DNA of 64,000 bases. Source: a virus. The translations under genes were made by a program, and so were the position numbers. How positions within the stretch are numbered: position 1 is the stretch's first letter; every line of letters begins with the position of its first letter. The stretch is taken from IMG/VR virus record IMGVR_UViG_3300042560_001229, positions 1 to 64,000 of that record; one strand, 5' to 3'. The notes under the pieces were generated by a model. It did no database searches and was not told where the DNA came from. It worked only from the letters and a program-made list of their open reading frames with translations. This document shows, piece by piece, positions 1-64,000 of this stretch.

Positions 1-82
1 AATCTCTCTAACTGGCTCGAAAGCCAAGCGGCCAACTTTCACGAAGGCCGTCCCACCCTCTAAAATCCTACCCATCGAAATT

Positions 83-277
83 ATGAAAAAGACCCACACA
101 ACCTACGTCGGAACCTTTGTAAAAGTCAGCGGAGAGTTCCGCACCATGCGCTTCGCCACCAGCCCCGAGAAAATCCAGAAAGGCGGAATGGCTTGCGTAT
201 GGGACGTTGAGAAGAAGGCGTTGCGCCGGTTCAACTTCTCCACCCTCGTCGGCCAACTCGTCAAAGTGGTGGCCTAG
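83..277 (+). CDS. small hypothetical protein
   Basis: 64-aa ORF with TTATG start typical of this genome. Confidence 0.6.
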   Translation: MKKTHTTYVGTFVKVSGEFRTMRFATSPEKIQKGGMACVWDVEKKALRRFNFSTLVGQLVKVVA

Positions 278-282
278 AAATT

Positions 283-297
283 CTGCAACAGTTGCAA
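283..297. repeat. First copy of a dispersed 15-bp palindrome TTG(C/A)AAC(A/T)GTTGCAA (about 29 copies)
   Basis: Copies start at 283, 2063, 2919, 5509, 7430, 8561, 11550 (degenerate), 11644, 13031, 15055, 18455, 20081, 22040, 25041, 26743, 29015, 32763, 33706, 40250, 42198, 44618, 51297, 52542, 53958, 55943, 59844, 62390, 63351, 63992 (truncated). Confidence 0.97.
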
Positions 298-306
298 ACT
301 TTCTTT

Positions 307-342
307 TTGACAACGAATCACTCCTGTAAGAAGCTGCCTTAT
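307..342 (+). promoter_or_regulatory. Conserved phage promoter (TTGACA-ACGAATC..17 bp..GAAGCT), leaderless
   Basis: -35 at 307, -10 at 330-335, ATG at 343; palindrome 9 bp upstream. Confidence 0.85.
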
Positions 343-615
343 ATGAAATCCATCAAAATCCAAGACCGAGTAAAAGTGTGCGGGGAGAATGGAAGCTACC
401 GCGTGCAGAAGATCGAAGGCCGGAGCATCCAAGGGGTGCGGGTGTTCGAGGACGGCACCACCGGGAAGACGATCAAGTTTGACCGGCTGGATGTGAGTGA
501 GAACTACGCCCGCACGGAATCGAAGGATGACGGCAAGATGCCAGCGGTGTTAAGCCGCGACAGCCAACGGTTCGAGGCGCGGATGCTTAGGAAGCAAGCC
601 AAGGCCACCCGCTGA
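343..615 (+). CDS. hypothetical early protein (MKSI start)
   Basis: In-frame ATG just downstream of the promoter. Confidence 0.75.
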   Translation: MKSIKIQDRVKVCGENGSYRVQKIEGRSIQGVRVFEDGTTGKTIKFDRLDVSENYARTESKDDGKMPAVLSRDSQRFEARMLRKQAKATR

Positions 616-618
616 CTT

Positions 619-843
619 ATGACGATCAAGAATCAAACCGAATACCGGGTCGCCCTAGCGCGGCTGAGTCTCCTGATTGAACGTCACCCCGACCCACGCT
701 CCAAGGAAGGCAAGGAACTGCGGACGCTGACCGAAGCCTGTCACACCTACTCCACCTACCGTTCGGTGGGTTGCCTCGAACTGCTGACCACCCTCTATAC
801 CGGCCTCCGACCGGGCACCATGTATGCCTCCCCGAATCGCTGA
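619..843 (+). CDS. HigA antitoxin N-terminal-like small protein
   Basis: IKNQTEYRVALARLSLL..PDPRSKEGKELRTL resembles the HigA N-terminal helices; no HTH. Confidence 0.45.
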   Translation: MTIKNQTEYRVALARLSLLIERHPDPRSKEGKELRTLTEACHTYSTYRSVGCLELLTTLYTGLRPGTMYASPNR

Positions 844-846
844 CTT

Positions 847-1293
847 ATGAAGCTGAATGACCGAAACGATCTGAGAACGCTCCGCGTGGAGCTTGAAACC
901 GCCCTGCTGGATGTCCTGTCCAAGTATGACATGAGCGTGAAGCTGGGAGGCATGAAATACAGCGGCACCGGCACGGAGATGTCCGTGAAGCTGACCGTGG
1001 TGAAAGGGAACGCCGAAAAGTTCGCCAAGGCTGAGTTTGAGCGGGGCTGCGAAATGCACGCCTACCGCTTTCCGTGGTTGAAGCCCGAGCACTACCTGCT
1101 GCGTTTCTTCGAGCGCGGACACGAATATGTGTTGACTGGCGTAGGCGGCAGAGGACGATGCCCCTTTCATGTGAAACAGCTATCCAACGACAAAGGCTAC
1201 CGGGTGCCCGAATCGTGGGTGAAACGCGCTGTGGAGGCCATCCCTCCCACCATCGGACAGGACTTCCGCCCACGCCGCAAGTTGGAGCTATGA
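847..1293 (+). CDS. hypothetical protein, C-terminal RPRRKLEL tag
   Basis: 148-aa ORF, TGACTTATG junction. Confidence 0.8.
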   Translation: MKLNDRNDLRTLRVELETALLDVLSKYDMSVKLGGMKYSGTGTEMSVKLTVVKGNAEKFAKAEFERGCEMHAYRFPWLKPEHYLLRFFERGHEYVLTGVGGRGRCPFHVKQLSNDKGYRVPESWVKRAVEAIPPTIGQDFRPRRKLEL

Positions 1294-1985
1294 GCTTTCC
1301 CCACCAGAAACGACTCCGCAGGCGCGGCGCATTTGGCCCCAGCGAGTATGAGCAGCGCACCGCAACCAAAGGCACCAGTGCCTTGGCGAAACGACCGTGG
1401 TGCGACATGGGCGACTTTGTCCACTCCTTCCTACGGCGCGACGAACTGATAACACAGTTCGGTTTTGCCATCCCGAACGAGGAGGCGATCACCGCCCTTG
1501 CCCACTGCCCGCAGCCTATCGTGGAGGTAGGGGCAGGGTTGGCTTATTGGGCGTATCTGGTGAAGGAGCGGTATGGGGTGCATGTGGACTGCTACGATCT
1601 GGACATCCCGCCAACGAGCGCCAAGCATGGGACGAACGGCGGCGAGCGGCACGGCTACCACTTTGACCGGGAACCGTGGCATCCGGTGAAGGGTGGCACA
1701 CCGGAGTCCATCGGACGCAAGGAGTATCAGACGTTGCTGCTGATCTGGCCGGACTACTGTTCCCCTATGGCTCTGCAATGCCTGATGAAGTTCACCGGCA
1801 GCACGGTCGTCTATGTTGGTGAGGGAGACGGCGGCTGCACCGGAGACAACGCCTTCCACGAGGCACTGGAGAAGGAGTGGACTGCACTTGGCTACATCGA
1901 ACATCCGCAGTGGAGTGGGCTGAACGATTACATGACCATCTACCGGCGTTTGAGCGCAGACCCCACCCAACCCCTTCCCTCCTGA
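1290..1985 (+). CDS. class I SAM-dependent methyltransferase-like protein
   Basis: IVEVGAGLAYW motif I, LLLIWP, VVYVGE..GGCTG; ATGA overlap. Confidence 0.65.
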   Translation: MSFPHQKRLRRRGAFGPSEYEQRTATKGTSALAKRPWCDMGDFVHSFLRRDELITQFGFAIPNEEAITALAHCPQPIVEVGAGLAYWAYLVKERYGVHVDCYDLDIPPTSAKHGTNGGERHGYHFDREPWHPVKGGTPESIGRKEYQTLLLIWPDYCSPMALQCLMKFTGSTVVYVGEGDGGCTGDNAFHEALEKEWTALGYIEHPQWSGLNDYMTIYRRLSADPTQPLPS

Positions 1986-1992
1986 CGGCCAG

Positions 1993-2017
1993 CGATTCCT
2001 ACGCGATTCTCAGCGCA
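1993..2017 (+). repeat. Second repeat family CGATTCCTACGC(G/C)AT(T/C)CTCAGCGCA
   Basis: 23/25 match at 61824-61848; related copies at 21957-21981 and 27324-27339. Confidence 0.75.
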
Positions 2018-2085
2018 TCTGTGGCCTGCCTTTCCACCTTAAAAATCGGCCCCCAAACTATTTTGCAACAGTTGCAAAATAATCG

Positions 2086-2122
2086 TTGACGATGAATCGG
2101 TTTTGAGCCAAGGTTGACCTAT
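2086..2122 (+). promoter_or_regulatory. Conserved promoter with upstream palindrome
   Basis: TTGACG-ATGAATC, 17 bp, CAAGGT; ATG 2123. Confidence 0.85.
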
Positions 2123-2470
2123 ATGAAATCCACAAGTATCACCAAGAAAGCAGCCCTCGCCTTCATCCGCGAGAAGCTGTCCACGAACGATCAATGGGCC
2201 GTGCGCGGCCTCAAGGTTGTCTATGCCCGCCAGACGGAAAGCGAGAAGATGACCGAAGCCACGAAGGAGGACAACGGGGTTGGCTTCTCCGGTCTGGACG
2301 CGCAGTTCCTTACGTCCCTCGCCAAGCAGCACGAGGCACGCGGCTCCCTCAGTCCGAAGCAGATGGTCTGGCTGCGGAAGAAAATCTCGAAGTATGCCGC
2401 GCAGGTGCTCTCCGTGACGAACATGGAGAAGCTCGCCGCCCTGATGAACCCTCCTACCCCAGCCTCCTGA
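2123..2470 (+). CDS. conserved phage hypothetical protein (MKST start)
   Basis: NGVGFSGLDAQFLTSLAKQ..LSPKQ motif familiar from phage early genes. Confidence 0.8.
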   Translation: MKSTSITKKAALAFIREKLSTNDQWAVRGLKVVYARQTESEKMTEATKEDNGVGFSGLDAQFLTSLAKQHEARGSLSPKQMVWLRKKISKYAAQVLSVTNMEKLAALMNPPTPAS

Positions 2471-2473
2471 CTT

Positions 2474-2731
2474 ATGCTCGCCACTCAGAAATTTGAAATC
2501 ACTGAGCAGCAGGTGATGCAGGGTAGCGGACGGCCTGTGCAGTTCACAGCCGAAGCCAGCGACCTTGGACTGAAACCCGGCCAGTGGCCAACTGAACTGA
2601 CGATGAAGCGCGATGACGGAACTACCACCGAGTTCACCTTTGTTCGCCGAATCGAGCATGACGGTGATCTGGTTGCTGTGGTCTATGCCAGCCTTGGCCG
2701 CTGCGAGTTGCTGAACATTCAGAACGACTAA
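2474..2731 (+). CDS. hypothetical protein
   Basis: 85-aa ORF, TGACTTATG junction. Confidence 0.7.
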   Translation: MLATQKFEITEQQVMQGSGRPVQFTAEASDLGLKPGQWPTELTMKRDDGTTTEFTFVRRIEHDGDLVAVVYASLGRCELLNIQND

Positions 2732-2813
2732 TCCGACTTATGCGAAAATCCAGTTTTGACAGTTTTGCCTTCGTGAAGGTATCTACACCGAGCGTGCGAG
2801 GGGTATCTACACC

Positions 2814-3293
2814 ATGAGTCCGTTGGTGCGTGCAGCGTTTCCACCTTTCGCGCCCGGCGAAGCGGAGGCCAAGGCACAGGAGCTTTCGACCATGACGGGC
2901 TTCCCCTACGAGGAAGTTTTGCAACAGTTGCAACGTGTCCGCACCGAGGAAGTCTGGATGAACGAGACGTATCAGGTGAACGTGCGTAGGGGAGACGTTG
3001 GCGATCTGGTGCATCTCTCCATCAAGCGCAGGGACAAGCAGCCCGTCACTGACTGGCGCGACAAGCAGGCCATGAAGAACCAGCTTGTTGGGCCGGAGTG
3101 TGAGGGGATCGAGTTGTATCCTGCCGAGAGTCGCCTCGTTGACGGGGCCAATCAGTATCATCTGTGGTGCAGCAGTGACCCGGCTTTCCGCTTCCCGGTG
3201 GGCTGGGACACGCGCCACGTTTCGGACGGTTCCGGTGGCGGCGCGGTGCAGCGTCCTCGAAACATTCCGGTTGACCATGAATCCGTCCTGTGA
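2814..3293 (+). CDS. DUF7694-like phage protein
   Basis: HLSIKRRD..DWRDKQAMKN..GIELYPAESRLVD..YHLW. Confidence 0.7.
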   Translation: MSPLVRAAFPPFAPGEAEAKAQELSTMTGFPYEEVLQQLQRVRTEEVWMNETYQVNVRRGDVGDLVHLSIKRRDKQPVTDWRDKQAMKNQLVGPECEGIELYPAESRLVDGANQYHLWCSSDPAFRFPVGWDTRHVSDGSGGGAVQRPRNIPVDHESVL

Positions 3294-3307
3294 GAAGTTG
3301 CTGCCTT
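3271..3307 (+). promoter_or_regulatory. Conserved promoter (no palindrome)
   Basis: TTGACC-ATGAATC, 17 bp, GAAGTT; ATG 3308. Confidence 0.8.
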
Positions 3308-3829
3308 ATGAAATCCACCATCGAACTCGTTGAGCAAGCCCGAGAAATCTTCCGCCGTGTCTATGAGCCGCGAGGAATGCCCGCTGAGGCCGGATGCCTG
3401 CTCTGGTCTTGCGCCGTCCTCCACACCTTACACCAGCATGGGGTGAACGGGGTGTTGCAGGCAGGCACGACGAACTGGCCGCTCCTTCCCCGGCATCTGG
3501 ATGACGGCGTTTCGGCCACGCACTTTGGTTACGTGTTCGAGGCCGAAGTCGCCAAGGTGCGGTTCGCGCAAGGCTTGCTGCCCGAAGTCCATGTGTGGGT
3601 TGTTGTCCCCGAGACTGAGACGCTCATTGACATGACCACCGGCTTCCAGCCCGCGCAGTGCCGGAAGATGATCGGCAAGGAGTTCCATCCCGAGTCGGTG
3701 CCGCCTCCCTACTTTTGGGACAAGTTTGATCGCCTCCCCGATTGGTGGCGTTACAAGGCTGACCCGGTGGCCATCGCCATGATGCACGCCTTCGTCGTTG
3801 AGTATCACGAAATGGAGGTAGCCCGATGA
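3308..3829 (+). CDS. hypothetical protein, possible transglutaminase-like C/H/D triad
   Basis: GCLLWS, HVWVV, IDMT..Q; MKST start. Confidence 0.6.
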   Translation: MKSTIELVEQAREIFRRVYEPRGMPAEAGCLLWSCAVLHTLHQHGVNGVLQAGTTNWPLLPRHLDDGVSATHFGYVFEAEVAKVRFAQGLLPEVHVWVVVPETETLIDMTTGFQPAQCRKMIGKEFHPESVPPPYFWDKFDRLPDWWRYKADPVAIAMMHAFVVEYHEMEVAR

Positions 3830-4560
3830 GTCTGCCCGCTGGAGTCGTCTTAAATCAGGAACCTTACCGTCGGGCGGTGCTGTTCTTTACCGAAGGCTCG
3901 CGTGACAAGTATTACCGCATGAGCATCATGGAGGGCAGGCACCTTGCCACGCAGCGGATGTATCTGGTGGCCGACTACGGCAGGCGTGTCGGATACCTTG
4001 GCAACTATGTGAACTCCAGCCGTGCCCACCTTTACGGTGAGGGGCCGGTGAGTTTCTCCACCCGAGACAGGCTGACCGCCGAGGGTCTGACCCGGCTGGA
4101 GGCCAAGTTCGTCAAGGGTTACACCGAAAAGAGTCACGGCTGGCCGAACACCGGAACGTGGCACTTCATCCGCGCTGAGTTCGAGCGAGCGTTGAAGATG
4201 GTGGTTGCCACTGTCCCCGGCACCACGACGACAGGCCGCACTTATCCACCGTGGAGGTTGCCTGAGATTGTCGGTGGTCAGTGGCACCGGGACGACTTCA
4301 CCGAGGAGATGCTGGCGGGCGGTTACAGGCCGCTGCTGTTGGGCGAGAAAGACACCGCCGAAGACGAATACCTTACAGGGGATTCAGGATGGGCGAGGCT
4401 TGGCGGTCTTGCCTCTGGCAATGTCGAGGCATACTGGACTCGCCGCCGCACCAAGAGGCCGCTGCCTTATGGTGTGACGTTCGTTGGTGAAGCGGTGCTA
4501 CCGGGGTTTCGTGAAATGCCCCTCCTACCAGCGAAGCGCAGGAGACTTTTGGAATTATGA
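3826..4560 (+). CDS. WGR-like domain + GYRLL-type domain protein, C-terminal KRRRLLEL tag
   Basis: FTEGSRDKYY..YGRR..KFVKGY; GGYRPLLLGE. Confidence 0.65.
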   Translation: MSLPAGVVLNQEPYRRAVLFFTEGSRDKYYRMSIMEGRHLATQRMYLVADYGRRVGYLGNYVNSSRAHLYGEGPVSFSTRDRLTAEGLTRLEAKFVKGYTEKSHGWPNTGTWHFIRAEFERALKMVVATVPGTTTTGRTYPPWRLPEIVGGQWHRDDFTEEMLAGGYRPLLLGEKDTAEDEYLTGDSGWARLGGLASGNVEAYWTRRRTKRPLPYGVTFVGEAVLPGFREMPLLPAKRRRLLEL

Positions 4561-4940
4561 GCAAGTTACGATTATTGACGAAGAAGGAGAATGGGGTGAT
4601 TGACTCCGGTGTGCTGCTGCGGGATTTGCTGCCAGTCACCATCGGTGACTTTACCATGAACAGTTTTGTGGTGGAATGTGTGATGTGCCACGAAGTCATT
4701 TCCGAAGATCGGGTGCTGGGTGACATCACACACTTTGGCACCAGCGTTGCTGTGGTGAATGCCGTGGCTCACTGTCCCGAGTGCATGATGCTGACCAGCC
4801 TGATGCGGAGAATCCGATGTGATGAGCGTGGCGCAAGGATGGAGTGGCAAGGTGAGGACGGGGTATGGTTTGTGGCTGAGTTACCCGTGCCTCGTATGAC
4901 CAAGATCAGGAATTGGCTTACCCGTCTGTTCTGGCGATGA
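4557..4940 (+). CDS. zinc-ribbon hypothetical protein
   Basis: CVMC and CPEC; ATGA overlaps. Confidence 0.65.
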   Translation: MSKLRLLTKKENGVIDSGVLLRDLLPVTIGDFTMNSFVVECVMCHEVISEDRVLGDITHFGTSVAVVNAVAHCPECMMLTSLMRRIRCDERGARMEWQGEDGVWFVAELPVPRMTKIRNWLTRLFWR

Positions 4941-5416
4941 GTGAGATTGTCGTGTTCACCGATGGGTCATGTTTTCCAAATCCCGGTGGCCCCGGTGGGT
5001 GGTCGTTTGTTGCCCGCCACGCTGGAGCCGTTAGGGAGCGTTACGGGCATCTGCCCTCCACCACCAATAACGAGGCCGAGTTGACCGCCATCCATCGCGC
5101 CCTGCTGTTTGTGCAGGGGTCACTGCACCCGCTATCCATCACCACGGACAGTCAGTATTGTTACCGTGCCCTGACCGTCTGGCGTTACCAATGGGAGAAG
5201 GTGGGTTGGAAGAACTCGATAGGCAAGCCGGTGTCCAACAAGGAATTGATCTTGAAGATTGTTGAGTTGGTGGACTGGCATCGCACCTTCCGCACTCTGG
5301 ACTTCCGCTGGGTCAAGGGTCATGCCGGGAACCCATTGAACGAGTTGGCTGATGTGCTTGCTGGCCGCGCTCGCACGGAGAAGATTACGTCAGAGAAAGG
5401 TTGCACCGTCCCATGA
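4937..5416 (+). CDS. rnhA: ribonuclease HI
   Basis: FTDGSC..NPG.GGW, TNNEAEL, TDSQY, WVKGHAGNPLNELAD: all catalytic acidic residues present. Confidence 0.93.
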   Translation: MSEIVVFTDGSCFPNPGGPGGWSFVARHAGAVRERYGHLPSTTNNEAELTAIHRALLFVQGSLHPLSITTDSQYCYRALTVWRYQWEKVGWKNSIGKPVSNKELILKIVELVDWHRTFRTLDFRWVKGHAGNPLNELADVLAGRARTEKITSEKGCTVP

Positions 5417-5533
5417 ATGTGTTACATGGCGTTGTGCGACTTCTTGCTCGGTCTGCACGCATCTGGTGGGCGGGGTCATCCTCTGTTGGGGAGGGTGGCC
5501 CCGTCTTTTTGCAACTGTTGCAAAAACAAATGG

Positions 5534-5570
5534 TTGACCATGAATCAGTCACATGGTAACTTGGTGCCTT
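5534..5570 (+). promoter_or_regulatory. Conserved promoter with upstream palindrome
   Basis: TTGACC-ATGAATC, 17 bp, TAACTT; ATG 5571. Confidence 0.85.
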
Positions 5571-6014
5571 ATGGATAATCCACCCAAGCCGCACAAGCGA
5601 TGCTCGCAGTGCCCCTTCGCCCGCGCCACGCCCAAGACGTATCTGGATACGATGGGTGACAACTCGGAACGGTTTCCGGGGCAGGCCATCGGGCCGTTCC
5701 CCCTACCCTGCCACATGACCAAGCAGTTCGGCCACTGGAGGGAAGACCCTACGAATCAGACGCCTTGCGTCGGAGCCGCCGAGTATCGCACGAATTGCGG
5801 CTACACGCACCTTGCAGGCAAGCTGCCCATGCTGCCTGCCAATACGGAGGAAGTGTTTGCGTCCCCGGTGGAACTGATCGCCCATCATCGGGCGATTTCG
5901 CTGGAGGAGGCTGCTGAGTTCATTGCCCGCAAGCCTGTCCTCGCCATGCTGCGCGAGGAGATGAGCCGCTCTGGAGTTCAGTTCGTGGCCACTTTGAAAA
6001 AGGAGGACGCATGA
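5571..6014 (+). CDS. DUF6283-like Cys/His protein (paralog 1)
   Basis: CSQCPF..PCH..CVGA. Confidence 0.7.
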   Translation: MDNPPKPHKRCSQCPFARATPKTYLDTMGDNSERFPGQAIGPFPLPCHMTKQFGHWREDPTNQTPCVGAAEYRTNCGYTHLAGKLPMLPANTEEVFASPVELIAHHRAISLEEAAEFIARKPVLAMLREEMSRSGVQFVATLKKEDA

Positions 6015-6211
6015 CCAGCCTGACGATTACAATTACGAAAGCCAACCGTAGCAAGAGGACGGTGTATGGCTCCCAAGTGTCCGAGGGTGGGAAGAAGGTT
6101 ATGTCCGTGAGGCCGTTCTATTCCACCCCAAAGGAAGCAGAGGACTACGCTGTGCGGCGTGTCCGTATGGGATGGCCTGATGCTGAGATAACCGTGAAGG
6201 AGGGCGCATGA
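6011..6211 (+). CDS. small hypothetical protein
   Basis: ATGA overlaps both sides. Confidence 0.65.
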   Translation: MTSLTITITKANRSKRTVYGSQVSEGGKKVMSVRPFYSTPKEAEDYAVRRVRMGWPDAEITVKEGA

Positions 6212-6813
6212 ACTGGAAGGATGTGCCACTGCCGGAGAAGATGCTTGCGTTGCCCAAGGATGCGCGAGGGTTTTCTGTTCCCTTCATCGTTGCCTGTGAC
6301 GAGACGGGCAAGCCACAGTTCACGGTCAATGACCGGGCGAAAGTAATGCACGCCCTGACGAATGGACTGTGCGGCATTTGCGGTCAGGGGATACCCATGA
6401 ATGATGTCTGGCTGGTGGGTGGGCCGCAGAGTGCCTTCCACCCGCAAGGGGCTTACATTGACGGCCCGCTGCACGGAGACTGCGCCCGCTACGCCCTGCA
6501 AGTCTGCCCCTACTTGGCTGTGTCCAATGTGAAGTATCGCTCTGCGATTGACGCTGAACGCCTGTCGGGTCGGTTCAAGGATACGACGATTCTCATTGAC
6601 CCCACGGTTGACCCTGATCGCCCCAAGCTGTTTGCGCTGGTCAGGATTACAGGATTGAGCATGACGCCGAACGGCTACTTGGTTCCTGATCGTCCGTATC
6701 CAGATGCCGAGTATTGGAATGGCGGGCAGCGATTGGACGAGGCTGAGGCTCTGGAGGTTTTGGCTTCTCTCGGACTTACACCCTGCGTGGTGCGAAGGGG
6801 GGTCACACCATGA
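6208..6813 (+). CDS. conserved phage Cys-motif protein
   Basis: LPKDARGFSVPF, CGICG, GPLHGDCARYALQVCPYL. Confidence 0.75.
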   Translation: MNWKDVPLPEKMLALPKDARGFSVPFIVACDETGKPQFTVNDRAKVMHALTNGLCGICGQGIPMNDVWLVGGPQSAFHPQGAYIDGPLHGDCARYALQVCPYLAVSNVKYRSAIDAERLSGRFKDTTILIDPTVDPDRPKLFALVRITGLSMTPNGYLVPDRPYPDAEYWNGGQRLDEAEALEVLASLGLTPCVVRRGVTP

Positions 6814-7433
6814 GAGTCGGCCCCGAGCATCCCGTCACTGTCACTCAGGATGGCGTAACCCGCTCTTACATTCTGGATGACTGGCAGAGAACTGAAACTC
6901 GTGGTGGTGGATGGCCGACCATCAGCTTGACTCTGCGCGAAGTGCCGAATGCAACCGCTAACCCTCACCATGAAGGTGAAGGTGAATGCCGACCTATCGA
7001 ACCGGGTGCTGGCTACCGCTGGCTGCTTGTGTCGGAACTGGATAACGCCCCAGCCGGGACGGAGTATTACGACAGTGGCGGGGAGTGGACTGCGAACGGT
7101 GAGTGGCCGAATATCCGCTCCACGAATTTCTGGTATCGGGTGCCTCTCGCAACGGATTACTGGATTCCTTCATCGCCCAGCCCCGCGACGTGCCCGCCGC
7201 TGCCCGATGGCTATCGGTTGCCGTTGCTGTCGGAACCGGATGTGGTGACACGCAAAATGATGTGGTGGTCTTGCTCCAGCGAAGCATGGGAGCGTAGTGA
7301 TAGGTCAACACTAGGCGCTAGTTACCGTCATTACTCTACCATATGGCATTGCGTGCCCATCCTTCCCTGTGAGATGACTGCCCCCGCGCCGGAACTTCCG
7401 GCTCGACGGACGAGACGAAAACTGGAATTTTGA
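6810..7433 (+). CDS. protein with two GYRLL-type domains, C-terminal RRKLEF tag
   Basis: GAGYRWLLVSE and PDGYRLPLLSE. Confidence 0.75.
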   Translation: MRVGPEHPVTVTQDGVTRSYILDDWQRTETRGGGWPTISLTLREVPNATANPHHEGEGECRPIEPGAGYRWLLVSELDNAPAGTEYYDSGGEWTANGEWPNIRSTNFWYRVPLATDYWIPSSPSPATCPPLPDGYRLPLLSEPDVVTRKMMWWSCSSEAWERSDRSTLGASYRHYSTIWHCVPILPCEMTAPAPELPARRTRRKLEF

Positions 7434-7449
7434 AACTGTTGCAAACACC

Positions 7450-7800
7450 ATGAATCCAACGGCCATACATGCCATCCGTGAACTGCGAGCACTGGCCGCG
7501 CAACGTGCCAACACCGCAGCAAGCATCTTTCGCATCTTCCGAACCGTGTCGGTAGTGTTCGGCATCATCAGCGTCGTCTATCTGCATCTGATTATTCTGA
7601 TGCTTCCAAGTTGGTGGGCCTTCCCCTCTTTTCTGCTCTGGCTGTTCCTTTACCCCATCTGCCCCGGCCTGTGGGTGGAGGCGCGCATACGGCGGGACAA
7701 GTGGATGCGGATGCGGCAGGACTGTTTGGACGCAGCCACGGATATTGAGAAAGACTGGACACAGGACAACGAAGACCATGATTACGATTACAATGAGTGA
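7450..7800 (+). CDS. membrane protein
   Basis: Two hydrophobic segments. Confidence 0.65.
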   Translation: MNPTAIHAIRELRALAAQRANTAASIFRIFRTVSVVFGIISVVYLHLIILMLPSWWAFPSFLLWLFLYPICPGLWVEARIRRDKWMRMRQDCLDAATDIEKDWTQDNEDHDYDYNE

Positions 7801-8056
7801 ACCGATTTACATTCTGCGAAAAAGGGACTGTGCGCTGTTTGTGCCTTCCGCCAAGGATGGGAAGGCGACCCTGCCTTCGATGTTTGCCACCCGCGACAGT
7901 CACGGCAACTTCTACTTCCGCCAGATCGTCTGGCAACCCCGGCGCTGGTGGCAGCTTCGCGGACGCTGGGTGGAAAACGGGGAAACTTGGACAGTGGCCG
8001 ATGTGGACGGCTGGGAAGTCCTGATCGGTGAAGACCTGCGGAGGTTTGAACGATGA
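7793..8056 (+). CDS. hypothetical protein
   Basis: Overlapping-junction ORF. Confidence 0.6.
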   Translation: MSEPIYILRKRDCALFVPSAKDGKATLPSMFATRDSHGNFYFRQIVWQPRRWWQLRGRWVENGETWTVADVDGWEVLIGEDLRRFER

Positions 8057-8367
8057 CTGAGCACGGAGCCTGCATTCGCTGCCACCGCCCCGCCGTGTGG
8101 GTCTGCTACCATCGCAAGGACACCAAGACAGTGGTGGCCCGCCTGTGTCACGGGCACCGGCAATTCGCGCCCAAGAGAACGACGATGGAGAAACTGACTC
8201 CACTCCCACCCGAACCCGATCTGGAGGAGCGTCCCACGCCCGAGGAAATCGTCCATCAGGAAATCGAGCGATGCTTGGCGGAAATAAACGCCAATCGTCT
8301 CCCACCCATCCAACCCCAAGCCCCTCGTCCTCCGACGAATCCACCAGCCTCCTATGAGCAACACTGA
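8053..8367 (+). CDS. hypothetical Cys/His, Pro-rich protein
   Basis: ATGA overlap; CIRC..C..CHGH. Confidence 0.55.
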   Translation: MTEHGACIRCHRPAVWVCYHRKDTKTVVARLCHGHRQFAPKRTTMEKLTPLPPEPDLEERPTPEEIVHQEIERCLAEINANRLPPIQPQAPRPPTNPPASYEQH

Positions 8368-8554
8368 CCAGCTTCACGATGAATCACCCATGCCGTTTGG
8401 CAAGTATAAGGGAACCCCTATGCAGGATGTGCCCGCCTCCTACCTTCACTGGCTGTGGACGAATGGGGTGAAAAGCGAGAACAGTCCGGTGGCCAATTAC
8501 ATCCGCAATAACATTGTCTCGCTGCAACAGGAACACCCTGACGGCATCTGGTGA
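8354..8554 (+). CDS. DUF3820/ExoX C-terminal-like small protein
   Basis: MPFGKYKGTPMQDVPASYLHWL signature. Confidence 0.8.
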   Translation: MSNTDQLHDESPMPFGKYKGTPMQDVPASYLHWLWTNGVKSENSPVANYIRNNIVSLQQEHPDGIW

Positions 8555-8585
8555 GCCGGTTTGCAACTGTTGCAAAATTCTCTGT

Positions 8586-8620
8586 TTGACCACGAAACGG
8601 TTCTAAGCCAAGCTCCCGAC
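8586..8620 (+). promoter_or_regulatory. Conserved promoter with upstream palindrome
   Basis: TTGACC-ACGAAAC, 17 bp, CAAGCT; ATG 8621. Confidence 0.8.
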
Positions 8621-8830
8621 ATGCACTGCCAGCACTGCCAACGAGACATGACCATTTGCATCTGCGACGATGCCGACGCCCGCCTTGAGAATCTGGCGAA
8701 ATGCCCCAACCTCGACCCTGCGTGGATTGCCCGCATTCAAGCCCAGCGGTTCTTGGGCAGATTTCAGATCGCGGCTGACCGCGAGAGGGCCAAAGCCGAA
8801 ACCCAAAAGATCGAACCTCCGAAACCATGA
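8621..8830 (+). CDS. small Cys-rich hypothetical protein
   Basis: CQHC..CIC. Confidence 0.65.
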   Translation: MHCQHCQRDMTICICDDADARLENLAKCPNLDPAWIARIQAQRFLGRFQIAADRERAKAETQKIEPPKP

Positions 8831-8960
8831 AAGGCCCGATACTGAAAGCGGCACTGATCGCCGCAGCCGTCACCACCCTTATATGGGGCTTGGCTATTGC
8901 AGTCGCCCTTTTGCTGGCGTGCAGATGCACCCCTGACCCTTGGCCCTGAACCACGAAACT

Positions 8961-9320
8961 ATGAGCACACCCTACCTAGACAACGAGCAGGAATTTCCTG
9001 ACCGCCTCAACGAGATGCGCGACATCATTCACCAATGGGCCAAGGACAAGGGCTGGTGGGACAAACCGAGGAACAAGTTCGAGTTGATCGCGCTGATGCA
9101 CTCCGAGTTGAGCGAGGCGGTGGAGTATCTCCGAAAGAAGGAGCATCCCGCGATGGATGACAAGGTGCCCGAGTTGACCGGAGAGGCGGCAGAGATGGCC
9201 GACACGATCATCCGCATCCTCGATTACTGCGGTGCCTACGGCATTGACATCGGCAACGCCATCCGGCTGAAACACGCCTTCAACCAAAGCCGCCCCTATC
9301 GGCACGGAAAACTCGCCTGA
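8961..9320 (+). CDS. MazG-like NTP pyrophosphohydrolase
   Basis: IALMHSELSEAVE..EMADTIIRILD, N.SRPYRHGK. Confidence 0.88.
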   Translation: MSTPYLDNEQEFPDRLNEMRDIIHQWAKDKGWWDKPRNKFELIALMHSELSEAVEYLRKKEHPAMDDKVPELTGEAAEMADTIIRILDYCGAYGIDIGNAIRLKHAFNQSRPYRHGKLA

Positions 9321-9323
9321 TTT

Positions 9324-9545
9324 ATGAGCACCGAAGCAAAAGCAACCGACCAGCCACACCCGGCCCCGCCCCTTGACCCGAACGTGCTGGCGAAAGCCCA
9401 CGCCGATGCCATCACCGCGCTGTGTGGTGCCCTGCCCTCCCTGCTCAACTTTAAGGTAGGCTACGGCAACGACGCGGCTGCGAAGTCGGCGTTCGAGCGT
9501 ATCGAAAATAGCCACCAATACCTGATGAACCTGACCTTCCGATGA
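9324..9545 (+). CDS. hypothetical protein
   Basis: 73-aa ORF in operon. Confidence 0.6.
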   Translation: MSTEAKATDQPHPAPPLDPNVLAKAHADAITALCGALPSLLNFKVGYGNDAAAKSAFERIENSHQYLMNLTFR

Positions 9546-10321
9546 ACACGAACGAACTGCTCGACTCCCTTATCAATCGCGCCTTCACCGATGGTGACGA
9601 GAAAACCCGCCTCATGCTGATGTCGGTGCGGGACAGCCTCACGACCGAACGGTATGAGGCCACGGAACTGCTTCCCCAAAAGACACGTCTGGAGGAAGTC
9701 TTGCGCGTGACCAAGAATGCGGTGGAGAGACTCACCGAAGAACGAGACTCCGCGCATAAGTCCTGTTTGGAGGCCAGTCTGCTTGTGGAGGAGTATCGCG
9801 CTGCCTCCCATGATTGGCAGCAAAGGTGGCTGACCACTGACGCCGGGTTTCAGACAATCACGGCACAGGCCGCGAAGTTGCTGACTGAGCGAGATGAGGC
9901 TCTGTGCTGGAAGGAGAAGTTTGAGCAAGCCGAGGCTGACGCCAAAGCCTCCGAAATGATACTCAAGCAGGTCTGCGGGGAGCGTGATGCGTTGAAGGAA
10001 CAGTTGAAGAAGTGGGACACGTATCCGCCTTTCGAGGAATTATGCGGGGCTGAGTTCGAGGGACTGGATTCGGCAACGGATGTGGTGCGTGATCTGAAAG
10101 ACGAACGGGACAGGCTCAAGCAGTCCTTGGAAACCGCCCGCACCATCTACGCCAAGTTTGGGCAGCAGCGGAACAAGGCGGCGGCAAAACGTGATGCTTT
10201 GAAAACCCTGATCGAAGGAACGCTGGTGCCTGTTCTGGAGATGTGCGTCCCACACCCGCAGGCACCGCTGACATCGGAGCAACTGGCCGAAACCATCCTC
10301 AAGGCGAAAGGAGAAGCATGA
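9542..10321 (+). CDS. coiled-coil hypothetical protein
   Basis: Repeated ERD.L heptads. Confidence 0.75.
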   Translation: MNTNELLDSLINRAFTDGDEKTRLMLMSVRDSLTTERYEATELLPQKTRLEEVLRVTKNAVERLTEERDSAHKSCLEASLLVEEYRAASHDWQQRWLTTDAGFQTITAQAAKLLTERDEALCWKEKFEQAEADAKASEMILKQVCGERDALKEQLKKWDTYPPFEELCGAEFEGLDSATDVVRDLKDERDRLKQSLETARTIYAKFGQQRNKAAAKRDALKTLIEGTLVPVLEMCVPHPQAPLTSEQLAETILKAKGEA

Positions 10322-10554
10322 CCACTGAGGATGTGCAGGAGATGCTGGACGGCAACGAACTCGTCTCGTGGATGGAGCCGGATGACGGCACCGATGAACC
10401 GATCATTTGGTTCGCGCACGCGAAAGACCTTGTGCTTTGCCAGAAGGAAGTAGCGAAGGCGGTAACGAGGAACCCTGCTTGGGAGTATGACTCGGACAAG
10501 GATGCGCTGGAGGATTTCATCGTCATCCACTGGTGCGAAAGGACATGGCCATGA
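10318..10554 (+). CDS. acidic hypothetical protein
   Basis: ATGA overlaps. Confidence 0.6.
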   Translation: MTTEDVQEMLDGNELVSWMEPDDGTDEPIIWFAHAKDLVLCQKEVAKAVTRNPAWEYDSDKDALEDFIVIHWCERTWP

Positions 10555-10818
10555 GCATCCGCGTAGTCCACTGCAAGAGGGAGCCGCATGACATCTACAT
10601 CGGCAGGCCGAGTCCGTGGGGAAAACCCCTTTGAAATCGGCAGGGACGGAACGCGGGAGGAAGTCATTGCCAAGTATCGCACTTGGCTTGGTGAGCAACC
10701 GCACCTGATGAAGCTGCTCCCTACCCTGAGAGGCAAAGTGCTCGGATGCTGGTGCGCCCCGAAAGCCTGTCATGGTGACGTGCTCAAGGAACTGGCCGAG
10801 AGAGGGGAGAAGCCATGA
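10551..10818 (+). pseudogene. DUF4326-family gene with a 1-nt insertion
   Basis: MSIRVVHCKREPHDIYIGRPSPWG in one frame and NPFEIGRDG..LGCWCAPKACHGDVL in the next; extra A in AAAA 10622-10625. Confidence 0.8.
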
Positions 10819-11276
10819 AAGGATGGACAGCACCGCCAGTGGAAAGAGGGATACCGATTCCGGCTCCATCGAAACCAAGGAAGGGACGACCGCCCAACAC
10901 CCATCCACCATCGCCGTGGATTGCATGGCTGAAAACTTTGGCGGTGGGAGATTCGTTCCCCGTCTATTTCAGCACAGGGAATACGGTGAAGAAGTATCTG
11001 GAGAATCTCGGCATTGCTTACGAGTATCGGTGGGTAGGCGATGGGCAGGGTGGTAGGTTCTGGATTCTCAGCCAGCCTTGGCGCTGTGCGGAACGACCGG
11101 ATGGATTGCACCAGTGGGAACCGAAACCCTTGGAAGGGCTGAACCATTTTCGCTGCTCCGCATGTGGAGTCCCCGGAGTGCTGGACATCCCTGCAAAGCG
11201 CATCGTGCCCACCCTACCCTCCGAGGAACCCGCTCCACTTACCGAGAGGCCCGCCTCGACAGATTCAGCCGCGTAA
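10815..11276 (+). CDS. hypothetical protein (VERGIPIP..LAVGDSF DNA-binding-like N-terminus)
   Basis: Motif recognition; C-terminal CSAC. Confidence 0.6.
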   Translation: MKGWTAPPVERGIPIPAPSKPRKGRPPNTHPPSPWIAWLKTLAVGDSFPVYFSTGNTVKKYLENLGIAYEYRWVGDGQGGRFWILSQPWRCAERPDGLHQWEPKPLEGLNHFRCSACGVPGVLDIPAKRIVPTLPSEEPAPLTERPASTDSAA

Positions 11277-11284
11277 AAAAGAAC

Positions 11285-11617
11285 ATGAGCAACAAGACGA
11301 ACAGACGCATAGGGAAGTTTCGCATCAACCGCGAAGTCATGGACAACTGGCGGCAGGCAAACGGACTGCTGACCAACGTGTTCGTGCTCCGCTGTGAGTT
11401 CATGGAGGCTGACCGCTGCTTCCACTATGTCGCGCTGTGCGATGAGTTCGAGGAAGTCCAGTTGGGCGAGGAGCCACCTGAGTATGAAGTCATCGTGACC
11501 ACTCACGGAGATGGCAGTCAGACTGACTTTAGGTTTCGGCTGAACGAATTTGCCACAGTTTCAAAACGACTTCGGGCGCTGGACTTCTCGAAAACAGAAG
11601 CTAGGTCTGCTCCATAA
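11285..11617 (+). CDS. hypothetical protein
   Basis: In-frame ATG after previous stop. Confidence 0.65.
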   Translation: MSNKTNRRIGKFRINREVMDNWRQANGLLTNVFVLRCEFMEADRCFHYVALCDEFEEVQLGEEPPEYEVIVTTHGDGSQTDFRFRLNEFATVSKRLRALDFSKTEARSAP

Positions 11618-11700
11618 GGAAGAAAATCCATCGGTGGAAAACTTTGCAACTGTTGCAAATATCGCTTGTCCATGAAGCCGCTCAGAAAGAAGTTTGCGGC

Positions 11701-12033
11701 ATGAAAACGATGAAACTAATTCTGCTCGCAACCATGATGCTCACCGGCACGTTGTTTGCGGAACCCGACACGAGTGCAGCAGCCGACTGCCGGAAAATGC
11801 TGGCCGACCTGAATCAAGCGTCCCGCTCCCTAGCCAGTCCTGCGGAGAAGGCGACGATCATTCAGCAAATGCACAAGTCGGCCAAGCTCGCCTCCTACAA
11901 GGTTCCGTCTGCCAATCATTCCGCTCGCAAGATGCTGTGGGACGTTACCCTTGAATGCGGAAATGGTATGCGCTGGAATCCGGCAAAGGTGAAGTCCATG
12001 CTGGAAAGTGCCGTGCTGGAGTTGGAGAAGTGA
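11701..12033 (+). CDS. secreted/periplasmic protein
   Basis: Signal peptide MKTMKLILLATMMLTGTLFA; variant promoter TTGTCC 11666 and palindrome 11644. Confidence 0.7.
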   Translation: MKTMKLILLATMMLTGTLFAEPDTSAAADCRKMLADLNQASRSLASPAEKATIIQQMHKSAKLASYKVPSANHSARKMLWDVTLECGNGMRWNPAKVKSMLESAVLELEK

Positions 12034-12081
12034 AATGAGGACTTGCACAACGAATCGGGGCTGTGCATAGTCGGCACCGAT

Positions 12082-12834
12082 ATGACCAAATCACGCACGC
12101 GCAGTAAGGGCGGCAAGCCAGCCCTCAGCACCGAAGCACCGAAACTCCCCAAGACGATTGCGGAGATTACGATTGAGAGAAAGCAACTCACGGAGTTGCG
12201 GCCTCACCCCAAGAATCCGCGCACCCACCCCGAGCGGGGAACGGCGGAGTATGAGACGTTGAAGGCGTCTTTGGAGTATGACTACTTCGACCCGATGGTT
12301 TGGAATAAGCGCAACGGGATGCTCGTCTCCGGTCACTTCCGCCGACGCATCCTGCTCGACATGAGCTACACCGCTGCGGATGTCGTGGTGGTGGACTACG
12401 ACGAGAACACTCATTTGGCGAGGATGCTGGCGGCGAACAAGGGGTTGGGAAAGGTGAACAAGGCGCAGCAGAAAACCCTGTTTCAAGATTTGCTGGATGC
12501 GAGTGCGAAGATGGAGTTGTCGGGGTTCACGGACAAGGAGTGGGGCAAGTTCATTGATGCGGCTGGGGAATCGCTGGAGGGGCCGCAACCTGACTACCCC
12601 ATTGCTCCCATCCTCGGTGAGAAGCACGACTACGTGATCGTCTATACGGCGAACGAGACTGATCGAGCCTTCCTCCATTCCCTGCTAGGCATTCGCCAAG
12701 AGCGCAGCTACAAGAGCACCAGCATTGGTTTAGGGCGGGTGGTTACTTTTGAGCGGTTTGTTGCGGAGTTGGTAAAGAACAAGGAATCCTTGAACGCGCA
12801 GAGTCTTGTCTCCGGTAACTACCAGCCTGAGTAG
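12082..12834 (+). CDS. ParB/Srx N-terminal-domain protein
   Basis: LRPHPKNPRTH..LKASL..DPMVWNKRNGMLVSGHFR. Confidence 0.85.
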   Translation: MTKSRTRSKGGKPALSTEAPKLPKTIAEITIERKQLTELRPHPKNPRTHPERGTAEYETLKASLEYDYFDPMVWNKRNGMLVSGHFRRRILLDMSYTAADVVVVDYDENTHLARMLAANKGLGKVNKAQQKTLFQDLLDASAKMELSGFTDKEWGKFIDAAGESLEGPQPDYPIAPILGEKHDYVIVYTANETDRAFLHSLLGIRQERSYKSTSIGLGRVVTFERFVAELVKNKESLNAQSLVSGNYQPE

Positions 12835-12835
12835 C

Positions 12836-13579
12836 ATGAGAGTTCAAGTTGTTATACCTTCGTTTAGGCGAGCGAAGCTGTGTTTGTCTCATCGTCTGTT
12901 TTCCGATGCGTTAGTGTGCATACCTGATGATGAGGACTACGCGGAATATCTGGCTAGCGGTTTCACGAAAAAGCAGTTGCTTGTCCATTCGTCCAAGATG
13001 ATTGGGATAGCCCCGAAGCGGAACTGGATTCTGCAACAGTTTCAAAATGAGCCTGTGTTCATGGTTGACGACGACATGGAATCTTTTCATCGGGTTTATG
13101 GCAAACTCGGACAGACATCCAAGATAAAGGAAGTTGGGGCCGCGCAGGAGGTAATTAACAACCTAGCTCAGATGACTCATGATATGGGTGCCTTCATGTT
13201 CGGGCTTGGATGCTTTCCAGACCCCAAGCTGTTTGGCGTGGACAAGCCGTTTGCCATTACAGGGTTTATCCCCGGTGCAGCTATGGGTCTGCTTCCCGGT
13301 CACGGACTTAGTTTTGATACGCAGTTCCTACTACGGGACGACTTTGATATTTGCTGCATGAATGCCTTTAGGCACCGCATCTGTCTAAAGGAGAACCGCT
13401 TCACGTTCAGCACGGTTGAGATGTATAAGCGAGCCGGTGGTCAGGCGACTTACCGAACAGGCACCGTTGACGGTTCGTGCATTGAACGTCTTATCCTCAA
13501 GTATGGGAGTGATGTGATTATGCGGTCTGGCGTGATGGAAGGGCCGGTGGAGAAAATAAAGATGGTGCTCCCCTATTGA
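12836..13579 (+). CDS. TET-associated (TAGT/GREB1-like) glycosyltransferase 1
   Basis: VIPSFRR, GIAPKRNWIL, MVDDD, DDFD, GG..YR, LKYG. Confidence 0.8.
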   Translation: MRVQVVIPSFRRAKLCLSHRLFSDALVCIPDDEDYAEYLASGFTKKQLLVHSSKMIGIAPKRNWILQQFQNEPVFMVDDDMESFHRVYGKLGQTSKIKEVGAAQEVINNLAQMTHDMGAFMFGLGCFPDPKLFGVDKPFAITGFIPGAAMGLLPGHGLSFDTQFLLRDDFDICCMNAFRHRICLKENRFTFSTVEMYKRAGGQATYRTGTVDGSCIERLILKYGSDVIMRSGVMEGPVEKIKMVLPY

Positions 13580-13580
13580 T

Positions 13581-14345
13581 ATGCCCGAAGTCCGCGTCAT
13601 CATTCCATCGTTCCGTCGCAGTCAGTTGATTTACTCTCATAGGGTCTTGGAGGATTACATCGTGTGCATCCCTGAGTCCGATTATGCCGACTACGTGGCC
13701 GTGGGGATTCCGAAGAAACGAATTGTCTGTCACCCGAACACAGTGATCGGGTTGTGCCCGAAGCGGAATTGGATTTTCGACAACCTCGAAAACGGCAAAC
13801 CGTTCCTATCGCTGGACGATGACATCCACGGCATGATGCGGACGTTCACGCCAGCCGGTGTGACGACGCTGTTGGACAGCAAGGTGGCCGTCCATGAAAT
13901 CATTGATAACACGGTGAGCATGGCAGAGGAGATTGGGGCGAAGTTCTTTGGCTTTGCGAACAGTGCCGACATTCGCACGATCAATTTCAATGTGCCGTTC
14001 GCCCTTACCGGATTCGTCAACGGATGGAGTATGGGATTCCTGCCGGGGCATGGTCTGCGCCTGCCGGAGAACCTGATTGGCAAGGAGGATTACGAACTGT
14101 CGTTGCAGAACGCTTTTCGACACCGCATCTGCTTCCGCAACAATCGCTATGGGTTCAATGCCGAGGGGACGTTCAAGAACACCGGAGGGTTGGCCGTCTA
14201 TCGAAATAACGAGACGGAGAAGAAGGCCGTGGCCATTCTCCAGCAACGCTATGGGTCGGACGTAGTGCTTGTGGTCAGGCGCACAGGGTTCAAGACACAG
14301 GAGCATGTAGGGTATCAGAAAATTGCCCTCAACCTTCCATTCTGA
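13581..14345 (+). CDS. TET-associated (TAGT/GREB1-like) glycosyltransferase 2
   Basis: IIPSFRR, GLCPKRNWIF, LDDD, KEDYE, NTGG..YR; paralog of the upstream gene. Confidence 0.82.
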   Translation: MPEVRVIIPSFRRSQLIYSHRVLEDYIVCIPESDYADYVAVGIPKKRIVCHPNTVIGLCPKRNWIFDNLENGKPFLSLDDDIHGMMRTFTPAGVTTLLDSKVAVHEIIDNTVSMAEEIGAKFFGFANSADIRTINFNVPFALTGFVNGWSMGFLPGHGLRLPENLIGKEDYELSLQNAFRHRICFRNNRYGFNAEGTFKNTGGLAVYRNNETEKKAVAILQQRYGSDVVLVVRRTGFKTQEHVGYQKIALNLPF

Positions 14346-15355
14346 TGAAGGTGCTGGTTGTAGGCAGTGGAATTAGCGGACTGGTCGCGGCCCGTTTGAT
14401 GCGAGATGCTGGGCATGATGTGGTCGTGCTGGAGACTCGTGAACATATCGGCGGGAACTGCTACGACTACAAGGATGCGCCTACTGGAGTGACGGTTCAC
14501 AAGTATGGCCCGCATTGTCTGCACACCAATTCGGATACGGTGGCTTTGTTCCTCCAACGCTTCGGGAAGTTCAACGATTTCAGTCCAGAAGTGTGGGGAC
14601 GCATAGGGGATGGGCGATTGGTGCCCGTTCCGTTCAACCTGCACGGTGCGGATTTGGTGGGGCCAAAGACACCCGAGGAGATTAGGGACATGATCTTCGT
14701 GGACTACTCTGAGAAGATGTGGGGCAGGCCGTGGGAGCAGATACCGGAGAACATCCGCAAGCGGTTGCCGGTTATGAGGGAAAGCCATGAACTGCGCTTC
14801 CACCAAACCAAGTATGTCGGAGTGCCGGTGGACGGATGGACGAGTCTGCTAAGTGCTATGGCCGAGGGGGTGACTGTCCATCTGAATACTATCTTGGGGG
14901 AATGGATTTCGTGGAGCAGGAATTGGGCAGACCTGACCATTTACACGGGAAAGCTGGATGCGTTTTACGGTTATCGGCACGGCAGGCTCCCTTATCGGAG
15001 TTTGGACATCAAGATTGAGCGCACCACGCGCCAGCGGCATTTCCAGATTAACGAATGCAACAGTTTCAATAAATGGACGCGGGCGTGTGACCAAGGATGG
15101 TGGTATGGGAAGCATGAGGATGCCACCATTGTCACGCGGGAGTATTCAGTTGACCACACACCGGAGAATGAGCCGTATTACCCGATGAGGCCGTTTAGCG
15201 GTGCAACGGAGATGTGGGAGAAGTATGATGCGCTGGCGAAGCATGAGTCGCGGACAGTATTCCTTGGGAGGCTGGCGAACTACACCTACATAGACATGGG
15301 TGTGGCTGTTGGAACGGTGTTGGGAAAAGTTGGGAAAATTACTGGAGTAGCATGA
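14345..15355 (+). CDS. glf: UDP-galactopyranose mutase 1
   Basis: GSGISG FAD motif, IGGNCYD, HKYGPH, LPYRSL, YYP, GRLANYTYIDM. Confidence 0.9.
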   Translation: MKVLVVGSGISGLVAARLMRDAGHDVVVLETREHIGGNCYDYKDAPTGVTVHKYGPHCLHTNSDTVALFLQRFGKFNDFSPEVWGRIGDGRLVPVPFNLHGADLVGPKTPEEIRDMIFVDYSEKMWGRPWEQIPENIRKRLPVMRESHELRFHQTKYVGVPVDGWTSLLSAMAEGVTVHLNTILGEWISWSRNWADLTIYTGKLDAFYGYRHGRLPYRSLDIKIERTTRQRHFQINECNSFNKWTRACDQGWWYGKHEDATIVTREYSVDHTPENEPYYPMRPFSGATEMWEKYDALAKHESRTVFLGRLANYTYIDMGVAVGTVLGKVGKITGVA

Positions 15356-16380
15356 AGGTGCTGGTTGTGGGTGCCGGGATAAGTGGGGCGACAGTGGCGG
15401 CAAGGTTGCGGCAGTCGCGGCACGCCGTAACGGTCGTGGACTCGCGCTCGGTGGTAGGAGGGAACTGCCATGATTATCGGGATGACGTAACCGGAGTAAT
15501 GGTGCATAAGTATGGGCCGCATGTGTTTCACACCAAGCAGGTTGCGGTGTGGAATTTTCTCCAAGACTACACGGAGTTTGATCGTCTGGACTTGAAGATC
15601 GTGGCTGAGTTGCAGGACAGGAGGGTAGTGCCTATTCCTTACAATGACACCACGCGGAGGATTGTCGGTGACTGGACGGAGGAGGACATCCTGCGGGAGA
15701 TTGTGGTGCCGTATTCGGAGAAGATGTGGGGGTGTCCGTTTGCCGAGATTCCGAAATCCATCACCAACCGCGTGCCCAAGCCAAGGGTCGGTAATGACGA
15801 CAGATGGCATCAGGACACGTTGCAGGGTGTGCCGAGGCATGGCTACACGCAAATGGTGGAGAGTATGTTGGAGGGGTGTGATGTGCTGGTGGGCGTTGAC
15901 GGGGACTACTGGAGACGCATCCGCGACGACTTCGATCTGGTGGTCTATACCGGCAAGCTGGATGACTACTTCCAGAGCATCCACGGTGCGCTGCCCTATC
16001 GTTCGCTGAACATTGTCTCGGAGGTGAAGACATGGCGTCTCCCTACCATGCAGATGAATGCCTGCAACACTCGCAACCCGTTCACCCGGCAGATAGATCA
16101 CGGCCACTGGTATCCGTATCGCAGCAGTGTCTCGAAGTGGACGACGATCATTTCGACGGAGACGCCCTGCGCTCATGTGCCGGGTGAAAATGAAGCGTTC
16201 TACCCAATGGCGGCGTTTGCTGGGGTGGAGGAGTTGGCCGGAAAGTATCGGGCAATGGCCGAGGCTGAATCACGCACGCTGTTTGTGGGAAGGCTTGCAA
16301 CTTACACGTATCTGGATATGGATGTTGCGGTCGGCATCGCCCTCAAGACTGCTGAGAGACTGCTGAACCTACCTATATGA
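15352..16380 (+). CDS. glf: UDP-galactopyranose mutase 2
   Basis: GAGISG, GGNCHD, HKYGPHVFHT, LPYRSL, GRLATYTYLDMD. Confidence 0.92.
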   Translation: MKVLVVGAGISGATVAARLRQSRHAVTVVDSRSVVGGNCHDYRDDVTGVMVHKYGPHVFHTKQVAVWNFLQDYTEFDRLDLKIVAELQDRRVVPIPYNDTTRRIVGDWTEEDILREIVVPYSEKMWGCPFAEIPKSITNRVPKPRVGNDDRWHQDTLQGVPRHGYTQMVESMLEGCDVLVGVDGDYWRRIRDDFDLVVYTGKLDDYFQSIHGALPYRSLNIVSEVKTWRLPTMQMNACNTRNPFTRQIDHGHWYPYRSSVSKWTTIISTETPCAHVPGENEAFYPMAAFAGVEELAGKYRAMAEAESRTLFVGRLATYTYLDMDVAVGIALKTAERLLNLPI

Positions 16381-16889
16381 CCACACGCATCCGCACCAAG
16401 AAGCCAGCCGCCCCGAAGATGAAGCTCGTCCCTGTTGACACGATGGGGCGCAGTCGGGAGCGGGACACCGAACGCACCGCCCGCAACAAGGAGATTTTCC
16501 TCAGCAAGCTGAGGGATGCGCTGGGCATTGTGAAAGCCGCCTGCGATGCCACCGGGATTCATCGGACAACCTACTATTGGTGGATGACGCATGACCCGGT
16601 GTTCAAGAAGGCTGCGGATGATCTGATTGAGGAGCGCATTGACGTGGCCGAGGCCGCGCTGGTGAAGTCCATCAAGGAGGGGCAGCCTGCTGCGATTATC
16701 TTCTTCCTCAAGACCAAGGCGAAGCACCGGGGCTACGTGGAGCGCATGGAGCACGTCGGCACGGCAGAGGCTCCCATCGTGGTGCATCATGGTGTGGACA
16801 TGCAGTGGTTGAATGAGGAACTGCCCAAGGAGAAGCTGGCTGGCATCCTTGGAAAACTCCACTCGGCCAATGGTCGCTCTGAGCAGTGA
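16377..16889 (+). CDS. terS: terminase small subunit
   Basis: HTH GIVKAAC..GIHRTTYYWW..DPVF, AIIFFLKTKAKHRGYVER; directly upstream of TerL. Confidence 0.82.
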   Translation: MTTRIRTKKPAAPKMKLVPVDTMGRSRERDTERTARNKEIFLSKLRDALGIVKAACDATGIHRTTYYWWMTHDPVFKKAADDLIEERIDVAEAALVKSIKEGQPAAIIFFLKTKAKHRGYVERMEHVGTAEAPIVVHHGVDMQWLNEELPKEKLAGILGKLHSANGRSEQ

Positions 16890-18321
16890 GACGGAGCAGG
16901 CGGAAGTGTTTCGTGCGCTGGTGCAGAAGGCGCGGACGGACTTCCTGACCTACCTGCTGCTGTTCAACCCACCGGGGTCGGACATCGTGCTGAGTGACTG
17001 CCACCTTGCACTGGCCGAACTGGTGCAGGGTGTGGTGGACAATCATCTGTCCAAGAGGCAGGCCACGTCCATGCCGCCGCAGCATGGCAAGAGCACGATG
17101 CTGTCGAAGGAGGCAGTGTCATGGATTGTGGGACGACTGCCGGGGATACAGGTGGCGTTGACCAGTTTCAGCCACGAACTTGTCACTGACTTCTCGAAGG
17201 CGATTCGTAGCCGGGTGGAGATGCCCCTCTACGAGATGATCTTCCCCAAGGCGACGTTGCATCCGCTTTTCAACAGGTCAGATAGTTGGATGCTGAACAA
17301 CGGAAGCGGGGTAAGGGCTAAGTCGGTAGGGAAGAAGCTGACCGGACGCCGGGTGGACTGGCTGATTATTGATGATGCCCACTCCGGTCGTCGTGAGGCC
17401 GAAAGTCCTCTGGCAAGGAAGCGAGTGCGCGAGTGGTATTTCGGTGATTGCATCAGCCGTCTGGCTCCGAGTGCCACCGTTTTTATCATAGGGACTCGCT
17501 GGCATCCGCAGGATTTGATTGGGCATCTGATCGGGGAGGAATACACCGAGGAGATGGTGTTGCAGGGCAAGACGCAGGAGTTGTTCAGTGCCACGAACAT
17601 GGAGGCCATCTGCACGGACACGGACAAAGACCCGCTGCATCGGGATGTGGGAGCCGCCCTATTCCCCGAAGTGCGTAACCGGGTGTTCTTGGAAAACATC
17701 AGGGCGGCGATTCCAGAGTATGAGTGGCAGAGTCAGTTCCAAGGCAAGCCGCAGACCAGCGGCAGCGGACAGGTGGACATCAATAAGCTGCATCGCATCA
17801 GCATGTCGGATGTGCCCACGAACATCGAATGGTTCCGTGGTTGGGACTTGGCGCTGACGGAGAACAAGACCAGCGACTACTCGGCAGGGCCGCTCTGCGC
17901 CTATGACAAGGCGAAGGACTTTTTCTACATCATTGATATGTTCCGTGAGAAGCTGGCGTGGCCAAGGTTGAAGCCGCAGATTGTCCGTCTGGCGAAGCTC
18001 GACCATGAGGAGCACGGTTCGCATCGCGTAGGCATGGAGGCGGTGATTGGTTTCGACATCGGCTGGCAGGAAGTGCGGCAGGAGTTGATGGGTGTGATGA
18101 AGGTGGAGAAGCGCAATCCGTCCTCGGACAAGCTGATTCGAGCGCAGCCGTGGTTTAACAAGATCGAAGCCGGGAAGGTGTTCCTCGTCCGTGGGGAATG
18201 GAACCGGGACTTCCTCAACGAGTTGTCCCTTTTCCCCGATGGCGACCATGATGACCAGATAGATGGAGTCTCGGTTTGCTGGGAGATGGCGACCAAGGTG
18301 CAGAAGCTCCTGTTCGCGTAA
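16870..18321 (+). CDS. terL: terminase large subunit
   Basis: MPPQHGKS Walker A, LIIDD Walker B, GTRWH, GWDLA, FPDGDHDDQID nuclease. Confidence 0.95.
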   Translation: MVALSSETEQAEVFRALVQKARTDFLTYLLLFNPPGSDIVLSDCHLALAELVQGVVDNHLSKRQATSMPPQHGKSTMLSKEAVSWIVGRLPGIQVALTSFSHELVTDFSKAIRSRVEMPLYEMIFPKATLHPLFNRSDSWMLNNGSGVRAKSVGKKLTGRRVDWLIIDDAHSGRREAESPLARKRVREWYFGDCISRLAPSATVFIIGTRWHPQDLIGHLIGEEYTEEMVLQGKTQELFSATNMEAICTDTDKDPLHRDVGAALFPEVRNRVFLENIRAAIPEYEWQSQFQGKPQTSGSGQVDINKLHRISMSDVPTNIEWFRGWDLALTENKTSDYSAGPLCAYDKAKDFFYIIDMFREKLAWPRLKPQIVRLAKLDHEEHGSHRVGMEAVIGFDIGWQEVRQELMGVMKVEKRNPSSDKLIRAQPWFNKIEAGKVFLVRGEWNRDFLNELSLFPDGDHDDQIDGVSVCWEMATKVQKLLFA

Positions 18322-18476
18322 TCCACACCCAAACCGCCTCTTAGGACAGGCCGCTCCAGAGGCCACAAAAGCCCCATACGTTGAGCAGGCTGGCTTCCCC
18401 ACTACCTACCCTCCAGAAGTTGCAAACGCCGGTTTCCAGTCATCGAAACTATTTTTGCAACAGTTGCAAATTCTTT

Positions 18477-18513
18477 TTGACAACGAATCACTCCTGTAAG
18501 AAACTGCTGCCTT
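18477..18513 (+). promoter_or_regulatory. Conserved promoter with upstream palindrome, near-identical to 307
   Basis: TTCTTTTTGACAACGAATCACTCCTGTAAGAA shared with 301-332; ATG 18514. Confidence 0.88.
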
Positions 18514-18798
18514 ATGAAATCCACCCGCCAACCCGACCCCGCTGAAATCCAACGCAAGCTCGATCTTGCCATTGCCTTCAAAGCCGCCTGCGCCCGTCTG
18601 CGGGCCACCCGCGCTCGCACCCTGTCCGAGCAGCCGCCCCTCTCCACCTACGTCAACGGTGTGTATGACGACCGGAGCGAGGACTTCCACGCCCGCGAGA
18701 ACGAAATCGAAAATGACCGCCGTGCTGCGGAGTTCGATGAAACCGTGGCCGAACGCGCCGCGCAGTTCAGTGAGCACGCCCTCCCTACCGCCTACTGA
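18514..18798 (+). CDS. hypothetical protein (MKST start)
   Basis: Follows promoter. Confidence 0.7.
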   Translation: MKSTRQPDPAEIQRKLDLAIAFKAACARLRATRARTLSEQPPLSTYVNGVYDDRSEDFHARENEIENDRRAAEFDETVAERAAQFSEHALPTAY

Positions 18799-18799
18799 C

Positions 18800-19081
18800 A
18801 TGAGCTACCAGACTATCGAAGCAACCATGTATCTGGAGCGGGATGGGTATGAAGTGCAGGTGTCCCTCAGCGCCACGTTCATTCCCGGCTCACGCCAGAC
18901 CCGCGAGGAGCCTGTCGAGGAAGCCTGCTTGGAGGATGTCACAGCCAAGTTGCCCGATGGACGGGAACTGACTTTGGAGGACGATGAGGAGGACGATGCC
19001 GAGCAAGCTCTGTGGCAAGCAGTCGAGGGTAAGCGCGAGGATGCACAGGTTCGTAACCACGTAAGCCGAAGGGACGAATAG
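18800..19081 (+). CDS. acidic hypothetical protein
   Basis: In-frame ATG after previous stop. Confidence 0.65.
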   Translation: MSYQTIEATMYLERDGYEVQVSLSATFIPGSRQTREEPVEEACLEDVTAKLPDGRELTLEDDEEDDAEQALWQAVEGKREDAQVRNHVSRRDE

Positions 19082-19350
19082 CATGAGCAGAAACGATCAA
19101 GAACTTCTGATATTCGCCATCTACATGCTGGCTGTCGCCATCTGGACGGTCGCCTACTTCATACCGGCACCCTCGCTATGACCATCACCTATCTGAACGG
19201 AGAGAACAGGCAAGTGACCGAGCATCTGCCCTGCCGCACGGCTCTTGCCGCTGTGGAGTTGCTGAAAGCCGCAGGGAAGAATTTCAAGTATCTCGTGCGC
19301 TGTGAACCAGACGCACCCGCAGTGAAACCAAAAACAGAAAACCAACCGAA

Positions 19351-19620
19351 ATGAAACAGTATCAAGACCACGACCCGATCAAGGACAAAGGCAAGGCAGT
19401 GCCGCATCCGAAACGTCCGACCCATTACTCCTACCGGGGCCGGGGCTGCGGAGGCTCCCTCACCTTTCTGCGTTCGCAGATAGACAGTGCCACCCGGAAG
19501 GCGAACTCGCCCAAGGCGGTAGCTGATAGGGGCGGTCGTCTTGGAATCTTCGGCATCCTGATGGCCGTGGCCGCGTCTGTGAAATCCGCCGCACGCCGCC
19601 CTACTCAACGAGGACGCTAA
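19351..19620 (+). CDS. hypothetical protein
   Basis: 89-aa ORF. Confidence 0.5.
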   Translation: MKQYQDHDPIKDKGKAVPHPKRPTHYSYRGRGCGGSLTFLRSQIDSATRKANSPKAVADRGGRLGIFGILMAVAASVKSAARRPTQRGR

Positions 19621-19653
19621 GACCATGACACCTTACGAAGCACAGGAGGCCAA

Positions 19654-19923
19654 ATGACCATCTGGAAATACCCGCTGACCCTCACCGACGTTCAGGATGT
19701 GCGGATGCCCATTGGCTCGGAAATCCTCACGGTGCAGGTGCAGCACGCCAGCCTATGCCTGTGGGCGCTGGTGAATCAGAATGCCGGACGAGATGCCGGT
19801 GAGGTTCGCACAATCGAAATCCACGGCACTGGCATCATAATGTCGGACGAGGAGCGTCGTTACATCGGCACCGCGCAGATGGCCGGTGGCGCTCTCGTCT
19901 GGCACGTTTTCGAGAGGCTATGA
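19654..19923 (+). CDS. DUF7352-like protein
   Basis: MTIWKYPL..MPIGSEILTVQ..WALV..YIGTAQ..LVWHVFE. Confidence 0.75.
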   Translation: MTIWKYPLTLTDVQDVRMPIGSEILTVQVQHASLCLWALVNQNAGRDAGEVRTIEIHGTGIIMSDEERRYIGTAQMAGGALVWHVFERL

Positions 19924-20094
19924 AAACGATCACGAACATGAGGCAGTGCCCCAAAGGTCTGACCCGGCCTCAGCGCAAGGTGGTGAGCAGCATCCTCAGT
20001 CGCGTGCGGTTCAAGAAAGGCCGGGGTGTGGTGGTGCATTACTACCATCGGACTAGGGAAGTGCTCGCCCGCCCTCTATTTTGAAACTGTTGCA

Positions 20095-20436
20095 ATGAGC
20101 ACACCTACCAAAGAGCAAATCAAAGACGGGAGGAAGTGCTGGCGTCCGAAGATGCCGGAGCTATCCAAGGCATGTGCGAGTTGTCCGTTCATGGAAGGGA
20201 ACGATTCCGAGTTCGCCAAGATCATCGCCCGGCTCAGGCGGGTGAGTGTGCAGAACGTCCTCAAGTCCGACATCGAATATGCGCGGAGGAGTGTGAAACT
20301 GGACACTGTGCTGACCGGCAACTTCGCCTGCCATCACACCGCCTATGACTTGGAGAGCATGAAGCCCAAGCCGCAGACGGAGTTGCGCCAGTGCAAGGGA
20401 GCCGCTGACTGGTATCGCGCCGGAGGACAGATATGA
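20095..20436 (+). CDS. DUF6283-like Cys/His protein (paralog 2)
   Basis: CASCPF..FACH..CKGA; ATG overlaps palindrome. Confidence 0.7.
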   Translation: MSTPTKEQIKDGRKCWRPKMPELSKACASCPFMEGNDSEFAKIIARLRRVSVQNVLKSDIEYARRSVKLDTVLTGNFACHHTAYDLESMKPKPQTELRQCKGAADWYRAGGQI

Positions 20437-20620
20437 GCTACTACCCCTCCAACCCATCAGCTACGGAGACAGACCGCAAGATTCAGCACTGTGCTACGCC
20501 GAAGGAGGCAGCAGATGCCCTCGAAGGACATGACTTGATAATGGCGGTGGATGCCCTCAGCCGGAAGTTTGGCATCAAGACCAACTCGAAGAAGATGCAC
20601 GCCCTAGTGACTCGCAAGCC

Positions 20621-21214
20621 ATGAGCAACGCCCTAGAAGATCAGATCGTCGAAGGGCACACGGACTTCCACAACCCGCATGATCTTATCTGGCCGCAGAT
20701 CGAACCGCACCTTGGCTATCGTCTGCTGAACACGGACGAGGTAGGCGAACTGCATCCCCAACTTGAGGAAGTGGAGGCGTGGCTGGTCACGGTAGATAAG
20801 TGGGCTACTGGCTATTGGGGACAGGATAGAGGGCTTACCTATCGCACCAAGATGACCCGCGCAGAGTTACGGAAAGCCAGAGGACTGCCGCCCGAGCCGA
20901 AACCAAGGCGCAGGCACAATCCCGACAACGTGACCGATGACCAAGTTGGGGCAGGCTACCGACTGCTGGATGACGATGAGGTAGGGCCGGAGTTTGACCG
21001 GAACAGGGGCTTGGGTGTGGAGCGGTGGCATCCTCACGATAAGGAGTGGCTGAATGGGTATAGTGGTGGCTCAAAGAGCATTACTTACCGCACAAGCATG
21101 ACGCGCAATGAACTGCGTCAGGCTCGCGGCCTGCAACCCGAAGCCGAGCCTCTCTACCCATCTGCTGCACCTGAGCCTGTCCGAGCAAAGAGATTGCGGA
21201 GACTGGAGTTTTAG
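20621..21214 (+). CDS. protein with tandem GYRLL-type domains, C-terminal RLRRLEF tag
   Basis: Two copies of GYRLL..DEVG..W..YRT.MTR.ELR.ARGL.PE. Confidence 0.8.
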   Translation: MSNALEDQIVEGHTDFHNPHDLIWPQIEPHLGYRLLNTDEVGELHPQLEEVEAWLVTVDKWATGYWGQDRGLTYRTKMTRAELRKARGLPPEPKPRRRHNPDNVTDDQVGAGYRLLDDDEVGPEFDRNRGLGVERWHPHDKEWLNGYSGGSKSITYRTSMTRNELRQARGLQPEAEPLYPSAAPEPVRAKRLRRLEF

Positions 21215-21231
21215 CCCAACCTGCTGACCTT

Positions 21232-21501
21232 ATGAAAATCGAACACTTGCTTGAAGCCATTACCGAAACCGCCCGCGAATACGAAGGTCAGGGAGCCAGC
21301 GGGCAGAGAATATGTGAAGCCCTGCGCGGTGTGGTCGCAAGGGCCGGACGTTACGCCGCCAAAGACCCCGACACGGAGGTTGCCCTGCCCGAGCACGAAC
21401 TGCGGGCGATGATTCGTGACGAGATTGCCAAGATGGTCATGCCCTTGGCGCTGGTGGAGAACCCGCCCGAAATTCTCCAACCCGAGGATGCGGAGAGATG
21501 A
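21232..21501 (+). CDS. hypothetical protein
   Basis: CTTATG start. Confidence 0.6.
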   Translation: MKIEHLLEAITETAREYEGQGASGQRICEALRGVVARAGRYAAKDPDTEVALPEHELRAMIRDEIAKMVMPLALVENPPEILQPEDAER

Positions 21502-21543
21502 ATCGCAGTTGACAGGAGAAAGTTGCCCGCCTAGTTGTGGCGC

Positions 21544-21912
21544 ATGGCCAACGAACTTACGCTCAGACTGCAAGCCTCGATCTTGTCTGGAAATCTCCAG
21601 AGCGAGTTTCCTCAGCAGATCATCCGTCCCAACGTGGCGGCACAGGAGCAGAATGGCGGGGTGTTCTCGCTTACGACTTCCGAGACTGACCTGACGCTGA
21701 CCGGCATCACCACACCGGGCTGGCTGATCTTGAAGAATCTCGACACCACGAATTTCCTGACATGGGGGCCGAAGTCTGGCGGTTCGATGATTCTCTGCGG
21801 AAAGATTCTGGCCGGGGAGTTTGCCATCTTCCGGCTCGGCGCTGCGGTGACAATGCGGATGAAGGCGGATACGGCCACGGTCAAGGTGCAGTGGTGGGTC
21901 GTTGGCACCTAA
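21544..21912 (+). CDS. probable virion protein (paralog of 33343)
   Basis: MANELT..GW..KNLDTTNF..GEF. Confidence 0.7.
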   Translation: MANELTLRLQASILSGNLQSEFPQQIIRPNVAAQEQNGGVFSLTTSETDLTLTGITTPGWLILKNLDTTNFLTWGPKSGGSMILCGKILAGEFAIFRLGAAVTMRMKADTATVKVQWWVVGT

Positions 21913-22062
21913 GCCCAAGGCGGTTCCTCACCCAAACCCCCACCCTCGGGGTCTGACGATTCTCAGGGCATCCTCAGCGATTCTGCTGATGGATTCCCCA
22001 CCTTCCCCAAGGTGGTTTGCCTCTTATGGGCCAACTATTTTGCAACTGTTGCAAAATATCTG

Positions 22063-22099
22063 TTGACGACGAATCGGTTTAGGCCCATATTGGTGGCAT
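22063..22099 (+). promoter_or_regulatory. Conserved promoter with upstream palindrome
   Basis: TTGACG-ACGAATC, 17 bp, CATATT; ATG 22100. Confidence 0.85.
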
Positions 22100-22570
22100 A
22101 TGAAATCCACCTCATCCAAACTCAAGACCGCAGCCGTCACGCAGGCTGCACCCGTCCTCACCAAAGCCGAGCGTTTCGCCCGAGGCTTGGAGCATCTGTC
22201 TTACCAGCTTACCGCTGACGTTGAAGACGCCAAGACGCTGAAAGCCAAGTTCATCGCTGACCTTGAAAAAGGTGACGCGACCTACCGCATTACGTGGAAT
22301 GCCACTGAACTGGTGAAGGCCGAGTTCAAGGCGAGCTTCGCCTTTGGTGTTCTGGAAGATGCCAAGCGCAAAGGTGAGCAGTTGTCGGTGACACTGGCCA
22401 GCCATGTGGCCTCGCTGGGTGAGGCTATCCTCCGCAATCGGTTCATCGAATCCTCTACCAGTCCGATGAGCAACGCGGTGGCGATGGCCAAGCACGAAGC
22501 CGCCTGCCACACGCAGGAGCGGTATGCGGGAGTGGTGCGGCACTTCGTCAACGTGGCCGCTCAGTCCTAA
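22100..22570 (+). CDS. hypothetical protein (MKST start)
   Basis: Follows promoter. Confidence 0.8.
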   Translation: MKSTSSKLKTAAVTQAAPVLTKAERFARGLEHLSYQLTADVEDAKTLKAKFIADLEKGDATYRITWNATELVKAEFKASFAFGVLEDAKRKGEQLSVTLASHVASLGEAILRNRFIESSTSPMSNAVAMAKHEAACHTQERYAGVVRHFVNVAAQS

Positions 22571-22746
22571 CCGAACACGAACATGACTTTGAACATCACG
22601 TATAAGAACGGAAAGGTGCAGACGATTGAGCGCGTCACGGACATCAAGGAGCGCGAGCGCGACGGCGGTGTGGTGATTATCTACTACGGCGACTGCGGCT
22701 TCCAGAAAACGGAGAAGAAGCATATCACCAATATGGAGGTGACGCT

Positions 22747-23043
22747 GTGAGCCGCCTGCTCGAACTGCCCTCGGTCAAGGATTGGCCGGAACCGCGCCGG
22801 AGGAAGGCTGTGAACACGCTTCTCTACAAGCTGGGGTTCAACCAGTGGTATCAGTCCATCCCGACTACGGAGATTGCGGACATCCTCACCCGCTTCGGCT
22901 TTGATGCCTCGGTGATGGAGGGCATCTACACCGGCAGGGATGGGCGGATGCACGAACAGATCAAGGACAGCCGACTGTGGCTGACGATGACATGGCACGC
23001 GATGCCGAGTGGCCGCTACGAAATCGTGGCTTATGTCAATTAA
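22747..23043 (+). CDS. hypothetical protein
   Basis: GTGA overlap; W..MPSGRYEIVAY. Confidence 0.65.
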   Translation: MSRLLELPSVKDWPEPRRRKAVNTLLYKLGFNQWYQSIPTTEIADILTRFGFDASVMEGIYTGRDGRMHEQIKDSRLWLTMTWHAMPSGRYEIVAYVN

Positions 23044-23296
23044 CACCTTCCCCGAAACAGGTGTGCTGCTGGACGCAATGCTTGCCGCTCTCGGCCCGCA
23101 GACTCCGACAGCAACCACCGATCAGATGTGCGACCGCATCATCGTTTCGCTGAGGATGCCTGACCGCATGAGTGGAGATTCCGAGTTCAAGACTCGGGTG
23201 TATCGGTTGCTGTGCCGAATGAAGAAGCGCGGACTGTTCACCAGCACGAGGGAGTGGACTGGAAAAGGTTACGGCCCATTATGGAGGCTCGCGTAA
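23033..23296 (+). CDS. possible winged-helix small protein
   Basis: VYRLLCRMKKRGLF..WRL. Confidence 0.45.
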   Translation: MSINTFPETGVLLDAMLAALGPQTPTATTDQMCDRIIVSLRMPDRMSGDSEFKTRVYRLLCRMKKRGLFTSTREWTGKGYGPLWRLA

Positions 23297-23304
23297 ATTA
23301 ACTT

Positions 23305-23342
23305 TTGACAACGAATCGAATCTGAGCCAAGCTACCTGTATT
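23305..23342 (+). promoter_or_regulatory. Conserved promoter (no palindrome)
   Basis: TTGACA-ACGAATC, 17 bp, CAAGCT; ATG 23343. Confidence 0.85.
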
Positions 23343-23639
23343 ATGAAATCCACCACTAGTCCGAAGTCCAAGGCTGTCCGAGTTGGCAGCATTTTGTTTC
23401 ACCCTCCCCGTATGGAGCGAAGGTTCCTGTTGTTCACCCTTACTGGTGAGCCTGTGTATCAGTATGGCTACACCGGCTACACGTTGGAGAAGAACGGGAC
23501 ACGTCAGCAGTCCACCAGCTATGGGGACGTTGGTGATGACCTGCGGCAGAGGCGCGCAGCCAAGGCCACGGCCAAGCTCGGAGTCCCCGTCGAATGGCGG
23601 GAGACGAAGCCAGTCGAAATGATGGGGGTGTCGTTCTAA
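23343..23639 (+). CDS. hypothetical protein (MKST start)
   Basis: Follows promoter. Confidence 0.7.
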   Translation: MKSTTSPKSKAVRVGSILFHPPRMERRFLLFTLTGEPVYQYGYTGYTLEKNGTRQQSTSYGDVGDDLRQRRAAKATAKLGVPVEWRETKPVEMMGVSF

Positions 23640-24649
23640 TGATTGCCCGCCCCATGCTGGCCGAGACGCTGGAGAATGTCGCAGACATCCAGTTCCCGGT
23701 GCTCGCCACCGATAAGATTGATGGTCGCCGCAACCTCCTACTCCCACCCACCGAAGCCGGGAAGATGAGCCGCTGTGCCAGCCGTTCGCTGAAAGGGTTG
23801 AAGAATGACTTCACGCGGGAGTGGCTGGAGAGCTACCTCCCACCCGGCTTGGATGGGGAGTTGGTGGTGCTGACGCCCGATGGCCGCGTGGACGAGTTTC
23901 ACGTTATCTCGTCGGCGTTCACTAATGACGGTGAGCCTGACTTCCGCTTCATGGTGTTCGATGACTTCCGTGGCGGGTTGCAGGAGCCATATCTGGAGAG
24001 AATGAAACGGCTGGAGAAATCCCGGCTCCCATCTGGCAGGGTTATCAAGCTGCTTCCCACCCTCATTGAGAACGAGGAGGAACTGGACGCCTTTGAAGCC
24101 GCTGCCCTTGCCCGAGGGAATGAAGGGATTATGATTCGCACGCCCCACTCACCTTACAAGGAGGGACGCAGCACGGTGCGCGAAGGTTGGCTGCTCAAGA
24201 TCAAACGGTTCAAGGATGCGGAGGGCACTATCGTCGGAACCGTGGAGGGGATGCACAATGCGAATGAGGCCACGATCAACGAAGTAGGGCGCACGCAGCG
24301 TTCCACTTCCAAGGAGGGCAAGATTGGCAAGGGCCGAGTTGGTGCGCTGGTGGTCAAGCCGCTGGAGTTTGGCCCTCCTACCAATGACGACTGGCTGTAT
24401 GTGCAGCAGAACGCTCATCGGATGAAGGCGGCAGTGCAGAGCCACCCGTATCTGTTTATGATGGGCACCGGAGCCATCACCGTAGGCGGGAACAACGTCC
24501 CGTTGTCCGAAGCGCACACGATGCACAGACGGGTGGTGAAGTATAAGTTCCAGCCCATCGGCGTGAAGGTGAAGCCGCGTTTCCCGCAATGCCTCGGCTA
24601 CCGGGACGCTGATGATATGGATGGCGAACAGCAAGGGAGGCTGTTATGA
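23639..24649 (+). CDS. lig: ATP-dependent DNA ligase (minimal type)
   Basis: KIDG motif I, LDGEL, FD, EGIMIR, LLKIK, PRFP. Confidence 0.92.
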   Translation: MIARPMLAETLENVADIQFPVLATDKIDGRRNLLLPPTEAGKMSRCASRSLKGLKNDFTREWLESYLPPGLDGELVVLTPDGRVDEFHVISSAFTNDGEPDFRFMVFDDFRGGLQEPYLERMKRLEKSRLPSGRVIKLLPTLIENEEELDAFEAAALARGNEGIMIRTPHSPYKEGRSTVREGWLLKIKRFKDAEGTIVGTVEGMHNANEATINEVGRTQRSTSKEGKIGKGRVGALVVKPLEFGPPTNDDWLYVQQNAHRMKAAVQSHPYLFMMGTGAITVGGNNVPLSEAHTMHRRVVKYKFQPIGVKVKPRFPQCLGYRDADDMDGEQQGRLL

Positions 24650-24652
24650 CTT

Positions 24653-24748
24653 TGGTGGTCAGTAGTAGCAACATGGTGCCCACGCGAGATGCTGGGACAG
24701 GGCGGTGGAATCTTCGCCTCATAGAAACAAGCGCGCTACTGGCCACCA
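24653..24748 (+). ncRNA. structured RNA closed by a 13-bp stem ending CCACCA
   Basis: TGGTGGTCAGTAG 24653-65 pairs with CTACTGGCCACCA 24736-48; internal hairpins. Confidence 0.5.
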
Positions 24749-24754
24749 TCACTT

Positions 24755-24918
24755 TCAGTAGCAATGCTGAGGCTGACGGGCTGGCAGTATCCAGCCGAGG
24801 GCTGACGGCGAAAGCCTATGTAGCCTGCCATAATCCTATACGGCCCTCGCAAAGGTGCAGTGTAGGCAGTGCCCTCCGTGTGCGCTGTAAAAGGGTGCAA
24901 ACCCAACGCGGCCCTTTC
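24755..24918 (+). ncRNA. multi-hairpin structured RNA with GNRA tetraloops
   Basis: TCAGTA-GCAA-TGCTGA, GGCTGG/CCAGCC, GGC-GAAA-GCC, CCTATAC/GTGTAGG, GAGGGC/GCCCTC, GGGT-GCAA-ACCC. Confidence 0.5.
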
Positions 24919-25037
24919 GGGGTAGATGGATGCGGGTTCGATTCCCGCACGCTCCAGTTACGGGGCGGCTCGGTGCTACAAGACCTGACGGTGACATGCC
25001 GCAAGCATACCGGGTTCGACTCCCGGCTACTCCACCC
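24919..25037 (+). ncRNA. tRNA-like/tmRNA-like element with two T-arms and G3:U70 acceptor stems
   Basis: GCGGG-TTCGATT-CCCGC-ACGCTCC-A (24932-56) and CCGGG-TTCGACT-CCCGG-CTACTCC-A (25010-34). Confidence 0.7.
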
Positions 25038-25063
25038 CTTTTGAAACTGTTGCAAACTGACTT

Positions 25064-25432
25064 ATGCCCGTAACGATTGTTGGTGTAACAGCCGGGGCGG
25101 TCATCACTTTCCTCTCCACGGTGCAGAGGGAGGGTGAGCCTCGGCTGTATCGGGTGCGGTTGACCGTAATTGCGTTTGGTCAGACGGAACCTGACAAGGT
25201 GCTCGCACTGGCGGATGGCTTCATGTTTGGGGATGAGCAACTGATTCGAGTCGGCCCGAGACGCCTCCTACCGGAGCGTGTGAAGTCCAGAAACACTGAC
25301 TTTGCCTCGGTGCTTTCCAACTACATGCGGCTGGATGACATTGACGATGAATTGTCCTTGCCAGAATCCGCCCGCCAGTGGTATCGTCGCCAAGCAGTGA
25401 AACCCCGTAAAAGAAACCTCGAAATCCTATGA
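25064..25432 (+). CDS. hypothetical protein, C-terminal RKRNLEIL tag
   Basis: TGACTTATG start after palindrome. Confidence 0.7.
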   Translation: MPVTIVGVTAGAVITFLSTVQREGEPRLYRVRLTVIAFGQTEPDKVLALADGFMFGDEQLIRVGPRRLLPERVKSRNTDFASVLSNYMRLDDIDDELSLPESARQWYRRQAVKPRKRNLEIL

Positions 25433-25695
25433 AAATGATCGGCAGTAAAGTCCTCGTCCGCATGAAGCCCCGCGCCACAGTCAGCGAAGGCGGCATCCAT
25501 ATCCCGGCAGTGAGCCAGACCACGGAGTTGTGGGGCACGGTGCAGTGCGTCGGGGAGGGGGCGAAGGATTTGGTCATCGGGGATGAAGTGCTGATTGAGG
25601 CGCATCTCGGCACGCACTTCATCATGCGCGGCGAAGATCACATCATCATCGAAGCGGAGAAGATCAAGGCGAAGCGCGAGTTGCTTGCGGCGTGA
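25429..25695 (+). CDS. groES: GroES-like co-chaperonin
   Basis: KVLVR..SEGGIHIP..GTVQCVGEG..GDEVL. Confidence 0.88.
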   Translation: MKMIGSKVLVRMKPRATVSEGGIHIPAVSQTTELWGTVQCVGEGAKDLVIGDEVLIEAHLGTHFIMRGEDHIIIEAEKIKAKRELLAA

Positions 25696-25772
25696 AGAAT
25701 CCGCTTGCGTTCATTCCTGAGTGCGGATATGGCGTTGCTGCAATTCAGTAACCAACCAATCAAAAACGCATT

Positions 25773-26573
25773 ATGACGATCAAAGCTCCTTCCACCTACG
25801 TTCGCGGCCAAGACGGTCGCGCTGGCTTCCGCGATGTTGACTTCAAGACGAAGCAAGACCTTGTGCTTCCGTTCACGAAGCTGAACAAGCGGTATCGCAT
25901 CAAGTCCATCTCGATCATCTCGAAGGACACGAATGTTGACTTGTCGAACGGCGCAACGGTCGTCGCGGCTGAGGCTTCGACCGGGGCCGACACGGACGCC
26001 ACGATCACGCTGACGAGCAACGGCACCGCCCCTGCGGACGGTGTGACGGTGACAGTAGGCGGGAAGGTCTATACGTTCCAGACGACCCTAACCAATGTGG
26101 ATGGGAACGTCCTGATTGGCTCAACTGCAAATGCGGCTGCTGCTCTCGACAATCTCAAGTCGGCGGTGAATCTCTCGACTGGTGCCGGAACCACCTACGC
26201 CACTGCGATGACGGCGCACCCTAAGATCACCGCCACGACCAATACCGACACGACTCAGGTGTTTGTGGCCAGCGTCGGTGCAAGCAGCGGGCGTGCTGGC
26301 AATGACCTGACTGGTGCCGATACGTCTGCCACGCTCTCGTGGAGCAACAGCGGTGCGTTCACTGGCGGTCTGGACGGCGTGCTCGTCAACGCGATGGTGG
26401 CCTCCACCGATCTGGCCGACACCGATCAGACCGGGCTGGTGCAGAACCTCACCCTCGCGGCCACGGCGGAAGTCCTGACGGCCCCGAACGCGGTCGTCCT
26501 GTCCATCCGCACCGGCTCCTCAGCAACCACGGACACGAAGGACGTGGAAATCGAATACACCGTTCTCGACTAA
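25773..26573 (+). CDS. probable virion structural/decoration protein
   Basis: T/A/G-rich beta protein; DGVTVTVGGKVYTF..FTGG.DG. Confidence 0.65.
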   Translation: MTIKAPSTYVRGQDGRAGFRDVDFKTKQDLVLPFTKLNKRYRIKSISIISKDTNVDLSNGATVVAAEASTGADTDATITLTSNGTAPADGVTVTVGGKVYTFQTTLTNVDGNVLIGSTANAAAALDNLKSAVNLSTGAGTTYATAMTAHPKITATTNTDTTQVFVASVGASSGRAGNDLTGADTSATLSWSNSGAFTGGLDGVLVNAMVASTDLADTDQTGLVQNLTLAATAEVLTAPNAVVLSIRTGSSATTDTKDVEIEYTVLD

Positions 26574-26577
26574 GCCG

Positions 26578-26775
26578 ATGGGTGTGCTCGTCAATCACTG
26601 GCCCACCCTCGCCCTAGTTGGATACTGCCTCGTTGGTCTGTCCATCTTCTCAGCTTACATCCGCTCGTCGTATGTAATGCTGAGAAGGTGGGAGGTAGTT
26701 CTGTTCGTCGTCTCCGGCCCGCTGGTCTGGCTGGTGGCAATTTTGAAACTGTTGCAAAGCAGGAGGGCACGGTGA
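26578..26775 (+). CDS. small membrane protein
   Basis: Two hydrophobic segments. Confidence 0.5.
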   Translation: MGVLVNHWPTLALVGYCLVGLSIFSAYIRSSYVMLRRWEVVLFVVSGPLVWLVAILKLLQSRRAR

Positions 26776-27371
26776 AGGAGGCGGGCGGAATCCACATGGC
26801 CTCGCACGGTCGCAGGCTGGTGCTGGTGCTGACGGATACGATGGGCAGTCAGGCATTGGCCCAAGCACTGATGGAGGGTGATTCGTCGGTGGTGCAGATA
26901 AGCACGCAGGAGTTGTCCCTCTACCGGCAGTTTGATCGTTTCGCGCTGGTGAGGAATCCGGTGCAGCGACTCGCCAAGGCTTACCGGCACCATGCCGATG
27001 AGTTGCTGGCTGGTGACTCGGCGGTTGGGTCGTTCGAGGATTTCACCAAGGAGATGTGCCGCAAGATAGCGCATGGCCTCCAGCCGAAGGATGTGACCGC
27101 CACATGGTTCAGTTACGTGCTCTCGCAGTTCGGCTACATGCAGCGAGGAACTGACTGCGAAGTGGATGGGCTGTTTGATCTGGCGCAGGCGAACGTGTGG
27201 CTCCCCTACCTGCAACGCCGGTATGGTCTGGCGGATATTCGGCTGGATGATTCCATCGGGCAAAATAGCGGCCCGTTGTCCACTCCCACCCTCTCCATCA
27301 TCCAAAAGACTTACGCGCAGGATTACGCCATCCTCAGCGAATTAAAAGACGCTCCCTTCGTCGTTCTCTAG
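26772..27371 (+). CDS. sulfotransferase family 2-like protein
   Basis: FALVRNPVQRLAKAY and IQKTYAQDY motifs; N-terminal motif degenerate. Confidence 0.55.
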   Translation: MKEAGGIHMASHGRRLVLVLTDTMGSQALAQALMEGDSSVVQISTQELSLYRQFDRFALVRNPVQRLAKAYRHHADELLAGDSAVGSFEDFTKEMCRKIAHGLQPKDVTATWFSYVLSQFGYMQRGTDCEVDGLFDLAQANVWLPYLQRRYGLADIRLDDSIGQNSGPLSTPTLSIIQKTYAQDYAILSELKDAPFVVL

Positions 27372-27429
27372 GACGTTTTGGCTTGCCTCCGGGGTCGGAT
27401 GGCTTAACAGTCGCGCAAACCGCACTCCG

Positions 27430-28734
27430 ATGGCAAACCTACTCCGCAGACGCACCAAGGAATTTTCCAGCAAGAGGGAGGCTGCGGAGGCGTCACGCAT
27501 CCAAGATCGCAAGGAGCACAGCTACATTGAGCAGCGGTTGAAGATTCCGATTTCGCGGCTGGGAGACATAAATTCGTTCCTGAGTGTGGGCAGCAAGAAG
27601 GTGTGGGCATCGTTCCGCGCCTGCCATCTGGTTGCCTCCCTAATCATGTCCACGGAGTTCAAGCTGGTGAAGCCCGATCAGCCGGAGTGGAAACCCAAAC
27701 CCGGCGACCCGCAGGACGACTTCCTCAGCAACCCGAACCCCTTCGATTCGTGGAAGGAGATGCTTTACCTGTGGACGTTCCACATGAAGCTGACCGGGCG
27801 GGCGTATTGGATGAAGGATGAGATTAACGGCATGGGTCAGCCGAGCGCGGTCTATCCGATGCTGCCGCAATACATGAAGATCGTGCCTGACGCGAAGAAG
27901 GGCATCGGCATGTTCATTTACAGCGTGAACGGCAAGGAGATTTCACTGACCCCCGAGGAAGTGATTTACTTCCGCCGACCGTCCGCGATCAGCCTGATTG
28001 AAGGCATGGGTGACGTGGAGCCGAGTCAGGACTTGTATAACGACTTCATCAATCGCAGCACGTATTCGGAGAAGTTCATCGAACACGGCGCACAGCCTTC
28101 CGGCATCCTGACCCTCAAGGAACCGATGGATGACGAGGAGCAGTGGGGCAAACTCAAGGACTGGTGGAACCGGGAATACAGCGGCAAGCAGAACGCAGGC
28201 AAGACCGCCTTCCTATCCGGCGAGTGGAGCTATCAGCAGCTTGGACTTACCCATCAGGAGATGCAGGCGGTGGAGCGGGATACGATGACCGTGAATCAGA
28301 TATTTATGAACCACGGTGTTCCGCTCTCCATTGCGGGCATCCAAGGTGCGGCGAACTACGCCACGGCGCGGGTGGATGAGATGAACTTCCGCAAGTATGA
28401 AATCGTGCCGTTGCTGGAGTTGTTCATCGGCAAGCTGAACCGTTCCGGTGCGCTGTTCACGAACTTCGAGGAAAGCACGCAGATTGCCTACAACCTCTCG
28501 GGGCTGATTGACGTTGAGCAGGTGACGAGGGACTACGGCCCGCTCGTGAGCATGGGAGCCATGACCCTCAACGAGTATCGGGAGAAGGCCGGACTGCCGA
28601 AGATTGACAATCCGTATCTCGATCAGTTTTTCATCCCGTCCAGCTTCACGCCGCTGGAGATGGCCGGACTGACGGATGTGCCGCCAGCCGAAGCCACGGT
28701 GAAGCGTTTGGTCAGGGAAGCAATGGGGAGGTAG
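27430..28734 (+). CDS. portal protein (HK97 family)
   Basis: NPNPF, LTGRAYW, GAQPSGIL, NAGKTAFL, HGVP, MTLNEYREKAGLP. Confidence 0.93.
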   Translation: MANLLRRRTKEFSSKREAAEASRIQDRKEHSYIEQRLKIPISRLGDINSFLSVGSKKVWASFRACHLVASLIMSTEFKLVKPDQPEWKPKPGDPQDDFLSNPNPFDSWKEMLYLWTFHMKLTGRAYWMKDEINGMGQPSAVYPMLPQYMKIVPDAKKGIGMFIYSVNGKEISLTPEEVIYFRRPSAISLIEGMGDVEPSQDLYNDFINRSTYSEKFIEHGAQPSGILTLKEPMDDEEQWGKLKDWWNREYSGKQNAGKTAFLSGEWSYQQLGLTHQEMQAVERDTMTVNQIFMNHGVPLSIAGIQGAANYATARVDEMNFRKYEIVPLLELFIGKLNRSGALFTNFEESTQIAYNLSGLIDVEQVTRDYGPLVSMGAMTLNEYREKAGLPKIDNPYLDQFFIPSSFTPLEMAGLTDVPPAEATVKRLVREAMGR

Positions 28735-28737
28735 GCT

Positions 28738-31700
28738 GTGCCCTGCTCCCACCCGCACCATCGTCTGTCATCCAGCAGGGTGTTCTCCCTACTGAGGAAG
28801 TCCCATGCTCCCGAGGGGGGCTGGAACGCTGCGAACTACCACGGAGTCCACGCGGAGCGGCTGGTGCAGGATTTCATCAAAGTCCACAAGACCGCACAGG
28901 CGAGAGGCATCCGCTCGCTGACGGAGTATCTCAAGGCGAAGTTCAAGGAGTTGGTGAACATCGTCATTCAGGAAGTCACGGAGCGGAAGATTCGGCTCGG
29001 TCAGACGAAGGGTCTTGCAACTGTTGCAAAAGCACTGGAGTTCACGGTGAATCCTGCCGGTGACAGCAATCTGTGGATGGAGGCCATTGCCGGTGCGATG
29101 CGGGACTACGATAAGGAAGTGATCGTGGAGATGCTGCCTCGGATGCAGAGCGTAGCCTCCGAAGTGTTTGGCAAGACCACGGTGCTGCTCGGCGGTGAGG
29201 TAGGGAAGGACGCTGCGAACATTGTCCATGCTGAGATGAAAGACTTGGCCAAGCTGGTCACGCGCATCAATGAAACGACGCGCAACCAGATGGCGACGAT
29301 CATCCGAGAAGGCATCGAAGCCGGTGACTCTGTGAGCGGGGTGGCACAACGGCTGCGGGATGCCCTTCCGCAAAAGCTGTGGCCGCGCATTCCCACCATT
29401 GCCCGCACGGAGATGGGCAGGGCTGCGGACAAGGGCAGTGCGCTGGCCATGATGAAGTCCGGTGTGGTGAAGACGGTCATGGTCATCGGCTGCAAGGCCA
29501 TTGAGCCGGGGATTCCCACTTATCATGGGGTGCCGACTTGCAACATCGAACACGTCCCGGTTGAGGACGCCGCGCTGCTGCAATTCCACATCAATCACAC
29601 CGGGACGATTGTGCCGGAGTCGTTCTTCGATGATGACCGCGCACCCGCCTCCCTACCACCTTTGGATTCACCGGCAGATGAGTTGAAGCTGGCGCGTGGT
29701 GCGGAGGGCAGTTTGTCTTCAAGGCCGATTGAATTTGCCGGTGCGGAGGAGGCTGAGTTTCTGGCCAAGGAGTTGGCCGAGGATAACATCCTCATTCAGC
29801 CCACCGCGTTGAAGGCCATGCAAAGTGGCTTCGGCATGTCGCCGGTCGCGCTGAGAAATGCCTTGATGGAGGATGCGGTGCCCAAGGATGGCTACCTTCC
29901 GGCGAAGATGATTATGACCCAGCAGGAGAAGGGTCTGTGGAGCATCCTGTCCAAGATTTGCCCGGTGAAACCCGGCAAGGCCGAAGGCGATGATGGATGC
30001 AACACTTTGGCGATGGTCTATGACCTAAATGAGAAAGCGGTCGGGCAGGGCATCCACACCATGCACGAAACGATAAAGGCCAAGGCTGTTGGCAAGCAGG
30101 CGTTAGCCAACCATTTGGCCACGATGGATTCGCTCGGCATCAAGAAGATGAGTCTGGAGGCAAACATTGACAAAGGCGGGTTTGCATGGGCGCGTTACGG
30201 ATTCGTGCCCACCGACCCGAACGGGCTGGCTGGGCAGTTGCTCAAGAAATACACGAGCGCGGTATTCGACTCCCTGCCTAAAGCCGATGCTAGTCATGTG
30301 TTGGGTCTTATCTCCCGGCTGACGATGGGTGATGCCAAGGCGGTGTGGGAGATCGCCGCTTTGAAAATGACCGGCCCCGGTGGGATGGGAATTGGCGATT
30401 GGTTGTTGCGCGGAACCAAGTGGCAGGCGCAACTCGATCTGACGGACAAGGTGGCCTACAAAATGTTCAAGAAGTATGTGACTGACAAGGGAGTGGCCTC
30501 TGCTGGTGTTGCGCTGCCGCCGAAGATTCTTCCTGCAATGGTGCCCAAGCCGCTGAGTGCCCCGGTAGTCTCTGCGGCACCCATCAGCATGTCCGGGGTG
30601 CAGTTCCCGACCATTGCGGAATTGAAGGATACAGGCACGCGCATCGGCGGAACTACTGGTGCCCGACTCATGGTGGACTCCAAGGGCAAGCGGTGGGTGC
30701 TCAAGGATGGCCGTGGGGCTGTTGGAACCATCACGGAGGAAGTTCACGCTGACAATGCTTACCGGGCGATGGGCGTGAATGTGCCGAACAGTATCCTGAT
30801 GACCGAGGGTGGAGTGACGGTCAAAATCTCCGAGTTCATGGAGGGAGGGGTGACGCTGAACGACTACGCGCTCTCGGCCAGCAAGGGAGACATCGCGGCG
30901 ATGTATGCCAAGATCAGGAAGGGCTTTGCCGCTGATGCGCTGCTGGGAAATTGGGACGTGATTGGCATGGACGCTGATAACATCCTCATTGTGAAAGGCG
31001 TCCCCTATCGGATTGATAACGGTGGGTCGCTGCGCTACCGGGCGCAGGGTTCCCTCAAGGGAGCCGCGTGGAATGAGCATCCGGTGGAGTTGTGGACGAT
31101 GCGTGGCGAACGCTTCTCATCTGGTGCCGCTGCACAGGCCAAGAAGGTGTTCGGTGAAATCGGGGACAAGGCGGAACTGACCATTTATGATCTGGCACGG
31201 CAGATTGATGCCATTGATCGCAAGGCGTTGCTGGAGTCGCTGCCCGAGGAGTTGCGGGACACGGTGGGCAAGCGTCTGACCTCCCTAAAGTCCATCGCAA
31301 GAAAGGCCAAGGATTACGAAAAGGATGACTGGAATCATGGCAATACTGACCGTGTGACCTTTGGCATAATGGAGTTGCGAGAGGCAGGTATATCGAAGAA
31401 GCTGGAGAAAACACTGGATTTTGCTAAGAGCAGGGGTGTTAGACGCGCTAGCTGGGAGATGACGGATGACGCAGGCAAGTCGTTTGGTGGTCTGCGGGAC
31501 AAAGGTGGTGCCGGTCAGGAGTTTTGGGATTTGCTGAGAAAGAAGCATGGGCCGGAGGGCGTGGATGTCTTGCGTGCGTGGCACAATGCACAGGCTGGTG
31601 GTTCGTGGAGTCCTGAGTCCGTTGGCTTGAAACATTGGCTCACTAATCAGAGGCACGCCATCGCCGGGAAAGTTGAACGCTATTGGGGTCGTGGGAATAT

Positions 31701-32235
31701 AACCACGGAGATGGCCGAGAACCGATGGAAGGATATGTGCAAGGTCGCCGGTATCAGCACGGACGAGGCTGGCAAGGTGTTCTCCTTCTATCATGCCTTT
31801 GTGCAAGAGCAGCTTGGGGTCATTGATCTGCCAAACAACGACCGGGCGCGTAGGGTGGTGAGGCTGCTACGGACTGAGGAAGCCAGCACGTTATCGGCTG
31901 CAAAAATATCCGTTGGGGACAAGAACCGGCCTCTGCGCCGTGGTAAGAATGAGTCTTCCTCGCTGGTGCATCCCACCACACCCGCTGGCAATGAACTGAC
32001 CGTTCAAGTTGTTCCGCATACCCGAGTGACTGGTTCGTATCTCGGAGGAAATCAAAGCGGTGGCAGTTCTTTTCTTGGTGATGAGGAAAATGAGTTCACC
32101 TTCATCCCTGACAAGATTCCGGTTAGTTATTTAGGGACGGTGCGTTATGATGATACCAAGTGGGACGGTGATTTTGGCCGGGAAGCTACGGATTGGGGAC
32201 TCAGCCTCGACCATCTGGCCCATCTTAACGATTGA
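28738..32235 (+). CDS. polyvalent MuF minor head protein (MuF + GNAT-like + PI3/4K/HipA-like kinase + ART-like)
   Basis: RINETTR..IARTEMGRA; LEANIDKGGFAWARYGF; LLGNWDVIG..DN..RIDNGGSLRYRAQG; LLRTE..ESSS..EENE. Confidence 0.75.
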   Translation: MPCSHPHHRLSSSRVFSLLRKSHAPEGGWNAANYHGVHAERLVQDFIKVHKTAQARGIRSLTEYLKAKFKELVNIVIQEVTERKIRLGQTKGLATVAKALEFTVNPAGDSNLWMEAIAGAMRDYDKEVIVEMLPRMQSVASEVFGKTTVLLGGEVGKDAANIVHAEMKDLAKLVTRINETTRNQMATIIREGIEAGDSVSGVAQRLRDALPQKLWPRIPTIARTEMGRAADKGSALAMMKSGVVKTVMVIGCKAIEPGIPTYHGVPTCNIEHVPVEDAALLQFHINHTGTIVPESFFDDDRAPASLPPLDSPADELKLARGAEGSLSSRPIEFAGAEEAEFLAKELAEDNILIQPTALKAMQSGFGMSPVALRNALMEDAVPKDGYLPAKMIMTQQEKGLWSILSKICPVKPGKAEGDDGCNTLAMVYDLNEKAVGQGIHTMHETIKAKAVGKQALANHLATMDSLGIKKMSLEANIDKGGFAWARYGFVPTDPNGLAGQLLKKYTSAVFDSLPKADASHVLGLISRLTMGDAKAVWEIAALKMTGPGGMGIGDWLLRGTKWQAQLDLTDKVAYKMFKKYVTDKGVASAGVALPPKILPAMVPKPLSAPVVSAAPISMSGVQFPTIAELKDTGTRIGGTTGARLMVDSKGKRWVLKDGRGAVGTITEEVHADNAYRAMGVNVPNSILMTEGGVTVKISEFMEGGVTLNDYALSASKGDIAAMYAKIRKGFAADALLGNWDVIGMDADNILIVKGVPYRIDNGGSLRYRAQGSLKGAAWNEHPVELWTMRGERFSSGAAAQAKKVFGEIGDKAELTIYDLARQIDAIDRKALLESLPEELRDTVGKRLTSLKSIARKAKDYEKDDWNHGNTDRVTFGIMELREAGISKKLEKTLDFAKSRGVRRASWEMTDDAGKSFGGLRDKGGAGQEFWDLLRKKHGPEGVDVLRAWHNAQAGGSWSPESVGLKHWLTNQRHAIAGKVERYWGRGNITTEMAENRWKDMCKVAGISTDEAGKVFSFYHAFVQEQLGVIDLPNNDRARRVVRLLRTEEASTLSAAKISVGDKNRPLRRGKNESSSLVHPTTPAGNELTVQVVPHTRVTGSYLGGNQSGGSSFLGDEENEFTFIPDKIPVSYLGTVRYDDTKWDGDFGREATDWGLSLDHLAHLND

Positions 32236-32251
32236 CGATTAAACGGTTCTA

Positions 32252-32677
32252 GTGTATGGTTTGACCTATATGGATATTACCAAAGTGACTGCTGACGAAG
32301 AAGGGCTGGTTGTCGAAAGTGACATCGGCCAGATGCTCATTGGAGGAAAACGCTACTTCTTGGAGGCAGGAGTTACGATGCTGTTTATCACGAAAGGCCC
32401 GCCCGAACCGAAGGTGGTTGTTCCTAGTGTGGATGGAAGTTCGTCGGTTGTCCTGTCGGGGACGACCGACCCGCAGTTGGTGTGCCTTGCCCGCAGGGGA
32501 TGGTCTGCACACCAGATGGTGCCTATGCCTGACGAGTTTCCGGTGCCAACGGTGGGTGAGTCCACGGCTGAACTGGCCAGCGGACAGGACGTGAATGGTG
32601 AACCGTGGCCGGTGCCGCGACTGCCCGCTGTTCCATTGGAGGAAGCACTGGCTGCGGCCAAGAAGGAGGGCAACTGA
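32252..32677 (+). CDS. hypothetical protein downstream of MuF (possible partner/immunity)
   Basis: Position only; start uncertain. Confidence 0.55.
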   Translation: MYGLTYMDITKVTADEEGLVVESDIGQMLIGGKRYFLEAGVTMLFITKGPPEPKVVVPSVDGSSSVVLSGTTDPQLVCLARRGWSAHQMVPMPDEFPVPTVGESTAELASGQDVNGEPWPVPRLPAVPLEEALAAAKKEGN

Positions 32678-32678
32678 A

Positions 32679-33071
32679 ATGTGGGTAGCCTCGAAATACG
32701 GTTTCTTCTCCATCGTGAAAAAGGACGGCGGCTGGCACATCCGCGCTCGCAAGGCGGCGGATTTGAAACTGTTGCAAAAAGCCGTGGGCAGCACGTTCGC
32801 CGGGGAGAAGATTCACCTGACCCCGGATGCCGACTACTGCGCCCGCATCTTCATCACCGACCATTCGGACGGTCGCGGTGCGGTGCAGATTGACCGCATC
32901 ATGTCCGCGCTGGGTGAGTCCGTGGACTACGGAAACTTCAAGAGCATGATCGCTGAGACTCCCGACCAGCAGGATAAGTTGCCCGCCTACCATCGCATGT
33001 GGAGTGCAATGTTTGACTTCCAGATGAGCATGGCATCGCGTAAGGTCAGGACATGGCTGAAAAGAATCTGA
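32679..33071 (+). CDS. conserved phage hypothetical protein
   Basis: MW.ASKYGFFSIV..IRAR..ADY..DYGNFK. Confidence 0.75.
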   Translation: MWVASKYGFFSIVKKDGGWHIRARKAADLKLLQKAVGSTFAGEKIHLTPDADYCARIFITDHSDGRGAVQIDRIMSALGESVDYGNFKSMIAETPDQQDKLPAYHRMWSAMFDFQMSMASRKVRTWLKRI

Positions 33072-33283
33072 CCGCAGGCCCGTATGCCCTCGACCCCGAA
33101 GGGCAGAAGATTGATGCGTTCTTTCACGAGGCGATGCTGGAATCGAAAAGTGGCACGCTGGCCTCGGACTACGCGGCGATTCAGCAGGGCATGGCGAACG
33201 GACTCTCCCTAGCCCTCGCGGTGCGCTATTACGCTTCTCCGGTCACGAAGGAATGGCTGACTGTGAAGGGCGTAAAGTTTTGA
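33053..33283 (+). CDS. hypothetical protein
   Basis: 76-aa ORF. Confidence 0.55.
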   Translation: MAEKNLTAGPYALDPEGQKIDAFFHEAMLESKSGTLASDYAAIQQGMANGLSLALAVRYYASPVTKEWLTVKGVKF

Positions 33284-33342
33284 GTTGACGAGTTTCAGAA
33301 TGTGCCGCAGTCTCGCGTTGCTCAACCAACCAACTACTTTTT

Positions 33343-33699
33343 ATGGCCAACGAAATTACGGTATCACTGCAATTCAACGTATCGAAGAACGGAGCCTCGG
33401 TAACGGCGTCACCTTCCATCACGCAAACCATGTCTGGAAATCAGATGATTTCCAACGTGCAGGCGGTTGGCACATCCAACGAAGCCCTGTTGCTTGGCGA
33501 CGTTGTGCCTACTGGCTGGATGTTCGTCAAGAATCTGGACAGCACGAATTTTGTGGAAGTGTTCCTCGACAATGCCAATGCCGAGCTTGCGGCCAAGCTG
33601 CTGCCCGGTGAGTTCTGCCTGCTCAAGCCCGGTGCGGCCATCTACGCTCGTGCCGACACTGCCGGTTGTGATTGTCAGGTCATCGCCATTGAGTTGTAA
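33343..33699 (+). CDS. probable virion protein (paralog of 21544)
   Basis: MANEIT..GW..KNLDSTNF..GEF. Confidence 0.75.
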   Translation: MANEITVSLQFNVSKNGASVTASPSITQTMSGNQMISNVQAVGTSNEALLLGDVVPTGWMFVKNLDSTNFVEVFLDNANAELAAKLLPGEFCLLKPGAAIYARADTAGCDCQVIAIEL

Positions 33700-33729
33700 G
33701 CCGTTCTGCAACTGTTGCAAAAATCCACC

Positions 33730-34026
33730 ATGAACTTCGTTCAATGCAGATTCGTCGGTAAGCCCTCATGTGTGGGCAGGCATGGGATGCTGGAGTTCGG
33801 TGACGTGGTGACGCTCAGTGCGAAGGAGTTCCTGTCTGCCAAGCGCGGCCCGAGCGCGGACGATTGGGAGAGGCTGCGGGATGTTGACAAGCCACAGGCT
33901 CCCATTCGCGCTTCCGAGGCGGTGAAGGTCGTGGAGACGCAGCCCGACCCCGAAGTGCTGCACGAGAAGGCACCGGAGGTTGAGCTTCCGACCAAGGTGG
34001 AGACGCGCAGGAAGCACCGGAAGTAA
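33730..34026 (+). CDS. hypothetical protein (N-terminus resembles 44149)
   Basis: FVGKP..GRHG..GD vs YIGAP..ARHG..GD. Confidence 0.6.
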   Translation: MNFVQCRFVGKPSCVGRHGMLEFGDVVTLSAKEFLSAKRGPSADDWERLRDVDKPQAPIRASEAVKVVETQPDPEVLHEKAPEVELPTKVETRRKHRK

Positions 34027-34032
34027 GCTGCC

Positions 34033-35496
34033 ATGCGACGGCTGATCGTCCGCAAAGCCCATCCCGGTGACGGGGCCAGCAGTGCCTACTACCAGACCGA
34101 TGGGCCGATTCCCCGGATAGTGGTCGTTAAGGCGAACCCGAATCACGACCCTGCTACTGGCCGGTTCACGTCGGCTGGTGGAGGAGGCGGTGGTGGTGGT
34201 TCAGCGAATGAGCGGACTCGTGATCGTATTGAAGGGACACAGGCCGAAGCTGATCGTGAAGTAGCCAAGGCCGGTGCCGTGGTTAAACGGATTCGTGGCA
34301 AGCTGGATGCAGTGAAGGCACGGCGAGACGCGCTGGACACTCCACCCTCTATCGTCAGTCAGCTTACGGCGGCGTTGAGCAGCGCCACTGCCAAGCGCAA
34401 GGCACTGGAAGCTGAGGGTGAGAAGATCAATGCGCGACTCGCCGCACTCAAGGCCCAGCTTGCCGCCTTGAAGAAATCCCTTGGTGATGATTTTGACCAG
34501 TTGCTTACGGATGCGATGGCATGGCGTATGGGGTGCGAGTCACTGGAGAGCTACTTGTCCGAACTGCTGACTACGAAGGCTCCAAGGCTGGTCGTTTTCA
34601 AAGCAGGGAACCCGAATCACGACCCGGTTACTGGCCGTTTTACGTCTGCCGGTGGTGGCGGGTATCTCCACGCCACGACTCGCGGTGCGGACGGCAAGCT
34701 GACGATGAGCGACGGCTCTCCCCTACCTTCCCACATCGCTGCATTGAAGATTCCGCCGAAGTGGGCTGATGTCGAAGTGAACAAAGACCCGGCTGGTGGG
34801 TTGCTGGCACAGGGCAAGGATGCCAAGGGCAGGGTGCAGAGTGTTTATGGTGAGAGCTTCATTGCGAAGAAGGCGGCGCAGAAGTTCGCCCGCAACACCG
34901 AACTGATGGCCAAGGAATCCAAGGTCGTTTCGCAGATTAACGACAATCTCAAGAGCAGTGATGCCAAGACGAGGGAGAATGCTGCCGCGATGAAGGTCAT
35001 TCACTCCACCGGCATCCGACCCGGCAGTGACAATGACACCGGGGCCAAGGTGCAGGCCTACGGAGCCACGACGCTGGAGGGCAGGCATGTCGTGGTCAAC
35101 GGGGAGAAGGTCAGATTGAAGTTCACCGGCAAGAAAGGCGTGGCCTTGGACATCCCGGTGGATGACCCGGTTGCCGCCAAGATTCTGCGGGAGCGCAAGG
35201 AGGCAGCGGGCAAGAAGGGAAAGATTTTCCAAACCAACGATGGCTCCCTACGCGAGTATAGTCACACGCTCGGCGGTGGCAGTTTCAAGCCCAAGGATTT
35301 CCGCACGCTCAAGGGCACGAACGAGGCACTGGCGATGGTTGGCAAGATGAAGGCACCCAAAGGAGAGAGTGCCTACAAGAAAGCGGTCAAGGCGGTGGCC
35401 ACTCACGTAGCCAATAAGCTGGGCAACACAGCGACCGTGGCGTTGCAGAGCTACATCAATCCCGTTGTGTTTTCGCATTGGAGGGAAGCAAAATGA
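34033..35496 (+). CDS. DNA topoisomerase IB with repeat-containing N-terminal extension
   Basis: IPPKW, GKDAKGRVQ..Y, GIRPG, YGATTL, FTGKKG, KDFRT, LGNT..SYI catalytic pentad R-K-R-N-Y. Confidence 0.9.
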   Translation: MRRLIVRKAHPGDGASSAYYQTDGPIPRIVVVKANPNHDPATGRFTSAGGGGGGGGSANERTRDRIEGTQAEADREVAKAGAVVKRIRGKLDAVKARRDALDTPPSIVSQLTAALSSATAKRKALEAEGEKINARLAALKAQLAALKKSLGDDFDQLLTDAMAWRMGCESLESYLSELLTTKAPRLVVFKAGNPNHDPVTGRFTSAGGGGYLHATTRGADGKLTMSDGSPLPSHIAALKIPPKWADVEVNKDPAGGLLAQGKDAKGRVQSVYGESFIAKKAAQKFARNTELMAKESKVVSQINDNLKSSDAKTRENAAAMKVIHSTGIRPGSDNDTGAKVQAYGATTLEGRHVVVNGEKVRLKFTGKKGVALDIPVDDPVAAKILRERKEAAGKKGKIFQTNDGSLREYSHTLGGGSFKPKDFRTLKGTNEALAMVGKMKAPKGESAYKKAVKAVATHVANKLGNTATVALQSYINPVVFSHWREAK

Positions 35497-35657
35497 GCGA
35501 ACCATTGTTACCGTCTGACCCGCATTTCGGCTACGCGGACAAGCCGCTTCCAGACTGGCGTAATGAACTGGACGAACCCGACCCCGATGACGAGGAGTTG
35601 GAGGAGACGCCTGCCGATGTCATTCTGATTTTGGGTTTCGACCCGAAAGACCTTTAG
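35493..35657 (+). CDS. small acidic protein (54 aa, not in ORF track)
   Basis: MSEP..DPDDEELEETPADVILILGFDPKDL; ATGA-coupled to Topo IB. Confidence 0.65.
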   Translation: MSEPLLPSDPHFGYADKPLPDWRNELDEPDPDDEELEETPADVILILGFDPKDL

Positions 35658-35712
35658 TTTCTCGTTGACTTGCGACGGGGCGGTGGGAAAGATTCGGCAA
35701 TAAACCGGAGCC

Positions 35713-36711
35713 ATGCCAAAACTACTCAAGCGCAACGCCAACAGACCGACGCATCTCCCTACTCCGGTTCTGGAGCCGCACGCACACTACAAGAACGTGT
35801 GTCCTGTGTGTCTCGTGACCAGCCAGTGCCGCTGCACATCCTCGTATAAGCGTATGAGCACCCACGTCTGCGCGACGTGCGTGAAGGAGATTGGCAGTCG
35901 TCCGGTGGACTTGTCCCTCCTGCCTCAGCCGCAGAAATCCGCCCACGCCCTCATGGGTAAGATGGTGACGTTTGAAGTGGATGGTGTTCGCATCGTGGGC
36001 CGCGTGGAGAAGCAAGTCAGTGCCGACAACTTTTCGATGAAGCTGGCCATGCCCGATGTGGATGGGATGCTGATTCTCACGGACAGCGAAATCGTCCATC
36101 CCGTCTCCGGTCTGGAGGAGGTAAGTGCCGTGGCCAACGCCAAGAAGATGCGCGTGTTCGAGGACACCGTGCCGTTTGAAATCGAACGCGGGAAGATGCA
36201 GACCATTCGTGATTCGGACAAGGCGATCATGGATTATCAGGACGTGGTGATTGCCGGGTTCGCCTCCACGTTCAAGTCGGTGACGCCCGCTGATCGTGAC
36301 GGGGACTACGTTCTGGAGAAGGCGTTCGACAAAACACTCATGGAGTTCCGCAAGAACCCGGTGATGCTCATTGACCATCAGAATCGGGTGGACTCGCTGG
36401 TGGGTTCCTACTCGAAGATTGGCACGTCCGAGAGTGGCCTCGCGGTAGAGGGCCGGTTGAGCAACGCACCGGAGGTTCGCCGCGTGCGCTTCCTCGTAGC
36501 CGAGGGCCACTTGAAGGCGTTCAGCATCGGCGGCTTCTTCCTCTACGAGTCAGACGGCAAGGGCATCGGTGAAGTGAAGCTCTACGAGATTTCGCTCATC
36601 CCGATTCCGGCCAACCCCGATTCCCTTTTCCACACGCGCTCGCTTGGCATGGGTGATGTCGTGAAGTGCTGGAACAACCACCGCAAGCATCTGCGGGCTT
36701 GGATTCGCTAA
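35713..36711 (+). CDS. HK97-family prohead protease with Cys-rich N-terminal extension
   Basis: IAGFAST..DRDGD..MLIDH..FSIGG..LYEISLIPIPANP. Confidence 0.9.
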   Translation: MPKLLKRNANRPTHLPTPVLEPHAHYKNVCPVCLVTSQCRCTSSYKRMSTHVCATCVKEIGSRPVDLSLLPQPQKSAHALMGKMVTFEVDGVRIVGRVEKQVSADNFSMKLAMPDVDGMLILTDSEIVHPVSGLEEVSAVANAKKMRVFEDTVPFEIERGKMQTIRDSDKAIMDYQDVVIAGFASTFKSVTPADRDGDYVLEKAFDKTLMEFRKNPVMLIDHQNRVDSLVGSYSKIGTSESGLAVEGRLSNAPEVRRVRFLVAEGHLKAFSIGGFFLYESDGKGIGEVKLYEISLIPIPANPDSLFHTRSLGMGDVVKCWNNHRKHLRAWIR

Positions 36712-36717
36712 CGTCCT

Positions 36718-37536
36718 ATGGCCGAAGTCGTTTTTAACCGCGTTGATTTTCATGTGCTGGTGTCGGAGAAACCGACATCGGCCCTTCGTATCAGCTACAC
36801 GAATAACAACCCCGCGCCCATGCCGGTGCTGGTGCAGGGTGACAAGGTGAGCGTGCGGGTGTTCCCTTACGTGCTGACTTCCGCTGGGGCGTTGGAGACA
36901 TGCAATTTCGCCACCGGCTCGGTGGTGACTATCGGGGCGCTCGCCGCCAGTCCGATTGGCACTGATGAGTTGTTTGACAGCGGGACGTTTGCGATTGGGA
37001 CGCCGGGTGCCGATGGGTTGCAGTTCTACGAAGCCACGGTGGGCATGAATACGGTGCCGATTGATACGCTGCTCGCCGGGGAGACGGAGGCGGAAATTCT
37101 GGTGAACATCCAAGTGGAGGATTTGGCTGGGGTGGCGGCTACGAAGCGCAAGACCATTGCCTACTTCGCGGCGACGTTGAAGGCGGATGTGCTATCCGAG
37201 GCCAGTGACCCCACACTCAGCACGGTGACGAAGTGGCCTGCGACGTTCTCAGTCATTTCTGCCAACGGCACGACGATGGTGGCAGGAGGGCGCTACGCAC
37301 TGGACACCACTGCCGGTGCGCTGAGTATCACACTCCCTACTTCTCCGGCGATAGGGGCGACGATTGAATTGTTTGACGCGCAGGGGACATGGGGCACGAA
37401 CAATGGCACGCTGATTCGCGGGGTGACTTCGCTGGAGGATATTGAAGACACTGCGGCGAGCCTGACCTTGAATGTCTCCGGTGCCCGCCTCATCCTCGAA
37501 TACGTGAGCGGCGCAAAAGGCTGGAGGGTGAACTAA
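36718..37536 (+). CDS. tail fibre/baseplate-associated protein
   Basis: C-terminal YALDTTAGALSITLPTSPAIG..LEYV..GW domain. Confidence 0.65.
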   Translation: MAEVVFNRVDFHVLVSEKPTSALRISYTNNNPAPMPVLVQGDKVSVRVFPYVLTSAGALETCNFATGSVVTIGALAASPIGTDELFDSGTFAIGTPGADGLQFYEATVGMNTVPIDTLLAGETEAEILVNIQVEDLAGVAATKRKTIAYFAATLKADVLSEASDPTLSTVTKWPATFSVISANGTTMVAGGRYALDTTAGALSITLPTSPAIGATIELFDAQGTWGTNNGTLIRGVTSLEDIEDTAASLTLNVSGARLILEYVSGAKGWRVN

Positions 37537-37541
37537 ACTTT

Positions 37542-38885
37542 ATGGCTCTACTATCCGACCTTTTAGCGACTCAGCAGAGTAACGCTCTGAAAGTTAATAC
37601 CGTGGACGTTGTGGACAGCACGGCGCGTCTTGAGTTGACCACGGCAACCGTTCGCGCCGGAGATTTCGTCCGTGAAGTTGGCCGCGCTGAAATCGCTAAA
37701 CTAACGTGCCTCGGGAGCACTTACACAGCGGGAGTCGCGGAAACCACGGAAATCACCTGTAACGGACAGGGAAGCCCCACGCTGGCAGGCACTTGCTTCT
37801 ACCTCAGCACGCCGACGGAAGTTGTGTATGTCTGGTTCAGCGTTAACGGCGACGGCTCGGACCCTGGGGCGGCTGATCGCGGCATTGAAGTTCAAATCGG
37901 AATGTCGGAAACCGCGAACGGTGTCGCGGCGGCTGTGCAAGCAGCCGTTGACTTGGATGCCGCGTTTTCCGCAACGGTGTCCGGCAATGTCGTCACAGTG
38001 GTCAACGCCGTCGCTGGTCTGACCCTGTTTGGCAGCATGGACGAAGATACAGGCTTCACAATTACCAATCCAGTGATCGGCGCGGACGCCACGCACACTC
38101 TGCAAGACAAGTTGCTCACCCTCCGTAACGGCGCGGGAACGGGCATTTCAGTAGGTTTTTCGCTCGCGGGCAATGTCGGCAACATCGCCGTAACGCTGCC
38201 CCCGTCCACGCAGACCGCCGCACAGATCGCCGCGCTCACGCAAGCCGCGATTCACGCGCACGCAGACTTCAACGCCGTTCAAGGAACCGGGGGAGCAACG
38301 GCGGAAGTCACCGTTACGAACGCCGCCCCCGGAATGACTGCGAACGCAAGCGCGGGAGACACAGGCTTCACAGTAACTACGCTCACGGAAGGCGTATCTG
38401 TTGGCCCCATATCTGTTCTGGTGGATGAAGCTCTGATTGCCAGCGAGACTGGATGGCGTAGCGATCTTCCTCAGTGTTTGGCGTGGATTCGTCATGCAAC
38501 GTCCAACCAAACCATCGCGGCCAGTGTAGCGTCTAAGATATTATTCGGCGCTGGAGAACAGCTTGGTTGTCCTCACTACGATTCGGTTGAGAGTTGTTTC
38601 ACCGTGCCCCGGACAGGGAAGTATCGTGTTACCCTCTACGCCAACACCGGGAATGCGACCGCCTCCAGAACAGACCTTCGCGTTTATGTGAACGATGCCC
38701 GCGCAACCGACAACGAGTGGCGCATTGAAAGACCCGCCAGAGCAAATGACGTGATGATCGGCGGTTCCATCGTTTGTCAATTCACTGCTGGCGACAGGCT
38801 GACTTTTTTCGTATGGCCGGAATCGGGGACGTTGACTCTTTATTCAGGAGTGAAGACTTACGCGCTTATTGAAAGACTGCTATGA
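37542..38885 (+). CDS. tail fibre/receptor-binding protein with internal duplication and C1q-like C-terminus
   Basis: Two TA..AA..QAA..F.A..VTV.NA..G..DTGFT repeats; FTVPRTGKY. Confidence 0.7.
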   Translation: MALLSDLLATQQSNALKVNTVDVVDSTARLELTTATVRAGDFVREVGRAEIAKLTCLGSTYTAGVAETTEITCNGQGSPTLAGTCFYLSTPTEVVYVWFSVNGDGSDPGAADRGIEVQIGMSETANGVAAAVQAAVDLDAAFSATVSGNVVTVVNAVAGLTLFGSMDEDTGFTITNPVIGADATHTLQDKLLTLRNGAGTGISVGFSLAGNVGNIAVTLPPSTQTAAQIAALTQAAIHAHADFNAVQGTGGATAEVTVTNAAPGMTANASAGDTGFTVTTLTEGVSVGPISVLVDEALIASETGWRSDLPQCLAWIRHATSNQTIAASVASKILFGAGEQLGCPHYDSVESCFTVPRTGKYRVTLYANTGNATASRTDLRVYVNDARATDNEWRIERPARANDVMIGGSIVCQFTAGDRLTFFVWPESGTLTLYSGVKTYALIERLL

Positions 38886-39328
38886 TTCAACGTCGCACTT
38901 CCGCATTACCCTCGCCGCCAATGACTGATATTGCTGTCAGGCTGTCGGTGCTTTTCCCCGGCATTGATTTAGTGACTGACGTGGAAATCCGCGACGACGG
39001 CAGCGGGCCGCGCATCGCCGCGTGGCACCGCCCTGAACCTAAGCCGACTCCGGCAGAACTCGCTGCCGTGGTAGTCCCGCCGCCTGTGCTTGCGCTGACC
39101 GCTCGGCAGGCGAGACTCTGGTTGCTCTCTGCCGGATTGGATGACGCGGCGATTCGGGCGCAAATTGACGCCATTCCAGACAGCAATCAGCGCGCTGCCG
39201 CACTTGTGGAATGGGAGTATTCCGTGACCATTCACAGCAATCACCCGCTTGTCTTGCTGATTGCCAGCGGTCTTGGTTTAAGTGACGTGCAGCTTCGAGC
39301 GGCATTCATCAACGGAGCGAGTCTGTAA
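38882..39328 (+). CDS. tail fibre assembly/XkdW-like protein
   Basis: DDGSGPRIAAW..PTPAEL; TARQARLWL..EWEY. Confidence 0.65.
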   Translation: MIQRRTSALPSPPMTDIAVRLSVLFPGIDLVTDVEIRDDGSGPRIAAWHRPEPKPTPAELAAVVVPPPVLALTARQARLWLLSAGLDDAAIRAQIDAIPDSNQRAAALVEWEYSVTIHSNHPLVLLIASGLGLSDVQLRAAFINGASL

Positions 39329-39340
39329 CGATCAACTAAG

Positions 39341-39952
39341 GTGCGTTCCGCCTTCCTAATCCCATCTCGATTTCTTCCGCCGCCGCCCCTATTGAACTGC
39401 CTGTGGAGGGCGAGGATTTTCTTCGGCGGGCTGCTGTGGCTGATCGGGATGCCGAATCGCGGCTACTGGTTTTGGGACTTGCGAACCAAGGAACTTTGCT
39501 GGTGTGCGAACATGGAATCCGTCTATGGCGTCCCGCACGACCCGAAGGGCTACACGATAGGGGAGTATGACAGCCTGTTCGCCAGCGCACTTTGGGATGA
39601 CCGAACCCGCTCCTATGTGAACTACGCGGTGGAGTTGGCGAAGCAAAGCCGCTCGGTATTTACCCATGATTTCCGCGTGCGCGACCAGACAACCAACGAG
39701 TTGAAGATCGTGCATGGTCGGGGCCAGTGGATTTACGAAAATGGCAAGCCTGTGGGCATGTTCGGCTACAACAGCGTCTATCGGCTCAACTCGAAGGACA
39801 AAGCCTTTGTTGACTCCGCGCTGGCCATTGAGGAGTTGCAGCACGCCGCCTCGAATCCGAACTGCCCTACCCCCGACACGATAAGCATTGCCTGTGGCTT
39901 GATGTCTATGGCACAGTGCTTTCACTCCCTAACTCACCATGTCCGAGGATGA
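39341..39952 (+). CDS. stand-alone PAS-fold protein
   Basis: GYWFWDL..WC..VYGV..DDR..HDFRV..GRG..NGKPVGMFG; start uncertain. Confidence 0.65.
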   Translation: MRSAFLIPSRFLPPPPLLNCLWRARIFFGGLLWLIGMPNRGYWFWDLRTKELCWCANMESVYGVPHDPKGYTIGEYDSLFASALWDDRTRSYVNYAVELAKQSRSVFTHDFRVRDQTTNELKIVHGRGQWIYENGKPVGMFGYNSVYRLNSKDKAFVDSALAIEELQHAASNPNCPTPDTISIACGLMSMAQCFHSLTHHVRG

Positions 39953-40253
39953 GGCACTCAAAACAGGATTAGCGGCACTGGCCGAACTGACCAAGGAACT
40001 GCGCGAGCAGAAACTCAAAGAGTCGGGGATACCGCCGTGGGTTTCGGTGCTGGTAACTATCATGGTTCCGACGATTGGGCTGATCTTGTGGTTCGGGAAG
40101 CTGGACTCGCGGATGCAGAATTTAGATCAGGCCAGCACGACTGCTCACAGGCGACTGGATGCCAGTGATCTCGTCATCAGAGAAAATGCCTCCAAGACCT
40201 CCCGCAGGTTGCGCGTGATTGAAAGAAAGCTGGACTTGCCGGATGGGGAATGA
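39939..40253 (+). CDS. single-TM membrane protein (lysis cassette)
   Basis: One hydrophobic helix plus coiled coil. Confidence 0.6.
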   Translation: MSEDEALKTGLAALAELTKELREQKLKESGIPPWVSVLVTIMVPTIGLILWFGKLDSRMQNLDQASTTAHRRLDASDLVIRENASKTSRRLRVIERKLDLPDGE

Positions 40254-40266
40254 AACTGTTGCAAAC

Positions 40267-40995
40267 ATGAGCCAGCGCACACGCAAGATAATCGCGCAGG
40301 TAGGCTTCGTCCTCCTATCCCTCGTCCTCATTTCCCTGTGCCTGATTTTCAGCGGATGCACCAGCAGGCCCGATAACCGCAAGTTGCTGGAGAAGCAGGC
40401 GGAAGTGACTCAGAATGTCGCCAAGGCCAAGGCTCATTTTGCAGCGGCGAGTGTGAAGCTGCGAGAGGCCAAAAAGAGCAACGCCAAGGCTGCGGAAAAG
40501 CAGGTGGAGGCGTTGCGCTGGATGACTCTGATCGTGCCTGCGGTGGAGCAACTGGCATTGAAGGTTCCTGATGACTTGAAGCCCGAAGTGGAGGCGCTGC
40601 GGCTCAAGGTGGAAAGTCTCAGTGCCGAGATTACAGCGGCGGTAGGAGCGACGGCGGAAACGAAGGTGGCCGTGGATGAAGCTGACAAGGAGCAGGACAG
40701 TGGTTTGGCGAGAATCGTATCCGTGGAGGCTGCGATCAAGGAGATGAACGAGAAGTGGGGGCCGGAATACTTTGCCGAAGTGAATGCAATGGCAGAGGAC
40801 AGGGATAGCCTGCGGAGTCGGCTGAACAAGGTGCTCGGCATCGTGGGTTTCCTTCTTGGTGGAGCCGCTTTTCTTGCATCCACCCGATTTACAAAAGTTG
40901 GCGTGCCTGCGACATGGGGCATTCCGGTAGGAGCCTTTGCCTTCGTCTATGCCGCGACGTTTTTCCTTGGCAGATGGGGGAAACTGTTCCAGTAG
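40267..40995 (+). CDS. spanin-like lipoprotein
   Basis: Lipobox-like FSGC, long coiled coil, C-terminal TMs. Confidence 0.55.
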   Translation: MSQRTRKIIAQVGFVLLSLVLISLCLIFSGCTSRPDNRKLLEKQAEVTQNVAKAKAHFAAASVKLREAKKSNAKAAEKQVEALRWMTLIVPAVEQLALKVPDDLKPEVEALRLKVESLSAEITAAVGATAETKVAVDEADKEQDSGLARIVSVEAAIKEMNEKWGPEYFAEVNAMAEDRDSLRSRLNKVLGIVGFLLGGAAFLASTRFTKVGVPATWGIPVGAFAFVYAATFFLGRWGKLFQ

Positions 40996-41015
40996 TGACC
41001 GCGAAACACTGACCT

Positions 41016-41162
41016 ATGAAACCCATCCTGCTACTCATCGCCGCCGTCCTTTGCATCGGTTGCGCCGCAAAGCGCGAACACTGGACGCAACGCCCGCCGA
41101 CCGGCCCAGCGACGGAGCGCACGGTGGACGAGAAAGGCAACCCTTCTTTCGGAACCAAGTAA
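41016..41162 (+). CDS. small lipoprotein (48 aa, not in ORF track)
   Basis: MKPILLLIAAVLCIGC signal. Confidence 0.55.
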   Translation: MKPILLLIAAVLCIGCAAKREHWTQRPPTGPATERTVDEKGNPSFGTK

Positions 41163-41177
41163 CCAGAAAACCAACCC

Positions 41178-41534
41178 ATGAAAAAACTCATCAATCGTTT
41201 CGGACTTCCCGGAGTCCTCTTTACTGCCTGCATCGGCCTGTGGCTTCTGACCAGCATCTTCGCGGAGGACTTTCAAGCCAGCGTCGGCCCCGGCTTCCTC
41301 GCCCGCATCCCGACCAAGTTGGCGGTGCTGGCGGTCATTCTGGCATCGCTGAGGTTGGTCATTAAGTTCGCCTTCCCTTCCATTTATAGGTTCACGGATA
41401 CGGAGGGCGGCAAGGTCGTTTCTGAGTTTGCGACTGCATGGCGTTCCCTCGAATCGAAACACAAAGTATGGATAAGCGTCATCACCTACCTCATCGCCTT
41501 GCTTGCACTCTCGCAGGCATTTCTCTCCTCTTAG
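41178..41534 (+). CDS. holin-like 3-TM protein
   Basis: Three hydrophobic segments, upstream of endolysin. Confidence 0.6.
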   Translation: MKKLINRFGLPGVLFTACIGLWLLTSIFAEDFQASVGPGFLARIPTKLAVLAVILASLRLVIKFAFPSIYRFTDTEGGKVVSEFATAWRSLESKHKVWISVITYLIALLALSQAFLSS

Positions 41535-42196
41535 TGGCGATGGGCGGCACACCCGCCCGCCCGCAGCCTACGCCGCCAAAGGCTACTCCGCGTCCGGTGG
41601 TCATCGCCACGACGCCGAGTGACAAGAAGCTGCCTCCGGCCAAGGTGCCGCAGGCCACGCCCCAGCCGGTAGCTCCCGCAACTCCGGCACCCGCCACGCC
41701 TGCCCCGCGCAAGGTGCTTGGTGGACTGATTGCGGTGGACAGCAAGGCGCTGCTGAGAACATTCGCCTCCTATGTAGGAATCAAGGAGCAGCCGTTGGGC
41801 AGCAACAACGGCCCGATGGTCAGCAAGTTCAATGCGTCGTGCGGGTTTAAGCCCAGCGACCGCGCTCCGTGGTGTGCGTCGGTGGCGCACTATGGCTACC
41901 GGGTGAACGGCGCTCCCGACCGCCCCGGTGCCTACTCTCCAAGCTGGTATGTCAAGGCTCGGGTGGTTCCGGCCAAGGATGTGCAGCCCGGTGACGTGGG
42001 GCTGGTCTGGTTTCCCTCGAAGAAACGCTATGCCCACACCATTGCCGCGATTGAGAAAGTGAACTGGTCAGGCCGCGTGGTGTCCTCCTACGTCACGCTG
42101 GAAGGAAACACCAATGCGATGGGGAGTAGGGAGGGCGATCAGTTTGCTCGCCGCGTGCGCCCTGCCGATACGGTGACAGTGGTGCGGTGGAACTAA
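41438..42196 (+). CDS. CHAP-like endolysin with hydrophobic N-terminus and Pro-rich linker
   Basis: EQPLGSNNGP, APWCA, GD..H..TLEGNT; start uncertain. Confidence 0.78.
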   Translation: MAFPRIETQSMDKRHHLPHRLACTLAGISLLLVAMGGTPARPQPTPPKATPRPVVIATTPSDKKLPPAKVPQATPQPVAPATPAPATPAPRKVLGGLIAVDSKALLRTFASYVGIKEQPLGSNNGPMVSKFNASCGFKPSDRAPWCASVAHYGYRVNGAPDRPGAYSPSWYVKARVVPAKDVQPGDVGLVWFPSKKRYAHTIAAIEKVNWSGRVVSSYVTLEGNTNAMGSREGDQFARRVRPADTVTVVRWN

Positions 42197-42354
42197 TTTG
42201 CAACTGTTGCAAAGTTTTTGTTGACTCGCTGTTCGCGCTCTGCTGATTTGCAGCGCAACGAAGAAAATCGAAAAAGCCTTGAGAGGGGAGTATCGAAGCC
42301 GCTTCGCAAAAGTCCAACTCAGCAAGTCAACTCAGTAAAAACCAAACTCATAAA

Positions 42355-44040
42355 ATGAAACTTACCCGCGATCAGAAAATTCGGCTCAAGGCACTTCTCT
42401 CCAAGGATGCGAAGTCCCTGACCGCCGACGAAACGACCGAACTCAACACCCTCACTGCGGCTGCAAAGGCTGCGAATTGGGACGCCGCCACCGACCCCAT
42501 CGAAGATGAGGACGAGAAGGGGCTGACCGATGACGAAGTGAAGGGCATCGTGGTGGACGCGCTCAAGGGCATCGGCCTCGACGCTGAAACTGTCACCGCC
42601 ATCAAGGACGGCCTCAAAGCCTCCGGCAAGTCGCTCACTGCCGAGGACGTGTCCACTGCCATCCAGAAGCATCTCGGCGGCAACGCCGTTGACCAGAAGG
42701 CTCTGACCGACGCCGTGACCAAGGCGGTCAGCGCGCAGAAGGGTCTGACCGAAGCCGATCTGACCAAGGCTCTGGAGAACTTCTCCAAGAACCTCAAATC
42801 GCCCTCGCGTCACGAGTTCCCGGTCAACTCCGGCGAAGCCTCCTTCCCCATCGAGTCCCGCGCTGGCAACCTGACCGTTGGCCAGAAGCAGCTTCTCAAT
42901 ATCTGCATGATGCACGTTGGCGAGTCGGCCATTCTTTCCGGCAAGTCGGTTCGTCCGAAGTCCGAGAATGATGGCATCACCGCCGAGCAGTTGGCGCAGG
43001 CTTGCCGCAACGGTGAGTTCGTCAGCAAGACCATCCGCGCTGAGATGCTCAATGGTCGCAAGGCCATCACTGCTGGTGGTTCCGGCTCCGGTGCCGAACT
43101 GGTGAACACCGATCTGTCGAGCGATCTGCAAACCCGCCTCTATTTGGAGTCGGCGGTTGCAGCGGAGTTCGTCGGTCAGGAAATCCAGATGCCGACCAAT
43201 CCGTTCCAGCTTCCGATGACCACGACTCGTCCGTTCTTCCGTATCGGTGACGAGACTGGCTCGGTGCCCACGGCATCCACTCCGGCGACGACTCGCCCGA
43301 CCCTCACGGCTGGCAAGCTGATCGGCATGTCCGAATACAGCTACGAGGCTGAGGAGGACGCGATCATCGCCATCCTGCCCATGCTGCAAGAGCAGTTGGG
43401 TTCGGCTGCGGCTGACGCCCTCGAAGGTGCCCTTATCAATGGTGACACCGGCACCCACATGGACGGCGACATCGAAGCTGTCTCCGGTCATTCGTCCAAG
43501 CTGTTCAAGGGCTTCCGCAGCCTCGCCTTGGACGCTGGTGGCATCTGCACTGTGGACATCTCCGCTGGTGGTATCAGCACCGACAACATCGGTTCCATGC
43601 GTAAGAACATGGGCAAGTATGGCATCAAGCCGCGTGACCTTATCCTCATTGCCGGGCCGAAGGGCTACAACGATCTGGTGCAACTCGCGGAGACACTGAC
43701 GTTCCAGAATGTCGGCACCGGCTCGCTGGCTCGCATCCTGACTGGTGACGCGCCTTCGCTGTTCGGTATGCGTATCATCACTTCGGCGCAGTGCCGCGAG
43801 GATTTGAATGCTGCCGGTGTTGATGAAGTCGCTGGCGTTGCTGACCGGGGCAGCATCCTCATCGTCCACAAACCGAGCTTCCTGCTCGGCGTGCGCCGGG
43901 GCTTCACCGTCGAAGTGGACACTGACAAGCGGACGCAGATGAACTCTGTCATCGCCAGCTTCCGCCGCGCCTTCACTCCGAAGGAGACTCCTTCGACCAC
44001 TGAGCCGATGGTGATTCTCGGATTCAAGCATGTGGCCTAA
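42355..44040 (+). CDS. major capsid protein (HK97 fold) with N-terminal scaffold
   Basis: Helical N-terminus, RK|AITAGG..ELV, ALINGD..FKG; strong codon bias; terminator downstream. Confidence 0.9.
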   Translation: MKLTRDQKIRLKALLSKDAKSLTADETTELNTLTAAAKAANWDAATDPIEDEDEKGLTDDEVKGIVVDALKGIGLDAETVTAIKDGLKASGKSLTAEDVSTAIQKHLGGNAVDQKALTDAVTKAVSAQKGLTEADLTKALENFSKNLKSPSRHEFPVNSGEASFPIESRAGNLTVGQKQLLNICMMHVGESAILSGKSVRPKSENDGITAEQLAQACRNGEFVSKTIRAEMLNGRKAITAGGSGSGAELVNTDLSSDLQTRLYLESAVAAEFVGQEIQMPTNPFQLPMTTTRPFFRIGDETGSVPTASTPATTRPTLTAGKLIGMSEYSYEAEEDAIIAILPMLQEQLGSAAADALEGALINGDTGTHMDGDIEAVSGHSSKLFKGFRSLALDAGGICTVDISAGGISTDNIGSMRKNMGKYGIKPRDLILIAGPKGYNDLVQLAETLTFQNVGTGSLARILTGDAPSLFGMRIITSAQCREDLNAAGVDEVAGVADRGSILIVHKPSFLLGVRRGFTVEVDTDKRTQMNSVIASFRRAFTPKETPSTTEPMVILGFKHVA

Positions 44041-44070
44041 GCCGTAGCCTTTAGGGGAACCGCAAATAGA

Positions 44071-44109
44071 AGCCCGCTCTCGTTTCATGGCGAGGGCGGG
44101 CTTTCTTTT
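44071..44109 (+). terminator. rho-independent terminator
   Basis: AGCCCGCTCTCG/CGAGGGCGGGCT stem followed by TTCTTTT. Confidence 0.85.
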
Positions 44110-44148
44110 GTGTTGCGAAACTGGCTGGTGTGGGCGTAGGGTCTGGCC

Positions 44149-44616
44149 ATGAGAAAAGTCACCTATATCGGAGCGCCAACCCTCCTAGCCCGTCACGGAA
44201 ACATCAAATCAGGGGACACGATTTACATGCGCGAAAGCGAATGGGATACCGTGAAGAATGACCCGCAGCGTTTTCAACTGGACAGCGACACAGCGGAGTT
44301 GCGCGACAGTTCCGGCGTCAGCGTCAAGCCACAGAAGACCAACAAGTTTGACCTTCGCACGATTCATTGGAGCAGCCGACCATTGGGGCGTTACCTTGGC
44401 CGGTTCAATATGAGCAAGCTGAACAAGGTGGCTGAGGCCATGAACTCGCTGGGACTGCCGGTGCTGTGCGGGCGAGGCTGCAACGCTGTGGATATTTTGG
44501 ATTCGATTCAGCATCATGCGGTGACGCAGGGCTGGGATAAGTTGAGTCGCACTGACTGCCTGACCAGCGGCACGCACAAGCCGCGTGTGCGGGAACGCCA
44601 CGCAGCAGCCGCGTAA
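44149..44616 (+). CDS. hypothetical protein
   Basis: 155-aa ORF after MCP. Confidence 0.7.
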   Translation: MRKVTYIGAPTLLARHGNIKSGDTIYMRESEWDTVKNDPQRFQLDSDTAELRDSSGVSVKPQKTNKFDLRTIHWSSRPLGRYLGRFNMSKLNKVAEAMNSLGLPVLCGRGCNAVDILDSIQHHAVTQGWDKLSRTDCLTSGTHKPRVRERHAAAA

Positions 44617-44634
44617 TTTGCAACTGTTGCAAAC

Positions 44635-44841
44635 ATGAACAAAGCCACCGTTACCCGTTTGCTGGAAGGATTGAGTCTTCCCGATGCTGAGGCTCGGCTG
44701 TGGACTGAACGCATCAAGAAGGCCGACGATGGGCAGCAGGATGGCCGGGAGGAGTTGCAGCGGTGCTACGATCAGTTGGTTCGCAAGGTGGGCGTAGCCG
44801 GTCATCAGCACAAGCGTTCACCCATCCATCACACCCGATAA
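44635..44841 (+). CDS. small hypothetical protein
   Basis: ATG right after palindrome. Confidence 0.55.
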   Translation: MNKATVTRLLEGLSLPDAEARLWTERIKKADDGQQDGREELQRCYDQLVRKVGVAGHQHKRSPIHHTR

Positions 44842-44844
44842 GTT

Positions 44845-45519
44845 ATGCCGACCACACTTGTCCGTCCCCTTACCACGCTGCGCGAAGTCCAGAAGGAAAC
44901 GCGCAATGTGGATACTGCCCAAGAAGATTGGTTCAAGGAGTGCATCAATGCGGCGAGCCGTGCAGTGGAAGCCATCACCGGAAGGGAGTTCTGGTATTTT
45001 GATTACTCGTCCACCGAGCTTGTTGTGAAAGAGAAGTGGGTGGTGATGAGCCGCATCTACCTTCCGTGGCCCATCATTACGCTGACGGAGATTAAGAACC
45101 TCGGGGAAGTGGTTCCGAGTGAGCAGTATTATTACAGTGGCGGGGTCATTCAAGGGCTGCGCTGGTGGGCGACCTACCGCAACCGTCCGAATTACTCGAA
45201 CACCGGATTGGACGGCACACCTATCGGTGGCGACCATGAATCCGAAGGACTGTTTGCCGTGGGCAGCACCGGGCTGATGAGCAACCCCCTGACCATTAAG
45301 GGCACGTTTGGATGGCCGCTGACTGACGCAGTGACGCCGCCTCCTACCCTGCCTGCGGATTTGCGCCGTGCGGCGACTTTGCTGGCCGCTGCTTGGACGA
45401 TGTTCAACCGCAGGGAACTGGTGGGTTATGACGGTCAGAAGCAGACGTTGCTCGACAGCCGGATTCCCAAGGAAGTGAAGGACATTCTGAGCGCCGGATA
45501 CAGCGAACGATTCCTGTGA
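44845..45519 (+). CDS. head-tail adaptor (gp6-like)
   Basis: INAASRAVEAITGREF..GW..PADLRRA. Confidence 0.75.
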   Translation: MPTTLVRPLTTLREVQKETRNVDTAQEDWFKECINAASRAVEAITGREFWYFDYSSTELVVKEKWVVMSRIYLPWPIITLTEIKNLGEVVPSEQYYYSGGVIQGLRWWATYRNRPNYSNTGLDGTPIGGDHESEGLFAVGSTGLMSNPLTIKGTFGWPLTDAVTPPPTLPADLRRAATLLAAAWTMFNRRELVGYDGQKQTLLDSRIPKEVKDILSAGYSERFL

Positions 45520-45995
45520 ACGGCTCGTTTCGAGTAGTGGTGCATGGTGAGCGGGCGGAAGCAGCCATGCGGAAGCTCGCGGCGGAACTGACCGTCGCCA
45601 AGACGAAGCCGGTCATTGCCGGAGTGGCATGGCGGGTTCATGCACGGCTGGTCAGGAACACGCCGATCAAGTGGACAGGGAATCTGCGCCGAAGCTGGAC
45701 GGTGGTTGAAACGCCTACCGGCTTTGTCGTCACCAATCCGAACAGGGTGATGTTGTTTCTGGAGAAGGGCACGCGGGCGCATGGCCCGAGATTCAAGAAG
45801 TTCCTCTACATCCCGTTGGTGCCGTCTGCGATGGTCTGGCACCCCGGTTTAATTCGTGGTCAGGACTACGTGCTGACCAAGAGAGTGCGGGGTATCCGCG
45901 CACGGAACATTGTCCGCGATGAGCGCCCCACTGCCCGAGCGGAAATGCTTGCGGCGTTGACCCGTTACGTGGATAACGTGCTGAACAAACCATGA
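45516..45995 (+). CDS. HK97 gp10-like neck protein
   Basis: TPIKWTGNLRRSW..FLEKGTRAH. Confidence 0.75.
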   Translation: MNGSFRVVVHGERAEAAMRKLAAELTVAKTKPVIAGVAWRVHARLVRNTPIKWTGNLRRSWTVVETPTGFVVTNPNRVMLFLEKGTRAHGPRFKKFLYIPLVPSAMVWHPGLIRGQDYVLTKRVRGIRARNIVRDERPTARAEMLAALTRYVDNVLNKP

Positions 45996-46537
45996 ACGTC
46001 ACCGATTACCCCATCCCTGCCAGAGCCTTTGCGGTGATGGACGCTCGCATTGCTTTCTGGTCGGTGGCCGGGTCTGGTCGGGTGCTGGATGGCGTGACCT
46101 ATGACCGGGAGGCTCGATTGGAGCCGATGGGTGCGGACATGCTGCCCATGATTCAGCCGGTGGACTATACTTGGGAGGAGAAGGTGTGGGGCGGTGCATC
46201 CTCCGCACCTGAGCGCGTGGGTAACACCCAAGTCGTCTCGGAAATCACGTCCACGTTCTTCGTCGCTGGGCGCAGGGAGTATGGTCTGATTCAGCGCAGC
46301 ACGGCTAACCCCGAGGACGGCAAGGGTGTCTTGGAGTGGGTGTCCCGGTTGCAGGATGCCTTGGAGAAGGCCGTGAGTGACGGCAGGCAGGATTCCATGC
46401 TGGAGGGGACACTGGCCAAGCCCATGCGCTTTGTGTGCAAGCAGAACTACCTTTCCGATCTGTCGTTCGCCCTCCTGCTGGAAGTCTCCCTATTCACCGT
46501 GCCGTATTGGAGAGCCGGGAGGACACCGCCGTTTTGA
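45992..46537 (+). CDS. putative tail terminator
   Basis: Synteny. Confidence 0.5.
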   Translation: MNVTDYPIPARAFAVMDARIAFWSVAGSGRVLDGVTYDREARLEPMGADMLPMIQPVDYTWEEKVWGGASSAPERVGNTQVVSEITSTFFVAGRREYGLIQRSTANPEDGKGVLEWVSRLQDALEKAVSDGRQDSMLEGTLAKPMRFVCKQNYLSDLSFALLLEVSLFTVPYWRAGRTPPF

Positions 46538-46629
46538 TGAAAGAAAATCTTGACGCGATGCTCGCGCTTACGCACAGTGCGCTCAGTCCACAACGTATTC
46601 AGCCTCACACTTAACAGAACCCAAACATT

Positions 46630-46974
46630 ATGGCAGTCATCGGAGACGCTCTTACTTTCGGAATCGCAGCAGACCAAGGCGGTGGTAGCCCGGTTTTGGT
46701 TTTGCAGAAACTCACTGTCAACCAGAAGACTGACCAGAAGGAGGCCCGCGACCGCAACGGTGTCGTGCAGGCTGTGTCGTTCTACAACAAGACGCAGGAA
46801 ATCAGCCTCGAAGGTCTTGGTGCATACACCGGAGCAGCCATCGGTGCTGCGCTTTCGCTTTCCGGCATCACCCTTGTTGGCACGTCTGCTTACGTTCAGG
46901 AAATCAATGTCGAGCACGGCAACGAGGAATTTCTCAAGACAAGTGTGAAGGCGATGTGCTGGGAAGGCATCTAA
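46630..46974 (+). CDS. putative major tail tube protein (short)
   Basis: Synteny; beta-rich 114 aa. Confidence 0.55.
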   Translation: MAVIGDALTFGIAADQGGGSPVLVLQKLTVNQKTDQKEARDRNGVVQAVSFYNKTQEISLEGLGAYTGAAIGAALSLSGITLVGTSAYVQEINVEHGNEEFLKTSVKAMCWEGI

Positions 46975-47008
46975 ACCTTCTACTTGGCGATGACCCCCGC
47001 TTGACGGG

Positions 47009-47500
47009 ATGCCAATGGAATCAACAGGAGACATAACGCAGGATGGGGCTGGTGACGTAAGGCAGGGTTCGCTGATCGTCTATGTTCGGAATACGCAACT
47101 GGCGGCGTGCTTGGTGGCGATTGGGGTGAGACTGAGAAAAGACCCTCCCTACACCAAGAAGGAGATGGGCAACGGGGATGTTGTGACCACTTGGAATTTC
47201 GAGGCGAAGACGCCTGACGGTGGCATCAATACCTTGGATATGCTCAAGGCGTGGAAGGATGATGTGGCCTTTGGTGAAAAGAATCCGACCCATCCGTTCA
47301 CGTTCGCCATGCACGCAGTCAAGAACTACCGGCAGATGGTGGAGCATGTTCACAATCAGCAACCGTGGGTGGCCTATGTGAGTGAAACCGGGATGCACAC
47401 AATTTGGGTCATCAAGGACTCTGCCAAGGCTAGGGAGTGTGTGGCGCTTGGACTGTCCCGCACTGGCGACCATGCCGAAGTTGACCAGCACACCAGTTAG
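47009..47500 (+). CDS. hypothetical protein
   Basis: 163-aa ORF in tail region. Confidence 0.65.
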   Translation: MPMESTGDITQDGAGDVRQGSLIVYVRNTQLAACLVAIGVRLRKDPPYTKKEMGNGDVVTTWNFEAKTPDGGINTLDMLKAWKDDVAFGEKNPTHPFTFAMHAVKNYRQMVEHVHNQQPWVAYVSETGMHTIWVIKDSAKARECVALGLSRTGDHAEVDQHTS

Positions 47501-47510
47501 CAATACCGAT

Positions 47511-48071
47511 ATGAGCGACGACGACATCACCACCATACTACGTGACGGACAAAAGCCCAAAATTGACCCACAAGCGGCCTCTGACCCCAAGCCCCCTACA
47601 CCCACCCCAACTAGTAGCTCCGGCGTTTCTGGAGCCAAGGATTTGATAGCGCGAATCGAGCAGGCAGGCAGTGCCAGCTTGCTGGATGAGAACCGCAAGA
47701 TCGTTGTGGGTGGATGGGAAATTCGTCCGGTGAGTCTTGGCTCCATCGAGATGCTGCACTTGCTGGAGTCGAAGCTGATTTCCGGGGTGCGAGTGAATAA
47801 CGTGGCTGACCTGCTGGGTGACTGCTTGGAGTTCATCATGCTGCATGTCATCAGCGAGGATGACGCCGTAGAGCATTGCTTCCTGAGCAAAGTGGAGAGG
47901 CAGAAGGCCGTGATGAAGTGGGGTCTGAAAGTGAAGGTGCAGGACATCGAAGGGCTTGTGAAAAGCACGATTGGGGTGATTGCCAGTGCCACGTCCACAC
48001 AGGTTAAGGGGACGCCGCCCGAGCATGTGAAGGCTGCTGGTAGGAAGGGTTCCGGTTCAAAAAAAGCGTAA
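47511..48071 (+). CDS. tail assembly chaperone (G)
   Basis: Upstream of TMP; ends at slippery A7 run. Confidence 0.7.
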   Translation: MSDDDITTILRDGQKPKIDPQAASDPKPPTPTPTSSSGVSGAKDLIARIEQAGSASLLDENRKIVVGGWEIRPVSLGSIEMLHLLESKLISGVRVNNVADLLGDCLEFIMLHVISEDDAVEHCFLSKVERQKAVMKWGLKVKVQDIEGLVKSTIGVIASATSTQVKGTPPEHVKAAGRKGSGSKKA

Positions 48072-48277
48072 GGCCACCTTGGTTGCACCGTCTGGTTGCA
48101 ATCGTGGTGGCCATCACCGGGCACGACTCCCGTTACGTGATCTGGAAAATGCCGCTGCGTCAGGTGTTCGTGTGGGAGCATGTGCATCTGGAGAAAGAGG
48201 GCTGGACGTGCTGGCCTCCTAGTGTGGAGTTATCTGCCGAGGAGGTTATTCGTTCGTTCAGGAAGGAAAGGGCTTGA
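48059..48277 (+). CDS. tail assembly chaperone -1 frameshift extension (GT)
   Basis: A AAA AAA at 48059-65; -1 frame open KSVRPPWLHRL.. to 48277. Confidence 0.72.
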   Translation, partial: KKSVRPPWLHRLVAIVVAITGHDSRYVIWKMPLRQVFVWEHVHLEKEGWTCWPPSVELSAEEVIRSFRKERA

Positions 48278-48311
48278 GTCACCCATGTCGCTGAGTTAAG
48301 AGAACGCACGT

Positions 48312-50492
48312 ATGTCAAACCCAACCGTAACCATTGATCTGCTGGGCAATCTTGCTCCGCTGAATCAGTCACTCGGCAGGGCGCGAGATGCTCTTGGCCG
48401 TTTCGTGAAGCAGGGCACTATGGGCAGTCGTGCCGGTGGTGGCGGTGGTAGCCGTGGTGTGCAGACTGTCAGCGTGTTTGGAAGCGGAGGCGGTGGCGCT
48501 GGCCGAGGCGGTGGAGGAGGCGGTGGAGCAGGCTCCGATGATGACGGAGGCATGAACCTCGGTGGCCTTATTGGCAAGGCAGGCTCGGCATTGGCTGCAC
48601 TTTACGCACTCAAGAAGGGTGTGGACTTTGTTGGTGCAGGCATTTCGCTGAACGCACAGATGGAGGATGCCAAGACTAGCATCGCCACAATGCTGGGCAT
48701 GTTCGGGGATGATCGTGGATTCGGTGATCGCATGAAGGTTGCTGGCGGTGTAGTTGAGGAGATTAGGCAAAAGGGGTTGCTCGCGGAGGCGACGTTCAGT
48801 GAGTTGCTTAACACCTACGGAGCCATTGCAGGCACGGCCATTTCTGCCGGTGTCACGGAGGCGTCTGACCAGATTAACCTGATGGTGGCCGGGTCGCAGG
48901 CGTTGAAGGTGCTGAATGGCGACCAAGCAAACCTCGCCGCAGAGTTGAATCGTGCGTTGTCCGGTCAGTTGAAGACTGGTGACAAGCTGTTGCTCGTGAA
49001 CGGACTGACCAAGGATGCGATGAATAAGGCAATCAAGGAGGGTAACGCCTTGAAGTTCATCATGGAGAAGCTGGCCCCTGTCATTAAGGACGGCAAGGAG
49101 GGTCTGACAAATTGGGGGTCGCAGATAACGCTGTTGAAGGAGAACTGGCAGACTTTTCAATCGGCAGTCGCCGCCCCTATTTTTGACCATGCGAAGAATG
49201 CACTGATCTGGATTAACGAGAAGCTCGGGGTAATCACAGCAGAAGTAAAGGTGTGGGCTGGAACGGTGCAGGGTATCTTTGCCAATGGGGATGCCGGGTC
49301 TGTGCTTAGTCTGGCTCTGCAAATCGGAGCAGCCGATGGCATCGAGTATATGGCTGGCCTGCTCTTTGCGGTGTTCAGTGCCGCAGGTGAGGTTCTTTTG
49401 CGCTCGCTGGTTCGTCTTGGTGATGGTGATTTTTGGGTTGCGGTGGGGGACATCATGGTTGGCTTGGCTAAAGTGTTCCTTGGGACTATGGGAACGGTTG
49501 GCGCTTACCTTCTGGATGGCTTTGCCTCAGCGGTGGACTTTCTTGCAGCCGGGATGATGGTGGCTTCCGGGAAGTTCAAGAATGTGTTCAACTCGGACAC
49601 GGTTGGTAATGTGATGCTGTTTGCCGAGACGATGAGGGAAGCCATGCTTAACCCGCTGGCTGAGTTAGGCAAAGGTCTGATGACCGTCGCCAATTACTTT
49701 GCCCAAGCCATGAGTTCTGCGTTGAAGGGGGACTTTTCGGCCATAGGTGCCGTAGCGAAGCCCCTGTATGCGGCACTCAATCCGGTAACTTTCCTCCTTA
49801 GCGAAACAGCCAAGAAAGTGGCATCTGTTGCCAGTGGTGCTAAGGCAGGCATCACCATTGACGAAGCCTTGAAAGAATCCAAGGGAACCGGGAAGGACGT
49901 GTTGACGAGCATGGGTATTGATACCGGGAAGATGAAGGACATTAGCGGTGTCATTGCATCCAGCGGTGTTGAGCAAGCGGCCAAAGGTGCGGCTGCACGT
50001 TTGCAGCAGTTGAACGAGGACGTGGCGAATCCCATTGTTGACGCATTGACGAACTTCACGAAACCCGACATGATTGACACTTCGGCGCAGGAGAAAGCGT
50101 TGAAGGATAAGCTAGATGCTGCCAAGCCTCTTGAGTTTTTTGGCCCCGAGTGGGATGGGCGCAAGCCGATGACTAAGGCCAAGGAGAATGGCGATGGCGA
50201 TGGTGACAAGACTGTGGCAGACAGTCTCGCCTCCATTGGTGGTGGCGGTAATGTGTGGGGCGGTGGCAGCGGCATGTCCGAAGTGCAGGAGCAGACCGCC
50301 GCCGTGAAGGAGCAGGTAGTTGCCGCAGGGCAGCAGACCGTTGCGGTGCAGGCACAGACGACTGCCGTGCAGGAGCAGTCCAGTCACACCAAGATACTGG
50401 TGGACGTTATGCGTGACTCCTATGCTGCGCTGCTGAACATCGTGGAAAATACCAAGAACCGGGGCGGGTTCTCCCTAACCGCATCCGCATAA
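48312..50492 (+). CDS. tape measure protein
   Basis: 726 aa, Ala/Gly-rich helical, follows TAC. Confidence 0.85.
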   Translation: MSNPTVTIDLLGNLAPLNQSLGRARDALGRFVKQGTMGSRAGGGGGSRGVQTVSVFGSGGGGAGRGGGGGGGAGSDDDGGMNLGGLIGKAGSALAALYALKKGVDFVGAGISLNAQMEDAKTSIATMLGMFGDDRGFGDRMKVAGGVVEEIRQKGLLAEATFSELLNTYGAIAGTAISAGVTEASDQINLMVAGSQALKVLNGDQANLAAELNRALSGQLKTGDKLLLVNGLTKDAMNKAIKEGNALKFIMEKLAPVIKDGKEGLTNWGSQITLLKENWQTFQSAVAAPIFDHAKNALIWINEKLGVITAEVKVWAGTVQGIFANGDAGSVLSLALQIGAADGIEYMAGLLFAVFSAAGEVLLRSLVRLGDGDFWVAVGDIMVGLAKVFLGTMGTVGAYLLDGFASAVDFLAAGMMVASGKFKNVFNSDTVGNVMLFAETMREAMLNPLAELGKGLMTVANYFAQAMSSALKGDFSAIGAVAKPLYAALNPVTFLLSETAKKVASVASGAKAGITIDEALKESKGTGKDVLTSMGIDTGKMKDISGVIASSGVEQAAKGAAARLQQLNEDVANPIVDALTNFTKPDMIDTSAQEKALKDKLDAAKPLEFFGPEWDGRKPMTKAKENGDGDGDKTVADSLASIGGGGNVWGGGSGMSEVQEQTAAVKEQVVAAGQQTVAVQAQTTAVQEQSSHTKILVDVMRDSYAALLNIVENTKNRGGFSLTASA

Positions 50493-50495
50493 TTT

Positions 50496-51215
50496 ATGTC
50501 AACGCCCATTTGGATAGGAACCGACCTTGCTGGCTACTTGCTGGAGGATGTCCCTGCGACCATTGATATTGACGAGTCCGGGGTTGCCAAAGGTTCGTTG
50601 ACCTTTACATCGAGATACGACGGTGCGGTTGGGCTGGTGCTGGCTGTAACCGAGCATCCCACCTACCCGTGGTTGCAGCGAACGACGGCCACGGTAACAC
50701 GCGAGGAGGGTGATTCGGCCAAAATCGTGGTGAACTACGAAGGCGTCACACCAAGTCCCGGTGACGAGGAAGTGCCTGCTGAGAGGAAGCAGTATTCGTT
50801 GAAGGTGACTGCCGGGAATGAACCCATCGAGACGCACCCGCAGTTCTTTGCCATGATTACAAACTTTCGTGCGATCATTGACAAGGAGGATGACAAGTTC
50901 AAAGGATTCCCGGCGTATCTGGACGCGGAGAAGACGCAGAGGAATCCGATGGCTGGGGTCAAGAATTACCTAGTGCCCGGTCTGATTTATGAGGAGAGCT
51001 ATACCGACCCCGATGGCAATGTGGATTTGGGTGCATTATTCGGCACAATGGGGGCAATAAGCGTTCCACCCAGCAGCGGCGTTCTTCCGAACATCCCCGG
51101 TAGGAACTGGCTGATGGTTGGCGGCAGCGTCTCCAAGGTGGGCGATGGGTTGAAGGTGACGCGAAGCTGGCGCATGAGCGGTGACGACGGCTGGAATCCC
51201 TCCATCTACCTTTAA
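50496..51215 (+). CDS. putative distal tail/hub protein
   Basis: Follows TMP; EPIETHP..RNWL..W..S..GW. Confidence 0.6.
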   Translation: MSTPIWIGTDLAGYLLEDVPATIDIDESGVAKGSLTFTSRYDGAVGLVLAVTEHPTYPWLQRTTATVTREEGDSAKIVVNYEGVTPSPGDEEVPAERKQYSLKVTAGNEPIETHPQFFAMITNFRAIIDKEDDKFKGFPAYLDAEKTQRNPMAGVKNYLVPGLIYEESYTDPDGNVDLGALFGTMGAISVPPSSGVLPNIPGRNWLMVGGSVSKVGDGLKVTRSWRMSGDDGWNPSIYL

Positions 51216-51220
51216 GTGCC

Positions 51221-51745
51221 GTGAGTATTAAGATGCCAGTGTTCAAGTGCAGTGAGAAGGCGTTGGAAGACGCGCTGAACCTGCTGGCTCGTGGAATTGA
51301 AACTGTTGCAAACCGCTCCACGATAAACACGGCAGGCGGGCTGCTGTTCAGGCAGGACGAGTCAGGGGTAACTCTGGAGGAGATGCCCGATGAGGACACG
51401 TCTGGAAGGCATGACTCGCCCTACGAGATGGGAACCACGGCTTACGGCAGTGATGACCCCGAGAACCCGACAGCCCGGCCTGCGCTGACGAGCGCCATGA
51501 CGGACACCGGCATCGTGGGTATTCAGCCACTCGACTACGTTGGCAGTGACCCGACGTTTGGATTCAATGTGCAGGTAGTGACTCGCAGGATTTTTTACAA
51601 CCCGGCGTCTGGTGCTTTCGATGTCCGAATGTTTGTCCGTGACCTTATTTTTGATTCCAAAGGCAGGCTCTACAAGATCACCGCCGAGAAGATAGTGGAG
51701 GAGTCCAACATTGTTGGCACCGGCAGTAACGGAGGAGGAATATGA
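51221..51745 (+). CDS. putative tail tip protein
   Basis: Synteny. Confidence 0.5.
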   Translation: MSIKMPVFKCSEKALEDALNLLARGIETVANRSTINTAGGLLFRQDESGVTLEEMPDEDTSGRHDSPYEMGTTAYGSDDPENPTARPALTSAMTDTGIVGIQPLDYVGSDPTFGFNVQVVTRRIFYNPASGAFDVRMFVRDLIFDSKGRLYKITAEKIVEESNIVGTGSNGGGI

Positions 51746-52536
51746 TTGCCCTCTATTCGTGGAAGTATCGGCAGGGGACGTTCTCGTTGAGCAATTCCCG
51801 GATATGGACTGCGAGTGTCCACTACGCCCTTCGAGCAGGGATGAGGCCTGTGCTTGTGGCCGATGAGGTTGGCGTCCGTTACCTTGCAGATGGCTTGAAG
51901 CTGCCCTTTGCCGAAGTCCTGCCGCTGCCCGCCATTCCTGATGAGCTTGTGCATGTGTATGATCTGACCAAGCTGACCGCGTTGCAGATAATTGCGGAGC
52001 GGGGAGAGCCTGTGATTCACGTTGACCATGATGCCTTCATTCGCCGACCGCTCCCGAAGCGCATTCTGGAGGCTCCCTATGCCGCTGAGTTCAGATACCG
52101 CCCAAGTCAGGACGCCGCCAGTCTGCATGGGTCGCTGCCTGTCCCACGGTTTGCAGGGGATTTGCCAACCGGATTGATGGCAGGAATCATGGGCGGTAAT
52201 GCCACTGAAAGAATCGTAGCGGTGTGTCGTGAATCGTTGCGGGTGGCTCTCGACCAACGGAACAGGCGAATGCTGGTTCAGGAGCCAAACGGCTTCCTGC
52301 TCTCCACAATCTTCGGTGAACTGGCTTTCGGTGAGGCATTCCCTGACGCCGAGGAGTTGCTCCCGAGAGGGCCGTCTGTGCAGGAGGACTACTACAAGGT
52401 GGGGTATATGCACGCTGCTGGCTTGAAGAAGGATGCCGGAACGCGGTGTGAGATGCTGGAGTTTTTCAAGGCCGACATGCCGGAGGTTTTCGCAGCCACG
52501 CTTCCCGCCTTCGACTCCTACCACACAGGGCGATAG
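51742..52536 (+). CDS. GT-A-like glycosyltransferase (DUF6734-like)
   Basis: KL.A...EPVIHVDHDAFI DxD, AGIMGG, GYMH. Confidence 0.6.
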   Translation: MIALYSWKYRQGTFSLSNSRIWTASVHYALRAGMRPVLVADEVGVRYLADGLKLPFAEVLPLPAIPDELVHVYDLTKLTALQIIAERGEPVIHVDHDAFIRRPLPKRILEAPYAAEFRYRPSQDAASLHGSLPVPRFAGDLPTGLMAGIMGGNATERIVAVCRESLRVALDQRNRRMLVQEPNGFLLSTIFGELAFGEAFPDAEELLPRGPSVQEDYYKVGYMHAAGLKKDAGTRCEMLEFFKADMPEVFAATLPAFDSYHTGR

Positions 52537-52565
52537 TTGTTTTGAAACCGTTGCAAAATTTTCTT

Positions 52566-52602
52566 TTGACAACGAATCAGTAAGGAGGCAGGCTGGTGGC
52601 CT
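52566..52602 (+). promoter_or_regulatory. Conserved promoter with upstream palindrome
   Basis: TTGACA-ACGAATC, 17 bp, CAGGCT; ATG 52603. Confidence 0.85.
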
Positions 52603-52845
52603 ATGAGCAAATCCACCAAGCAAGTCACGCAGGCCGAGTATCTCGACCATTGCACCCGCGCCAGCCGCACCTTCCATACGCAGGACAGTTCCACCGGAGT
52701 TCCCGAATCCCGCTGGCCGCTGGTCTGCAACTGGTTCGACGGCTACAACGGCAACACACCCATCAATCCGCGTGAGGCTGGCCGCGTCGTCTATCTGGAG
52801 GATGGCAGCAAGCAGTGGTTCATCAATGAGGAGGCGCAGCCGTGA
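52603..52845 (+). CDS. hypothetical protein
   Basis: Follows promoter. Confidence 0.7.
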   Translation: MSKSTKQVTQAEYLDHCTRASRTFHTQDSSTGVPESRWPLVCNWFDGYNGNTPINPREAGRVVYLEDGSKQWFINEEAQP

Positions 52846-53069
52846 CCATTGCCGAAGCCAAGGCGGATGTTGCCAAGCGGTTGAAGGAACACACGCTTCC
52901 CTACCTTCGGCTGCGAGCACGAACGGTTGGGTTCTACGGGTTCGGCTACGGCGAGGCGATCTTCGTTGACATCTTCTTCACCACCCCGCCGTCTGCTGGC
53001 TGGAAGGAGCGGGTGTTTGGTGATGTCCCGAAACCCAGCGCCGGAGGCTATATCCCACGAAGCGCATGA
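52842..53069 (+). CDS. hypothetical protein
   Basis: GTGA overlap. Confidence 0.6.
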   Translation: MTIAEAKADVAKRLKEHTLPYLRLRARTVGFYGFGYGEAIFVDIFFTTPPSAGWKERVFGDVPKPSAGGYIPRSA

Positions 53070-53692
53070 ATCCGATTCTCGAAATGTCCAAGCAAGTTGC
53101 CTGCCCCAAGTGCGGCGGAATCATGGGCAGGATTACCGGAGCGGAGAAGCAGGGCGACCGTAGTGAAGTAGCCTGCCCGCACTGTGGGTGGAGTGGAACA
53201 GCGGAAGTCGTCTCGGAGCGGCTGGAGGTTTTCGAGTGGGGCTTTGACGGCGGTGCCCGCACGGTCATCTGGAACGTGGCCAAGATGCGCCGCTTCCTAC
53301 TCAAGCACGCGGAGAAGATTCCCGTCCATGAAGTGCCGTGGATGCTGGCCGAGAAATGGCTGGAGATGAACGACTTCTCCCCTACCGATGCTGACCCACC
53401 ATCCGTGGCTGGGGACACGCCGCTGATCGTCATTGAGCATCCCTCGGCCATCGCGGAAGTCCGCGAGCATTTTGGACTCCTGCCCATTGATGGCTGGCAC
53501 CGGATGTTCGACGCGGTAAAGGCGAAGCGAAACCTGCGGGCGTGGATTTGCAAGACCGCGCTGGAGCAGAAGTTTCGGATGCTGGACATCGTGCATGTGG
53601 ACAACGGCGAGGGTGCTTTTGCGACGGAGACGCCCACGAACACGCAACTGGAAACGTGGGACAGGCAGGAACCCATTCTGCACCGACCATGA
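53066..53692 (+). CDS. zinc ribbon + ParB/Srx-like domain protein
   Basis: CPKC, CPHC; PLIVI..IDGWHR. Confidence 0.6.
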   Translation: MNPILEMSKQVACPKCGGIMGRITGAEKQGDRSEVACPHCGWSGTAEVVSERLEVFEWGFDGGARTVIWNVAKMRRFLLKHAEKIPVHEVPWMLAEKWLEMNDFSPTDADPPSVAGDTPLIVIEHPSAIAEVREHFGLLPIDGWHRMFDAVKAKRNLRAWICKTALEQKFRMLDIVHVDNGEGAFATETPTNTQLETWDRQEPILHRP

Positions 53693-53961
53693 GCAACTAC
53701 GTTTCCCGAGCATGGCTGCAATCCGTGGCCGCAGAGTTCCGCATTCAGATGAGCGGGCTGGAGACGAAGAAGGAACTGACCGCAGCGCGGAAGATCATGG
53801 AGTCCTTCATGGCCTGCTGCTCTTGGCGGAATCCACGGTTCAGTAAGGAGAAGTTTCGAGAGGCGTCCGATTATGATCGCCCTCCGGTCAAGCGAAAGCG
53901 CACCCGGCGACCCTCCACCATTACTCAAGATCGCAAGCCCCGGCGCATTCTGGAAATTTGA
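53689..53961 (+). CDS. hypothetical protein, C-terminal KPRRILEI tag
   Basis: NPRFSKEKFREA; stop lies in palindrome. Confidence 0.7.
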   Translation: MSNYVSRAWLQSVAAEFRIQMSGLETKKELTAARKIMESFMACCSWRNPRFSKEKFREASDYDRPPVKRKRTRRPSTITQDRKPRRILEI

Positions 53962-53981
53962 AACTGTTGCAAAATAAACGA

Positions 53982-54019
53982 TTGACGATAAATCGGTTCT
54001 GTAAGAAGTTGCCGTTCTT
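53982..54019 (+). promoter_or_regulatory. Conserved promoter with upstream palindrome
   Basis: TTGACG-ATAAATC, 17 bp, GAAGTT; ATGAAATCCAC at 54020. Confidence 0.8.
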
Positions 54020-54038
54020 ATGAAATCCACCCCGCGTC

Positions 54039-54494
54039 ATGCCTTACCGACCTAACGCCCACAATCCAAGTAACGTCCCGCTGGAGCACTGGCAGCAACC
54101 CGGCTGGCGGCTGATGGACGCCGATGAAGTCGGGAGTCAGTTCACCACCCCGCTGCCCTTCACCCATCGCTGGAGTTCTCTCCGACAAAAATGGATGCGG
54201 CGTCGTCACAAGACCGAAATGTGGACAGCCTCCTCTCGGAATAACTCGTATCTCACGAAGCTGTCCCGCAACCGCATCCGCGCCCTGCGTGGTCTGCCCC
54301 GCGAGCACTTCCCACCGGATGTGCCGCCACGCCCCAGCACGTCCCTTGCACACTTGACCATCCCTGCGCCGACGATAGTGCCACCGCATACTCCACCATC
54401 GCCAGCGTTTCCGCATGTGCCTACGCCTGCGCCTCCACCGGAACCCGAGCCACCACTGCAACGCCGGAAACGCATCCGCAAGCTGGAGTGGTAA
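54039..54494 (+). CDS. GYRLL-type domain protein, Pro-rich, C-terminal RIRKLEW tag
   Basis: HNPSNV..PGWRLMDADEVG..YLTK..RALRGLPRE matches 20621. Confidence 0.75.
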   Translation: MPYRPNAHNPSNVPLEHWQQPGWRLMDADEVGSQFTTPLPFTHRWSSLRQKWMRRRHKTEMWTASSRNNSYLTKLSRNRIRALRGLPREHFPPDVPPRPSTSLAHLTIPAPTIVPPHTPPSPAFPHVPTPAPPPEPEPPLQRRKRIRKLEW

Positions 54495-54502
54495 CGCTGT
54501 GC

Positions 54503-54540
54503 TTGACTACAAATCAGTAACCTAGTAAGTTGTCCACCTT
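54503..54540 (+). promoter_or_regulatory. Conserved promoter (no palindrome)
   Basis: TTGACT-ACAAATC, 17 bp, TAAGTT; ATG 54541. Confidence 0.8.
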
Positions 54541-55263
54541 ATGAGCAGACCATCCATCCAAACCAAGAAAGGCTACGATATGTTTGAAGTATCGTCAGCA
54601 TTGCAGAAGTCCATCCGCCGAGGCATGGAGAAAGAAGCCCTGTATTGGGCGCACGAGTTGGTGCAGTCCAACTACCATAACTACCTTTGGAAGCGGCTGG
54701 CCATCGTCGCGGTGGAGGACATCGGCCCTGCCGACCCTGATGCCATCGTGCGGGTCATGGCCATGAAGCAGGCGTTTTACGACGAGAAGGAGAACAAGGG
54801 TGGTGGCACCCTGTTTTACGTGTCGGCGGTGATGCTGATGTGCCGTTCGCACAAGTCGCGCCTGTGGGATTGGGCAACGTGCAGCATGCTGGCTTCCCAC
54901 AATCGTCGGGCCGAGGACATTCCCGACTTCGCCATTGATAAGCACACGCGCAGGGGCAAGATGATGGGTAGGGGACGCGATCACTTTTTGAAGGAGGGCA
55001 CCAAGCTGCATCCTCACAAGACCCAACCCGGCGAGGAGGAGTTGAAGCAGGAAACCATGCTGCTGTGGGATGACAAGTCCGAGGCCGAGCACGCCGCCCT
55101 TCCTCACAATCACAAAGATCGCGCCAAGGGTTCGGTGCCCACCGACTCTGATGAAGGAGTCACCGGACGCTTCCCTATCGGGGCGTCTGATGAAGGCCCA
55201 AGGGTGCGGACGAAGAAACGCCGCCGCACCGCCGCCGAGGCTGAACTGGACTTCGGCAAATGA
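54541..55263 (+). CDS. RarA/MgsA C-terminal-domain protein lacking the ATPase
   Basis: SALQKSIRRG..ALYW..RL..AVEDIG.ADP; no Walker A. Confidence 0.8.
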   Translation: MSRPSIQTKKGYDMFEVSSALQKSIRRGMEKEALYWAHELVQSNYHNYLWKRLAIVAVEDIGPADPDAIVRVMAMKQAFYDEKENKGGGTLFYVSAVMLMCRSHKSRLWDWATCSMLASHNRRAEDIPDFAIDKHTRRGKMMGRGRDHFLKEGTKLHPHKTQPGEEELKQETMLLWDDKSEAEHAALPHNHKDRAKGSVPTDSDEGVTGRFPIGASDEGPRVRTKKRRRTAAEAELDFGK

Positions 55264-55832
55264 ACCAGACGCCGTGGGTCATCCGCACCGTGGCCGTCAA
55301 GGCCACAACTTCTGAGCCGGTGCCCAAGGCCGACTGGCGCAAGGGCACGGTGCGGCGTTACTCTATGGTAGAGCCGGGTGAGTATAGCATTGTGGAGAAA
55401 CCCGGCCTCGTCCATCGCAGCGGTTGGTTCGGCATTGTGAAGGGAGAGAACACGCTAACCCATATCCCTACCGGGAGGGGTTTGAACATTGGCCACCGGC
55501 TGAACCATGAGCAGTGCAAACGATACGGGGAATGGCTGGCTGAGTTGGAGCCGAATGAGGCGTTCTGGAACCGGAACATGGAGAGTTGGGATGATGAGAA
55601 GATAGGCAGGCGCAAACGTCCCTTTCGTAAGACGCTGACTGACTACCTGTATTGGCTGACCACCGATGACCCCTGCTGTGAGCCAGCAGCCTGTGAGTTC
55701 TGCCAAGGCACCGGAGCCGCTGGCGAGTGGAGCACGAATGTATTTGGCGAATGGGTATGGCAGTGCGTTGGTGTCCCATGCTCACTCTGCAACGGATTGG
55801 GTGTAACTCCGGCACACAATGAGGGTCTTTAG
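55260..55832 (+). CDS. hypothetical protein with DnaJ-type Cys motifs
   Basis: LTHIPTG; CEFCQGTG, CSLCNGLG. Confidence 0.65.
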   Translation: MNQTPWVIRTVAVKATTSEPVPKADWRKGTVRRYSMVEPGEYSIVEKPGLVHRSGWFGIVKGENTLTHIPTGRGLNIGHRLNHEQCKRYGEWLAELEPNEAFWNRNMESWDDEKIGRRKRPFRKTLTDYLYWLTTDDPCCEPAACEFCQGTGAAGEWSTNVFGEWVWQCVGVPCSLCNGLGVTPAHNEGL

Positions 55833-55965
55833 AAGTGAGTTTTCCTTGGCCAAAAAGAGTCCTCCTAGTTGTTTTGGTGGCCTTTCCCACCATCCACCCT
55901 CTTGTGAGCGCAAACGATGGTTTCCAGCGAAATGAGTCTTTTTTGCAACTGTTGCAAAATAATCG

Positions 55966-56001
55966 TTGACGATGAATCGGTTTTGCACTAAGTTCGTGGC
56001 C
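55966..56001 (+). promoter_or_regulatory. Conserved promoter with upstream palindrome, near-identical to 2086
   Basis: GTTGCAAAATAATCGTTGACGATGAATCGGTTTTG shared; -10 TAAGTT; ATG 56002. Confidence 0.88.
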
Positions 56002-56346
56002 ATGAGCAAATACACCCCGATCAGTGAAGACCAAATGGATGCCGTATTTCAGCCCGCAAAGGGCTGGACGAAGACCGCCACCCAAAACGGGCACGGCGAG
56101 TTCGTGTATCAGTATCGCACCAACTTCAACCCGGCCTTCGTCGTGAAGGTCTATTCGTCCGTGTCGGCCAGCCGTCAGGTCAGCCGCAAGGTGGGTCTGG
56201 ATGCCATCCGGGTCTGCGCGGTGAACACTGTGACCGACCGTGGCCTTATCAAATCCGCCCGCATCCACCGCACCGCTGGCTGGGAAGCCCGCGTGCGGGA
56301 GCGCGTCCTCGCCACCCTCACCGCCCTTAAAGCCCGCCGCGCATGA
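56002..56346 (+). CDS. conserved phage hypothetical protein
   Basis: VKVYSS..SR.VG.DAIRV..RIHRT.GW. Confidence 0.75.
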   Translation: MSKYTPISEDQMDAVFQPAKGWTKTATQNGHGEFVYQYRTNFNPAFVVKVYSSVSASRQVSRKVGLDAIRVCAVNTVTDRGLIKSARIHRTAGWEARVRERVLATLTALKARRA

Positions 56347-56474
56347 AAGACGCAATCTCCAAGCAAGTCGGCCCGCCCTACTCCACCAGCCGCTCGTTCG
56401 AGAAGGCCATGAAGAAGCGCACCCATAAGAAACGCCGTCAGGAAGGCCGCAAAGCCTGCACGAAAAATCTCTGA

Positions 56475-56548
56475 TTGACTACGAATCAGTCAGCAGCTAC
56501 CTTTCCACTTCACCGCAGTTACAACCGCAAACCATAGAAATCGAAGAT
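56475..56548 (+). promoter_or_regulatory. Conserved promoter + leader shared with 59880
   Basis: TTGACT-ACGAATCAGTCA, TACCTT; leader TTCACCGCAGTTACAACC. Confidence 0.8.
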
Positions 56549-58177
56549 ATGAGCAAACCGCAGATTACATCGGCTCGACAGAGCTACATTGACCAGCTTG
56601 ACCTGCTCTCGGCAGCAGCCGTGGGTGTCGTGCTGACTCGCACCCGCGAACCGCACCGGGCCGAGGAAGCCATCAAGGAGTGGACGTTCACGAAGAAGCG
56701 TTCCTTCAAAAGCTGGAACGCCGTGCGCGGCTGGAAGGAGTCCAAGCCCGACATGCGTGCCACCGTGCCCCCGCCTGACAAGGTGACGGACTTCTACCTC
56801 GCCCTCCAGAAGATCGCTGATGTCGCCGGGAACGGTGCCGCAGCGTGGCAGGACATCACGCTTGTCGCCCACTACCCGCATTGGAATCTGGCCAAGTCTC
56901 CGGCGCAGATGCAGTTGCTCAAGGAATACAGCCGCGACTTCACGGAGACGAAGCAACGGCTCGTCCTGCTCGTGCCCGAGGCATTCGTCCTCCCGCCCGA
57001 GTTGCAGAACGACATCGCCGTGCTCGACTTCGGCCTCCCCTACCGGGACGAGTTGCGCGAGATTTACGATAACGTGATGGATGCGTCCAAGGAAGTCAGC
57101 GGGCACTCGGCACCCTATAACGAGGACGAGATTGGCACGCTGCTCGGTTCCGGTGCGGGCATGACCGAGGCCGAGTTTGAAATGGCTCTGAGCAAGGCGA
57201 TTCTCACCCATAAGGAGAAGTGGCCGAAGGTGCCGGTGAAGGACATGAACCGGGTGCTGCTCGAAGCGAAGACCGATGTGGTCAAGCGTTCGGAGATTCT
57301 CGAACTCATGGACATCGTGGATATGAAGGAAGTCGGCGGTCTGGACTTGGCGAAGGATTGGATTGCCAAGCGCAAGCGTTGCTTCACTCAGGAGGCCACC
57401 GACTTCGGAGTTGACCGTCCCAAGGGCATCGCCGCCATCGGGCCTCCCGGCACCGGCAAGAGCCTGTTCGCCAAGGCACTGGCTGGCCTGCTCTCAGTCC
57501 CTCTTATCAAGTTCGATGTGAGCAAGGTGTTCGGCTCGCTGGTGGGGCAGACGGAGACGAAAACGCATTCCGCCCTCATGCAATGCGATGCGATGGCCCC
57601 ATGCGTGGTGCTCATTGACGAAGTGGATAAGGCGGGCATTGACCCGAGGCAGGGCGGCGGTGACTCCGGCACCAGCAAACGGGTCATCGGGAAAATCCTG
57701 ACGCACATGCAGGAGAGCAAAGCACCGATCTTTTGGGTGCTCACTGCCAACCGCGTGGATGGGCTTCCGCCCGAGTTGCTCCGCAAGGGACGACTGGACG
57801 AAGTGTTCGCCATTCTTCCGCCGAACAAGGTGGAGCGCATGGAAATCGTTAAGATTCACCTTCGCAAGCGCAAGCAAGACCCGAGCAAGATGAAGGACTT
57901 GTCCTTGGTCGTGGACGCCAGCGAGGGCTTCGTCTCTGCGGAACTGGAAGGTGCCGTCAAGGACGCTGTGATTGAGGCGTTCACGGAGGGCACGGAAGTC
58001 ACCGGGGCCATGATCGCGGAACAGTTGAAGGGCATGAAGCCCATCAGCGTGGCCTTCGCCGACGACTTTAATGCGATGAAGGAGTGGGCTGCCAATAACG
58101 CACGCATGGCCAGCACGCAGGACGAAGTGGACGAGACTGTGCAATTCCGTCCCCGGCGTCGTAGGATGGAGCAGTAA
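56549..58177 (+). CDS. Ycf46-like AAA+ ATPase
   Basis: VGGLD..K.W, GPPGTGKS, IDEVDK, TAN..LPPELLRKGRLDE; degenerate N-terminal AAA. Confidence 0.9.
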   Translation: MSKPQITSARQSYIDQLDLLSAAAVGVVLTRTREPHRAEEAIKEWTFTKKRSFKSWNAVRGWKESKPDMRATVPPPDKVTDFYLALQKIADVAGNGAAAWQDITLVAHYPHWNLAKSPAQMQLLKEYSRDFTETKQRLVLLVPEAFVLPPELQNDIAVLDFGLPYRDELREIYDNVMDASKEVSGHSAPYNEDEIGTLLGSGAGMTEAEFEMALSKAILTHKEKWPKVPVKDMNRVLLEAKTDVVKRSEILELMDIVDMKEVGGLDLAKDWIAKRKRCFTQEATDFGVDRPKGIAAIGPPGTGKSLFAKALAGLLSVPLIKFDVSKVFGSLVGQTETKTHSALMQCDAMAPCVVLIDEVDKAGIDPRQGGGDSGTSKRVIGKILTHMQESKAPIFWVLTANRVDGLPPELLRKGRLDEVFAILPPNKVERMEIVKIHLRKRKQDPSKMKDLSLVVDASEGFVSAELEGAVKDAVIEAFTEGTEVTGAMIAEQLKGMKPISVAFADDFNAMKEWAANNARMASTQDEVDETVQFRPRRRRMEQ

Positions 58178-58256
58178 CAGTCGCCACAAATGACCACCAC
58201 GTTGCGAATGACCCTCTACCCATACCAATCCACCAGAATGAAAGGAGCAGCCCACC

Positions 58257-58880
58257 ATGCCACTGATTAGCACGATGACCGGAAGCGAAACCGTAGCCGA
58301 TGGCTTTGCCAAGGTGTTCGCCTTCCATGTAACCCGCGAGGCTGAGACTTTCATCGGCCAAGCAGCCAAGACGGGGGAGAAGGTTAGGGCGGTTGGCAGT
58401 CCCGTCAGGGAAAGCGCCGTGGCTGGCATCCGTCAGGAGATAGGAGGGTCTTGGGTGATGCAGTCGTTCGAGGTTGAGGACGATGAAATCATCAAGGTGT
58501 TTGCCCAGCGCAGGAACGCATGGAACAAGCTGATCGTGGCCGCGCAGCTTCTCCTGCTATGCCGCACCACCGGCCCGCTGACCCGCATCACCATCCCTCT
58601 ACTCAACCGTCCCGGCAAGAGCCGGTTCACGGAGGCGGTGATGCAGGGCCGGTTTGAAGTCGTCACCCCGCAGGAGGCGTTTGAGCGACATGGCATCACC
58701 GTCCCGCCGCACTTCATGCGGTTCTACCATCCGAGTTCGCAGCAGTCGGTGTTCAACGTCACGCAAGTCGAAGCGGCCAGTTCGGTGAAGCAGAAGATCG
58801 TGGCCACCATCACCAAGGCCGATGACGGAGCCACCGTGGTTGTCCGTTCGGTGAAACGTCGGAGGGCATTCGAGCTATGA
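58257..58880 (+). CDS. hypothetical protein, C-terminal KRRRAFEL tag
   Basis: 207-aa ORF. Confidence 0.75.
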   Translation: MPLISTMTGSETVADGFAKVFAFHVTREAETFIGQAAKTGEKVRAVGSPVRESAVAGIRQEIGGSWVMQSFEVEDDEIIKVFAQRRNAWNKLIVAAQLLLLCRTTGPLTRITIPLLNRPGKSRFTEAVMQGRFEVVTPQEAFERHGITVPPHFMRFYHPSSQQSVFNVTQVEAASSVKQKIVATITKADDGATVVVRSVKRRRAFEL

Positions 58881-59326
58881 GTCAGTCATCCGATAACAAG
58901 AAGTGGCGGCAGAACGTGCCATCAAACATCGGCATGTTGGGGCTGCTTGTTCCGCCGAAGGTCAAGACCAGTCTGCCGAAGCCTTACCAATACGAGGCAC
59001 CGATTGCTGCGGTGCAGGACATGGTGCGACAGTTGAAGATCGAGGAGAAATCTGATCGCAAGTTGCAGTGCTACCTTGTTGCCACCAAGCCAGTCAGCAA
59101 GGGTATCCGACTGACCATCTTCATGCTCGGCTATCAGCCCGGACTGTGTGGAGAGAGTGGGACTGGTGCAGGGTTGGATAAGTCTCAATGGGAGGCCATG
59201 ACCGGCACTGTGCGGATGATTCTGGAGCACGACTTGGGCAAGGTGCCTCTCTATGTCGAGCCGTGGCGCAAGGGGAAGAAGTTTCAAGCCCGCTTCGAGA
59301 CTTACATCAAATACTCAGAACTATGA
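58877..59326 (+). CDS. hypothetical protein
   Basis: ATGA overlap. Confidence 0.7.
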   Translation: MSQSSDNKKWRQNVPSNIGMLGLLVPPKVKTSLPKPYQYEAPIAAVQDMVRQLKIEEKSDRKLQCYLVATKPVSKGIRLTIFMLGYQPGLCGESGTGAGLDKSQWEAMTGTVRMILEHDLGKVPLYVEPWRKGKKFQARFETYIKYSEL

Positions 59327-59535
59327 CCACCCGCGACCAGTTTGTAGCCTACGTTGACCGGATGGATGCGCGGCAGCGGTTCTCGGACTTATACACCCGC
59401 CCCGTCGAGGAGTATCTCACCGAGTATTGTGGGTCGGCGCAGGAGGCTGAGGATGCTTCGGACGGCGAGAAGCAACTGTGGCAGAGCATCTGCAACGATT
59501 TGGGGCTTCCCTTCCCACCAGAGGACGAAGCATGA
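59323..59535 (+). CDS. small acidic hypothetical protein
   Basis: ATGA overlaps. Confidence 0.6.
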   Translation: MTTRDQFVAYVDRMDARQRFSDLYTRPVEEYLTEYCGSAQEAEDASDGEKQLWQSICNDLGLPFPPEDEA

Positions 59536-59840
59536 GCAAGAACCAAGTGCTTGTGCCGATGGAGACAATGTGCCCGACCTGCCCGTTCCGGCCCGAGGGC
59601 TATACCGAAGTTCGCAGCCTGCTGGTTGAACGTGCGACGAGCGAGGCGACACCCATCTGCCACTCGACCGGGGACACAGAGATTGTCCCTCCAGAAGATC
59701 GGCTGGACGCCAACCCAAGGGCGTGCCGGGGTGCGCGGAATCTGCAACTGCAACGCTTTGCCAAGATGGGGTTCATCACCGCCCCGACTGACGAGGCATG
59801 GTTTGCCAAGTGCAAGGAAATGGGACTCCCGACACCGTGA
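59532..59840 (+). CDS. DUF6283-like Cys/His protein (paralog 3)
   Basis: CPTCPF..PICH..CRGA. Confidence 0.7.
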   Translation: MSKNQVLVPMETMCPTCPFRPEGYTEVRSLLVERATSEATPICHSTGDTEIVPPEDRLDANPRACRGARNLQLQRFAKMGFITAPTDEAWFAKCKEMGLPTP

Positions 59841-59879
59841 CCTTTGAAACTGTTGCAAAATCTTTTTGAAAATTTCGGA

Positions 59880-59961
59880 TTGACCACGAATCAGTCATGG
59901 TCTAAGTTTCAGTTCACCGCAGCTACAACCCGCCCAACAGGGCACAGCAGAAACAGACAGT
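59880..59961 (+). promoter_or_regulatory. Conserved promoter + leader shared with 56475
   Basis: TTGACC-ACGAATCAGTCA, TAAGTT; leader TTCACCGCAGCTACAACC. Confidence 0.8.
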
Positions 59962-60402
59962 ATGAGTAAAACGACCACCATTAACAAAGTCCCGATTCGG
60001 GACATCGCCGCCCTGCATTCCGCAGCGACGGACTTGAAGAACGCCGGAGTGAATTGCTCCCTCGTTGCCAACACCGGATGCCGCCTCTGGTATTCGGAGC
60101 AGCAGTGCGCCTACGTGCTCAAGCTGCCTGACTGCCAGTTCGACCTTGGCATCGTCAAGAACGGGGATGGCACCTATTCCACCGTGACCGATCTGCACGC
60201 CGGTTTGGTGTCCCGGCAGATTGGGCAGACCGCCCCGCCGTCCTGTGGCTTCACGCCCGAGGAGTTGGCCATCGGCAAGTTCATGCAGGAGTATGGCAAG
60301 CACGCCGCCATCAATGCCGCAATGGAGGCAGGCCACCAAGTAAGCGGCTGCTACCTTGACGAGCAAGGCGAGTATCAGTTGGAACTCGAAGTCACCCTCT
60401 AA
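59962..60402 (+). CDS. DUF1257 (Ycf35)-like protein
   Basis: MS.TTTI..IRD..AL..A..DL; DLGIVKN.DGTY..D; QEY..A...G..V..G.Y.L. Confidence 0.65.
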   Translation: MSKTTTINKVPIRDIAALHSAATDLKNAGVNCSLVANTGCRLWYSEQQCAYVLKLPDCQFDLGIVKNGDGTYSTVTDLHAGLVSRQIGQTAPPSCGFTPEELAIGKFMQEYGKHAAINAAMEAGHQVSGCYLDEQGEYQLELEVTL

Positions 60403-60434
60403 CCGCAACACCGAACCAGAAAGAAACCACCAGT

Positions 60435-60632
60435 ATGCCGAAAATCCGAGTCACCATCAATAAAGTCGGGGGAGTCAAAGCCGAGGGCGAAGGGTTCGTC
60501 CAAGGCCAGTGCCATACGAGCATGGCTCCCATCCTCTCCGTGTTCAGCGGAGGCACCGGAATCCAAACGTCCGAGGAGAAGCCGGACTTGAACGTGCTGG
60601 ACGAAGGCGAGCACGAGCACATCGCCCTCTAG
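60435..60632 (+). CDS. DUF2997-like protein
   Basis: IRVTI.K.G.V..E.EGF..G.C..KPD. Confidence 0.65.
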   Translation: MPKIRVTINKVGGVKAEGEGFVQGQCHTSMAPILSVFSGGTGIQTSEEKPDLNVLDEGEHEHIAL

Positions 60633-60635
60633 GTC

Positions 60636-61007
60636 ATGGGAAAGCAACTCATTACCATTGGCGTAGGCGGGTCGTTGACCGGCCTGCAAATGAAGAAAGG
60701 CGCGGGGCTGGACTTACGGAAGTTCGGCCCCGCCGCCATCGTCCGCTCGACCGAAATCGAATGGGACGAGGAACAGCAAAAGTGGTTCGTCCACTTTCTC
60801 CAAGGGCAGCGCAAGGACACCGTGCTGACGCGCACTGACTTCCATGAGTATGTCGTCCCTCCTATCCACCAGACGGTAGGGGAGGCCAAGCTGAACGGAT
60901 GGAAGTGGCAGGATGCCATGCTCTACTCGGATTACGAGGATGCCGTCGCCGCCGAAGTCGCCGCCATTCAAGCCATGCGGAAGAAGCATGGGAAGGAGTT
61001 CGTATGA
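60636..61007 (+). CDS. hypothetical protein associated with DUF2997 locus
   Basis: DLRKFG.A.I.R.TEIEWDE..W..AVAAEV. Confidence 0.7.
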   Translation: MGKQLITIGVGGSLTGLQMKKGAGLDLRKFGPAAIVRSTEIEWDEEQQKWFVHFLQGQRKDTVLTRTDFHEYVVPPIHQTVGEAKLNGWKWQDAMLYSDYEDAVAAEVAAIQAMRKKHGKEFV

Positions 61008-61735
61008 GCGTGGAGTTCAAGACGCTCATGGGCACCACCATCCCAAGGGAAGCTGTGCCGATCTTTCTGTTCAAGGACGGCACGCACTGGTGCGCGGTGC
61101 GTCCTGACTTCATCAACTTGCATGAGAGCATCGCCGGATTCGGTGTCACGCAAGGTGAGGCTGTGATGAATCTGGAAAGTAACGAGGCCATCGCACCGAG
61201 AACGGTTGTGCAGCCTGACGGCTCGGCGCTGGGGGAGATTCCTCCGGTTGAGGATACCGGCCTGTTCGGCGGAGTCATTCCCGAAGGAGCCACTGACATC
61301 ACGCTAGAGCAGCAGGCCGTGCTGGACGCCATACTGCCGGAGCCACCTAACCCTGCCTACCGCACTACGGTTCGTATCGTTACCTCGATGGGGAGTCTTG
61401 CCTTGGACTATGACGGGCCGGTTCGGTTCCAGCACGGAGTCACCGATGCTGATGAAGGTGAGTTGCGAGCCATCCTGCAACCCGGCAGGCATGAGTTCGT
61501 GGTCATCACCCGGCCTTATGCTCCCGATGTCGAAGCTGAGGAAAAGCCCGACGCCGAGGGCTGGTATAACTTGCAGACCCAAAGCAAGATGCCGGAGCCT
61601 CGCGTGGCGGTGCAAGTCAAAGGGCACTTAGGGGATGACACGGTCGGCGTCACCTACTGGTCGCATAAAATGGGCGACTGGATGTGCAGCGGCGACCCGA
61701 CGCACTGGCGTCCCATTCCTCCAGAAAAAGTGTAG
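61004..61735 (+). CDS. hypothetical protein with C-terminal DUF551-like motif
   Basis: FKDGTHWCAV..FINL.ES.AGFG; PTHWRPIPP. Confidence 0.7.
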   Translation: MSVEFKTLMGTTIPREAVPIFLFKDGTHWCAVRPDFINLHESIAGFGVTQGEAVMNLESNEAIAPRTVVQPDGSALGEIPPVEDTGLFGGVIPEGATDITLEQQAVLDAILPEPPNPAYRTTVRIVTSMGSLALDYDGPVRFQHGVTDADEGELRAILQPGRHEFVVITRPYAPDVEAEEKPDAEGWYNLQTQSKMPEPRVAVQVKGHLGDDTVGVTYWSHKMGDWMCSGDPTHWRPIPPEKV

Positions 61736-61878
61736 CAGTGGGGAAACCGGAGAAGGGGTGTCACAGCCCCTTCTCCGCGTCCTTGCCCTCCAGACCACCC
61801 AACCCCCACCCGGCACCGGAAAACGATTCCTACGCCATCCTCAGCGCACCATTTTGATGAAATTCCACCCTTCCCACC

Positions 61879-62220
61879 ATGCCCATTCAAGAAAACGCCT
61901 GTGACTGTCCGCACTGCCGAGCCATGTGCCAGAGTCCCTGCATAGGGACGCCCGAGGACATCGCCCGATTGATTGCCGCAGGGCACCGGGACAAACTCGC
62001 TCCGACCCTCTACGCGCCGCTCCTCGACTACGGCGTTCCGCCTGTGAGCATGGTGGCTCCACTCAAGACTGAGAAGGGCTGTGTCTTTCGCACCGAGGAA
62101 GGTCTGTGTTCGTTGCACGCCAGCGGACTGAAACCGTTGGAGGGTAAGCTGGCCTCGTGCAAGCACACGCCCAAGGAATCCCTCATGGTCATCGCGGCAG
62201 TAACGAAGACATGGCTGTGA
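61879..62220 (+). CDS. YkgJ-like Cys-cluster protein
   Basis: CDCPHCRAMC..PC..CVF..GLCSLH..KP. Confidence 0.65.
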   Translation: MPIQENACDCPHCRAMCQSPCIGTPEDIARLIAAGHRDKLAPTLYAPLLDYGVPPVSMVAPLKTEKGCVFRTEEGLCSLHASGLKPLEGKLASCKHTPKESLMVIAAVTKTWL

Positions 62221-62253
62221 GCACACGCAATAGGGACGGTGAGAAAGTAGCCA

Positions 62254-62290
62254 TTGACAACGAAACGTCCTCTCTGATAGCGTCTTACCC
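62254..62290 (+). promoter_or_regulatory. Promoter variant
   Basis: TTGACA-ACGAAAC..TAGCGT; ATG 62291. Confidence 0.7.
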
Positions 62291-62632
62291 ATGAAGAAAG
62301 ACATCGAAAAGTATCTGATACCGGGCGACCGTCCGCTGGTCATCCTTCCCGAACTGGCTAGGGAGTTGGGTTTGGAGCAGGCGGTGGTTTTGCAACAGTT
62401 GCATTGGCTGCTGAGGGACGAGCGCAACGGCAAATTGCTGAAAGATGGGAAGCGGTGGGTGTTCAACACTTACGAGGATTGGGTGAAGAATTACTTCGTG
62501 TGGATGAGCGAGCGCACCCTCCGCAGAGTGTTCACAGAACTGGAGACGCTGGGTGCCATTGAGTCGTGCCAGCCCGAAGGTGGTATCTCCCGGCGCAAAT
62601 ACTACCGAATGCTGATAGGAGGAACGAAGTGA
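62291..62632 (+). CDS. phage replication initiator N-terminal winged-helix domain (short)
   Basis: LARELGLEQAVVLQQLHW..GKRWVFNTYEDW..SERTLRR..L..G. Confidence 0.8.
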   Translation: MKKDIEKYLIPGDRPLVILPELARELGLEQAVVLQQLHWLLRDERNGKLLKDGKRWVFNTYEDWVKNYFVWMSERTLRRVFTELETLGAIESCQPEGGISRRKYYRMLIGGTK

Positions 62633-62637
62633 GAAAC

Positions 62638-62708
62638 CATGTGGCCATTTTGGACGCATCCACCGGCCATCCTGACCGCTTCCTCATGCGGCCAATTTGG
62701 ACGGTTCC
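62638..62708 (+). repeat. iteron-like imperfect repeats (candidate ori)
   Basis: GGCCATTTTGGACGCATC, GGCCATCCTGACCGCTTC, GGCCAATTTGGACGGTTC. Confidence 0.55.
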
Positions 62709-62774
62709 TATAACAAGAAGGACTGCAAGCATCACCGACAAGAACTGCTCGCGCAGACGCGAGGTAGGAGGGCT

Positions 62775-63485
62775 ATGCTGAAAGTCTCGACCAAACCCAA
62801 GGCCACGGAGCCGCCCCCTACCATGAGCCTTGATGAACGGGTGGCAAGGGCCACGGAACGCTGTGACACCATCCGGCAGAAGAAGAAGCAGAAAGCCGCC
62901 GAGTCCGGTCTGTGCTCGGCGCGGGAGTTGCGGAAGCTGTGGCTTAGTGCTGGCGGTGCGACCGTGCTGCCGGTGACGACGCAGGACGCCATCATCCTTC
63001 ACCAAGAAATGAAACGCCACGCGGCGCGGAAGGAGAAAGTCGGGTTCATTGAACTGATGGAGTGGAGCATCGCCAACTGGCCGCTGATGATGGACGCGCA
63101 TTTTCACACCATGCAGAACCGGCCCGAGTTACCGGCCATCCGCTTTTTCGTGAAGTGCATCGGCAAGTTCCTGTTCGCTTACGATGAACGCGGCAGGCTG
63201 GAGCGCATGGCGAACATGACGACCCGCGAACGCATGGTGGACACCCTGATGCGGAGGAAGGGCATGACGCAGGCGGCAGCGGAGCGGGAGGTTGATGAAC
63301 GCCTTGGCCTGACCAAGCTGAAAGCCGAGATTGAAACCGAACGCCGGAAATTGCAACAGTTGCAAGACCGGCACCAGCAAACCAAAGAAACCGAAGAAAG
63401 AATCGCCATGATGAACCGAACCGTGCAGCGCAAGGAACTGCGAGCCGTGCAGGGTGTGGGAGGCACCTACGAGCAATGGACTTAG
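62775..63485 (+). CDS. hypothetical replication-region protein
   Basis: AGGAGG upstream; C-terminal coiled coil. Confidence 0.7.
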   Translation: MLKVSTKPKATEPPPTMSLDERVARATERCDTIRQKKKQKAAESGLCSARELRKLWLSAGGATVLPVTTQDAIILHQEMKRHAARKEKVGFIELMEWSIANWPLMMDAHFHTMQNRPELPAIRFFVKCIGKFLFAYDERGRLERMANMTTRERMVDTLMRRKGMTQAAAEREVDERLGLTKLKAEIETERRKLQQLQDRHQQTKETEERIAMMNRTVQRKELRAVQGVGGTYEQWT

Positions 63486-64000
63486 ACGACCCGCAAACCA
63501 AGGTGGTGAACGATGCGGTGGAGCAATCCATCCTCCGTGCCGGTATCCCGAAGCAGTTCGCCCGCAAGTCGGAGCAGTTGAGGAACTACGGACTGAGGGG
63601 CATGGCACTGGACGATATGTTTTCCTCCGGTGAAATGTCCACCCTCCTAGCCGGTGGCGGTGGCCTTTACTTCGAGGGTGACTCGCCGGAACTGTTTGCC
63701 CGCTTCCATCTGACTTGCCGGGGTGTGCTGCGGAGGCATCTGCCTTTGTCGGTGCTGTCCCTGCCCACCTTCCGTCAGGTGGTCTGCGGAAAGAACTACG
63801 ACGAAACGATTTCGAGGGTGGTGGTGCTGGCCATTGGCGGGTTTTACGACAAGACCTACAAGCAACCGTTCTCCGAGGAAGACCTGTTCACGATGGGTTG
63901 GTATCTGCGCGAGTGGGTCATGTCCGGCAAGGCGCTGATACTCCAAGGCTCCCTGCCATTGGGCCGCTGCGATTGGTGGTCGGACTCACTTTTGCAACTG
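63476..64000 (+). CDS. DnaC/IstB-like helicase loader, degenerate P-loop (runs off window)
   Basis: ILRAGIPKQF, GLYFEGDS (no GKT), VLAIGG; open to the window end. Confidence 0.5.
   Translation, partial: MDLDDPQTKVVNDAVEQSILRAGIPKQFARKSEQLRNYGLRGMALDDMFSSGEMSTLLAGGGGLYFEGDSPELFARFHLTCRGVLRRHLPLSVLSLPTFRQVVCGKNYDETISRVVVLAIGGFYDKTYKQPFSEEDLFTMGWYLREWVMSGKALILQGSLPLGRCDWWSDSLLQL

Follow-up and report, generated by a model that had tools for sequence, protein, structure and literature searches.

N15-type phage-plasmids carry dispersed SopB/sopC centromere sites, of the ParB family, which affect gene expression; N15 itself has four sites only and a full ParA/ParB pair. On the IncP plasmid RK2, KorB, a member of the ParB superfamily, has 12 O_B operators (PMC11790492; PDB 1r71). 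Cluster O mycobacteriophages (the Corndog group) carry the 17-bp palindrome TGTTCGG-N3-CCGAACA, for which the authors suggested a dimeric binder (PMC4351075). Cluster A mycobacteriophages have stoperators, the sites of an L5 gp71-type repressor (PMC9283540; PMC6550527). We found no account in the searchable literature of a phage system such as the one described here.

The window is a stretch of 64,000 nucleotides from an 81,219-bp phage genome (G000). The source of the phage is lake water. Allowing up to two mismatches, the palindrome TTG(C/A)AAC-W-GTTGCAA occurs 28 times in the window, compared to 0.15 times (maximum 1) in shuffled sequences; the exact form TTGCAACWGTTGCAA occurs 12 times in the window and never in shuffles. 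With a 29th site straddling the window end (63992-64006), this agrees with the original prediction of about 29 copies and far exceeds the shuffled expectation (Table 1). The whole genome has 38 sites, a mean density of about one per 2 kb. Spacing is more even than random in this genome (CV 0.64), in phage C350 (0.70) and in Aeromonas phage HJ05 (0.50), each with p<=0.002. Flanking T and A extend the palindrome to about 17 bp, and the central base and perfect palindromes hold little strand information.

Table 1. Palindrome copies in the window and the gene of the candidate reader
Position	Strand	Type	Context
283-297	.	CTGCAACAGTTGCAA	promoter class, 9 bp upstream of TTGACA
2063-2077	.	perfect	promoter class, 8 bp to TTGACG
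2919-2933	.	perfect	within gene 2814-3293, read LQQLQ
5509-5523	.	perfect	promoter class, 10 bp to TTGACC; right behind RNase H gene
7430-7444	+	TTGAAAC variant	gene junction; TGA is upstream stop; ATG 5 nt past site
8561-8575	.	perfect	promoter class, 10 bp
11550-11564	-	degenerate reversed, 2 mismatches	intragenic
11644-11658	.	perfect	promoter class, 7 bp to TTGTCC; precedes ParB-like/TAGT/GLF cassette
13031-13045	-	degenerate reversed, 2 mismatches	within TAGT gene 1
15055-15069	-	degenerate reversed, 2 mismatches	within UDP-galactopyranose mutase gene 1
18455-18469	.	perfect	promoter class, 7 bp; follows TerL
20081-20095	+	TTGAAAC variant	gene junction; TGA stop; next ATG overlaps site end
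22040-22054	.	perfect	promoter class, 8 bp
25041-25055	+	TTGAAAC variant	junction; immediately behind tRNA-like 3' end; ATG 8 nt past site
26743-26757	+	TTGAAAC variant	junction or gene 5' end; GTG, preceded by AGGAGG, 14 nt on
29015-29029	.	perfect	within 1165-aa head-morphogenesis-like gene, ATVA frame
32763-32777	+	TTGAAAC variant	within gene 32595-33071, read LKLLQ
33706-33720	.	CTGCAAC variant	junction; stop 6 nt upstream, ATG 9 nt downstream
40250-40264	+	ATGAAAC variant	junction; TGA stop; ATG 2 nt past site
42198-42212	.	perfect	8 bp upstream of TTGACT; precedes major capsid gene
44618-44632	.	perfect	junction; stop immediately upstream, ATG 2 nt downstream
51297-51311	+	TTGAAAC variant	within gene 51221-51745, read ETVA
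52542-52556	+	TTGAAACCGTTGCAA	promoter class, 9 bp
53958-53972	+	TTGAAAC variant	promoter class, 9 bp; TGA is upstream stop
55943-55957	.	perfect	promoter class, 8 bp
59844-59858	+	TTGAAAC variant	21 bp upstream of promoter cassette preceding DUF1257 gene
62390-62404	.	TTGCAACAGTTGCAT	within DnaD-like wHTH gene
63351-63365	.	perfect	within gene 62697-63485
63992-64000	.	perfect	crosses window end; close to end of gene 63476-64030
79576-80763 (genome); L136:15576-16763		candidate reader	395 aa, phrog_17202; 15.6 kb past window

About two-thirds of the copies are at gene boundaries, and 18 of the 38 directly follow a stop codon (random mean 7.2). Fifteen promoter-class sites lie 7-29 bp upstream of a -35 hexamer. 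Fourteen belong to a repeated sigma70-like promoter cassette, which has a site upstream of its -35 in 14 of 23 occurrences (7-10 bp away in 12, and 21 and 29 bp away in the other two); at the fifteenth, 42198, the hexamer is not of the cassette pattern. Cassettes with an upstream site number 6 of 11 in phage L338C and 3-4 of 8 in HJ05, where sites are placed between an intrinsic terminator and the following promoter. At six sites in the genome (four in the window) the upstream gene ends on the TGA within T-TGA-AAC, and a seventh, 59844, has an in-frame TGA for overlapping ORFs. All eleven promoter-adjacent sites named in the original prediction were confirmed at 7-10 bp from a TTGAC-type hexamer, as were the junction sites at 7430, 20081, 25041, 33706, 40250 and 44618, which adjoin stop or start codons. 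Thirteen copies are intragenic; as predicted, they use all three reading frames (LQQLQ/LKLLQ, ATVA/ETVA and CNSC/CNSF). The palindrome is under selection at the DNA level, a claim borne out by this use of all frames, by the even spacing, by the excess behind stop codons and by counts far above shuffles.

The core TGCAA-N3/4-TTGCA is common to a clade of cultured phages, which infect Aeromonas, Rhizobium, Rhodobacter, Pseudomonas, Stenotrophomonas, Agrobacterium and Vibrio, and to many uncultured phages. These carriers are a broad group of 80-110 kb phages, with unrelated hosts and GC contents from 45% to 63%; C350 has 66 sites and phage G004 has 38. In the 7-Mb MAG that carries C350, all 35 exact copies are on one 97-kb phage contig and none are elsewhere. 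Judged by sequence distribution, the reader of the palindromes is probably phage-encoded.

One of the phage's own ParB/KorB-like DNA-binding proteins probably docks at these copies. With slightly better than even confidence, we regard them as operator-like sites on double-stranded DNA for a phage-encoded dimer, most likely of the conserved 395-aa protein in Table 1. This protein combines an SH3-like N-domain with a histone-H1-like linker rich in Lys, Ala and Pro and with a helical domain predicted to adopt a ParB/KorB/Spo0J-type DNA-binding fold. It has no ParB CTPase domain, and some homologs match the Hc2 histone-like family (PF07382). Comparing a domain-only AF2 model (pLDDT 86) to the PDB gave only eight chains at Z>=5, from the Raf1 alpha-domain, ParB-parS (6s6h; Z 8.4 over 116 aa), Spo0J (Z 8.0) and the KorB DBD-operator complex (Z 6.2 and 5.8), followed by SopB, VirB and P1 ParB at Z 4.4-4.7. 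Structural similarity is modest, with Foldseek E>1 and Z 6-8 for a helical domain, and no Pfam family matched.

The 395-aa family, with members such as HJ05 WEV89389.1, L338C YP_009003231.1 and SM1 YP_009594461.1, is found in every motif-bearing record at least 90% complete and is missing from three complete motif-less phages that retain the AAA ATPase. Four cultured phages picked solely for having a homolog contain 14, 31, 10 and 34 sites; Firecracker contains 0. A site lies 82-155 bp upstream of the 395-aa gene in 9 of 10 genomes and upstream of it also in RcMenchie, C350, DLP5, RcZahn and JP1, compared to 0-5 of 12 for ten other conserved genes. Vibrio phage SIO-2 and phage G021 lack any strict-pattern site within 200 bp of the 395-aa gene. 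This protein is not singled out by the phyletic pattern, because the whole replication/recombination module co-varies with it. Half-site variants are not cleanly matched by changes in its putative recognition helix: the helix YRKAMYLIKIY is common to HJ05 and the TGAAAT phage G017, and RcMenchie has a divergent helix and retains TGCAAT.

The same docking mechanism could use a different conserved reader, a possible but clearly less probable arrangement. The first such alternative is a MerR/Xis-like HTH protein (genome 74984-75673) encoded between the helicase and RecA genes. MerR-type proteins are known to bind palindromes as dimers. The family is present in G000, HJ05, L338C, SM1, RcMenchie, G005, G013, G016, G017 and G021, its sub-families group with motif classes, and the HJ05 ortholog has a below-threshold HTH_17 match (E 9e-5). 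Orthologs are annotated as 'HTH DNA binding' in RcMenchie and as 'transcriptional regulator' in DLP3 (gp55; PMC7326821). However, the family is weak or undetected in the site-rich C350 and G004, and SM1 and G013 differ in their inner motif bases although their helices are nearly identical. The gene also has no conserved upstream site, because it sits within an operon behind the helicase, and its occurrence follows that of the other module genes, as with the 395-aa candidate.

It is improbable that the sites are replication or recombination cis-elements (for example favoured sites for primase or helicase loading, scattered origins or hot spots of recombination) rather than regulatory operators. 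The motif does track a module of DnaB, PolA(UDG), primase, SSB-like, helicase, RecA, resolvase and exonuclease genes and not the head and tail genes, which differ among G000, C350 and HJ05, and an even 1.5-3 kb spacing with strand polarity would suit such elements. But priming or origin sites would not be expected to couple to a -35 hexamer at 7-10 bp, to be enriched at gene boundaries or to be conserved at the promoter of one gene. The central base and perfect palindromes are also poor in strand information, and known primase sites are far shorter, at 3-5 nt.

We consider it very unlikely that the reader is a host factor, such as a global regulator or RNA polymerase subunit, or that an enzyme of DNA modification or restriction targets the sites. 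TTGCAA is similar to a -35 hexamer and serves as such in HJ05's own promoters, but the copies in C350's MAG are confined to the phage contig and the hosts include Alpha- and Gammaproteobacteria as well as, probably, further groups. The phage has a DNA-hypermodification cassette, but the modification genes are not common to the clade, and about 40 sites per genome are too few to matter for anti-restriction.

The weak half-site TTGAAAC is nearly always the upstream half: 16 sites of G000 have the variant half-site on the left alone, compared to a single site with it on the right alone. Full reversal is confined to three copies, all within 11.5-15.1 kb, so the single orientation with this one exception is as originally described. 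The rule arises partly because the TGA in TTGAAAC serves as a stop codon. The same polarity recurs at intergenic sites of HJ05 and other lineages and is therefore probably functional. In C350 the half-sites vary independently (left only 12, right only 11, both 8). The core is predicted to fold at -3.1 kcal/mol, or -8.2 kcal/mol with flanks, and the TTGAAAC form does not fold (0 kcal/mol). Since variants are non-compensatory and abolish the hairpin, the element appears to be read as double-stranded DNA. That the element works as a hairpin or cruciform (an N4-like DNA hairpin promoter, an RNA terminator or a signal for processing or translation) is extremely unlikely despite the perfect dyad with a 3-4 nt centre, the stability with flanks and the start codons 0-30 nt past many copies. 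The bare core is weak and the frequent TTGAAAC variant unfolded, no U-tract follows the sites, sequence rather than pairing is conserved across hosts, terminator-to-promoter copies fall outside the main transcripts, and neither a giant vRNAP nor a T7-like RNAP was found.

The original prediction of a dimeric phage protein acting at promoters and marking the whole genome is consistent with these results and with the analogy to stoperators, parS and KorB, but its three named binders are not. Least likely of all is the reading in which the ParB-like protein at 12043-12834 loads at the sites as at parS, or in which they are operators of the wHTH protein at 62291 or of ORF 23009-23296. The ParB-like protein has a ParB N-terminal-type domain only (PHROGs phrog_620, E 8e-23) and a site and promoter directly upstream at 11644, but its gene belongs to the TAGT/GLF modification cassette, and of ten motif-bearing genomes just G004 has a homolog. 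The wHTH gene contains a site, but the N-domain of its product is DnaD/replication-initiator-like. The ORF has no family match, and neither of these two has a homolog in any of the ten.

Among the described systems, the N15-type phage-plasmids similarly have ParB-family-type sites scattered over a phage genome. The relatives DLP5 and DLP3 are extrachromosomal prophages (PMC5834331; PMC7326821). Unlike N15, with its four sites and ParA/ParB pair, this phage has no detected ParA: neither ParA, integrase nor classical repressor was found among about 75 proteins scanned. Stoperators similarly number 20-35 per genome, lie in short intergenic gaps and gene interiors, are oriented relative to transcription and serve a single phage protein at promoters and inside operons. 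However, they are asymmetric 13-14 bp sites bound by the monomeric two-domain repressor of a temperate phage, whereas the site here is a dyad with polarity confined to a tolerated weak half-site, and no immunity repressor or integrase was found. Cluster O phages also carry a 7-bp inverted repeat in more than 30 dispersed copies (PMC4351075), which are split among gene interiors, the 5' ends of genes and short intergenic regions and missing from the host genome, and they encode a homolog of the AAA ATPase mentioned above (about 30% identity). Their repeat is unrelated in sequence, with orientation reported as weak and few sites near promoters; Firecracker has no TGMAA-type site, and no Mycobacterium phage record matched the candidate reader by tblastn (E<=1e-3).

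KorB on RK2 likewise has a single 13-16 bp palindromic site dispersed across a whole replicon, with some copies immediately upstream of a -35 hexamer, others distant from promoters and one in the regulator's own operon, and the candidate's predicted DNA-binding domain matches those of KorB and ParB. In contrast to RK2, the phages have 30-60 sites rather than 12, half-site polarity and the genome of a tailed phage, whose genes all lie on one strand, and KorA and IncC (ParA) partners were not found. KorB slides via an N-terminal CTPase clamp, where the candidate has its SH3-like domain and linker.

Most likely, the function is that of a putative KorB-like genome-wide regulator or organiser. We infer that a dimer of the 395-aa protein would dock on the duplex palindrome and, from a position 7-10 bp ahead of the -35 hexamer with the site centred near -51, would modulate, with whichever sign, about 15 sigma70-type promoters including its own. 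The evenly spaced junction and intragenic copies may be roadblocks, or nucleation points that would mark and organise the whole phage chromosome as modelled on KorB at the O_B sites of RK2.

The palindrome TTG(C/A)AAC-W-GTTGCAA recurs along the whole phage chromosome far more often than in shuffled sequence. The sequence TTGCAACWGTTGCAA has 12 exact copies in the window and none in shuffles; allowing up to two mismatches, 28 copies are observed against 0.15 in shuffles. With a 29th copy spanning the window end, the count of about 29 in the original prediction holds, as does its expectation of an excess over shuffled sequence. The complete genome of 81,219 bp, of which the window is bases 1-64000, has 38 copies. 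Flanking T and A bases widen the dyad to about 17 bp, and sites are spaced more evenly than under random placement (CV 0.64, p=0.0015).

The genome has a 127-bp direct terminal repeat, a G+C content of 58% and essentially all of its genes on the + strand. The phage is found in lake-water metagenomes, and contigs from lake-water DNA runs are identical to the window, with no population variation among those compared. The runs listed as holding the phage are all lake-water DNA, with no RNA sequencing run among them. Megablast with 20 kb of the genome found no near relative among cultured phages, and a scan of about 75 proteins against Pfam or PHROGs found no integrase or CI-type repressor.

We classified the 38 genome sites by placement. 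Fifteen are promoter-class sites with a promoter-like cassette downstream, mostly 7–10 bp from the site to the -35 hexamer and in three cases 21–29 bp. Ten lie at gene junctions, and 13 are intragenic and use all three frames (read as LQQLQ, A/ETVA or CNSC). This agrees with the placement at promoters, at junctions and inside genes that was described from the sequence originally. At six sites the TGA of T-TGA-AAC is the stop codon of the upstream gene, with the next start codon 0–10 nt on. Overall, 18 of the 38 sites fall just after a stop codon (random mean 7.2, maximum 17 in 5000 trials). One of the sites, at 25041, comes directly after what looks like the T-arm and acceptor 3' end of a tRNA (GGGTTCGACTCCCGG...CTACTCCACC), although ARAGORN calls no tRNA.

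The promoter-like cassette consists of TTGACnAYGAAWCRGT, a 17-bp spacer (from the TTGAC hexamer), nAAGnT and, roughly 7 nt further on, an ATG. This ATG is frequently found as ATGAAATCCAC (MKST...), suggestive of leaderless mRNAs. Since 15 of the 38 sites are promoter-class and 14 of the 23 cassettes in the genome have a site, palindrome and cassette are separable but strongly coupled. The spacer block GAATCGGTT and a CCAAGTT element are common to the cassettes and to promoters of Rhizobium phage L338C (TTGACAAAGGATCGGTTCCAAGTTAGATT). A contig in public assemblies connects 22109 back to 18471, most likely because the repeated palindrome-plus-promoter cassettes affect the assembly graph.

Coordinates of features discussed in the text (window positions unless stated otherwise).
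Feature	Position	Remark
Promoter-like cassettes	307-345, 2086-2125, 3271, 18477, 22063, 23305, 53982, 55966 and others	23 in genome
DNA-modification cassette	12043-16380	just upstream of TerL (16813)
ParB-like protein	12043-12834	originally proposed binder
ORF	23009-23296	originally proposed binder
wHTH protein	62291	originally proposed binder
Type IB topoisomerase and ATP-dependent DNA ligase	34033-35496 and 23594-24649	noted together
tRNA-like 3' end	24990-25040	
Conserved gene run with AAA ATPase	54541-60402	
Family A DNA polymerase	genome 66149-69055	L136:2149-5055 (L136, same genome beyond the window)
Candidate reader	genome 79576-80763	L136:15576-16763; phrog_17202; 395 aa

Half-sites are polar. 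The imperfect half-site is on the left (upstream) in 16 sites and on the right in one, which bears out the single orientation originally reported outside 11.5–15.1 kb. Three reversed copies in that interval are degenerate and lie inside a lower-GC cassette of ParB-like, TAGT and UDP-galactopyranose mutase genes. Stop-codon use accounts for only part of the polarity. Aeromonas phage HJ05 also has the weak half-site upstream (8 versus 1), mostly in intergenic copies; 13 of its central dinucleotides are TG and three are CA. The unrelated IMG/VR loci L151, L153 and L159 have the same weak-left, strong-right pattern; half-sites in C350, a 97-kb phage contig from a metagenome-assembled genome (MAG), are symmetric.

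The cassette around the reversed copies, which encodes a ParB-N-like protein, two TET-associated glycosyltransferases and two UDP-galactopyranose mutases, probably serves to hypermodify DNA with sugar. It has a G+C content of 54% and holds the only three reversed, degenerate palindromes of the genome. The phage also encodes an ATP-dependent DNA ligase and, in the head-gene block between a 1165-aa MuF-like gene and the prohead protease, a type IB topoisomerase.

The element appears to work as duplex DNA and not as a hairpin. Half-sites vary independently, compensatory changes are never seen, and the palindrome sequence itself is conserved over genomes of 45–63% G+C. The core hairpin folds with just -3.1 kcal/mol, and no fold is predicted for the common TTGAAAC form (0). 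The site is followed by an A-tract rather than a U-tract, and several copies in HJ05 are placed after an intrinsic terminator and before the next promoter. An intrinsic terminator or other RNA hairpin, for which a stable G+C-rich stem with a U-tract and compensatory changes would be expected, is very unlikely in view of the weak core, the 3' A-tract and the non-compensatory variants.

Related phages carry the same kind of site, as the original prediction had proposed checking. In L067, a 50%-identical fragment, both the palindrome and the TTGACAACGAAWC promoter are the same. C350, which is binned with a 7-Mb Chitinophagaceae MAG, has 66 copies, and all 35 exact copies in that MAG are confined to this contig. 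In cultured relatives reached via the shared AAA ATPase, TTGCAAC-NN-GTTGCAA is found 27 times in HJ05 and TGCAAC-NN-GTTGCA 24 times within 50 kb of L338C; the form in Rhodobacter phage RcMenchie is TGCAATCGATTGCA and that in Pseudomonas phage SM1 is TGCAA-RCGY-TTGCA. The core TGCAA-N3/4-TTGCA, whose gap is lineage-specific, occurs 14–41 times per genome or 50-kb segment in six larger genomes (0.03–0.1 expected) and 2–4 times in the ~12-kb fragments L067 and L119.

In a set of 80 IMG/VR loci with AAA homologs, the closer loci have variants such as TGCAAT-YR-ATTGCA, CAATCGATTG, TGAAAT-YR-ATTTCA, TTGAAAA-NN-TTTTCAA and TTTGCA-N5-TGCAAA. The majority of distant loci lack a TGCAA-type site, and a few of them (L170, L179) have their own unrelated dispersed palindromes. 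Exact-pattern scans of sequence collections returned mostly single chance matches, and a scan for the palindrome plus promoter found only L067 and C350 as true relatives. The closest relative for PolA, RecA, DnaB and the AAA ATPase, IMGVR_UViG_3300020156_000025, keeps the outer half-sites TTTGCA...TGCAAA, with AACYG as an asymmetric centre of 5 nt, so a requirement for the inner bases of the palindrome is not universal. A 16.7-kb viral contig, IMGVR_UViG_3300046539_000052, has eight TTGCAAC-N-GTTGCAA copies within 3.2 kb (1487-4715), a clustering unlike the dispersed lattice.

The AAA ATPase (phrog_8638) belongs to a conserved gene run with an MgsA_C-domain protein, a 207-aa protein and a DUF1257 protein. 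Synteny of the ATPase and the latter two extends to C350 and HJ05; L338C, SM1 and RcMenchie also have the ATPase with one or both small proteins. Genes g58257 and g59962 have no Pfam or PDB match, except DUF1257 for g59962. ATPase homologs are also found in Cluster O mycobacteriophages. Across the clade, the family A DNA polymerase keeps a fused N-terminal uracil-DNA-glycosylase-like domain, and SM1 gp037 is annotated likewise.

Eight families are common to all six reference genomes: PolA(UDG), AAA ATPase, DnaB, primase, helicase, RecA, exonuclease and an unannotated family, that of a candidate reader of the sites. Its members in cultured phages include HJ05 WEV89389.1, L338C gp074, SM1 gp050, DLP5 FDJ07_gp066 and RcMenchie gp84. 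This family is present in every motif-bearing complete record and in no motif-less one, a phyletic pattern that the rest of the replication module shares, so the profile cannot separate them. Cultured phages picked solely by a candidate-reader homolog had the lattice in four of four cases (Vibrio SIO-2, 14 sites; Stenotrophomonas DLP5, 31; Rhodobacter RcZahn, 10; Agrobacterium JP1, 34). A site lies 82–155 bp upstream of the candidate-reader gene in 9 of 10 genomes, and also in RcMenchie, C350, DLP5, RcZahn and JP1, usually with a promoter 7–8 bp downstream of it. Ten other conserved genes have an upstream site in 0–5 of 12 genomes. The conserved upstream site is a signature of putative autoregulation.

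AF2 models of the candidate reader have an SH3-like N-domain (SH3/Tudor-like barrel), a disordered Lys/Ala/Pro-rich linker and a helical domain (pLDDT 86 when modelled alone); some homologs match the Hc2 family. Only eight PDB chains align to the domain model at Z>=5, from the Raf1 alpha-domain and ParB-superfamily DNA-binding domains. These include ParB-parS 6s6h (Z 8.4, rmsd 4.0, 116 aa), Spo0J 1vz0 (Z 8.0, 105 aa) and KorB 1r71 (Z 6.2, 106 aa) and 8qa8 (Z 5.8); SopB, VirB and P1 ParB come next (Z 4.4–4.7). Foldseek against the PDB gave no match at E<=0.001 for either model (E>1 for the domain alone), Pfam, PHROGs and PDB sequence searches were uninformative, and there was no Pfam match. At the level of fold, the models point to a ParB-type central helix-turn-helix DNA-binding domain. 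Its putative recognition helix shows no clean co-variation with the half-site variants: HJ05 and the TGAAAT phage G017 have YRKAMYLIKIY in common, and RcMenchie, where the helix diverges, retains TGCAAT. The ParB CTPase (ParBc) domain is absent from the protein and its 25 homologs in Pfam and PHROGs searches. About 75 proteins scanned with Pfam or PHROGs, a set outside which some 60 small ORFs lie, include no ParA/IncC ATPase or KorA-like co-repressor.

The second candidate, a MerR/Xis-like HTH protein whose gene lies between those for helicase and RecA, lacks a conserved site of its own. The AAA ATPase was judged insufficient, being present in the motif-less records G024, G025 and G027 and in Cluster O mycobacteriophage Firecracker, which has 0 sites of the clade motif. 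The three binders originally proposed failed the co-occurrence test; for the ParB-like protein, whose parS the sites were suggested to be, only 1 of 10 motif-bearing genomes has a homolog. The 'gp_066' of DLP3 virion proteomics is a neighbouring gene and not the candidate reader.

In the mechanism that we propose, a phage-encoded dimer would bind the dyads. The dyad centre is near -51 at promoter-class sites, so the bound protein would occupy the UP-element/alpha-CTD zone, where it might repress or activate cassette promoters, including its own. At other sites it could be a polar roadblock, or a point of nucleation for even coverage of the chromosome. The proposed mode of action is like that of KorB at O_B sites (PMC11790492). 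ParB and KorB sites are palindromes of 13–16 bp in several dispersed copies, some directly upstream of a -35 hexamer, and the phage sites fit this description. However, ParB and KorB have an N-terminal ParB/Srx CTPase clamp, in place of which the candidate reader has the modelled barrel. The system would also resemble stoperators and the unexplained Cluster O repeat (PMC4351075). Cluster A stoperators are asymmetric 13–14 bp sites for a monomeric immunity repressor, whereas the phage site is a dyad of two equal half-sites; both are oriented with transcription, the phage sites with the weak half-site upstream. The 17-bp Cluster O repeat TGTTCGG-N3-CCGAACA (>30 copies; PMC4351075) differs in sequence and resembles the phage sites only in kind.

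DLP5 and DLP3 persist as phagemids (PMC5834331, PMC7326821). A possible but doubtful overall reading is that a CTPase-less ParB-derived protein with a histone-H1-like tail forms a chromosome-wide lattice on 30–60 evenly spaced palindromes. The lattice would mark and compact phage DNA as 'self' (for a replication/packaging compartment or extrachromosomal-prophage maintenance), and the same protein would gate sigma70 promoters. Weak-upstream, strong-downstream polarity of the half-sites would set direction relative to transcription, and the system would be common to a large clade of 80–110 kb siphophages of Proteobacteria and other hosts.

No description of these sites, and no occurrence of the motif strings in a phage context, turned up in the searchable literature; palindromes go unmentioned in both the DLP3 and the Rhodobacter phage papers. 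Because sites and a candidate gene are identified in growable phages, the hypothesis is directly testable. The compact, orthogonal site and protein could be a synthetic-biology part. If true, this would be an undescribed genome-wide DNA-marking and regulation system common to many cultured phages: Aeromonas HJ05, Rhizobium L338C, Pseudomonas Samunavirus, Stenotrophomonas DLP3/DLP5, Agrobacterium JP1, Rhodobacter RcF/RcZahn and Vibrio SIO-2/VHS1-like, some of them therapy or biocontrol candidates. A ParB DNA-binding domain minus the clamp module would extend the ParB/KorB paradigm to tailed phages, and the system could help explain gene timing or silencing in these phages.

Follow-up and report, generated by a model that had tools for sequence, protein, structure and literature searches.

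A short peptide, a basic run followed by [LFI]-E-[LFIW], forms the C-terminus of nine proteins of a lake-water phage (genome 81,219 bp), eight of which are encoded in the 64,000-nucleotide stretch of DNA analysed here (the window). We consider it somewhat probable that this tag is a short linear docking motif, predicted to fit a site inside the phage's Ycf46-like AAA+/DUF1257/DUF2997 module. Because the same end peptide is found on the tagged bearers, in the widespread Cdc48-like ATPase family of the module and on the protein encoded next to it, one docking site of this machine is the most likely common target. A first-pass annotation had proposed a portable signal tied to the module, and this part of its interpretation is supported: the family encoded after the ATPase has the tag as its conserved ending, ATPases of phages and of cells have similar C-termini, and such tails are also multiplied in other phages with the module. 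The signal is not confined to phages, as had been supposed, since cellular ATPases carry it as well.

The tag and its bearers

The tag is found at the following positions:

847-1293, + strand: 148-aa ORFan, C-terminus RPRRKLEL (matrix score 17.1 bits)
3826-4560, + strand: 244-aa protein with one GYRLL repeat, C-terminus KRRRLLEL (16.9 bits)
6810-7433, + strand: 207-aa protein with two GYRLL repeats and a Pro-rich linker, C-terminus RTRRKLEF (13.8 bits)
20621-21214, + strand: 197-aa protein with two GYRLL repeats, C-terminus RLRRLEF (sequence)
25064-25432, + strand: 122-aa ORFan, C-terminus RKRNLEIL, the motif plus one residue (sequence, matrix scan)
53689-53961, + strand: 90-aa ORFan, C-terminus KPRRILEI (15.6 bits)
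54039-54494, + strand: 151-aa protein with one GYRLL repeat and a Pro-rich linker of ~60 aa, C-terminus RIRKLEW (sequence)
58257-58880, + strand: 207-aa beta-rich partner of the ATPase, C-terminus KRRRAFEL (profile search, AF2)
Genome 64032-64580, just beyond the window: ninth copy, C-terminus RMRRLEFT (sequence)
Genome 69825-70256: tenth bearer, with the motif at its N-terminus, M-KTRTRRKLDM (sequence, matrix scan)
39939-40253, + strand: possible weak member, 104 aa, ERKLDL followed by PDGE (7.2 bits at offset 4)

The eight C-termini inside the window were all found exactly as first reported, as was the end of the ATPase, RRRRMEQ. Their core is R(-5)-x-hydrophobic(-3)-[D/E](-2)-hydrophobic(-1), with extra Arg or Lys upstream, and it is carried on a flexible linker that is often Pro-rich; the Pro-rich linker noted earlier holds for most copies of the tag, not for all. 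Five of the nine bearers (3826, 6810, 20621, 54039 and 64032) are paralogues with a common GYRLL..DE repeat, and the other four tagged bodies are unrelated to these and to one another. The earlier statement that four bodies are mutually unrelated therefore stands for the non-GYRLL proteins and is to be adjusted for the five paralogues. The tagged accessory bodies are ORFans, so that their first-pass label as early effectors is tentative; the 847-1293 protein had no Pfam or PHROG family, and homologue searches with the 20621-21214 protein gave none beyond its own genome. Genes were called by means of a crude custom script. For the ORF ending at 53961, the start is most likely the ATG at 53689, in an ATGA overlap with the stop codon upstream, and not the listed 53542, giving a protein of 90 rather than 139 aa.

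The regular expression that accompanied the first-pass annotation matched 9 of ~122 gene ends versus 0.04 expected from internal positions (Poisson p = 2.4e-19), where it occurs twice in 24,783 residues. It matched none of 1,427 non-gene ORF ends and, among distant capsid relatives, none of 4,053 ORF ends. The concern that the tag might be no more frequent than background is thus not borne out. On a matrix trained solely on tails of the partner family from other phages, the window tags score 7-17 bits, versus a 99.9th percentile of 6.0 bits for internal positions. The codons differ between copies (GAG and GAA for Glu; CTG, TTG and CTC for Leu; six codons for Arg), so the tag is no DNA repeat and selection acts on the peptide.

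The Ycf46-like module and its tailed partner

The module heads the replication gene block, upstream of DnaB and Pol A. It consists of an AAA+ ATPase with an N-domain, a DUF1257 protein in the same gene block and an adjoining DUF2997-like protein, together with a further conserved member:

56549-58177, + strand: Ycf46-like AAA+ ATPase with a degenerate tail, C-terminus RPRRRRMEQ (Pfam AAA, 2.4e-27; phrog_8638, 3e-141)
59962-60402, + strand: DUF1257 (Ycf35-like) protein (Pfam PF06868, E = 4.9e-5, 23.9 bits versus a cut-off of 22.2)
60435-60632, + strand: 65-aa DUF2997-like protein (hhalign against cellular DUF2997, 97.8%, E = 1.1e-12)
60636-61007, + strand: 123-aa conserved module member, phrog_38408 (PHROG)

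The ATPase has a single classical-clade AAA domain after an N-domain of ~270 aa, and cellular Ycf46-like proteins of many phyla align to its residues ~10-535 at 30-36% identity. Its AAA domain is nearest to the D2 domain of VAT/Cdc48/p97 (PDB VAT, 8e-87), and its NCBIfam matches to CDC48, FtsH and PAN all fall below cut-off. The N-domain had no relative in the PDB and no match to a CDC48_N-type domain in Pfam. The DUF1257 protein has orthologues in Rhizobium phage L338C and Aeromonas phage HJ05; the 65-aa protein had no Pfam match at E <= 0.01. Both are candidate receptor components.

The tail of the window ATPase, RRRRMEQ, fits the matrix poorly (4.1 bits). Other phage ATPases end in KRAGMSLDS, RRGMNMD.., RRAIRTQG or SRAVDLSDL, and tailed cellular ATPases, from Chloroflexi, Myxococcota, Actinobacteria, Planctomycetes and Cyanobacteria, in GERKLEL-COOH (Kofleriaceae), RRARALDI-COOH, VRLELS or QFVPIQLEL...

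The partner at 58257-58880 is the ancestral bearer of the tail. A profile search seeded with it gave a ~210-aa family of 408 representatives, and in each of the 14 loci examined the gene immediately after the ATPase encodes a member of this family (the window, G001, L338C, HJ05, Agrobacterium phage JP1, Rhodobacter phage RcMenchie, Pseudomonas phage SM1 and seven IMG/VR contigs); the family was not found in the cellular loci of the ATPase. Tails were read in 151 family sequences (150 search matches and one further sequence), and the consensus is mostly RRRRaL[DE]L-COOH. A hydrophobic-x-hydrophobic end is present in 94 of the 151. These 94 tails have A/S at -4, L/I at -3, D/E at -2 (66 of 94, with no conserved Tyr) and L/I/V at -1, with R at -5 in 90. 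Homologues at 50% identity retain RRRSLDL and RRRNLDL; the SM1 member, gp027, ends in KVRTPRRR, without the hydrophobic part. The AF2 model of the window partner has a pLDDT of 96.4; it had no fold match in the PDB and in BFVD matched members of its own family (TM 0.78-0.79). The C-terminal seven residues are modelled without secondary structure and at lower confidence, as would suit a free peptide.

Tails in other phages

In other phages with the module, whole-genome counts gave 12 tails versus 0.58 expected in G005 (p = 2e-12), 9 versus 0.87 in G006, 7 versus 1.27 in L338C and 5 versus 1.0 in G004. Enrichment is weak in G003 and HJ05, and in controls the tail is on 0.7-1.5% of proteins. Within 10 kb on either side of the ATPase in the seven IMG/VR loci there was no excess of tails (13/810 versus 55/5,061 ORFs).

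Each genome has its own flavour of tail, and the tails of unrelated proteins co-vary within a genome: non-homologous tails share 1.68 of 5 identities within a genome versus 1.06 of 5 between genomes (permutation p = 3e-4). Retention of the tail across phages is confined to three families: that of the ATPase, that of its neighbour and that of 69825. In the last, the motif is N-terminal and is kept in three phages as RTRRKLDM (here), PARRAINT (G001) and RTARAVNL (L338C), each copy following the flavour of its genome. Because this N-terminal copy is conserved, the motif does not need a C-terminal carboxylate.

A proposed docking site on the module and the alternatives to it

In this phage the tag marks eight to ten accessory proteins beside the tails of the ATPase and its partner. 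If the docking reading is correct, all of these tails would bind one site in the module, either on the ATPase N-domain or on a DUF1257/DUF2997 platform. Docking would then keep the accessory proteins at the unfoldase, where they would serve as adaptors, regulators or clients and compete with the ATPase's own tail, and the five-member GYRLL family may be a diversified set of adaptors. The mode of binding would be like that of the Arg-rich VBM and VIM on p97, of the SspB XB tail on ClpX, or of HbYX/GQYL tails on the proteasome.

Cofactors of p97 carry the Arg-rich VBM motif EhRRRRLxhh, and both VBM and VIM bind a cleft in the N-domain (PMC5389986). The tag (RRRR-a-L-x-h) is likewise a short Arg-rich motif followed by Leu-x-hydrophobic on unrelated proteins, and the window ATPase is nearest to this group in its AAA domain; docking onto a Cdc48-type AAA+ protein with cofactors competing for one site, as on p97, is here a prediction. 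Unlike VBM, which is helical and can be internal, the tag is terminal, is acidic at -2 and occurs on the ATPase itself. Also, the VBM site is the cleft of a double-psi-barrel N-domain, whereas the phage N-domain has neither a CDC48_N match in Pfam nor a solved relative.

In the HbYX/GQYL systems (PAN/Rpt, archaeal Cdc48, PA200, Mpa and Bpa), one short tail plugs into one receptor, and the ATPase ends in the same tail as unrelated partners, as it does in many phages with the present module. The tag itself is not an HbYX/GQYL tail: HbYX requires a free C-terminus and N-terminal copies of the tag exist, there is no penultimate Tyr, and no proteasome (20S) gene is among the phage's annotated proteins. 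SspB docks on the ClpX N-domain through its XB tail (..LRVVK); there and in MuA, a flexible linker and a short basic/hydrophobic C-terminal peptide attach adaptors or substrates to an AAA+ unfoldase, but here the ATPase is of another family, there is no ClpP partner and -2 is D/E. The Ycf46/Ycf35/DUF2997 set of cyanobacteria and plastids shares with the phage module an AAA+ protein with a long N-domain, DUF1257 and DUF2997; in the phage module these are joined by the 210-aa tailed partner and by numerous tagged accessory proteins. Two other known signals were rejected: (i) the bacterial beta-clamp motif (QL[SD]LF / QLxLxL), which begins with Gln and has Leu/Phe at positions 4-5, as Gln precedes the hydrophobic residues in none of the nine tags and it is R that is conserved upstream in the family tails, and (ii) the tmRNA (ssrA) tag, whose tail is hydrophobic and Ala-rich, as the tags are encoded within each ORF and ARAGORN and Rfam found no tmRNA or tRNA in the window. 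The system's description as new holds: as the annotation had supposed, the literature searched contains no account of it.

A broader form of the docking reading is possible but tentative. The module may be a programmable hub, in which tailed adaptors (the GYRLL paralogues and other ORFans) bring distinct host or phage targets to a Cdc48-like unfoldase via one site. If true, p97 and its cofactor zoo would have a counterpart in a prokaryotic virus, and cellular Ycf46/Ycf35 systems might be organised by the same tail code.

Five alternatives to docking were considered. A role of the tails as degrons or threading tags is rather unlikely; as such substrate signals they would let the unfoldase grip the tail and unfold or dismantle the bearers, for instance to time their activity. 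The ATPase does fall in an unfoldase clade, the tail is terminal, flexible and basic, and genome-specific flavours fit recognition within the module; however, the ATPase is itself tailed in many genomes, which fits docking better than self-degradation, and the phage module has no conserved protease partner. This reading departs from docking only in the outcome after binding.

The first-pass annotation had also allowed for a host hub as the partner. Under this alternative the tails address a host hub or protease such as ClpX or HslV, and the resemblance to the AAA module reflects common use of a host factor. A basic run with a hydrophobic end is indeed like ClpX C-motif 2 (MuA RRKKAI) and the HslU tail for HslV (..SRFIL). 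We regard it as improbable, weakened by flavours that vary between phages but are coherent within each and by the tails on cellular ATPases of distant phyla; few families keep the tail across phages, and the N-terminal copies argue against recognition of a C-terminal carboxylate.

Runs of three or four Arg are a usual feature of nucleic-acid binders, the module stands at the head of the replication block, and one tail-bearing protein of G006 has a BRCT domain, so that the tail could be a nucleic-acid- or membrane-binding end common to many replication-region proteins, with no common protein receptor. This is quite improbable, as generic charge binding does not account for an R so strictly kept at -5, for the hydrophobic-[DE]-hydrophobic end or for the genome-specific flavours, and a basic run is nearly absent from cellular tails such as QFVPIQLEL.

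A role in capsid targeting or virion delivery, loading the bearers into proheads for injection as with the HK97 protease C-terminus or encapsulin cargo peptides, is very unlikely. Two of the tagged genes are located between those for terminase and portal, the capsid protein carries an N-terminal fusion of ~250 aa, and the L338C prohead protease ends in a tail-like HRFSLGD, but the S78 prohead protease of the window (35713-36711) ends in HRKHLRAWIR, which is not the tag, the conserved bearers are in the replication block, and cellular ATPases in capsid-free loci end likewise.

Finally, four tags end in xTA-TGA with an overlapping ATG (the gene after 847-1293 begins at 1290, an ATGA overlap) and two stop codons lie within TTTGAAACTGTTGCAAA, a palindrome that contains the stop codon of 6810-7433 (that of 53689-53961 is in a palindrome/promoter cassette), each partly constraining the last residue, but an origin of the tag as a by-product of Shine-Dalgarno/ATGA coupling or of a genome-wide palindrome is essentially refuted by codon diversity and protein-level conservation: the R, L and E codons vary freely, an overlapping start is lacking in five of the nine tags and a palindrome in most, and the peptide is kept in the 50%-identity homologues and in hundreds of family members.

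Nine proteins with a common C-terminal peptide

The virus record is a single contig of 81,219 bp, and the window covers its first 64,000 bases; the GC content is ~0.58 and the + strand carries nearly all genes. The same phage is present in several lake-water metagenomes, and the contigs from four lake-water runs are identical fragments of it, uninformative on selection on the tag. No nucleotide relatives were found in the GenBank phage collection (blastn), no related locus in a viral-contig search with alignment A1, and no relative in metagenome scans with A1 or with DnaB. The landmark genes are as follows:

16813-18321, large terminase
27430-28734, portal
34033-35496, topoisomerase IB, within the head-morphogenesis block between the genes for a MuF-like head protein (1,165 aa) and the prohead protease
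35713-36711, S78 prohead protease
42355-44040, HK97-type capsid protein with a long N-terminal part
beyond the window, DnaB, a helicase and a fusion of Pol A with a UDG-like domain
genome 66149-69055 (locus L001:4149-7055), this Pol A fusion, a family A DNA polymerase in which the UDG-superfamily domain (PF03167, residues 17-157) is N-terminal and precedes the 3'-5' exonuclease

A regular expression in which a basic run precedes [LFMI]-E-[LFIWM] matched the ends of 9 of ~122 predicted proteins, 8 of them within the window. Every C-terminus quoted in the first-pass annotation was confirmed in the sequence: RPRRKLEL (gene end 1293), KRRRLLEL (4560), RTRRKLEF (7433), RLRRLEF (21214), RKRNLEIL (25432), KPRRILEI (53961), RIRKLEW (54494) and KRRRAFEL (58880), together with RRRRMEQ on the AAA ATPase. 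The ninth tag, RMRRLEFT, ends the protein encoded at genome 64032-64580, directly upstream of DnaB. The annotation had raised the possibility that such ends merely reflect background; 9 were observed vs 0.04 expected from internal positions (p = 2.4e-19). Internal matches amounted to 2 per 24,783 residues, and there were none at 1,427 non-gene ORF ends or at 4,053 ORF ends of distant capsid relatives.

The Arg, Leu and Glu codons vary between tag copies, and the conserved object is therefore the peptide. Four tags have an overlapping ATG at an xTA-TGA end and two have their stop codon within a genome-wide palindrome, features that constrain only the last residue of the affected tags. Shine-Dalgarno or ATGA coupling and the palindrome are rejected as the tag's origin, because codons vary and so few copies are involved; peptide conservation in distant homologues (see below) also contradicts a DNA-level origin. 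A tmRNA tag was rejected, since scans of the whole window with ARAGORN and Rfam (gathering thresholds), 24652-25037 included, gave neither a tRNA nor a tmRNA nor any other family. A beta-clamp reading was weighed and set aside.

The palindrome, TTTGCAAC[AT]GTTGCAAA, has ~35 sites in the window (e.g., 285, 2065, 5511, 18457, 22042, 42200, 52544, 53960 and 55945). A subset has TTGAC.. 8-10 nt downstream and looks like promoter cassettes, and a variant, TTTGAAACTGTTGCAAA, has the upstream gene's stop codon within it. By our reading, the nine C-terminally tagged genes each lie in a separate cassette-delimited unit, and the tail and capsid units hold none.

No Pfam or PHROG family was found for the tagged bodies. 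Four of them had been described as mutually unrelated; this holds for four of the nine, and the other five (starting at 3826, 6810, 20621, 54039 and 64032) share a repeat of 55-65 residues, 'GYRLL..DE..W..W..YR', found in no other proteins bar one weak match in G001, an 87.7-kb IMG/VR phage (3300010399_000004; capsid identity 51%). A homologue search with 20621-21214 returned only itself. The ORF with its stop at 53961 probably starts at 53689. Nearby, 54541-55263 encodes a 240-aa protein consisting of an MgsA_C-like domain (PF12002) alone, without the AAA domain; its end, KKRRR..AELDFGK, is possibly a distant tail form (0.1 bits on the matrix described below).

The 210-residue family and the ATPase module

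The protein families Ycf46, Ycf35 (DUF1257) and DUF2997, which occur in cyanobacteria, plastids, many bacteria and phages, have long been orphans. In the window, the module comprises:

56549-58177, Ycf46-like (Cdc48/VAT-type) AAA+ ATPase
58257-58880, 210-aa partner, starting 80 nt after the ATPase gene
59962-60402, DUF1257 (Pfam)
60435-60632, DUF2997-like protein (hhalign vs cellular DUF2997, 97.8%)
60636-61007, ~120-aa protein (phrog_38408)

The 210-aa family lies directly downstream of the ATPase in all 14 loci examined (the window, G001, Rhizobium phage L338C, Aeromonas phage HJ05, Agrobacterium phage JP1, Rhodobacter phage RcMenchie, Pseudomonas phage SM1 and seven more IMG/VR contigs), usually followed by DUF1257, then the DUF2997-like protein of ~65 aa and the ~120-aa protein. 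Cultured phages with the module are L338C, HJ05, SM1/PaMx31, RcMenchie and JP1.

Homologues of 58257-58880 at 88%, 53% and 50% identity end in KRRRAFEL, RRRSLDL and RRRNLDL. A profile search of 1.84 billion representatives gave 408 family members, of which we read 150 together with one homologue found separately. An exact hydrophobic-x-hydrophobic end is present in 94 of these 151, and most others carry the motif plus one to three further residues. The consensus of the 94 tails is R-R-R-R at -8 to -5 (R at -5 in 90), A/S at -4, L/I at -3, D/E at -2 and L/I/V at -1. All nine tags of this phage have R at -5, and they score 7-17 bits on a matrix built solely from the family tails of other phages (internal 99.9th percentile, 6.0 bits). 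From this arginine and the matrix scores, we infer that the tag is an ancient tail of the 210-aa family, copied onto other proteins.

An AlphaFold2 model of 58257-58880 from a 144-sequence alignment (pLDDT 96.4, pTM 0.90; an earlier model from 5 sequences was weak, pLDDT 54) shows a beta-rich body that includes three short helices, whereas the final seven residues lack secondary structure and are modelled with lower confidence. No convincing fold relative was found by Foldseek against the PDB (best E 0.016) or by VIA-align over 48,161 chains (best Z 4.8); a PDB profile search with A2 gave no match, the ESM Atlas no usable match, and BFVD only uncharacterised family members, SM1 gp027 among them. 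Thus, no known fold was found, from which newness of the fold does not follow.

The AAA domain of the ATPase is closest to VAT, Cdc48 and p97 D2, and its 270-aa N-domain has no solved relative. Phage ATPases end in related peptides (KRAGMSLDS, RRGMNMD.., RRAIRTQG, NRAVDLSFKD and SRAVDLSDL), the RRRRMEQ of the window being a poor copy of the tail. Related ends also occur on full-length cellular homologues from Chloroflexi, Kofleriaceae, Actinobacteria, Planctomycetes and Cyanobacteria: GERKLEL-COOH in five genomes, GDRKIEL and GERELEL in two more, and further RRARALDI-COOH, VRLELS/A and QFVPIQLEL with a few residues after it. The cellular loci lack the 210-aa family; the neighbours there are WD40/HEAT proteins, lid-less Hsp70s, DUF1257, DUF2997, an eCIS-core/M91-like peptidase and pentapeptide proteins. 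Some neighbours of the cellular ATPases have conserved ends of their own (read at loci L203, L206, L218, L219, L210 and L215): GEFDIILD on ~887-aa WD40/HEAT proteins, PVV[KR]LT on ~529-aa lid-less Hsp70s and RFSLLE[FL]D on Kofleriaceae proteins of ~200-390 aa. Separately, the orthologous ATPase of G001 (64700-67180; loci L082 and L083; an 826-aa gene in an 838-aa open frame) is interrupted exactly at the Walker A region, where query residues 301 and 302 adjoin, by an insertion of ~270 aa that is probably an intein.

Tails in other phages and at an N terminus

With a looser definition (R-x-hydrophobic-x-hydrophobic no more than 4 residues from the end, with at least 2 basic residues), tails were counted across whole genomes.

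Tails observed and expected per genome (G003-G006, other virus genomes compared)
Genome; observed; expected; p
This phage; 10; 1.16; 4.2e-07
G005; 12; 0.58; 1.9e-12
G006; 9; 0.87; 3.5e-07
L338C; 7; 1.27; 0.00035
G004; 5; 1.02; 0.004
G001; 4; 0.84; 0.011
HJ05; 3; 0.58; 0.021
G003; 2; 0.62; 0.13

ERLLNL+PI (15352-16380), one of this phage's ten, seems to be a chance match. Control viral loci have tails on 0.7-1.5% of proteins, and seven IMG/VR loci showed no enrichment of extra tails within 10 kb on each side of the ATPase. A tail-like end, TRRRRLKLA, also occurs on the large terminase of a partial relative (IMG/VR 3300029183_000025, 7757-9376); terminases elsewhere end in KVQKLLFA (window) and PQKLLYG (G001).

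Each genome has its own flavour of tail: L-E-[LF] in this phage, h-[SND]-L-D(D) in L338C, I-T-L or L-N-L in G001, and KRA-h-x-L nearly throughout G005. After removal of homologous pairs, tails share 1.68 of 5 variable positions within a genome vs 1.06 between genomes (permutation p = 3e-4).

Away from C termini, the genome has one strong matrix match only: M-KTRTRRKLDM (14.7 bits), the start of a protein encoded downstream of Pol A (genome 69825-70256). Homologues of this protein begin ..KPARRAINT.. (G001) and M-PRTARAVNL.. (L338C), each in the flavour of its own genome. Judged from these N-terminal copies, the motif behaves as a short linear motif of free ends that is independent of position and would not need a C-terminal carboxylate.

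A candidate binding site in the module

These observations point to one candidate binding site for the tails inside the module, because the peptide (i) occurs alike on the ATPase, on its obligatory neighbour and on a varying set of accessory proteins, (ii) co-varies within genomes, (iii) rides on flexible, often Pro-rich linkers and (iv) belongs to a Cdc48-type ATPase. The tagged proteins would be adaptors, regulators or substrates of the module, and the receptor may be the ATPase N-domain or a DUF1257/DUF2997 platform. The first-pass annotation had offered the Ycf46-like machine or a host hub protein as partner. The tail on the ATPase and its neighbour favours the machine; that the tails address a host hub is less likely, since their concerted drift within genomes fits a receptor evolving with the phage and not a universally conserved hub. 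Compared with a site in the module, a nucleic-acid-binding end and a capsid-loading signal are likewise less likely explanations of the tail.

In p97, unrelated cofactors compete for the N-domain through Arg-rich VBM (EhRRRRLxhh) and VIM motifs (PMC5389986). These motifs and the SspB XB tail on ClpX are among the closest working analogies of the tag, as are the HbYX/GQYL tails of proteasomal ATPases and other activators. The tag could be placed in none of these classes, because it lacks Tyr at -2 and there is no detectable CDC48_N domain and no proteasome; HbYX membership is ruled out on the first and last of these grounds. The tag had been called undescribed, and no account of the tail or the phage module was found in full-text literature searches on Ycf46, DUF1257 and DUF2997; the conflict-system paper of Kaur et al. 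2020 mentions neither DUF1257 nor the module.

A short transferable peptide on the ATPase, its partner and ~10 accessory proteins is a concrete experimental handle on these orphan families. Recruitment of adaptors to a Cdc48-like unfoldase by the tail, if real, would be the counterpart of p97 cofactor biology in bacteria and phages and would assign roles to ORFan accessory genes of module-bearing phages. Tail bearers in other phages are mostly ORFans, and one bearer has a BRCT domain. This is the G006 member (40630-41376; L195:630-1376, - strand) of a homologous tail-bearing pair with G005 34548-34958 (ends RKRRAIVL and LRRAIHL, respectively), and its BRCT domain is N-terminal, a hint that the context of some clients is DNA replication or repair.

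Follow-up and report, generated by a model that had tools for sequence, protein, structure and literature searches.

A ParB-linked pair of glycosyltransferases and two pyranose/furanose mutases ahead of the terminase genes of a lake-water phage: a candidate module for furanose decoration of phage DNA

Among the described systems that come closest to the locus reported here are the GT-A glycosyltransferase clusters associated with 5mYOX/TET enzymes (Burke et al. 2021, PMC8256090; Pyle et al. 2024, bioRxiv 2023.12.21.572611). They share with it the glycosyltransferase (GT) family and active-site motif, the use of two sequential GTs ('subclass I') or of a GT with a sugar-nucleotide-modifying enzyme ('subclass II'), and ParB, clamp-loader-like and terminase neighbours. 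They differ in having a C5-methyltransferase and a 5mYOX, which were not found here, and an epimerase where this locus has two pyranose/furanose mutases; mutases and furanoses receive no mention in Pyle et al. The proposed furanose on DNA links the locus to the glycosylated 5-hydroxycytosine pathways of phages RB69, DLP3 and RL38J1: arabinofuranosyl (Araf)-5-hydroxycytosine DNA has been published, and for Rhizobium phage RL38J1 a route to DNA glycosylation through Glf and UDP-galactofuranose (UDP-Galf), fed by a UDP-galactopyranose mutase (UGM), has been proposed (Lee et al., NAR 2026, PMC13326640). These phages are large myoviruses, however, in which the acceptor (5hodCMP) is made before replication by a thymidylate-synthase homologue (D169N) that was not found here, and their GTs were matched to other GT types in Table 1 of that study. 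The original prediction for this locus knew of no described Galf-DNA modification, which needs qualifying now that Araf on DNA is published and the RL38J1 route has been put forward.

Two further systems pair a ParB-like protein with a DNA-modifying enzyme. ParB-like proteins with an NTP-binding N-domain (NBD), a C-terminal domain and no helix-turn-helix (HTH) activate phage DNA thymine dioxygenases (5mYOX176/ParB176; O'Toole et al. 2026, PMC13229309), and GTs and terminases are often neighbours there as well. The present protein has the same build, but it pairs with a GT, no dioxygenase was found, and the ParB-GT partnership is a predicted one. Upstream of prophage terminases, a ParB N-domain of the same type, with NPR...GH.R...ADN motifs, is fused to DNA methyltransferases (PHROG 498; PMC12704722); genomic position and service to a DNA-modifying enzyme are alike, while the partner here is a separate, rarely fused, GT instead of an N6/N4 methylase. 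Finally, the T2/T6 beta-glucosyl-HMC-alpha-glucosyltransferase (PHROG 842; a TAGT member according to PMC13390438) resembles the GTs of this locus by PHROG family and predicted fold, and puts a second sugar onto a DNA-bound sugar, a role proposed below for one of the two GTs. It differs in acting on glucosyl-hmC from the gp42 pathway, with UDP-glucose as donor and without a ParB partner.

The locus comes from a complete 81.2-kb phage genome with terminal repeats, assembled from lake water, of which a window of 64,000 nucleotides (IMG/VR record IMGVR_UViG_3300042560_001229, positions 1 to 64,000) was the starting point. Between 12082 and 16380, a ParB-like gene, two TAGT-family GTs and two GLF paralogues run straight into the terminase genes, and all seven genes lie on the + strand (Table 1). 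The junctions read from the sequence are tight, with 1-nt gaps at ParB/GT1 and GT1/GT2, a 1-nt overlap (TGATG) at GT2/UGM1, and 4-nt overlaps (ATGA) at both UGM1/UGM2 and UGM2/TerS. The predicted gene order was thus confirmed, and every gene identity was upheld by Pfam and PHROG matches. The ParB-like frame reaches back to a TTG at 12043, and the true start of TerL may be the ATG at 16870.

Table 1. Features of the packaging-operon locus and two further genes in the same phage genome.
Feature	Position	Strand	Matches and remarks
17-bp palindrome TTTGCAAC-T-GTTGCAAA	11643-11659	+	Copy of a genome-wide repeat; upstream edge of operon
Small ORF, ~110 aa from ATG 11701	11701-12033	+	First gene of operon
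ParB-like	12082-12834	+	PHROG 620/498, E about 8e-23; ATG at 12082
GT1, TAGT-family GT-A	12836-13579	+	PF20691, 42.2 bits; PHROG 842
GT2, TAGT-family GT-A	13581-14345	+	PF20691, 37.9 bits
UGM1, short-form flavin NDP-sugar pyranose/furanose mutase, 336 aa	14345-15355	+	PF03275 GLF, E 1e-41; NAD_binding_8
UGM2, mutase paralogue, 342 aa	15352-16380	+	PF03275 GLF, E 8e-43
TerS	16377-16889	+	PHROG 4044, E 2e-10; translationally coupled to UGM2
TerL	16813-18321	+	PHROG 38, E 6e-75; Terminase_6N/6C
Sulfotransferase-family-2-like	26796-27371		
Stand-alone MgsA/RarA C-terminal-domain protein	54541-55263	+	PF12002, E 9e-12

Contigs from three further lake-water samples carried the same stretch with 0 differing letters. 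Breaks in metagenome contigs fall at 11643-11676 and 18446-18525, as would be expected of a repeated element, and promoter-like and terminator-like sites between 10500 and 19500 were not in excess over shuffled sequence. The translation of the small first ORF starts with a hydrophobic, signal-peptide-like segment and had no match in Pfam or PHROG. Elsewhere in the genome, a sulfotransferase-like gene lies beside the portal gene and hints at a glycan chemistry not to be expected on DNA, a point against a DNA target.

Both GTs scored above the curated cut-off of the TAGT family PF20691 (27.5 bits), and the PHROG matched by GT1 is that of the beta-glucosyl-HMC-alpha-glucosyltransferase. The two copies are 38% identical, GT2 being nearer to the family consensus and having at least 1000 homologue representatives. 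Both contain the R...DDD...(E/D)D(Y/F) motif of validated phage DNA GT-A enzymes (Pyle et al., bioRxiv 2023.12.21.572611), seen in GT1 as SFRRA, VDDDM and RDDFD, while R13 and D79-D81 of GT2 were invariant or nearly so across 60 homologues. An AF2 model of GT2 (pLDDT 93.5) adopted a GT-A fold in which residues 79-81 form the DDD motif, and its best matches in BFVD were TAGT-domain phage proteins at TM 0.75-0.81, among them a T-even beta-glucosyl-HMC-alpha-glucosyltransferase, that of Klebsiella phage PKO111. In contrast, generic GT2-type enzymes, TarP and WrtF reached a TM of about 0.5 only, and PF00535 was absent from the whole genome. Sequence, motif and predicted fold therefore support both proteins as DNA-type TAGT enzymes, not cell-wall GT2-family enzymes, an alternative that the original prediction had wished to see checked.

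These comparisons also bear on a different reading of the locus, in which the GTs act on a target other than DNA, be it a host envelope glycan or a protein of the virion or of packaging (capsid, portal, terminase or the ParB-like protein itself); the UGMs would then give Galf-type donors, and ParB would be a mere neighbour or regulator. Galf is a classic sugar of surface glycans, a carbohydrate-sulfotransferase-like gene adjoins the portal gene, and a base-preparing enzyme was detected neither in the lake-water phage nor in the other complete pair-bearing genomes. Against the PDB, the GT2 model gave weak GT-A matches only, and its nearest solved folds, WrtF and TarP, are glycan and teichoic-acid enzymes. 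The TAGT relative GREB1 is, according to PMC7968844, a protein O-GlcNAc transferase. The closest relatives by structure and sequence are nevertheless of the DNA type, the genes head the packaging operon, which is the usual place of phage DNA methylases, and the ParB-like partner is obligatory and belongs to the kind that is fused to DNA methylases (PHROG 498; PMC12704722) and activates DNA dioxygenases. In addition, the ParB-GT pair is kept across phages of Gram-positive and Gram-negative-type hosts without an obvious common envelope or capsid acceptor, and a flippase, GtrA/GtrB, GT2-family genes and an integrase are all missing. I consider a non-DNA target possible but rather doubtful. A role in lysogenic conversion was considered as well and is disfavoured, as neither an integrase nor GT2-, GtrA- or GtrB-type genes were found.

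In the ParB-like protein, an N-terminal ParB/Srx NTP-binding domain is followed by a C-terminal domain that is particular to the family and has a conserved block. A profile built from 19 homologues matched PDB structures of Spo0J, ParB and Noc at their N-terminal CTPase domains (E 1e-7), with matches covering profile positions 24-130 only, and Foldseek retrieved pNOB8 ParB-N, Noc and Spo0J with a low-confidence model (pLDDT 64). An HTH was not detected (no PF17762 match, and profile matches that reach N-domains only), which gives the protein the domain composition of ParB-dependent systems. Its position in the packaging operon argues against a role in partition, and in one natural fusion, P0274, a ParB N-domain is joined to a GT.

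Comparison with related loci showed that the ParB-like/GT pair is conserved as a module just 5' of the terminase. Wherever a related locus includes the DNA upstream of the GT (25 loci), the gene directly 5' of the GT encodes a ParB-like homologue; these loci comprise four terminase types and include phages of Clostridium, Streptococcus and Microbacterium. ParB-like and GT were the only families common to six phage genomes spanning 38-69% GC. The predicted link of ParB to the terminase is therefore conserved within this GT subfamily. TerS of the lake-water phage is 40% identical to the TerS proteins encoded 3' of ParB-GT pairs in loci L023-L027 and L031, and in L023 and L024 a C5 cytosine methylase lies 2 kb 5' of the pair. 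Homologues of the stand-alone RarA-tail protein, whose Atlas structure matches RarA tails, occur in 23 of 26 GT loci; in L023-L027 and L031 they lie between the GT and TerS. The gene adjoins the ParB-GT pair in relatives and is 40 kb away in the lake-water phage; its product possibly belongs to the module as a third component.

What follows the GT is variable: an NAD-epimerase in L023, L024 and L027, a UDP-glucose dehydrogenase in Phorgeous, a second TAGT enzyme in the TerL-related contig L031, and the two UGMs in the lake-water phage. Comparable arrangements, 'GT + epimerase' and 'two sequential GTs', are known from published DNA pathways. A supply of donors by the phage itself fits this pattern, with UGMs filling the place of the relatives' epimerase or dehydrogenase. 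The paired GTs recur in L031 and correspond to the 'sequential GT' class among the validated clusters for phage DNA glycosylation (Pyle et al., bioRxiv 2023.12.21.572611).

The mutases are 45% identical to each other and belong to a large environmental family of short UGMs, with 331 viral loci. UGM1 matched UGMs in the PDB at E 9e-55, and both proteins show the N-terminal FAD-binding Rossmann motif VVG(S/A)GISG together with the GLF domain. When UGM2 was aligned to the Klebsiella enzyme 1wam, Y155, W160, R174, R250, R280, E301, Y314, R343, Y349 and D351 (Klebsiella, Kp, numbering) were retained. Both paralogues agree at R174, R280, Y155, W160, Y314 and Y349, the substrate-binding and catalytic residues of bacterial UGMs; in place of Y185, UGM2 has W and UGM1 has F. 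UGM2 also lacks about 35 residues (Kp 99-133) and falls short of canonical length and helical domain. The catalytic residues are thus intact, and UDP-Gal, UDP-GalNAc, UDP-Ara and dTDP-Fuc are candidate substrates.

The UGMs might instead have nothing to do with the GTs and serve as auxiliary metabolic genes that, for instance, remodel host Galf pools or surface glycans in the course of infection, having been inserted at a permissive spot of the late operon. A general co-occurrence of glf with TAGT, which the original prediction had wished to see tested, was not borne out, in line with such a role: among the best 80 of 331 short-UGM viral loci, none had a ParB-type GT within 8 kb, TAGT was above cut-off in 0 of 46 UGM-bearing viral records, and UGMs were absent from the other 26 GT loci. 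L031, likewise, has the module without UGMs. An insertion of this kind nevertheless seems improbable to me, as the UGMs sit exactly in the donor-enzyme slot, and overlap GT2 and TerS by 1-4 nt, and as a 72.9-kb relative appears, judging from contigs of equal length, to have a UGM together with a 77%-identical GT2 orthologue.

The original prediction had seen no TET/JBP or hydroxymethylase in the window, and this extends to the entire 81-kb genome. No thymidylate synthase (PF00303; control matched in 10 of 14 genomes), C5-methyltransferase (PF00145), 2OG-FeII_Oxy_3 (PF13640), AlkB-like 2OG-FeII_Oxy_2 (PF13532) or radical SAM protein (PF04055) was found in the complete genome, the oxygenase and radical-SAM searches having been validated. 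Tet_JBP (PF12851) was not found either, a weak negative because this search matched nothing in any control. Scanning about 60 ORFs with Pfam and PHROG added no acceptor-forming candidate, and the 20 other records with a GT, including four complete genomes, likewise gave none, with the same weakness for Tet_JBP. GT contigs without 5mYOX or ThyS are regarded as less obviously DNA-directed (Pyle et al., bioRxiv 2023.12.21.572611). As the whole genome gave no acceptor-forming enzyme, DNA can be taken only as the probable target: of the predicted furanose-DNA system, the gene identities, the TAGT type and the ParB/terminase link stand, and the interpretation as a whole is supported in part.

A sub-case of the DNA reading is conventional chemistry, in which a divergent 5mYOX/TET-like or other hydroxylase from an unannotated ORF prepares a hydroxymethyl- or hydroxy-pyrimidine, or the host provides it, and ParB activates both the hydroxylase and the GT. 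More than half of the phage's ORFs have no family, the Tet_JBP search was blind to its controls, and the survey of O'Toole et al. found thousands of 5mYOX-like contigs without PF12851 annotation, with GTs, ParBs and terminases as the commonest 5mYOX neighbours. No cognate 5mYOX was found next to ParB, however; the ORFs upstream are of ~110 aa (secreted-type) and ~110 aa, and none of 5mYOX size adjoins it. The six pair-bearing genomes have no third gene family in common, and the validated 2OG-oxygenase and radical-SAM searches were negative. I judge this sub-case unlikely.

The explanation I favour, with roughly even confidence, is a late glycosylation module that most likely acts on DNA of the phage itself. 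Expressed late, the UGM paralogues would turn host UDP-pyranose sugars (UDP-galactose and a second NDP-sugar) into furanose donors, and the two TAGT-type GTs would act in turn, one placing a first sugar onto the acceptor and the other a second sugar onto the first. The ParB-like protein would load the transferase onto DNA or activate it, in the manner described for ParB and phage thymine dioxygenases, and the RarA-tail protein may assist. Co-transcription with TerS and TerL would place modification after replication, around packaging. In this scheme I infer DNA as the acceptor, the transferred furanose, the order of the GTs and the role of ParB. The cassette thus probably decorates phage DNA with furanose sugars. 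Precedents have been published both for furanoses in the DNA of phages and for a phage-encoded Glf that supplies DNA glycosylation (PMC13326640).

The phage genome is complete at 81,219 bp (CheckV completeness 100% in its IMG/VR record) and carries direct terminal repeats of 127 bp. The window is its first 64 kb, and essentially all of its genes lie on the + strand. Near-identical DNA was present in several lake-water metagenomes from 2024, and a nucleotide search with the cassette returned no match to cultured phages. Pfam and PHROG scans confirmed every gene identity that the original prediction had assigned, from the ParB-like gene through the two glycosyltransferases and two UDP-galactopyranose mutases to the terminase subunits, and the genes of the operon are joined by gaps of 1 nt or overlaps of 1-4 nt (TGATG, ATGA, ATGA).

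Genes of the ParB-to-TerL operon, with the scans supporting each assignment
Feature	Position	Strand	Basis
ParB-like	12082-12834	+	Pfam/PHROG
GT1, TAGT (PF20691) glycosyltransferase	12836-13579	+	Pfam/PHROG
GT2, TAGT (PF20691) glycosyltransferase	13581-14345	+	Pfam/PHROG
UGM1, GLF (PF03275) mutase	14345-15355	+	Pfam/PHROG
UGM2, GLF (PF03275) mutase	15352-16380	+	Pfam/PHROG
TerS	16377-16889	+	Pfam/PHROG
TerL	16813-18321	+	Pfam/PHROG

Promoter-like and terminator-like sites across 10500-19500 were no commoner than in shuffles. A 17-bp palindrome recurs through the genome, and its copies at 11643-11659 and about 18455 (18446-18525) bracket the operon exactly; metagenome assemblies from four samples break at both copies, and between the first copy and the ParB-like gene a small ORF encodes a signal-peptide-like protein. 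An apparent 6.8-kb joint (11676 to 18471) was rejected as an artefact, its support being 30 letters of the repeated palindrome/promoter element on a different contig. Also discarded was a split or frameshifted 5mYOX, an enzyme that prepares the base for the sugar, in two ORFs upstream of the ParB-like gene (179 and 129 aa): their frames differ, the palindrome/promoter lies between them, and the true products are both ~110 aa long, with a signal-peptide-like start in one of them. Downstream of the operon, TerL is followed by ~9 kb of mainly small, unannotated genes before the portal gene (18322-27430), an unusual gap for a packaging/head operon, within which lies an ATP-dependent DNA ligase (23594-24649).

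GT1 and GT2 share 38% identity, and homologues of GT2 number at least 1000 representatives at 50% clustering, every one a stand-alone protein of ~250 aa. The AF2 model of GT2 (pLDDT 93.5) adopts a GT-A fold, and its DDD motif is invariant. Against solved structures it gave weak, generic GT-A matches with a TM of about 0.5 (WrtF, AvpGT, TarP); in a viral predicted-structure library its best matches were TAGT-domain phage proteins (TM 0.75-0.81), among them the beta-glucosyl-HMC-alpha-glucosyltransferase of a T-even-like Klebsiella phage, and proteins of the cell-wall/glycan GT2 family (PF00535) scored lower, at about 0.5. Both enzymes carry the R...DDD...(E/D)D(Y/F) motif defined for experimentally validated phage GT-A enzymes that glycosylate 5hmC in DNA (Pyle et al., bioRxiv 2023.12.21.572611). 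By sequence motif and structure comparison, then, the pair did not cluster with protein or glycan glycosyltransferases, and the TAGT assignment of the original prediction stood. Glycosylation in the service of lysogenic conversion was considered unlikely, given that the genome has no integrase and no GT2-family gene.

The two mutases are 45% identical to each other and clear UGM homologues (E about 1e-54 to the Klebsiella and E. coli enzymes), in which the FAD motif is kept together with the arginines, tyrosines and tryptophan of the active site, ~35 residues of the canonical helical domain are missing, and the canonical Y185 is replaced by W in UGM2 and by F in UGM1. This short form belongs to a large environmental family (2334 matches at E<=1e-20), found in IMG/VR at 331 viral loci with a length of about 325-340 aa; a search of viral contigs with UGM2 alone returned no related loci. 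UGM1 and UGM2 are about as distant from each other as either is from other family members, so far as their sequences can tell either an old duplication or two separate acquisitions, and their divergence would fit two different substrates. The original prediction had proposed a check for co-occurrence of glf and TAGT genes across phages, and no general one emerged: 0 of 46 UGM-bearing viral records had a TAGT match above threshold, and neither a ParB-type GT nor a ParB-like gene lay within 8 kb of the UGM in any of the best 80 of the 331 viral loci. Those 80 loci have a median GC of 36%, many of them on CheckV-incomplete contigs of more than 75 kb. A 72.9-kb ENA relative appears to carry both an orthologue of GT2 with 77% identity (P0003) and a UGM (P0157); a metagenome scan with protein P0158 found two short contigs only, in unrelated contexts.

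Glycosylation of DNA calls to mind the published systems in which TAGT/GT-A enzymes adjoining C5-MT/5mYOX genes glycosylate 5hmC, and in which the known cluster architectures comprise two sequential GTs or a GT with an epimerase; about 65% of GT contigs have neither 5mYOX nor ThyS and are unexplained (bioRxiv 2023.12.21.572611). The original prediction had seen no TET/JBP or hydroxymethylase in the window, and this now extends to the complete genome, in which no match was found to Tet_JBP (PF12851), thymidylate synthase, C5 DNA methylase, two generic 2OG-oxygenase families or radical SAM. Control genomes gave matches for all of these families except Tet_JBP, which matched neither any control genome, nor the 20 other GT-bearing records, nor phiRSL1, so that the Tet_JBP negatives are weak. 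Pfam and PHROG scans of ~60 further ORFs revealed no hydroxylase and recovered replication and repair genes, including RNase H, DNA ligase, DnaB, primase, helicase, RecA, a PD-(D/E)XK nuclease and PolA. The last of these, a family-A DNA polymerase beyond the window (genome 66149-69055; L003:4149-7055), begins with a domain that belongs to the uracil-DNA-glycosylase superfamily (PF03167, E 1e-6) and precedes its 3'-5' exonuclease and polymerase domains. The 20 other GT-bearing records likewise contained no acceptor-forming enzyme. With no acceptor-forming family matched in the genome, the acceptor is explained by no known route. Arabinofuranose on 5-hydroxycytosine has been established in RB69 and DLP3, and in RL38J1 a phage UGM was proposed as the source of UDP-Galf (PMC13326640), so a furanose on DNA is itself no longer new; in RL38J1, however, the acceptor is made by a TS homologue (PMC13326640), whereas the present genome has no thymidylate synthase match.

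The missing hydroxylase also counts towards a serious rival, unlikely as I rate it, in which the acceptor is not DNA at all. A sulfotransferase-like gene beside the portal gene points the same way. This gene, at 26796-27371 (ORF open from 26688), immediately precedes the portal gene, and its product resembles carbohydrate sulfotransferase family 2, with a weak Pfam match (E 0.005), an Atlas feature score of 0.96 and a structural TM of 0.77 to clusters of sulfotransferases that include several viral ones; going by sequence and model, such a protein could further decorate a glycan.

The pairing of a ParB-like gene with a GT was compared across 26 other loci bearing a GT of the same TAGT-type subfamily. 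Of these, the GT led to 22 IMG/VR contigs and to three cultured phages (Clostridium phage CS266P4, Streptococcus phage Javan291 and Microbacterium phage Phorgeous), and TerL to one more IMG/VR contig, L031. The ParB-like gene directly preceded the GT in all 25 loci with upstream DNA, mostly one to a few genes upstream of TerS/TerL with terminases of the Terminase_3, Terminase_6 and GpA types; in the actinophage Phorgeous the pair lies at the right end of the genome, apart from TerL. An all-against-all comparison of six genomes of 38-69% GC (five complete, one 86% complete by CheckV) left the ParB-like protein and the GT as the only families common to all. Of the 26 loci, 23 also encode a stand-alone MgsA/RarA C-terminal-domain protein (RarA-tail protein), in most cases in the interval from the GT to TerS; the homologue in the present phage is 40 kb from the pair (54541-55263). 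The C-terminus of this homologue is a basic run followed by ...AELDFGK, and the ORF upstream of the ParB-like gene (11078-11617) has a similar RLRALDF near its end.

The slot next to the GT is variable. L023, L024 and L027 have an NAD-dependent epimerase there and Phorgeous has a UDP-glucose dehydrogenase; in L031, whose TerL is 57% identical to that of the present phage, the slot is filled by a second TAGT, and in the present phage by GT2, UGM1 and UGM2. In L020 an amidoligase comes directly after the GT (Amidoligase_2, PF12224; L020:4454-5371), which suggests amino-acid decoration of the sugar or base in that phage. L023 and L024 represent one element, a complete 34.8-kb DTR phage, which encodes a C5 cytosine DNA methylase (L023:1176-2096; PF00145, E 3e-48) 2 kb upstream of its ParB-like/GT/RarA-tail/epimerase/TerS/TerL string, with no TET detectable in between.

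Among phage thymine dioxygenases, one subclass is activated by ParB-like proteins that have an NBD and a CTD but lack a DNA-binding domain, and the genes most often found next to 5mYOX are those for GTs, ParBs and terminases (PMC13229309). The ParB-like protein of this phage has an N-terminal ParB/Srx NTP-binding domain and no detectable HTH; its family is most conserved in a C-terminal block, and its AF2 model is poor (pLDDT 64). The predicted complex with GT2 reached a median score of 0.21, below the mark, and is given no weight for or against a contact between the two. P0274, a 492-aa protein from a 3.6-kb Logan contig, joins a ParB-like N-domain (1-170), without the usual C-terminal block, through a low-complexity linker to a GT of this subfamily (233-492) that is 36% identical to GT2; it reads as a natural ParB-GT fusion but, as a single sequence from a single contig, could be an assembly or frameshift artefact.

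Taken as a whole, I give an even chance to a pathway in which the two mutases would supply furanose donors and the two TAGT enzymes would act in sequence on the phage DNA, assisted by the ParB-like protein and coupled to packaging. The searched literature contains no description of a UGM pair with TAGT-type GTs and a ParB but without an acceptor-forming enzyme. A bolder variant, which I regard as improbable, is that the ParB-like/TAGT pair suffices by itself for DNA glycosylation without a phage-made hydroxylated pyrimidine, its acceptor perhaps being an atom of a canonical base, a DNA end or some other site that is universally available, and here installs one or two UGM-made furanoses; if true, it would constitute a new chemical class of DNA modification.

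Phage DNA carrying sugars resists restriction enzymes and CRISPR and is a source of enzymes for DNA labelling. The locus unites three recent topics, TAGT/GT-A DNA glycosyltransferases (2021-2024), the activation of DNA-modifying enzymes by ParB (2026) and furanose sugars on DNA (2026), and it is so compact that all six genes could be co-expressed. The duplicated mutases suggest that phages diversify their donor sugars by swapping enzymes in one cassette slot. The more important point is the ParB-GT pair, the sole thing common to phages that differ greatly and that all lack a recognisable base-hydroxylating enzyme: its acceptor, once identified, would lead either to a hidden hydroxylase family or to a new form of DNA (or non-DNA) glycosylation.
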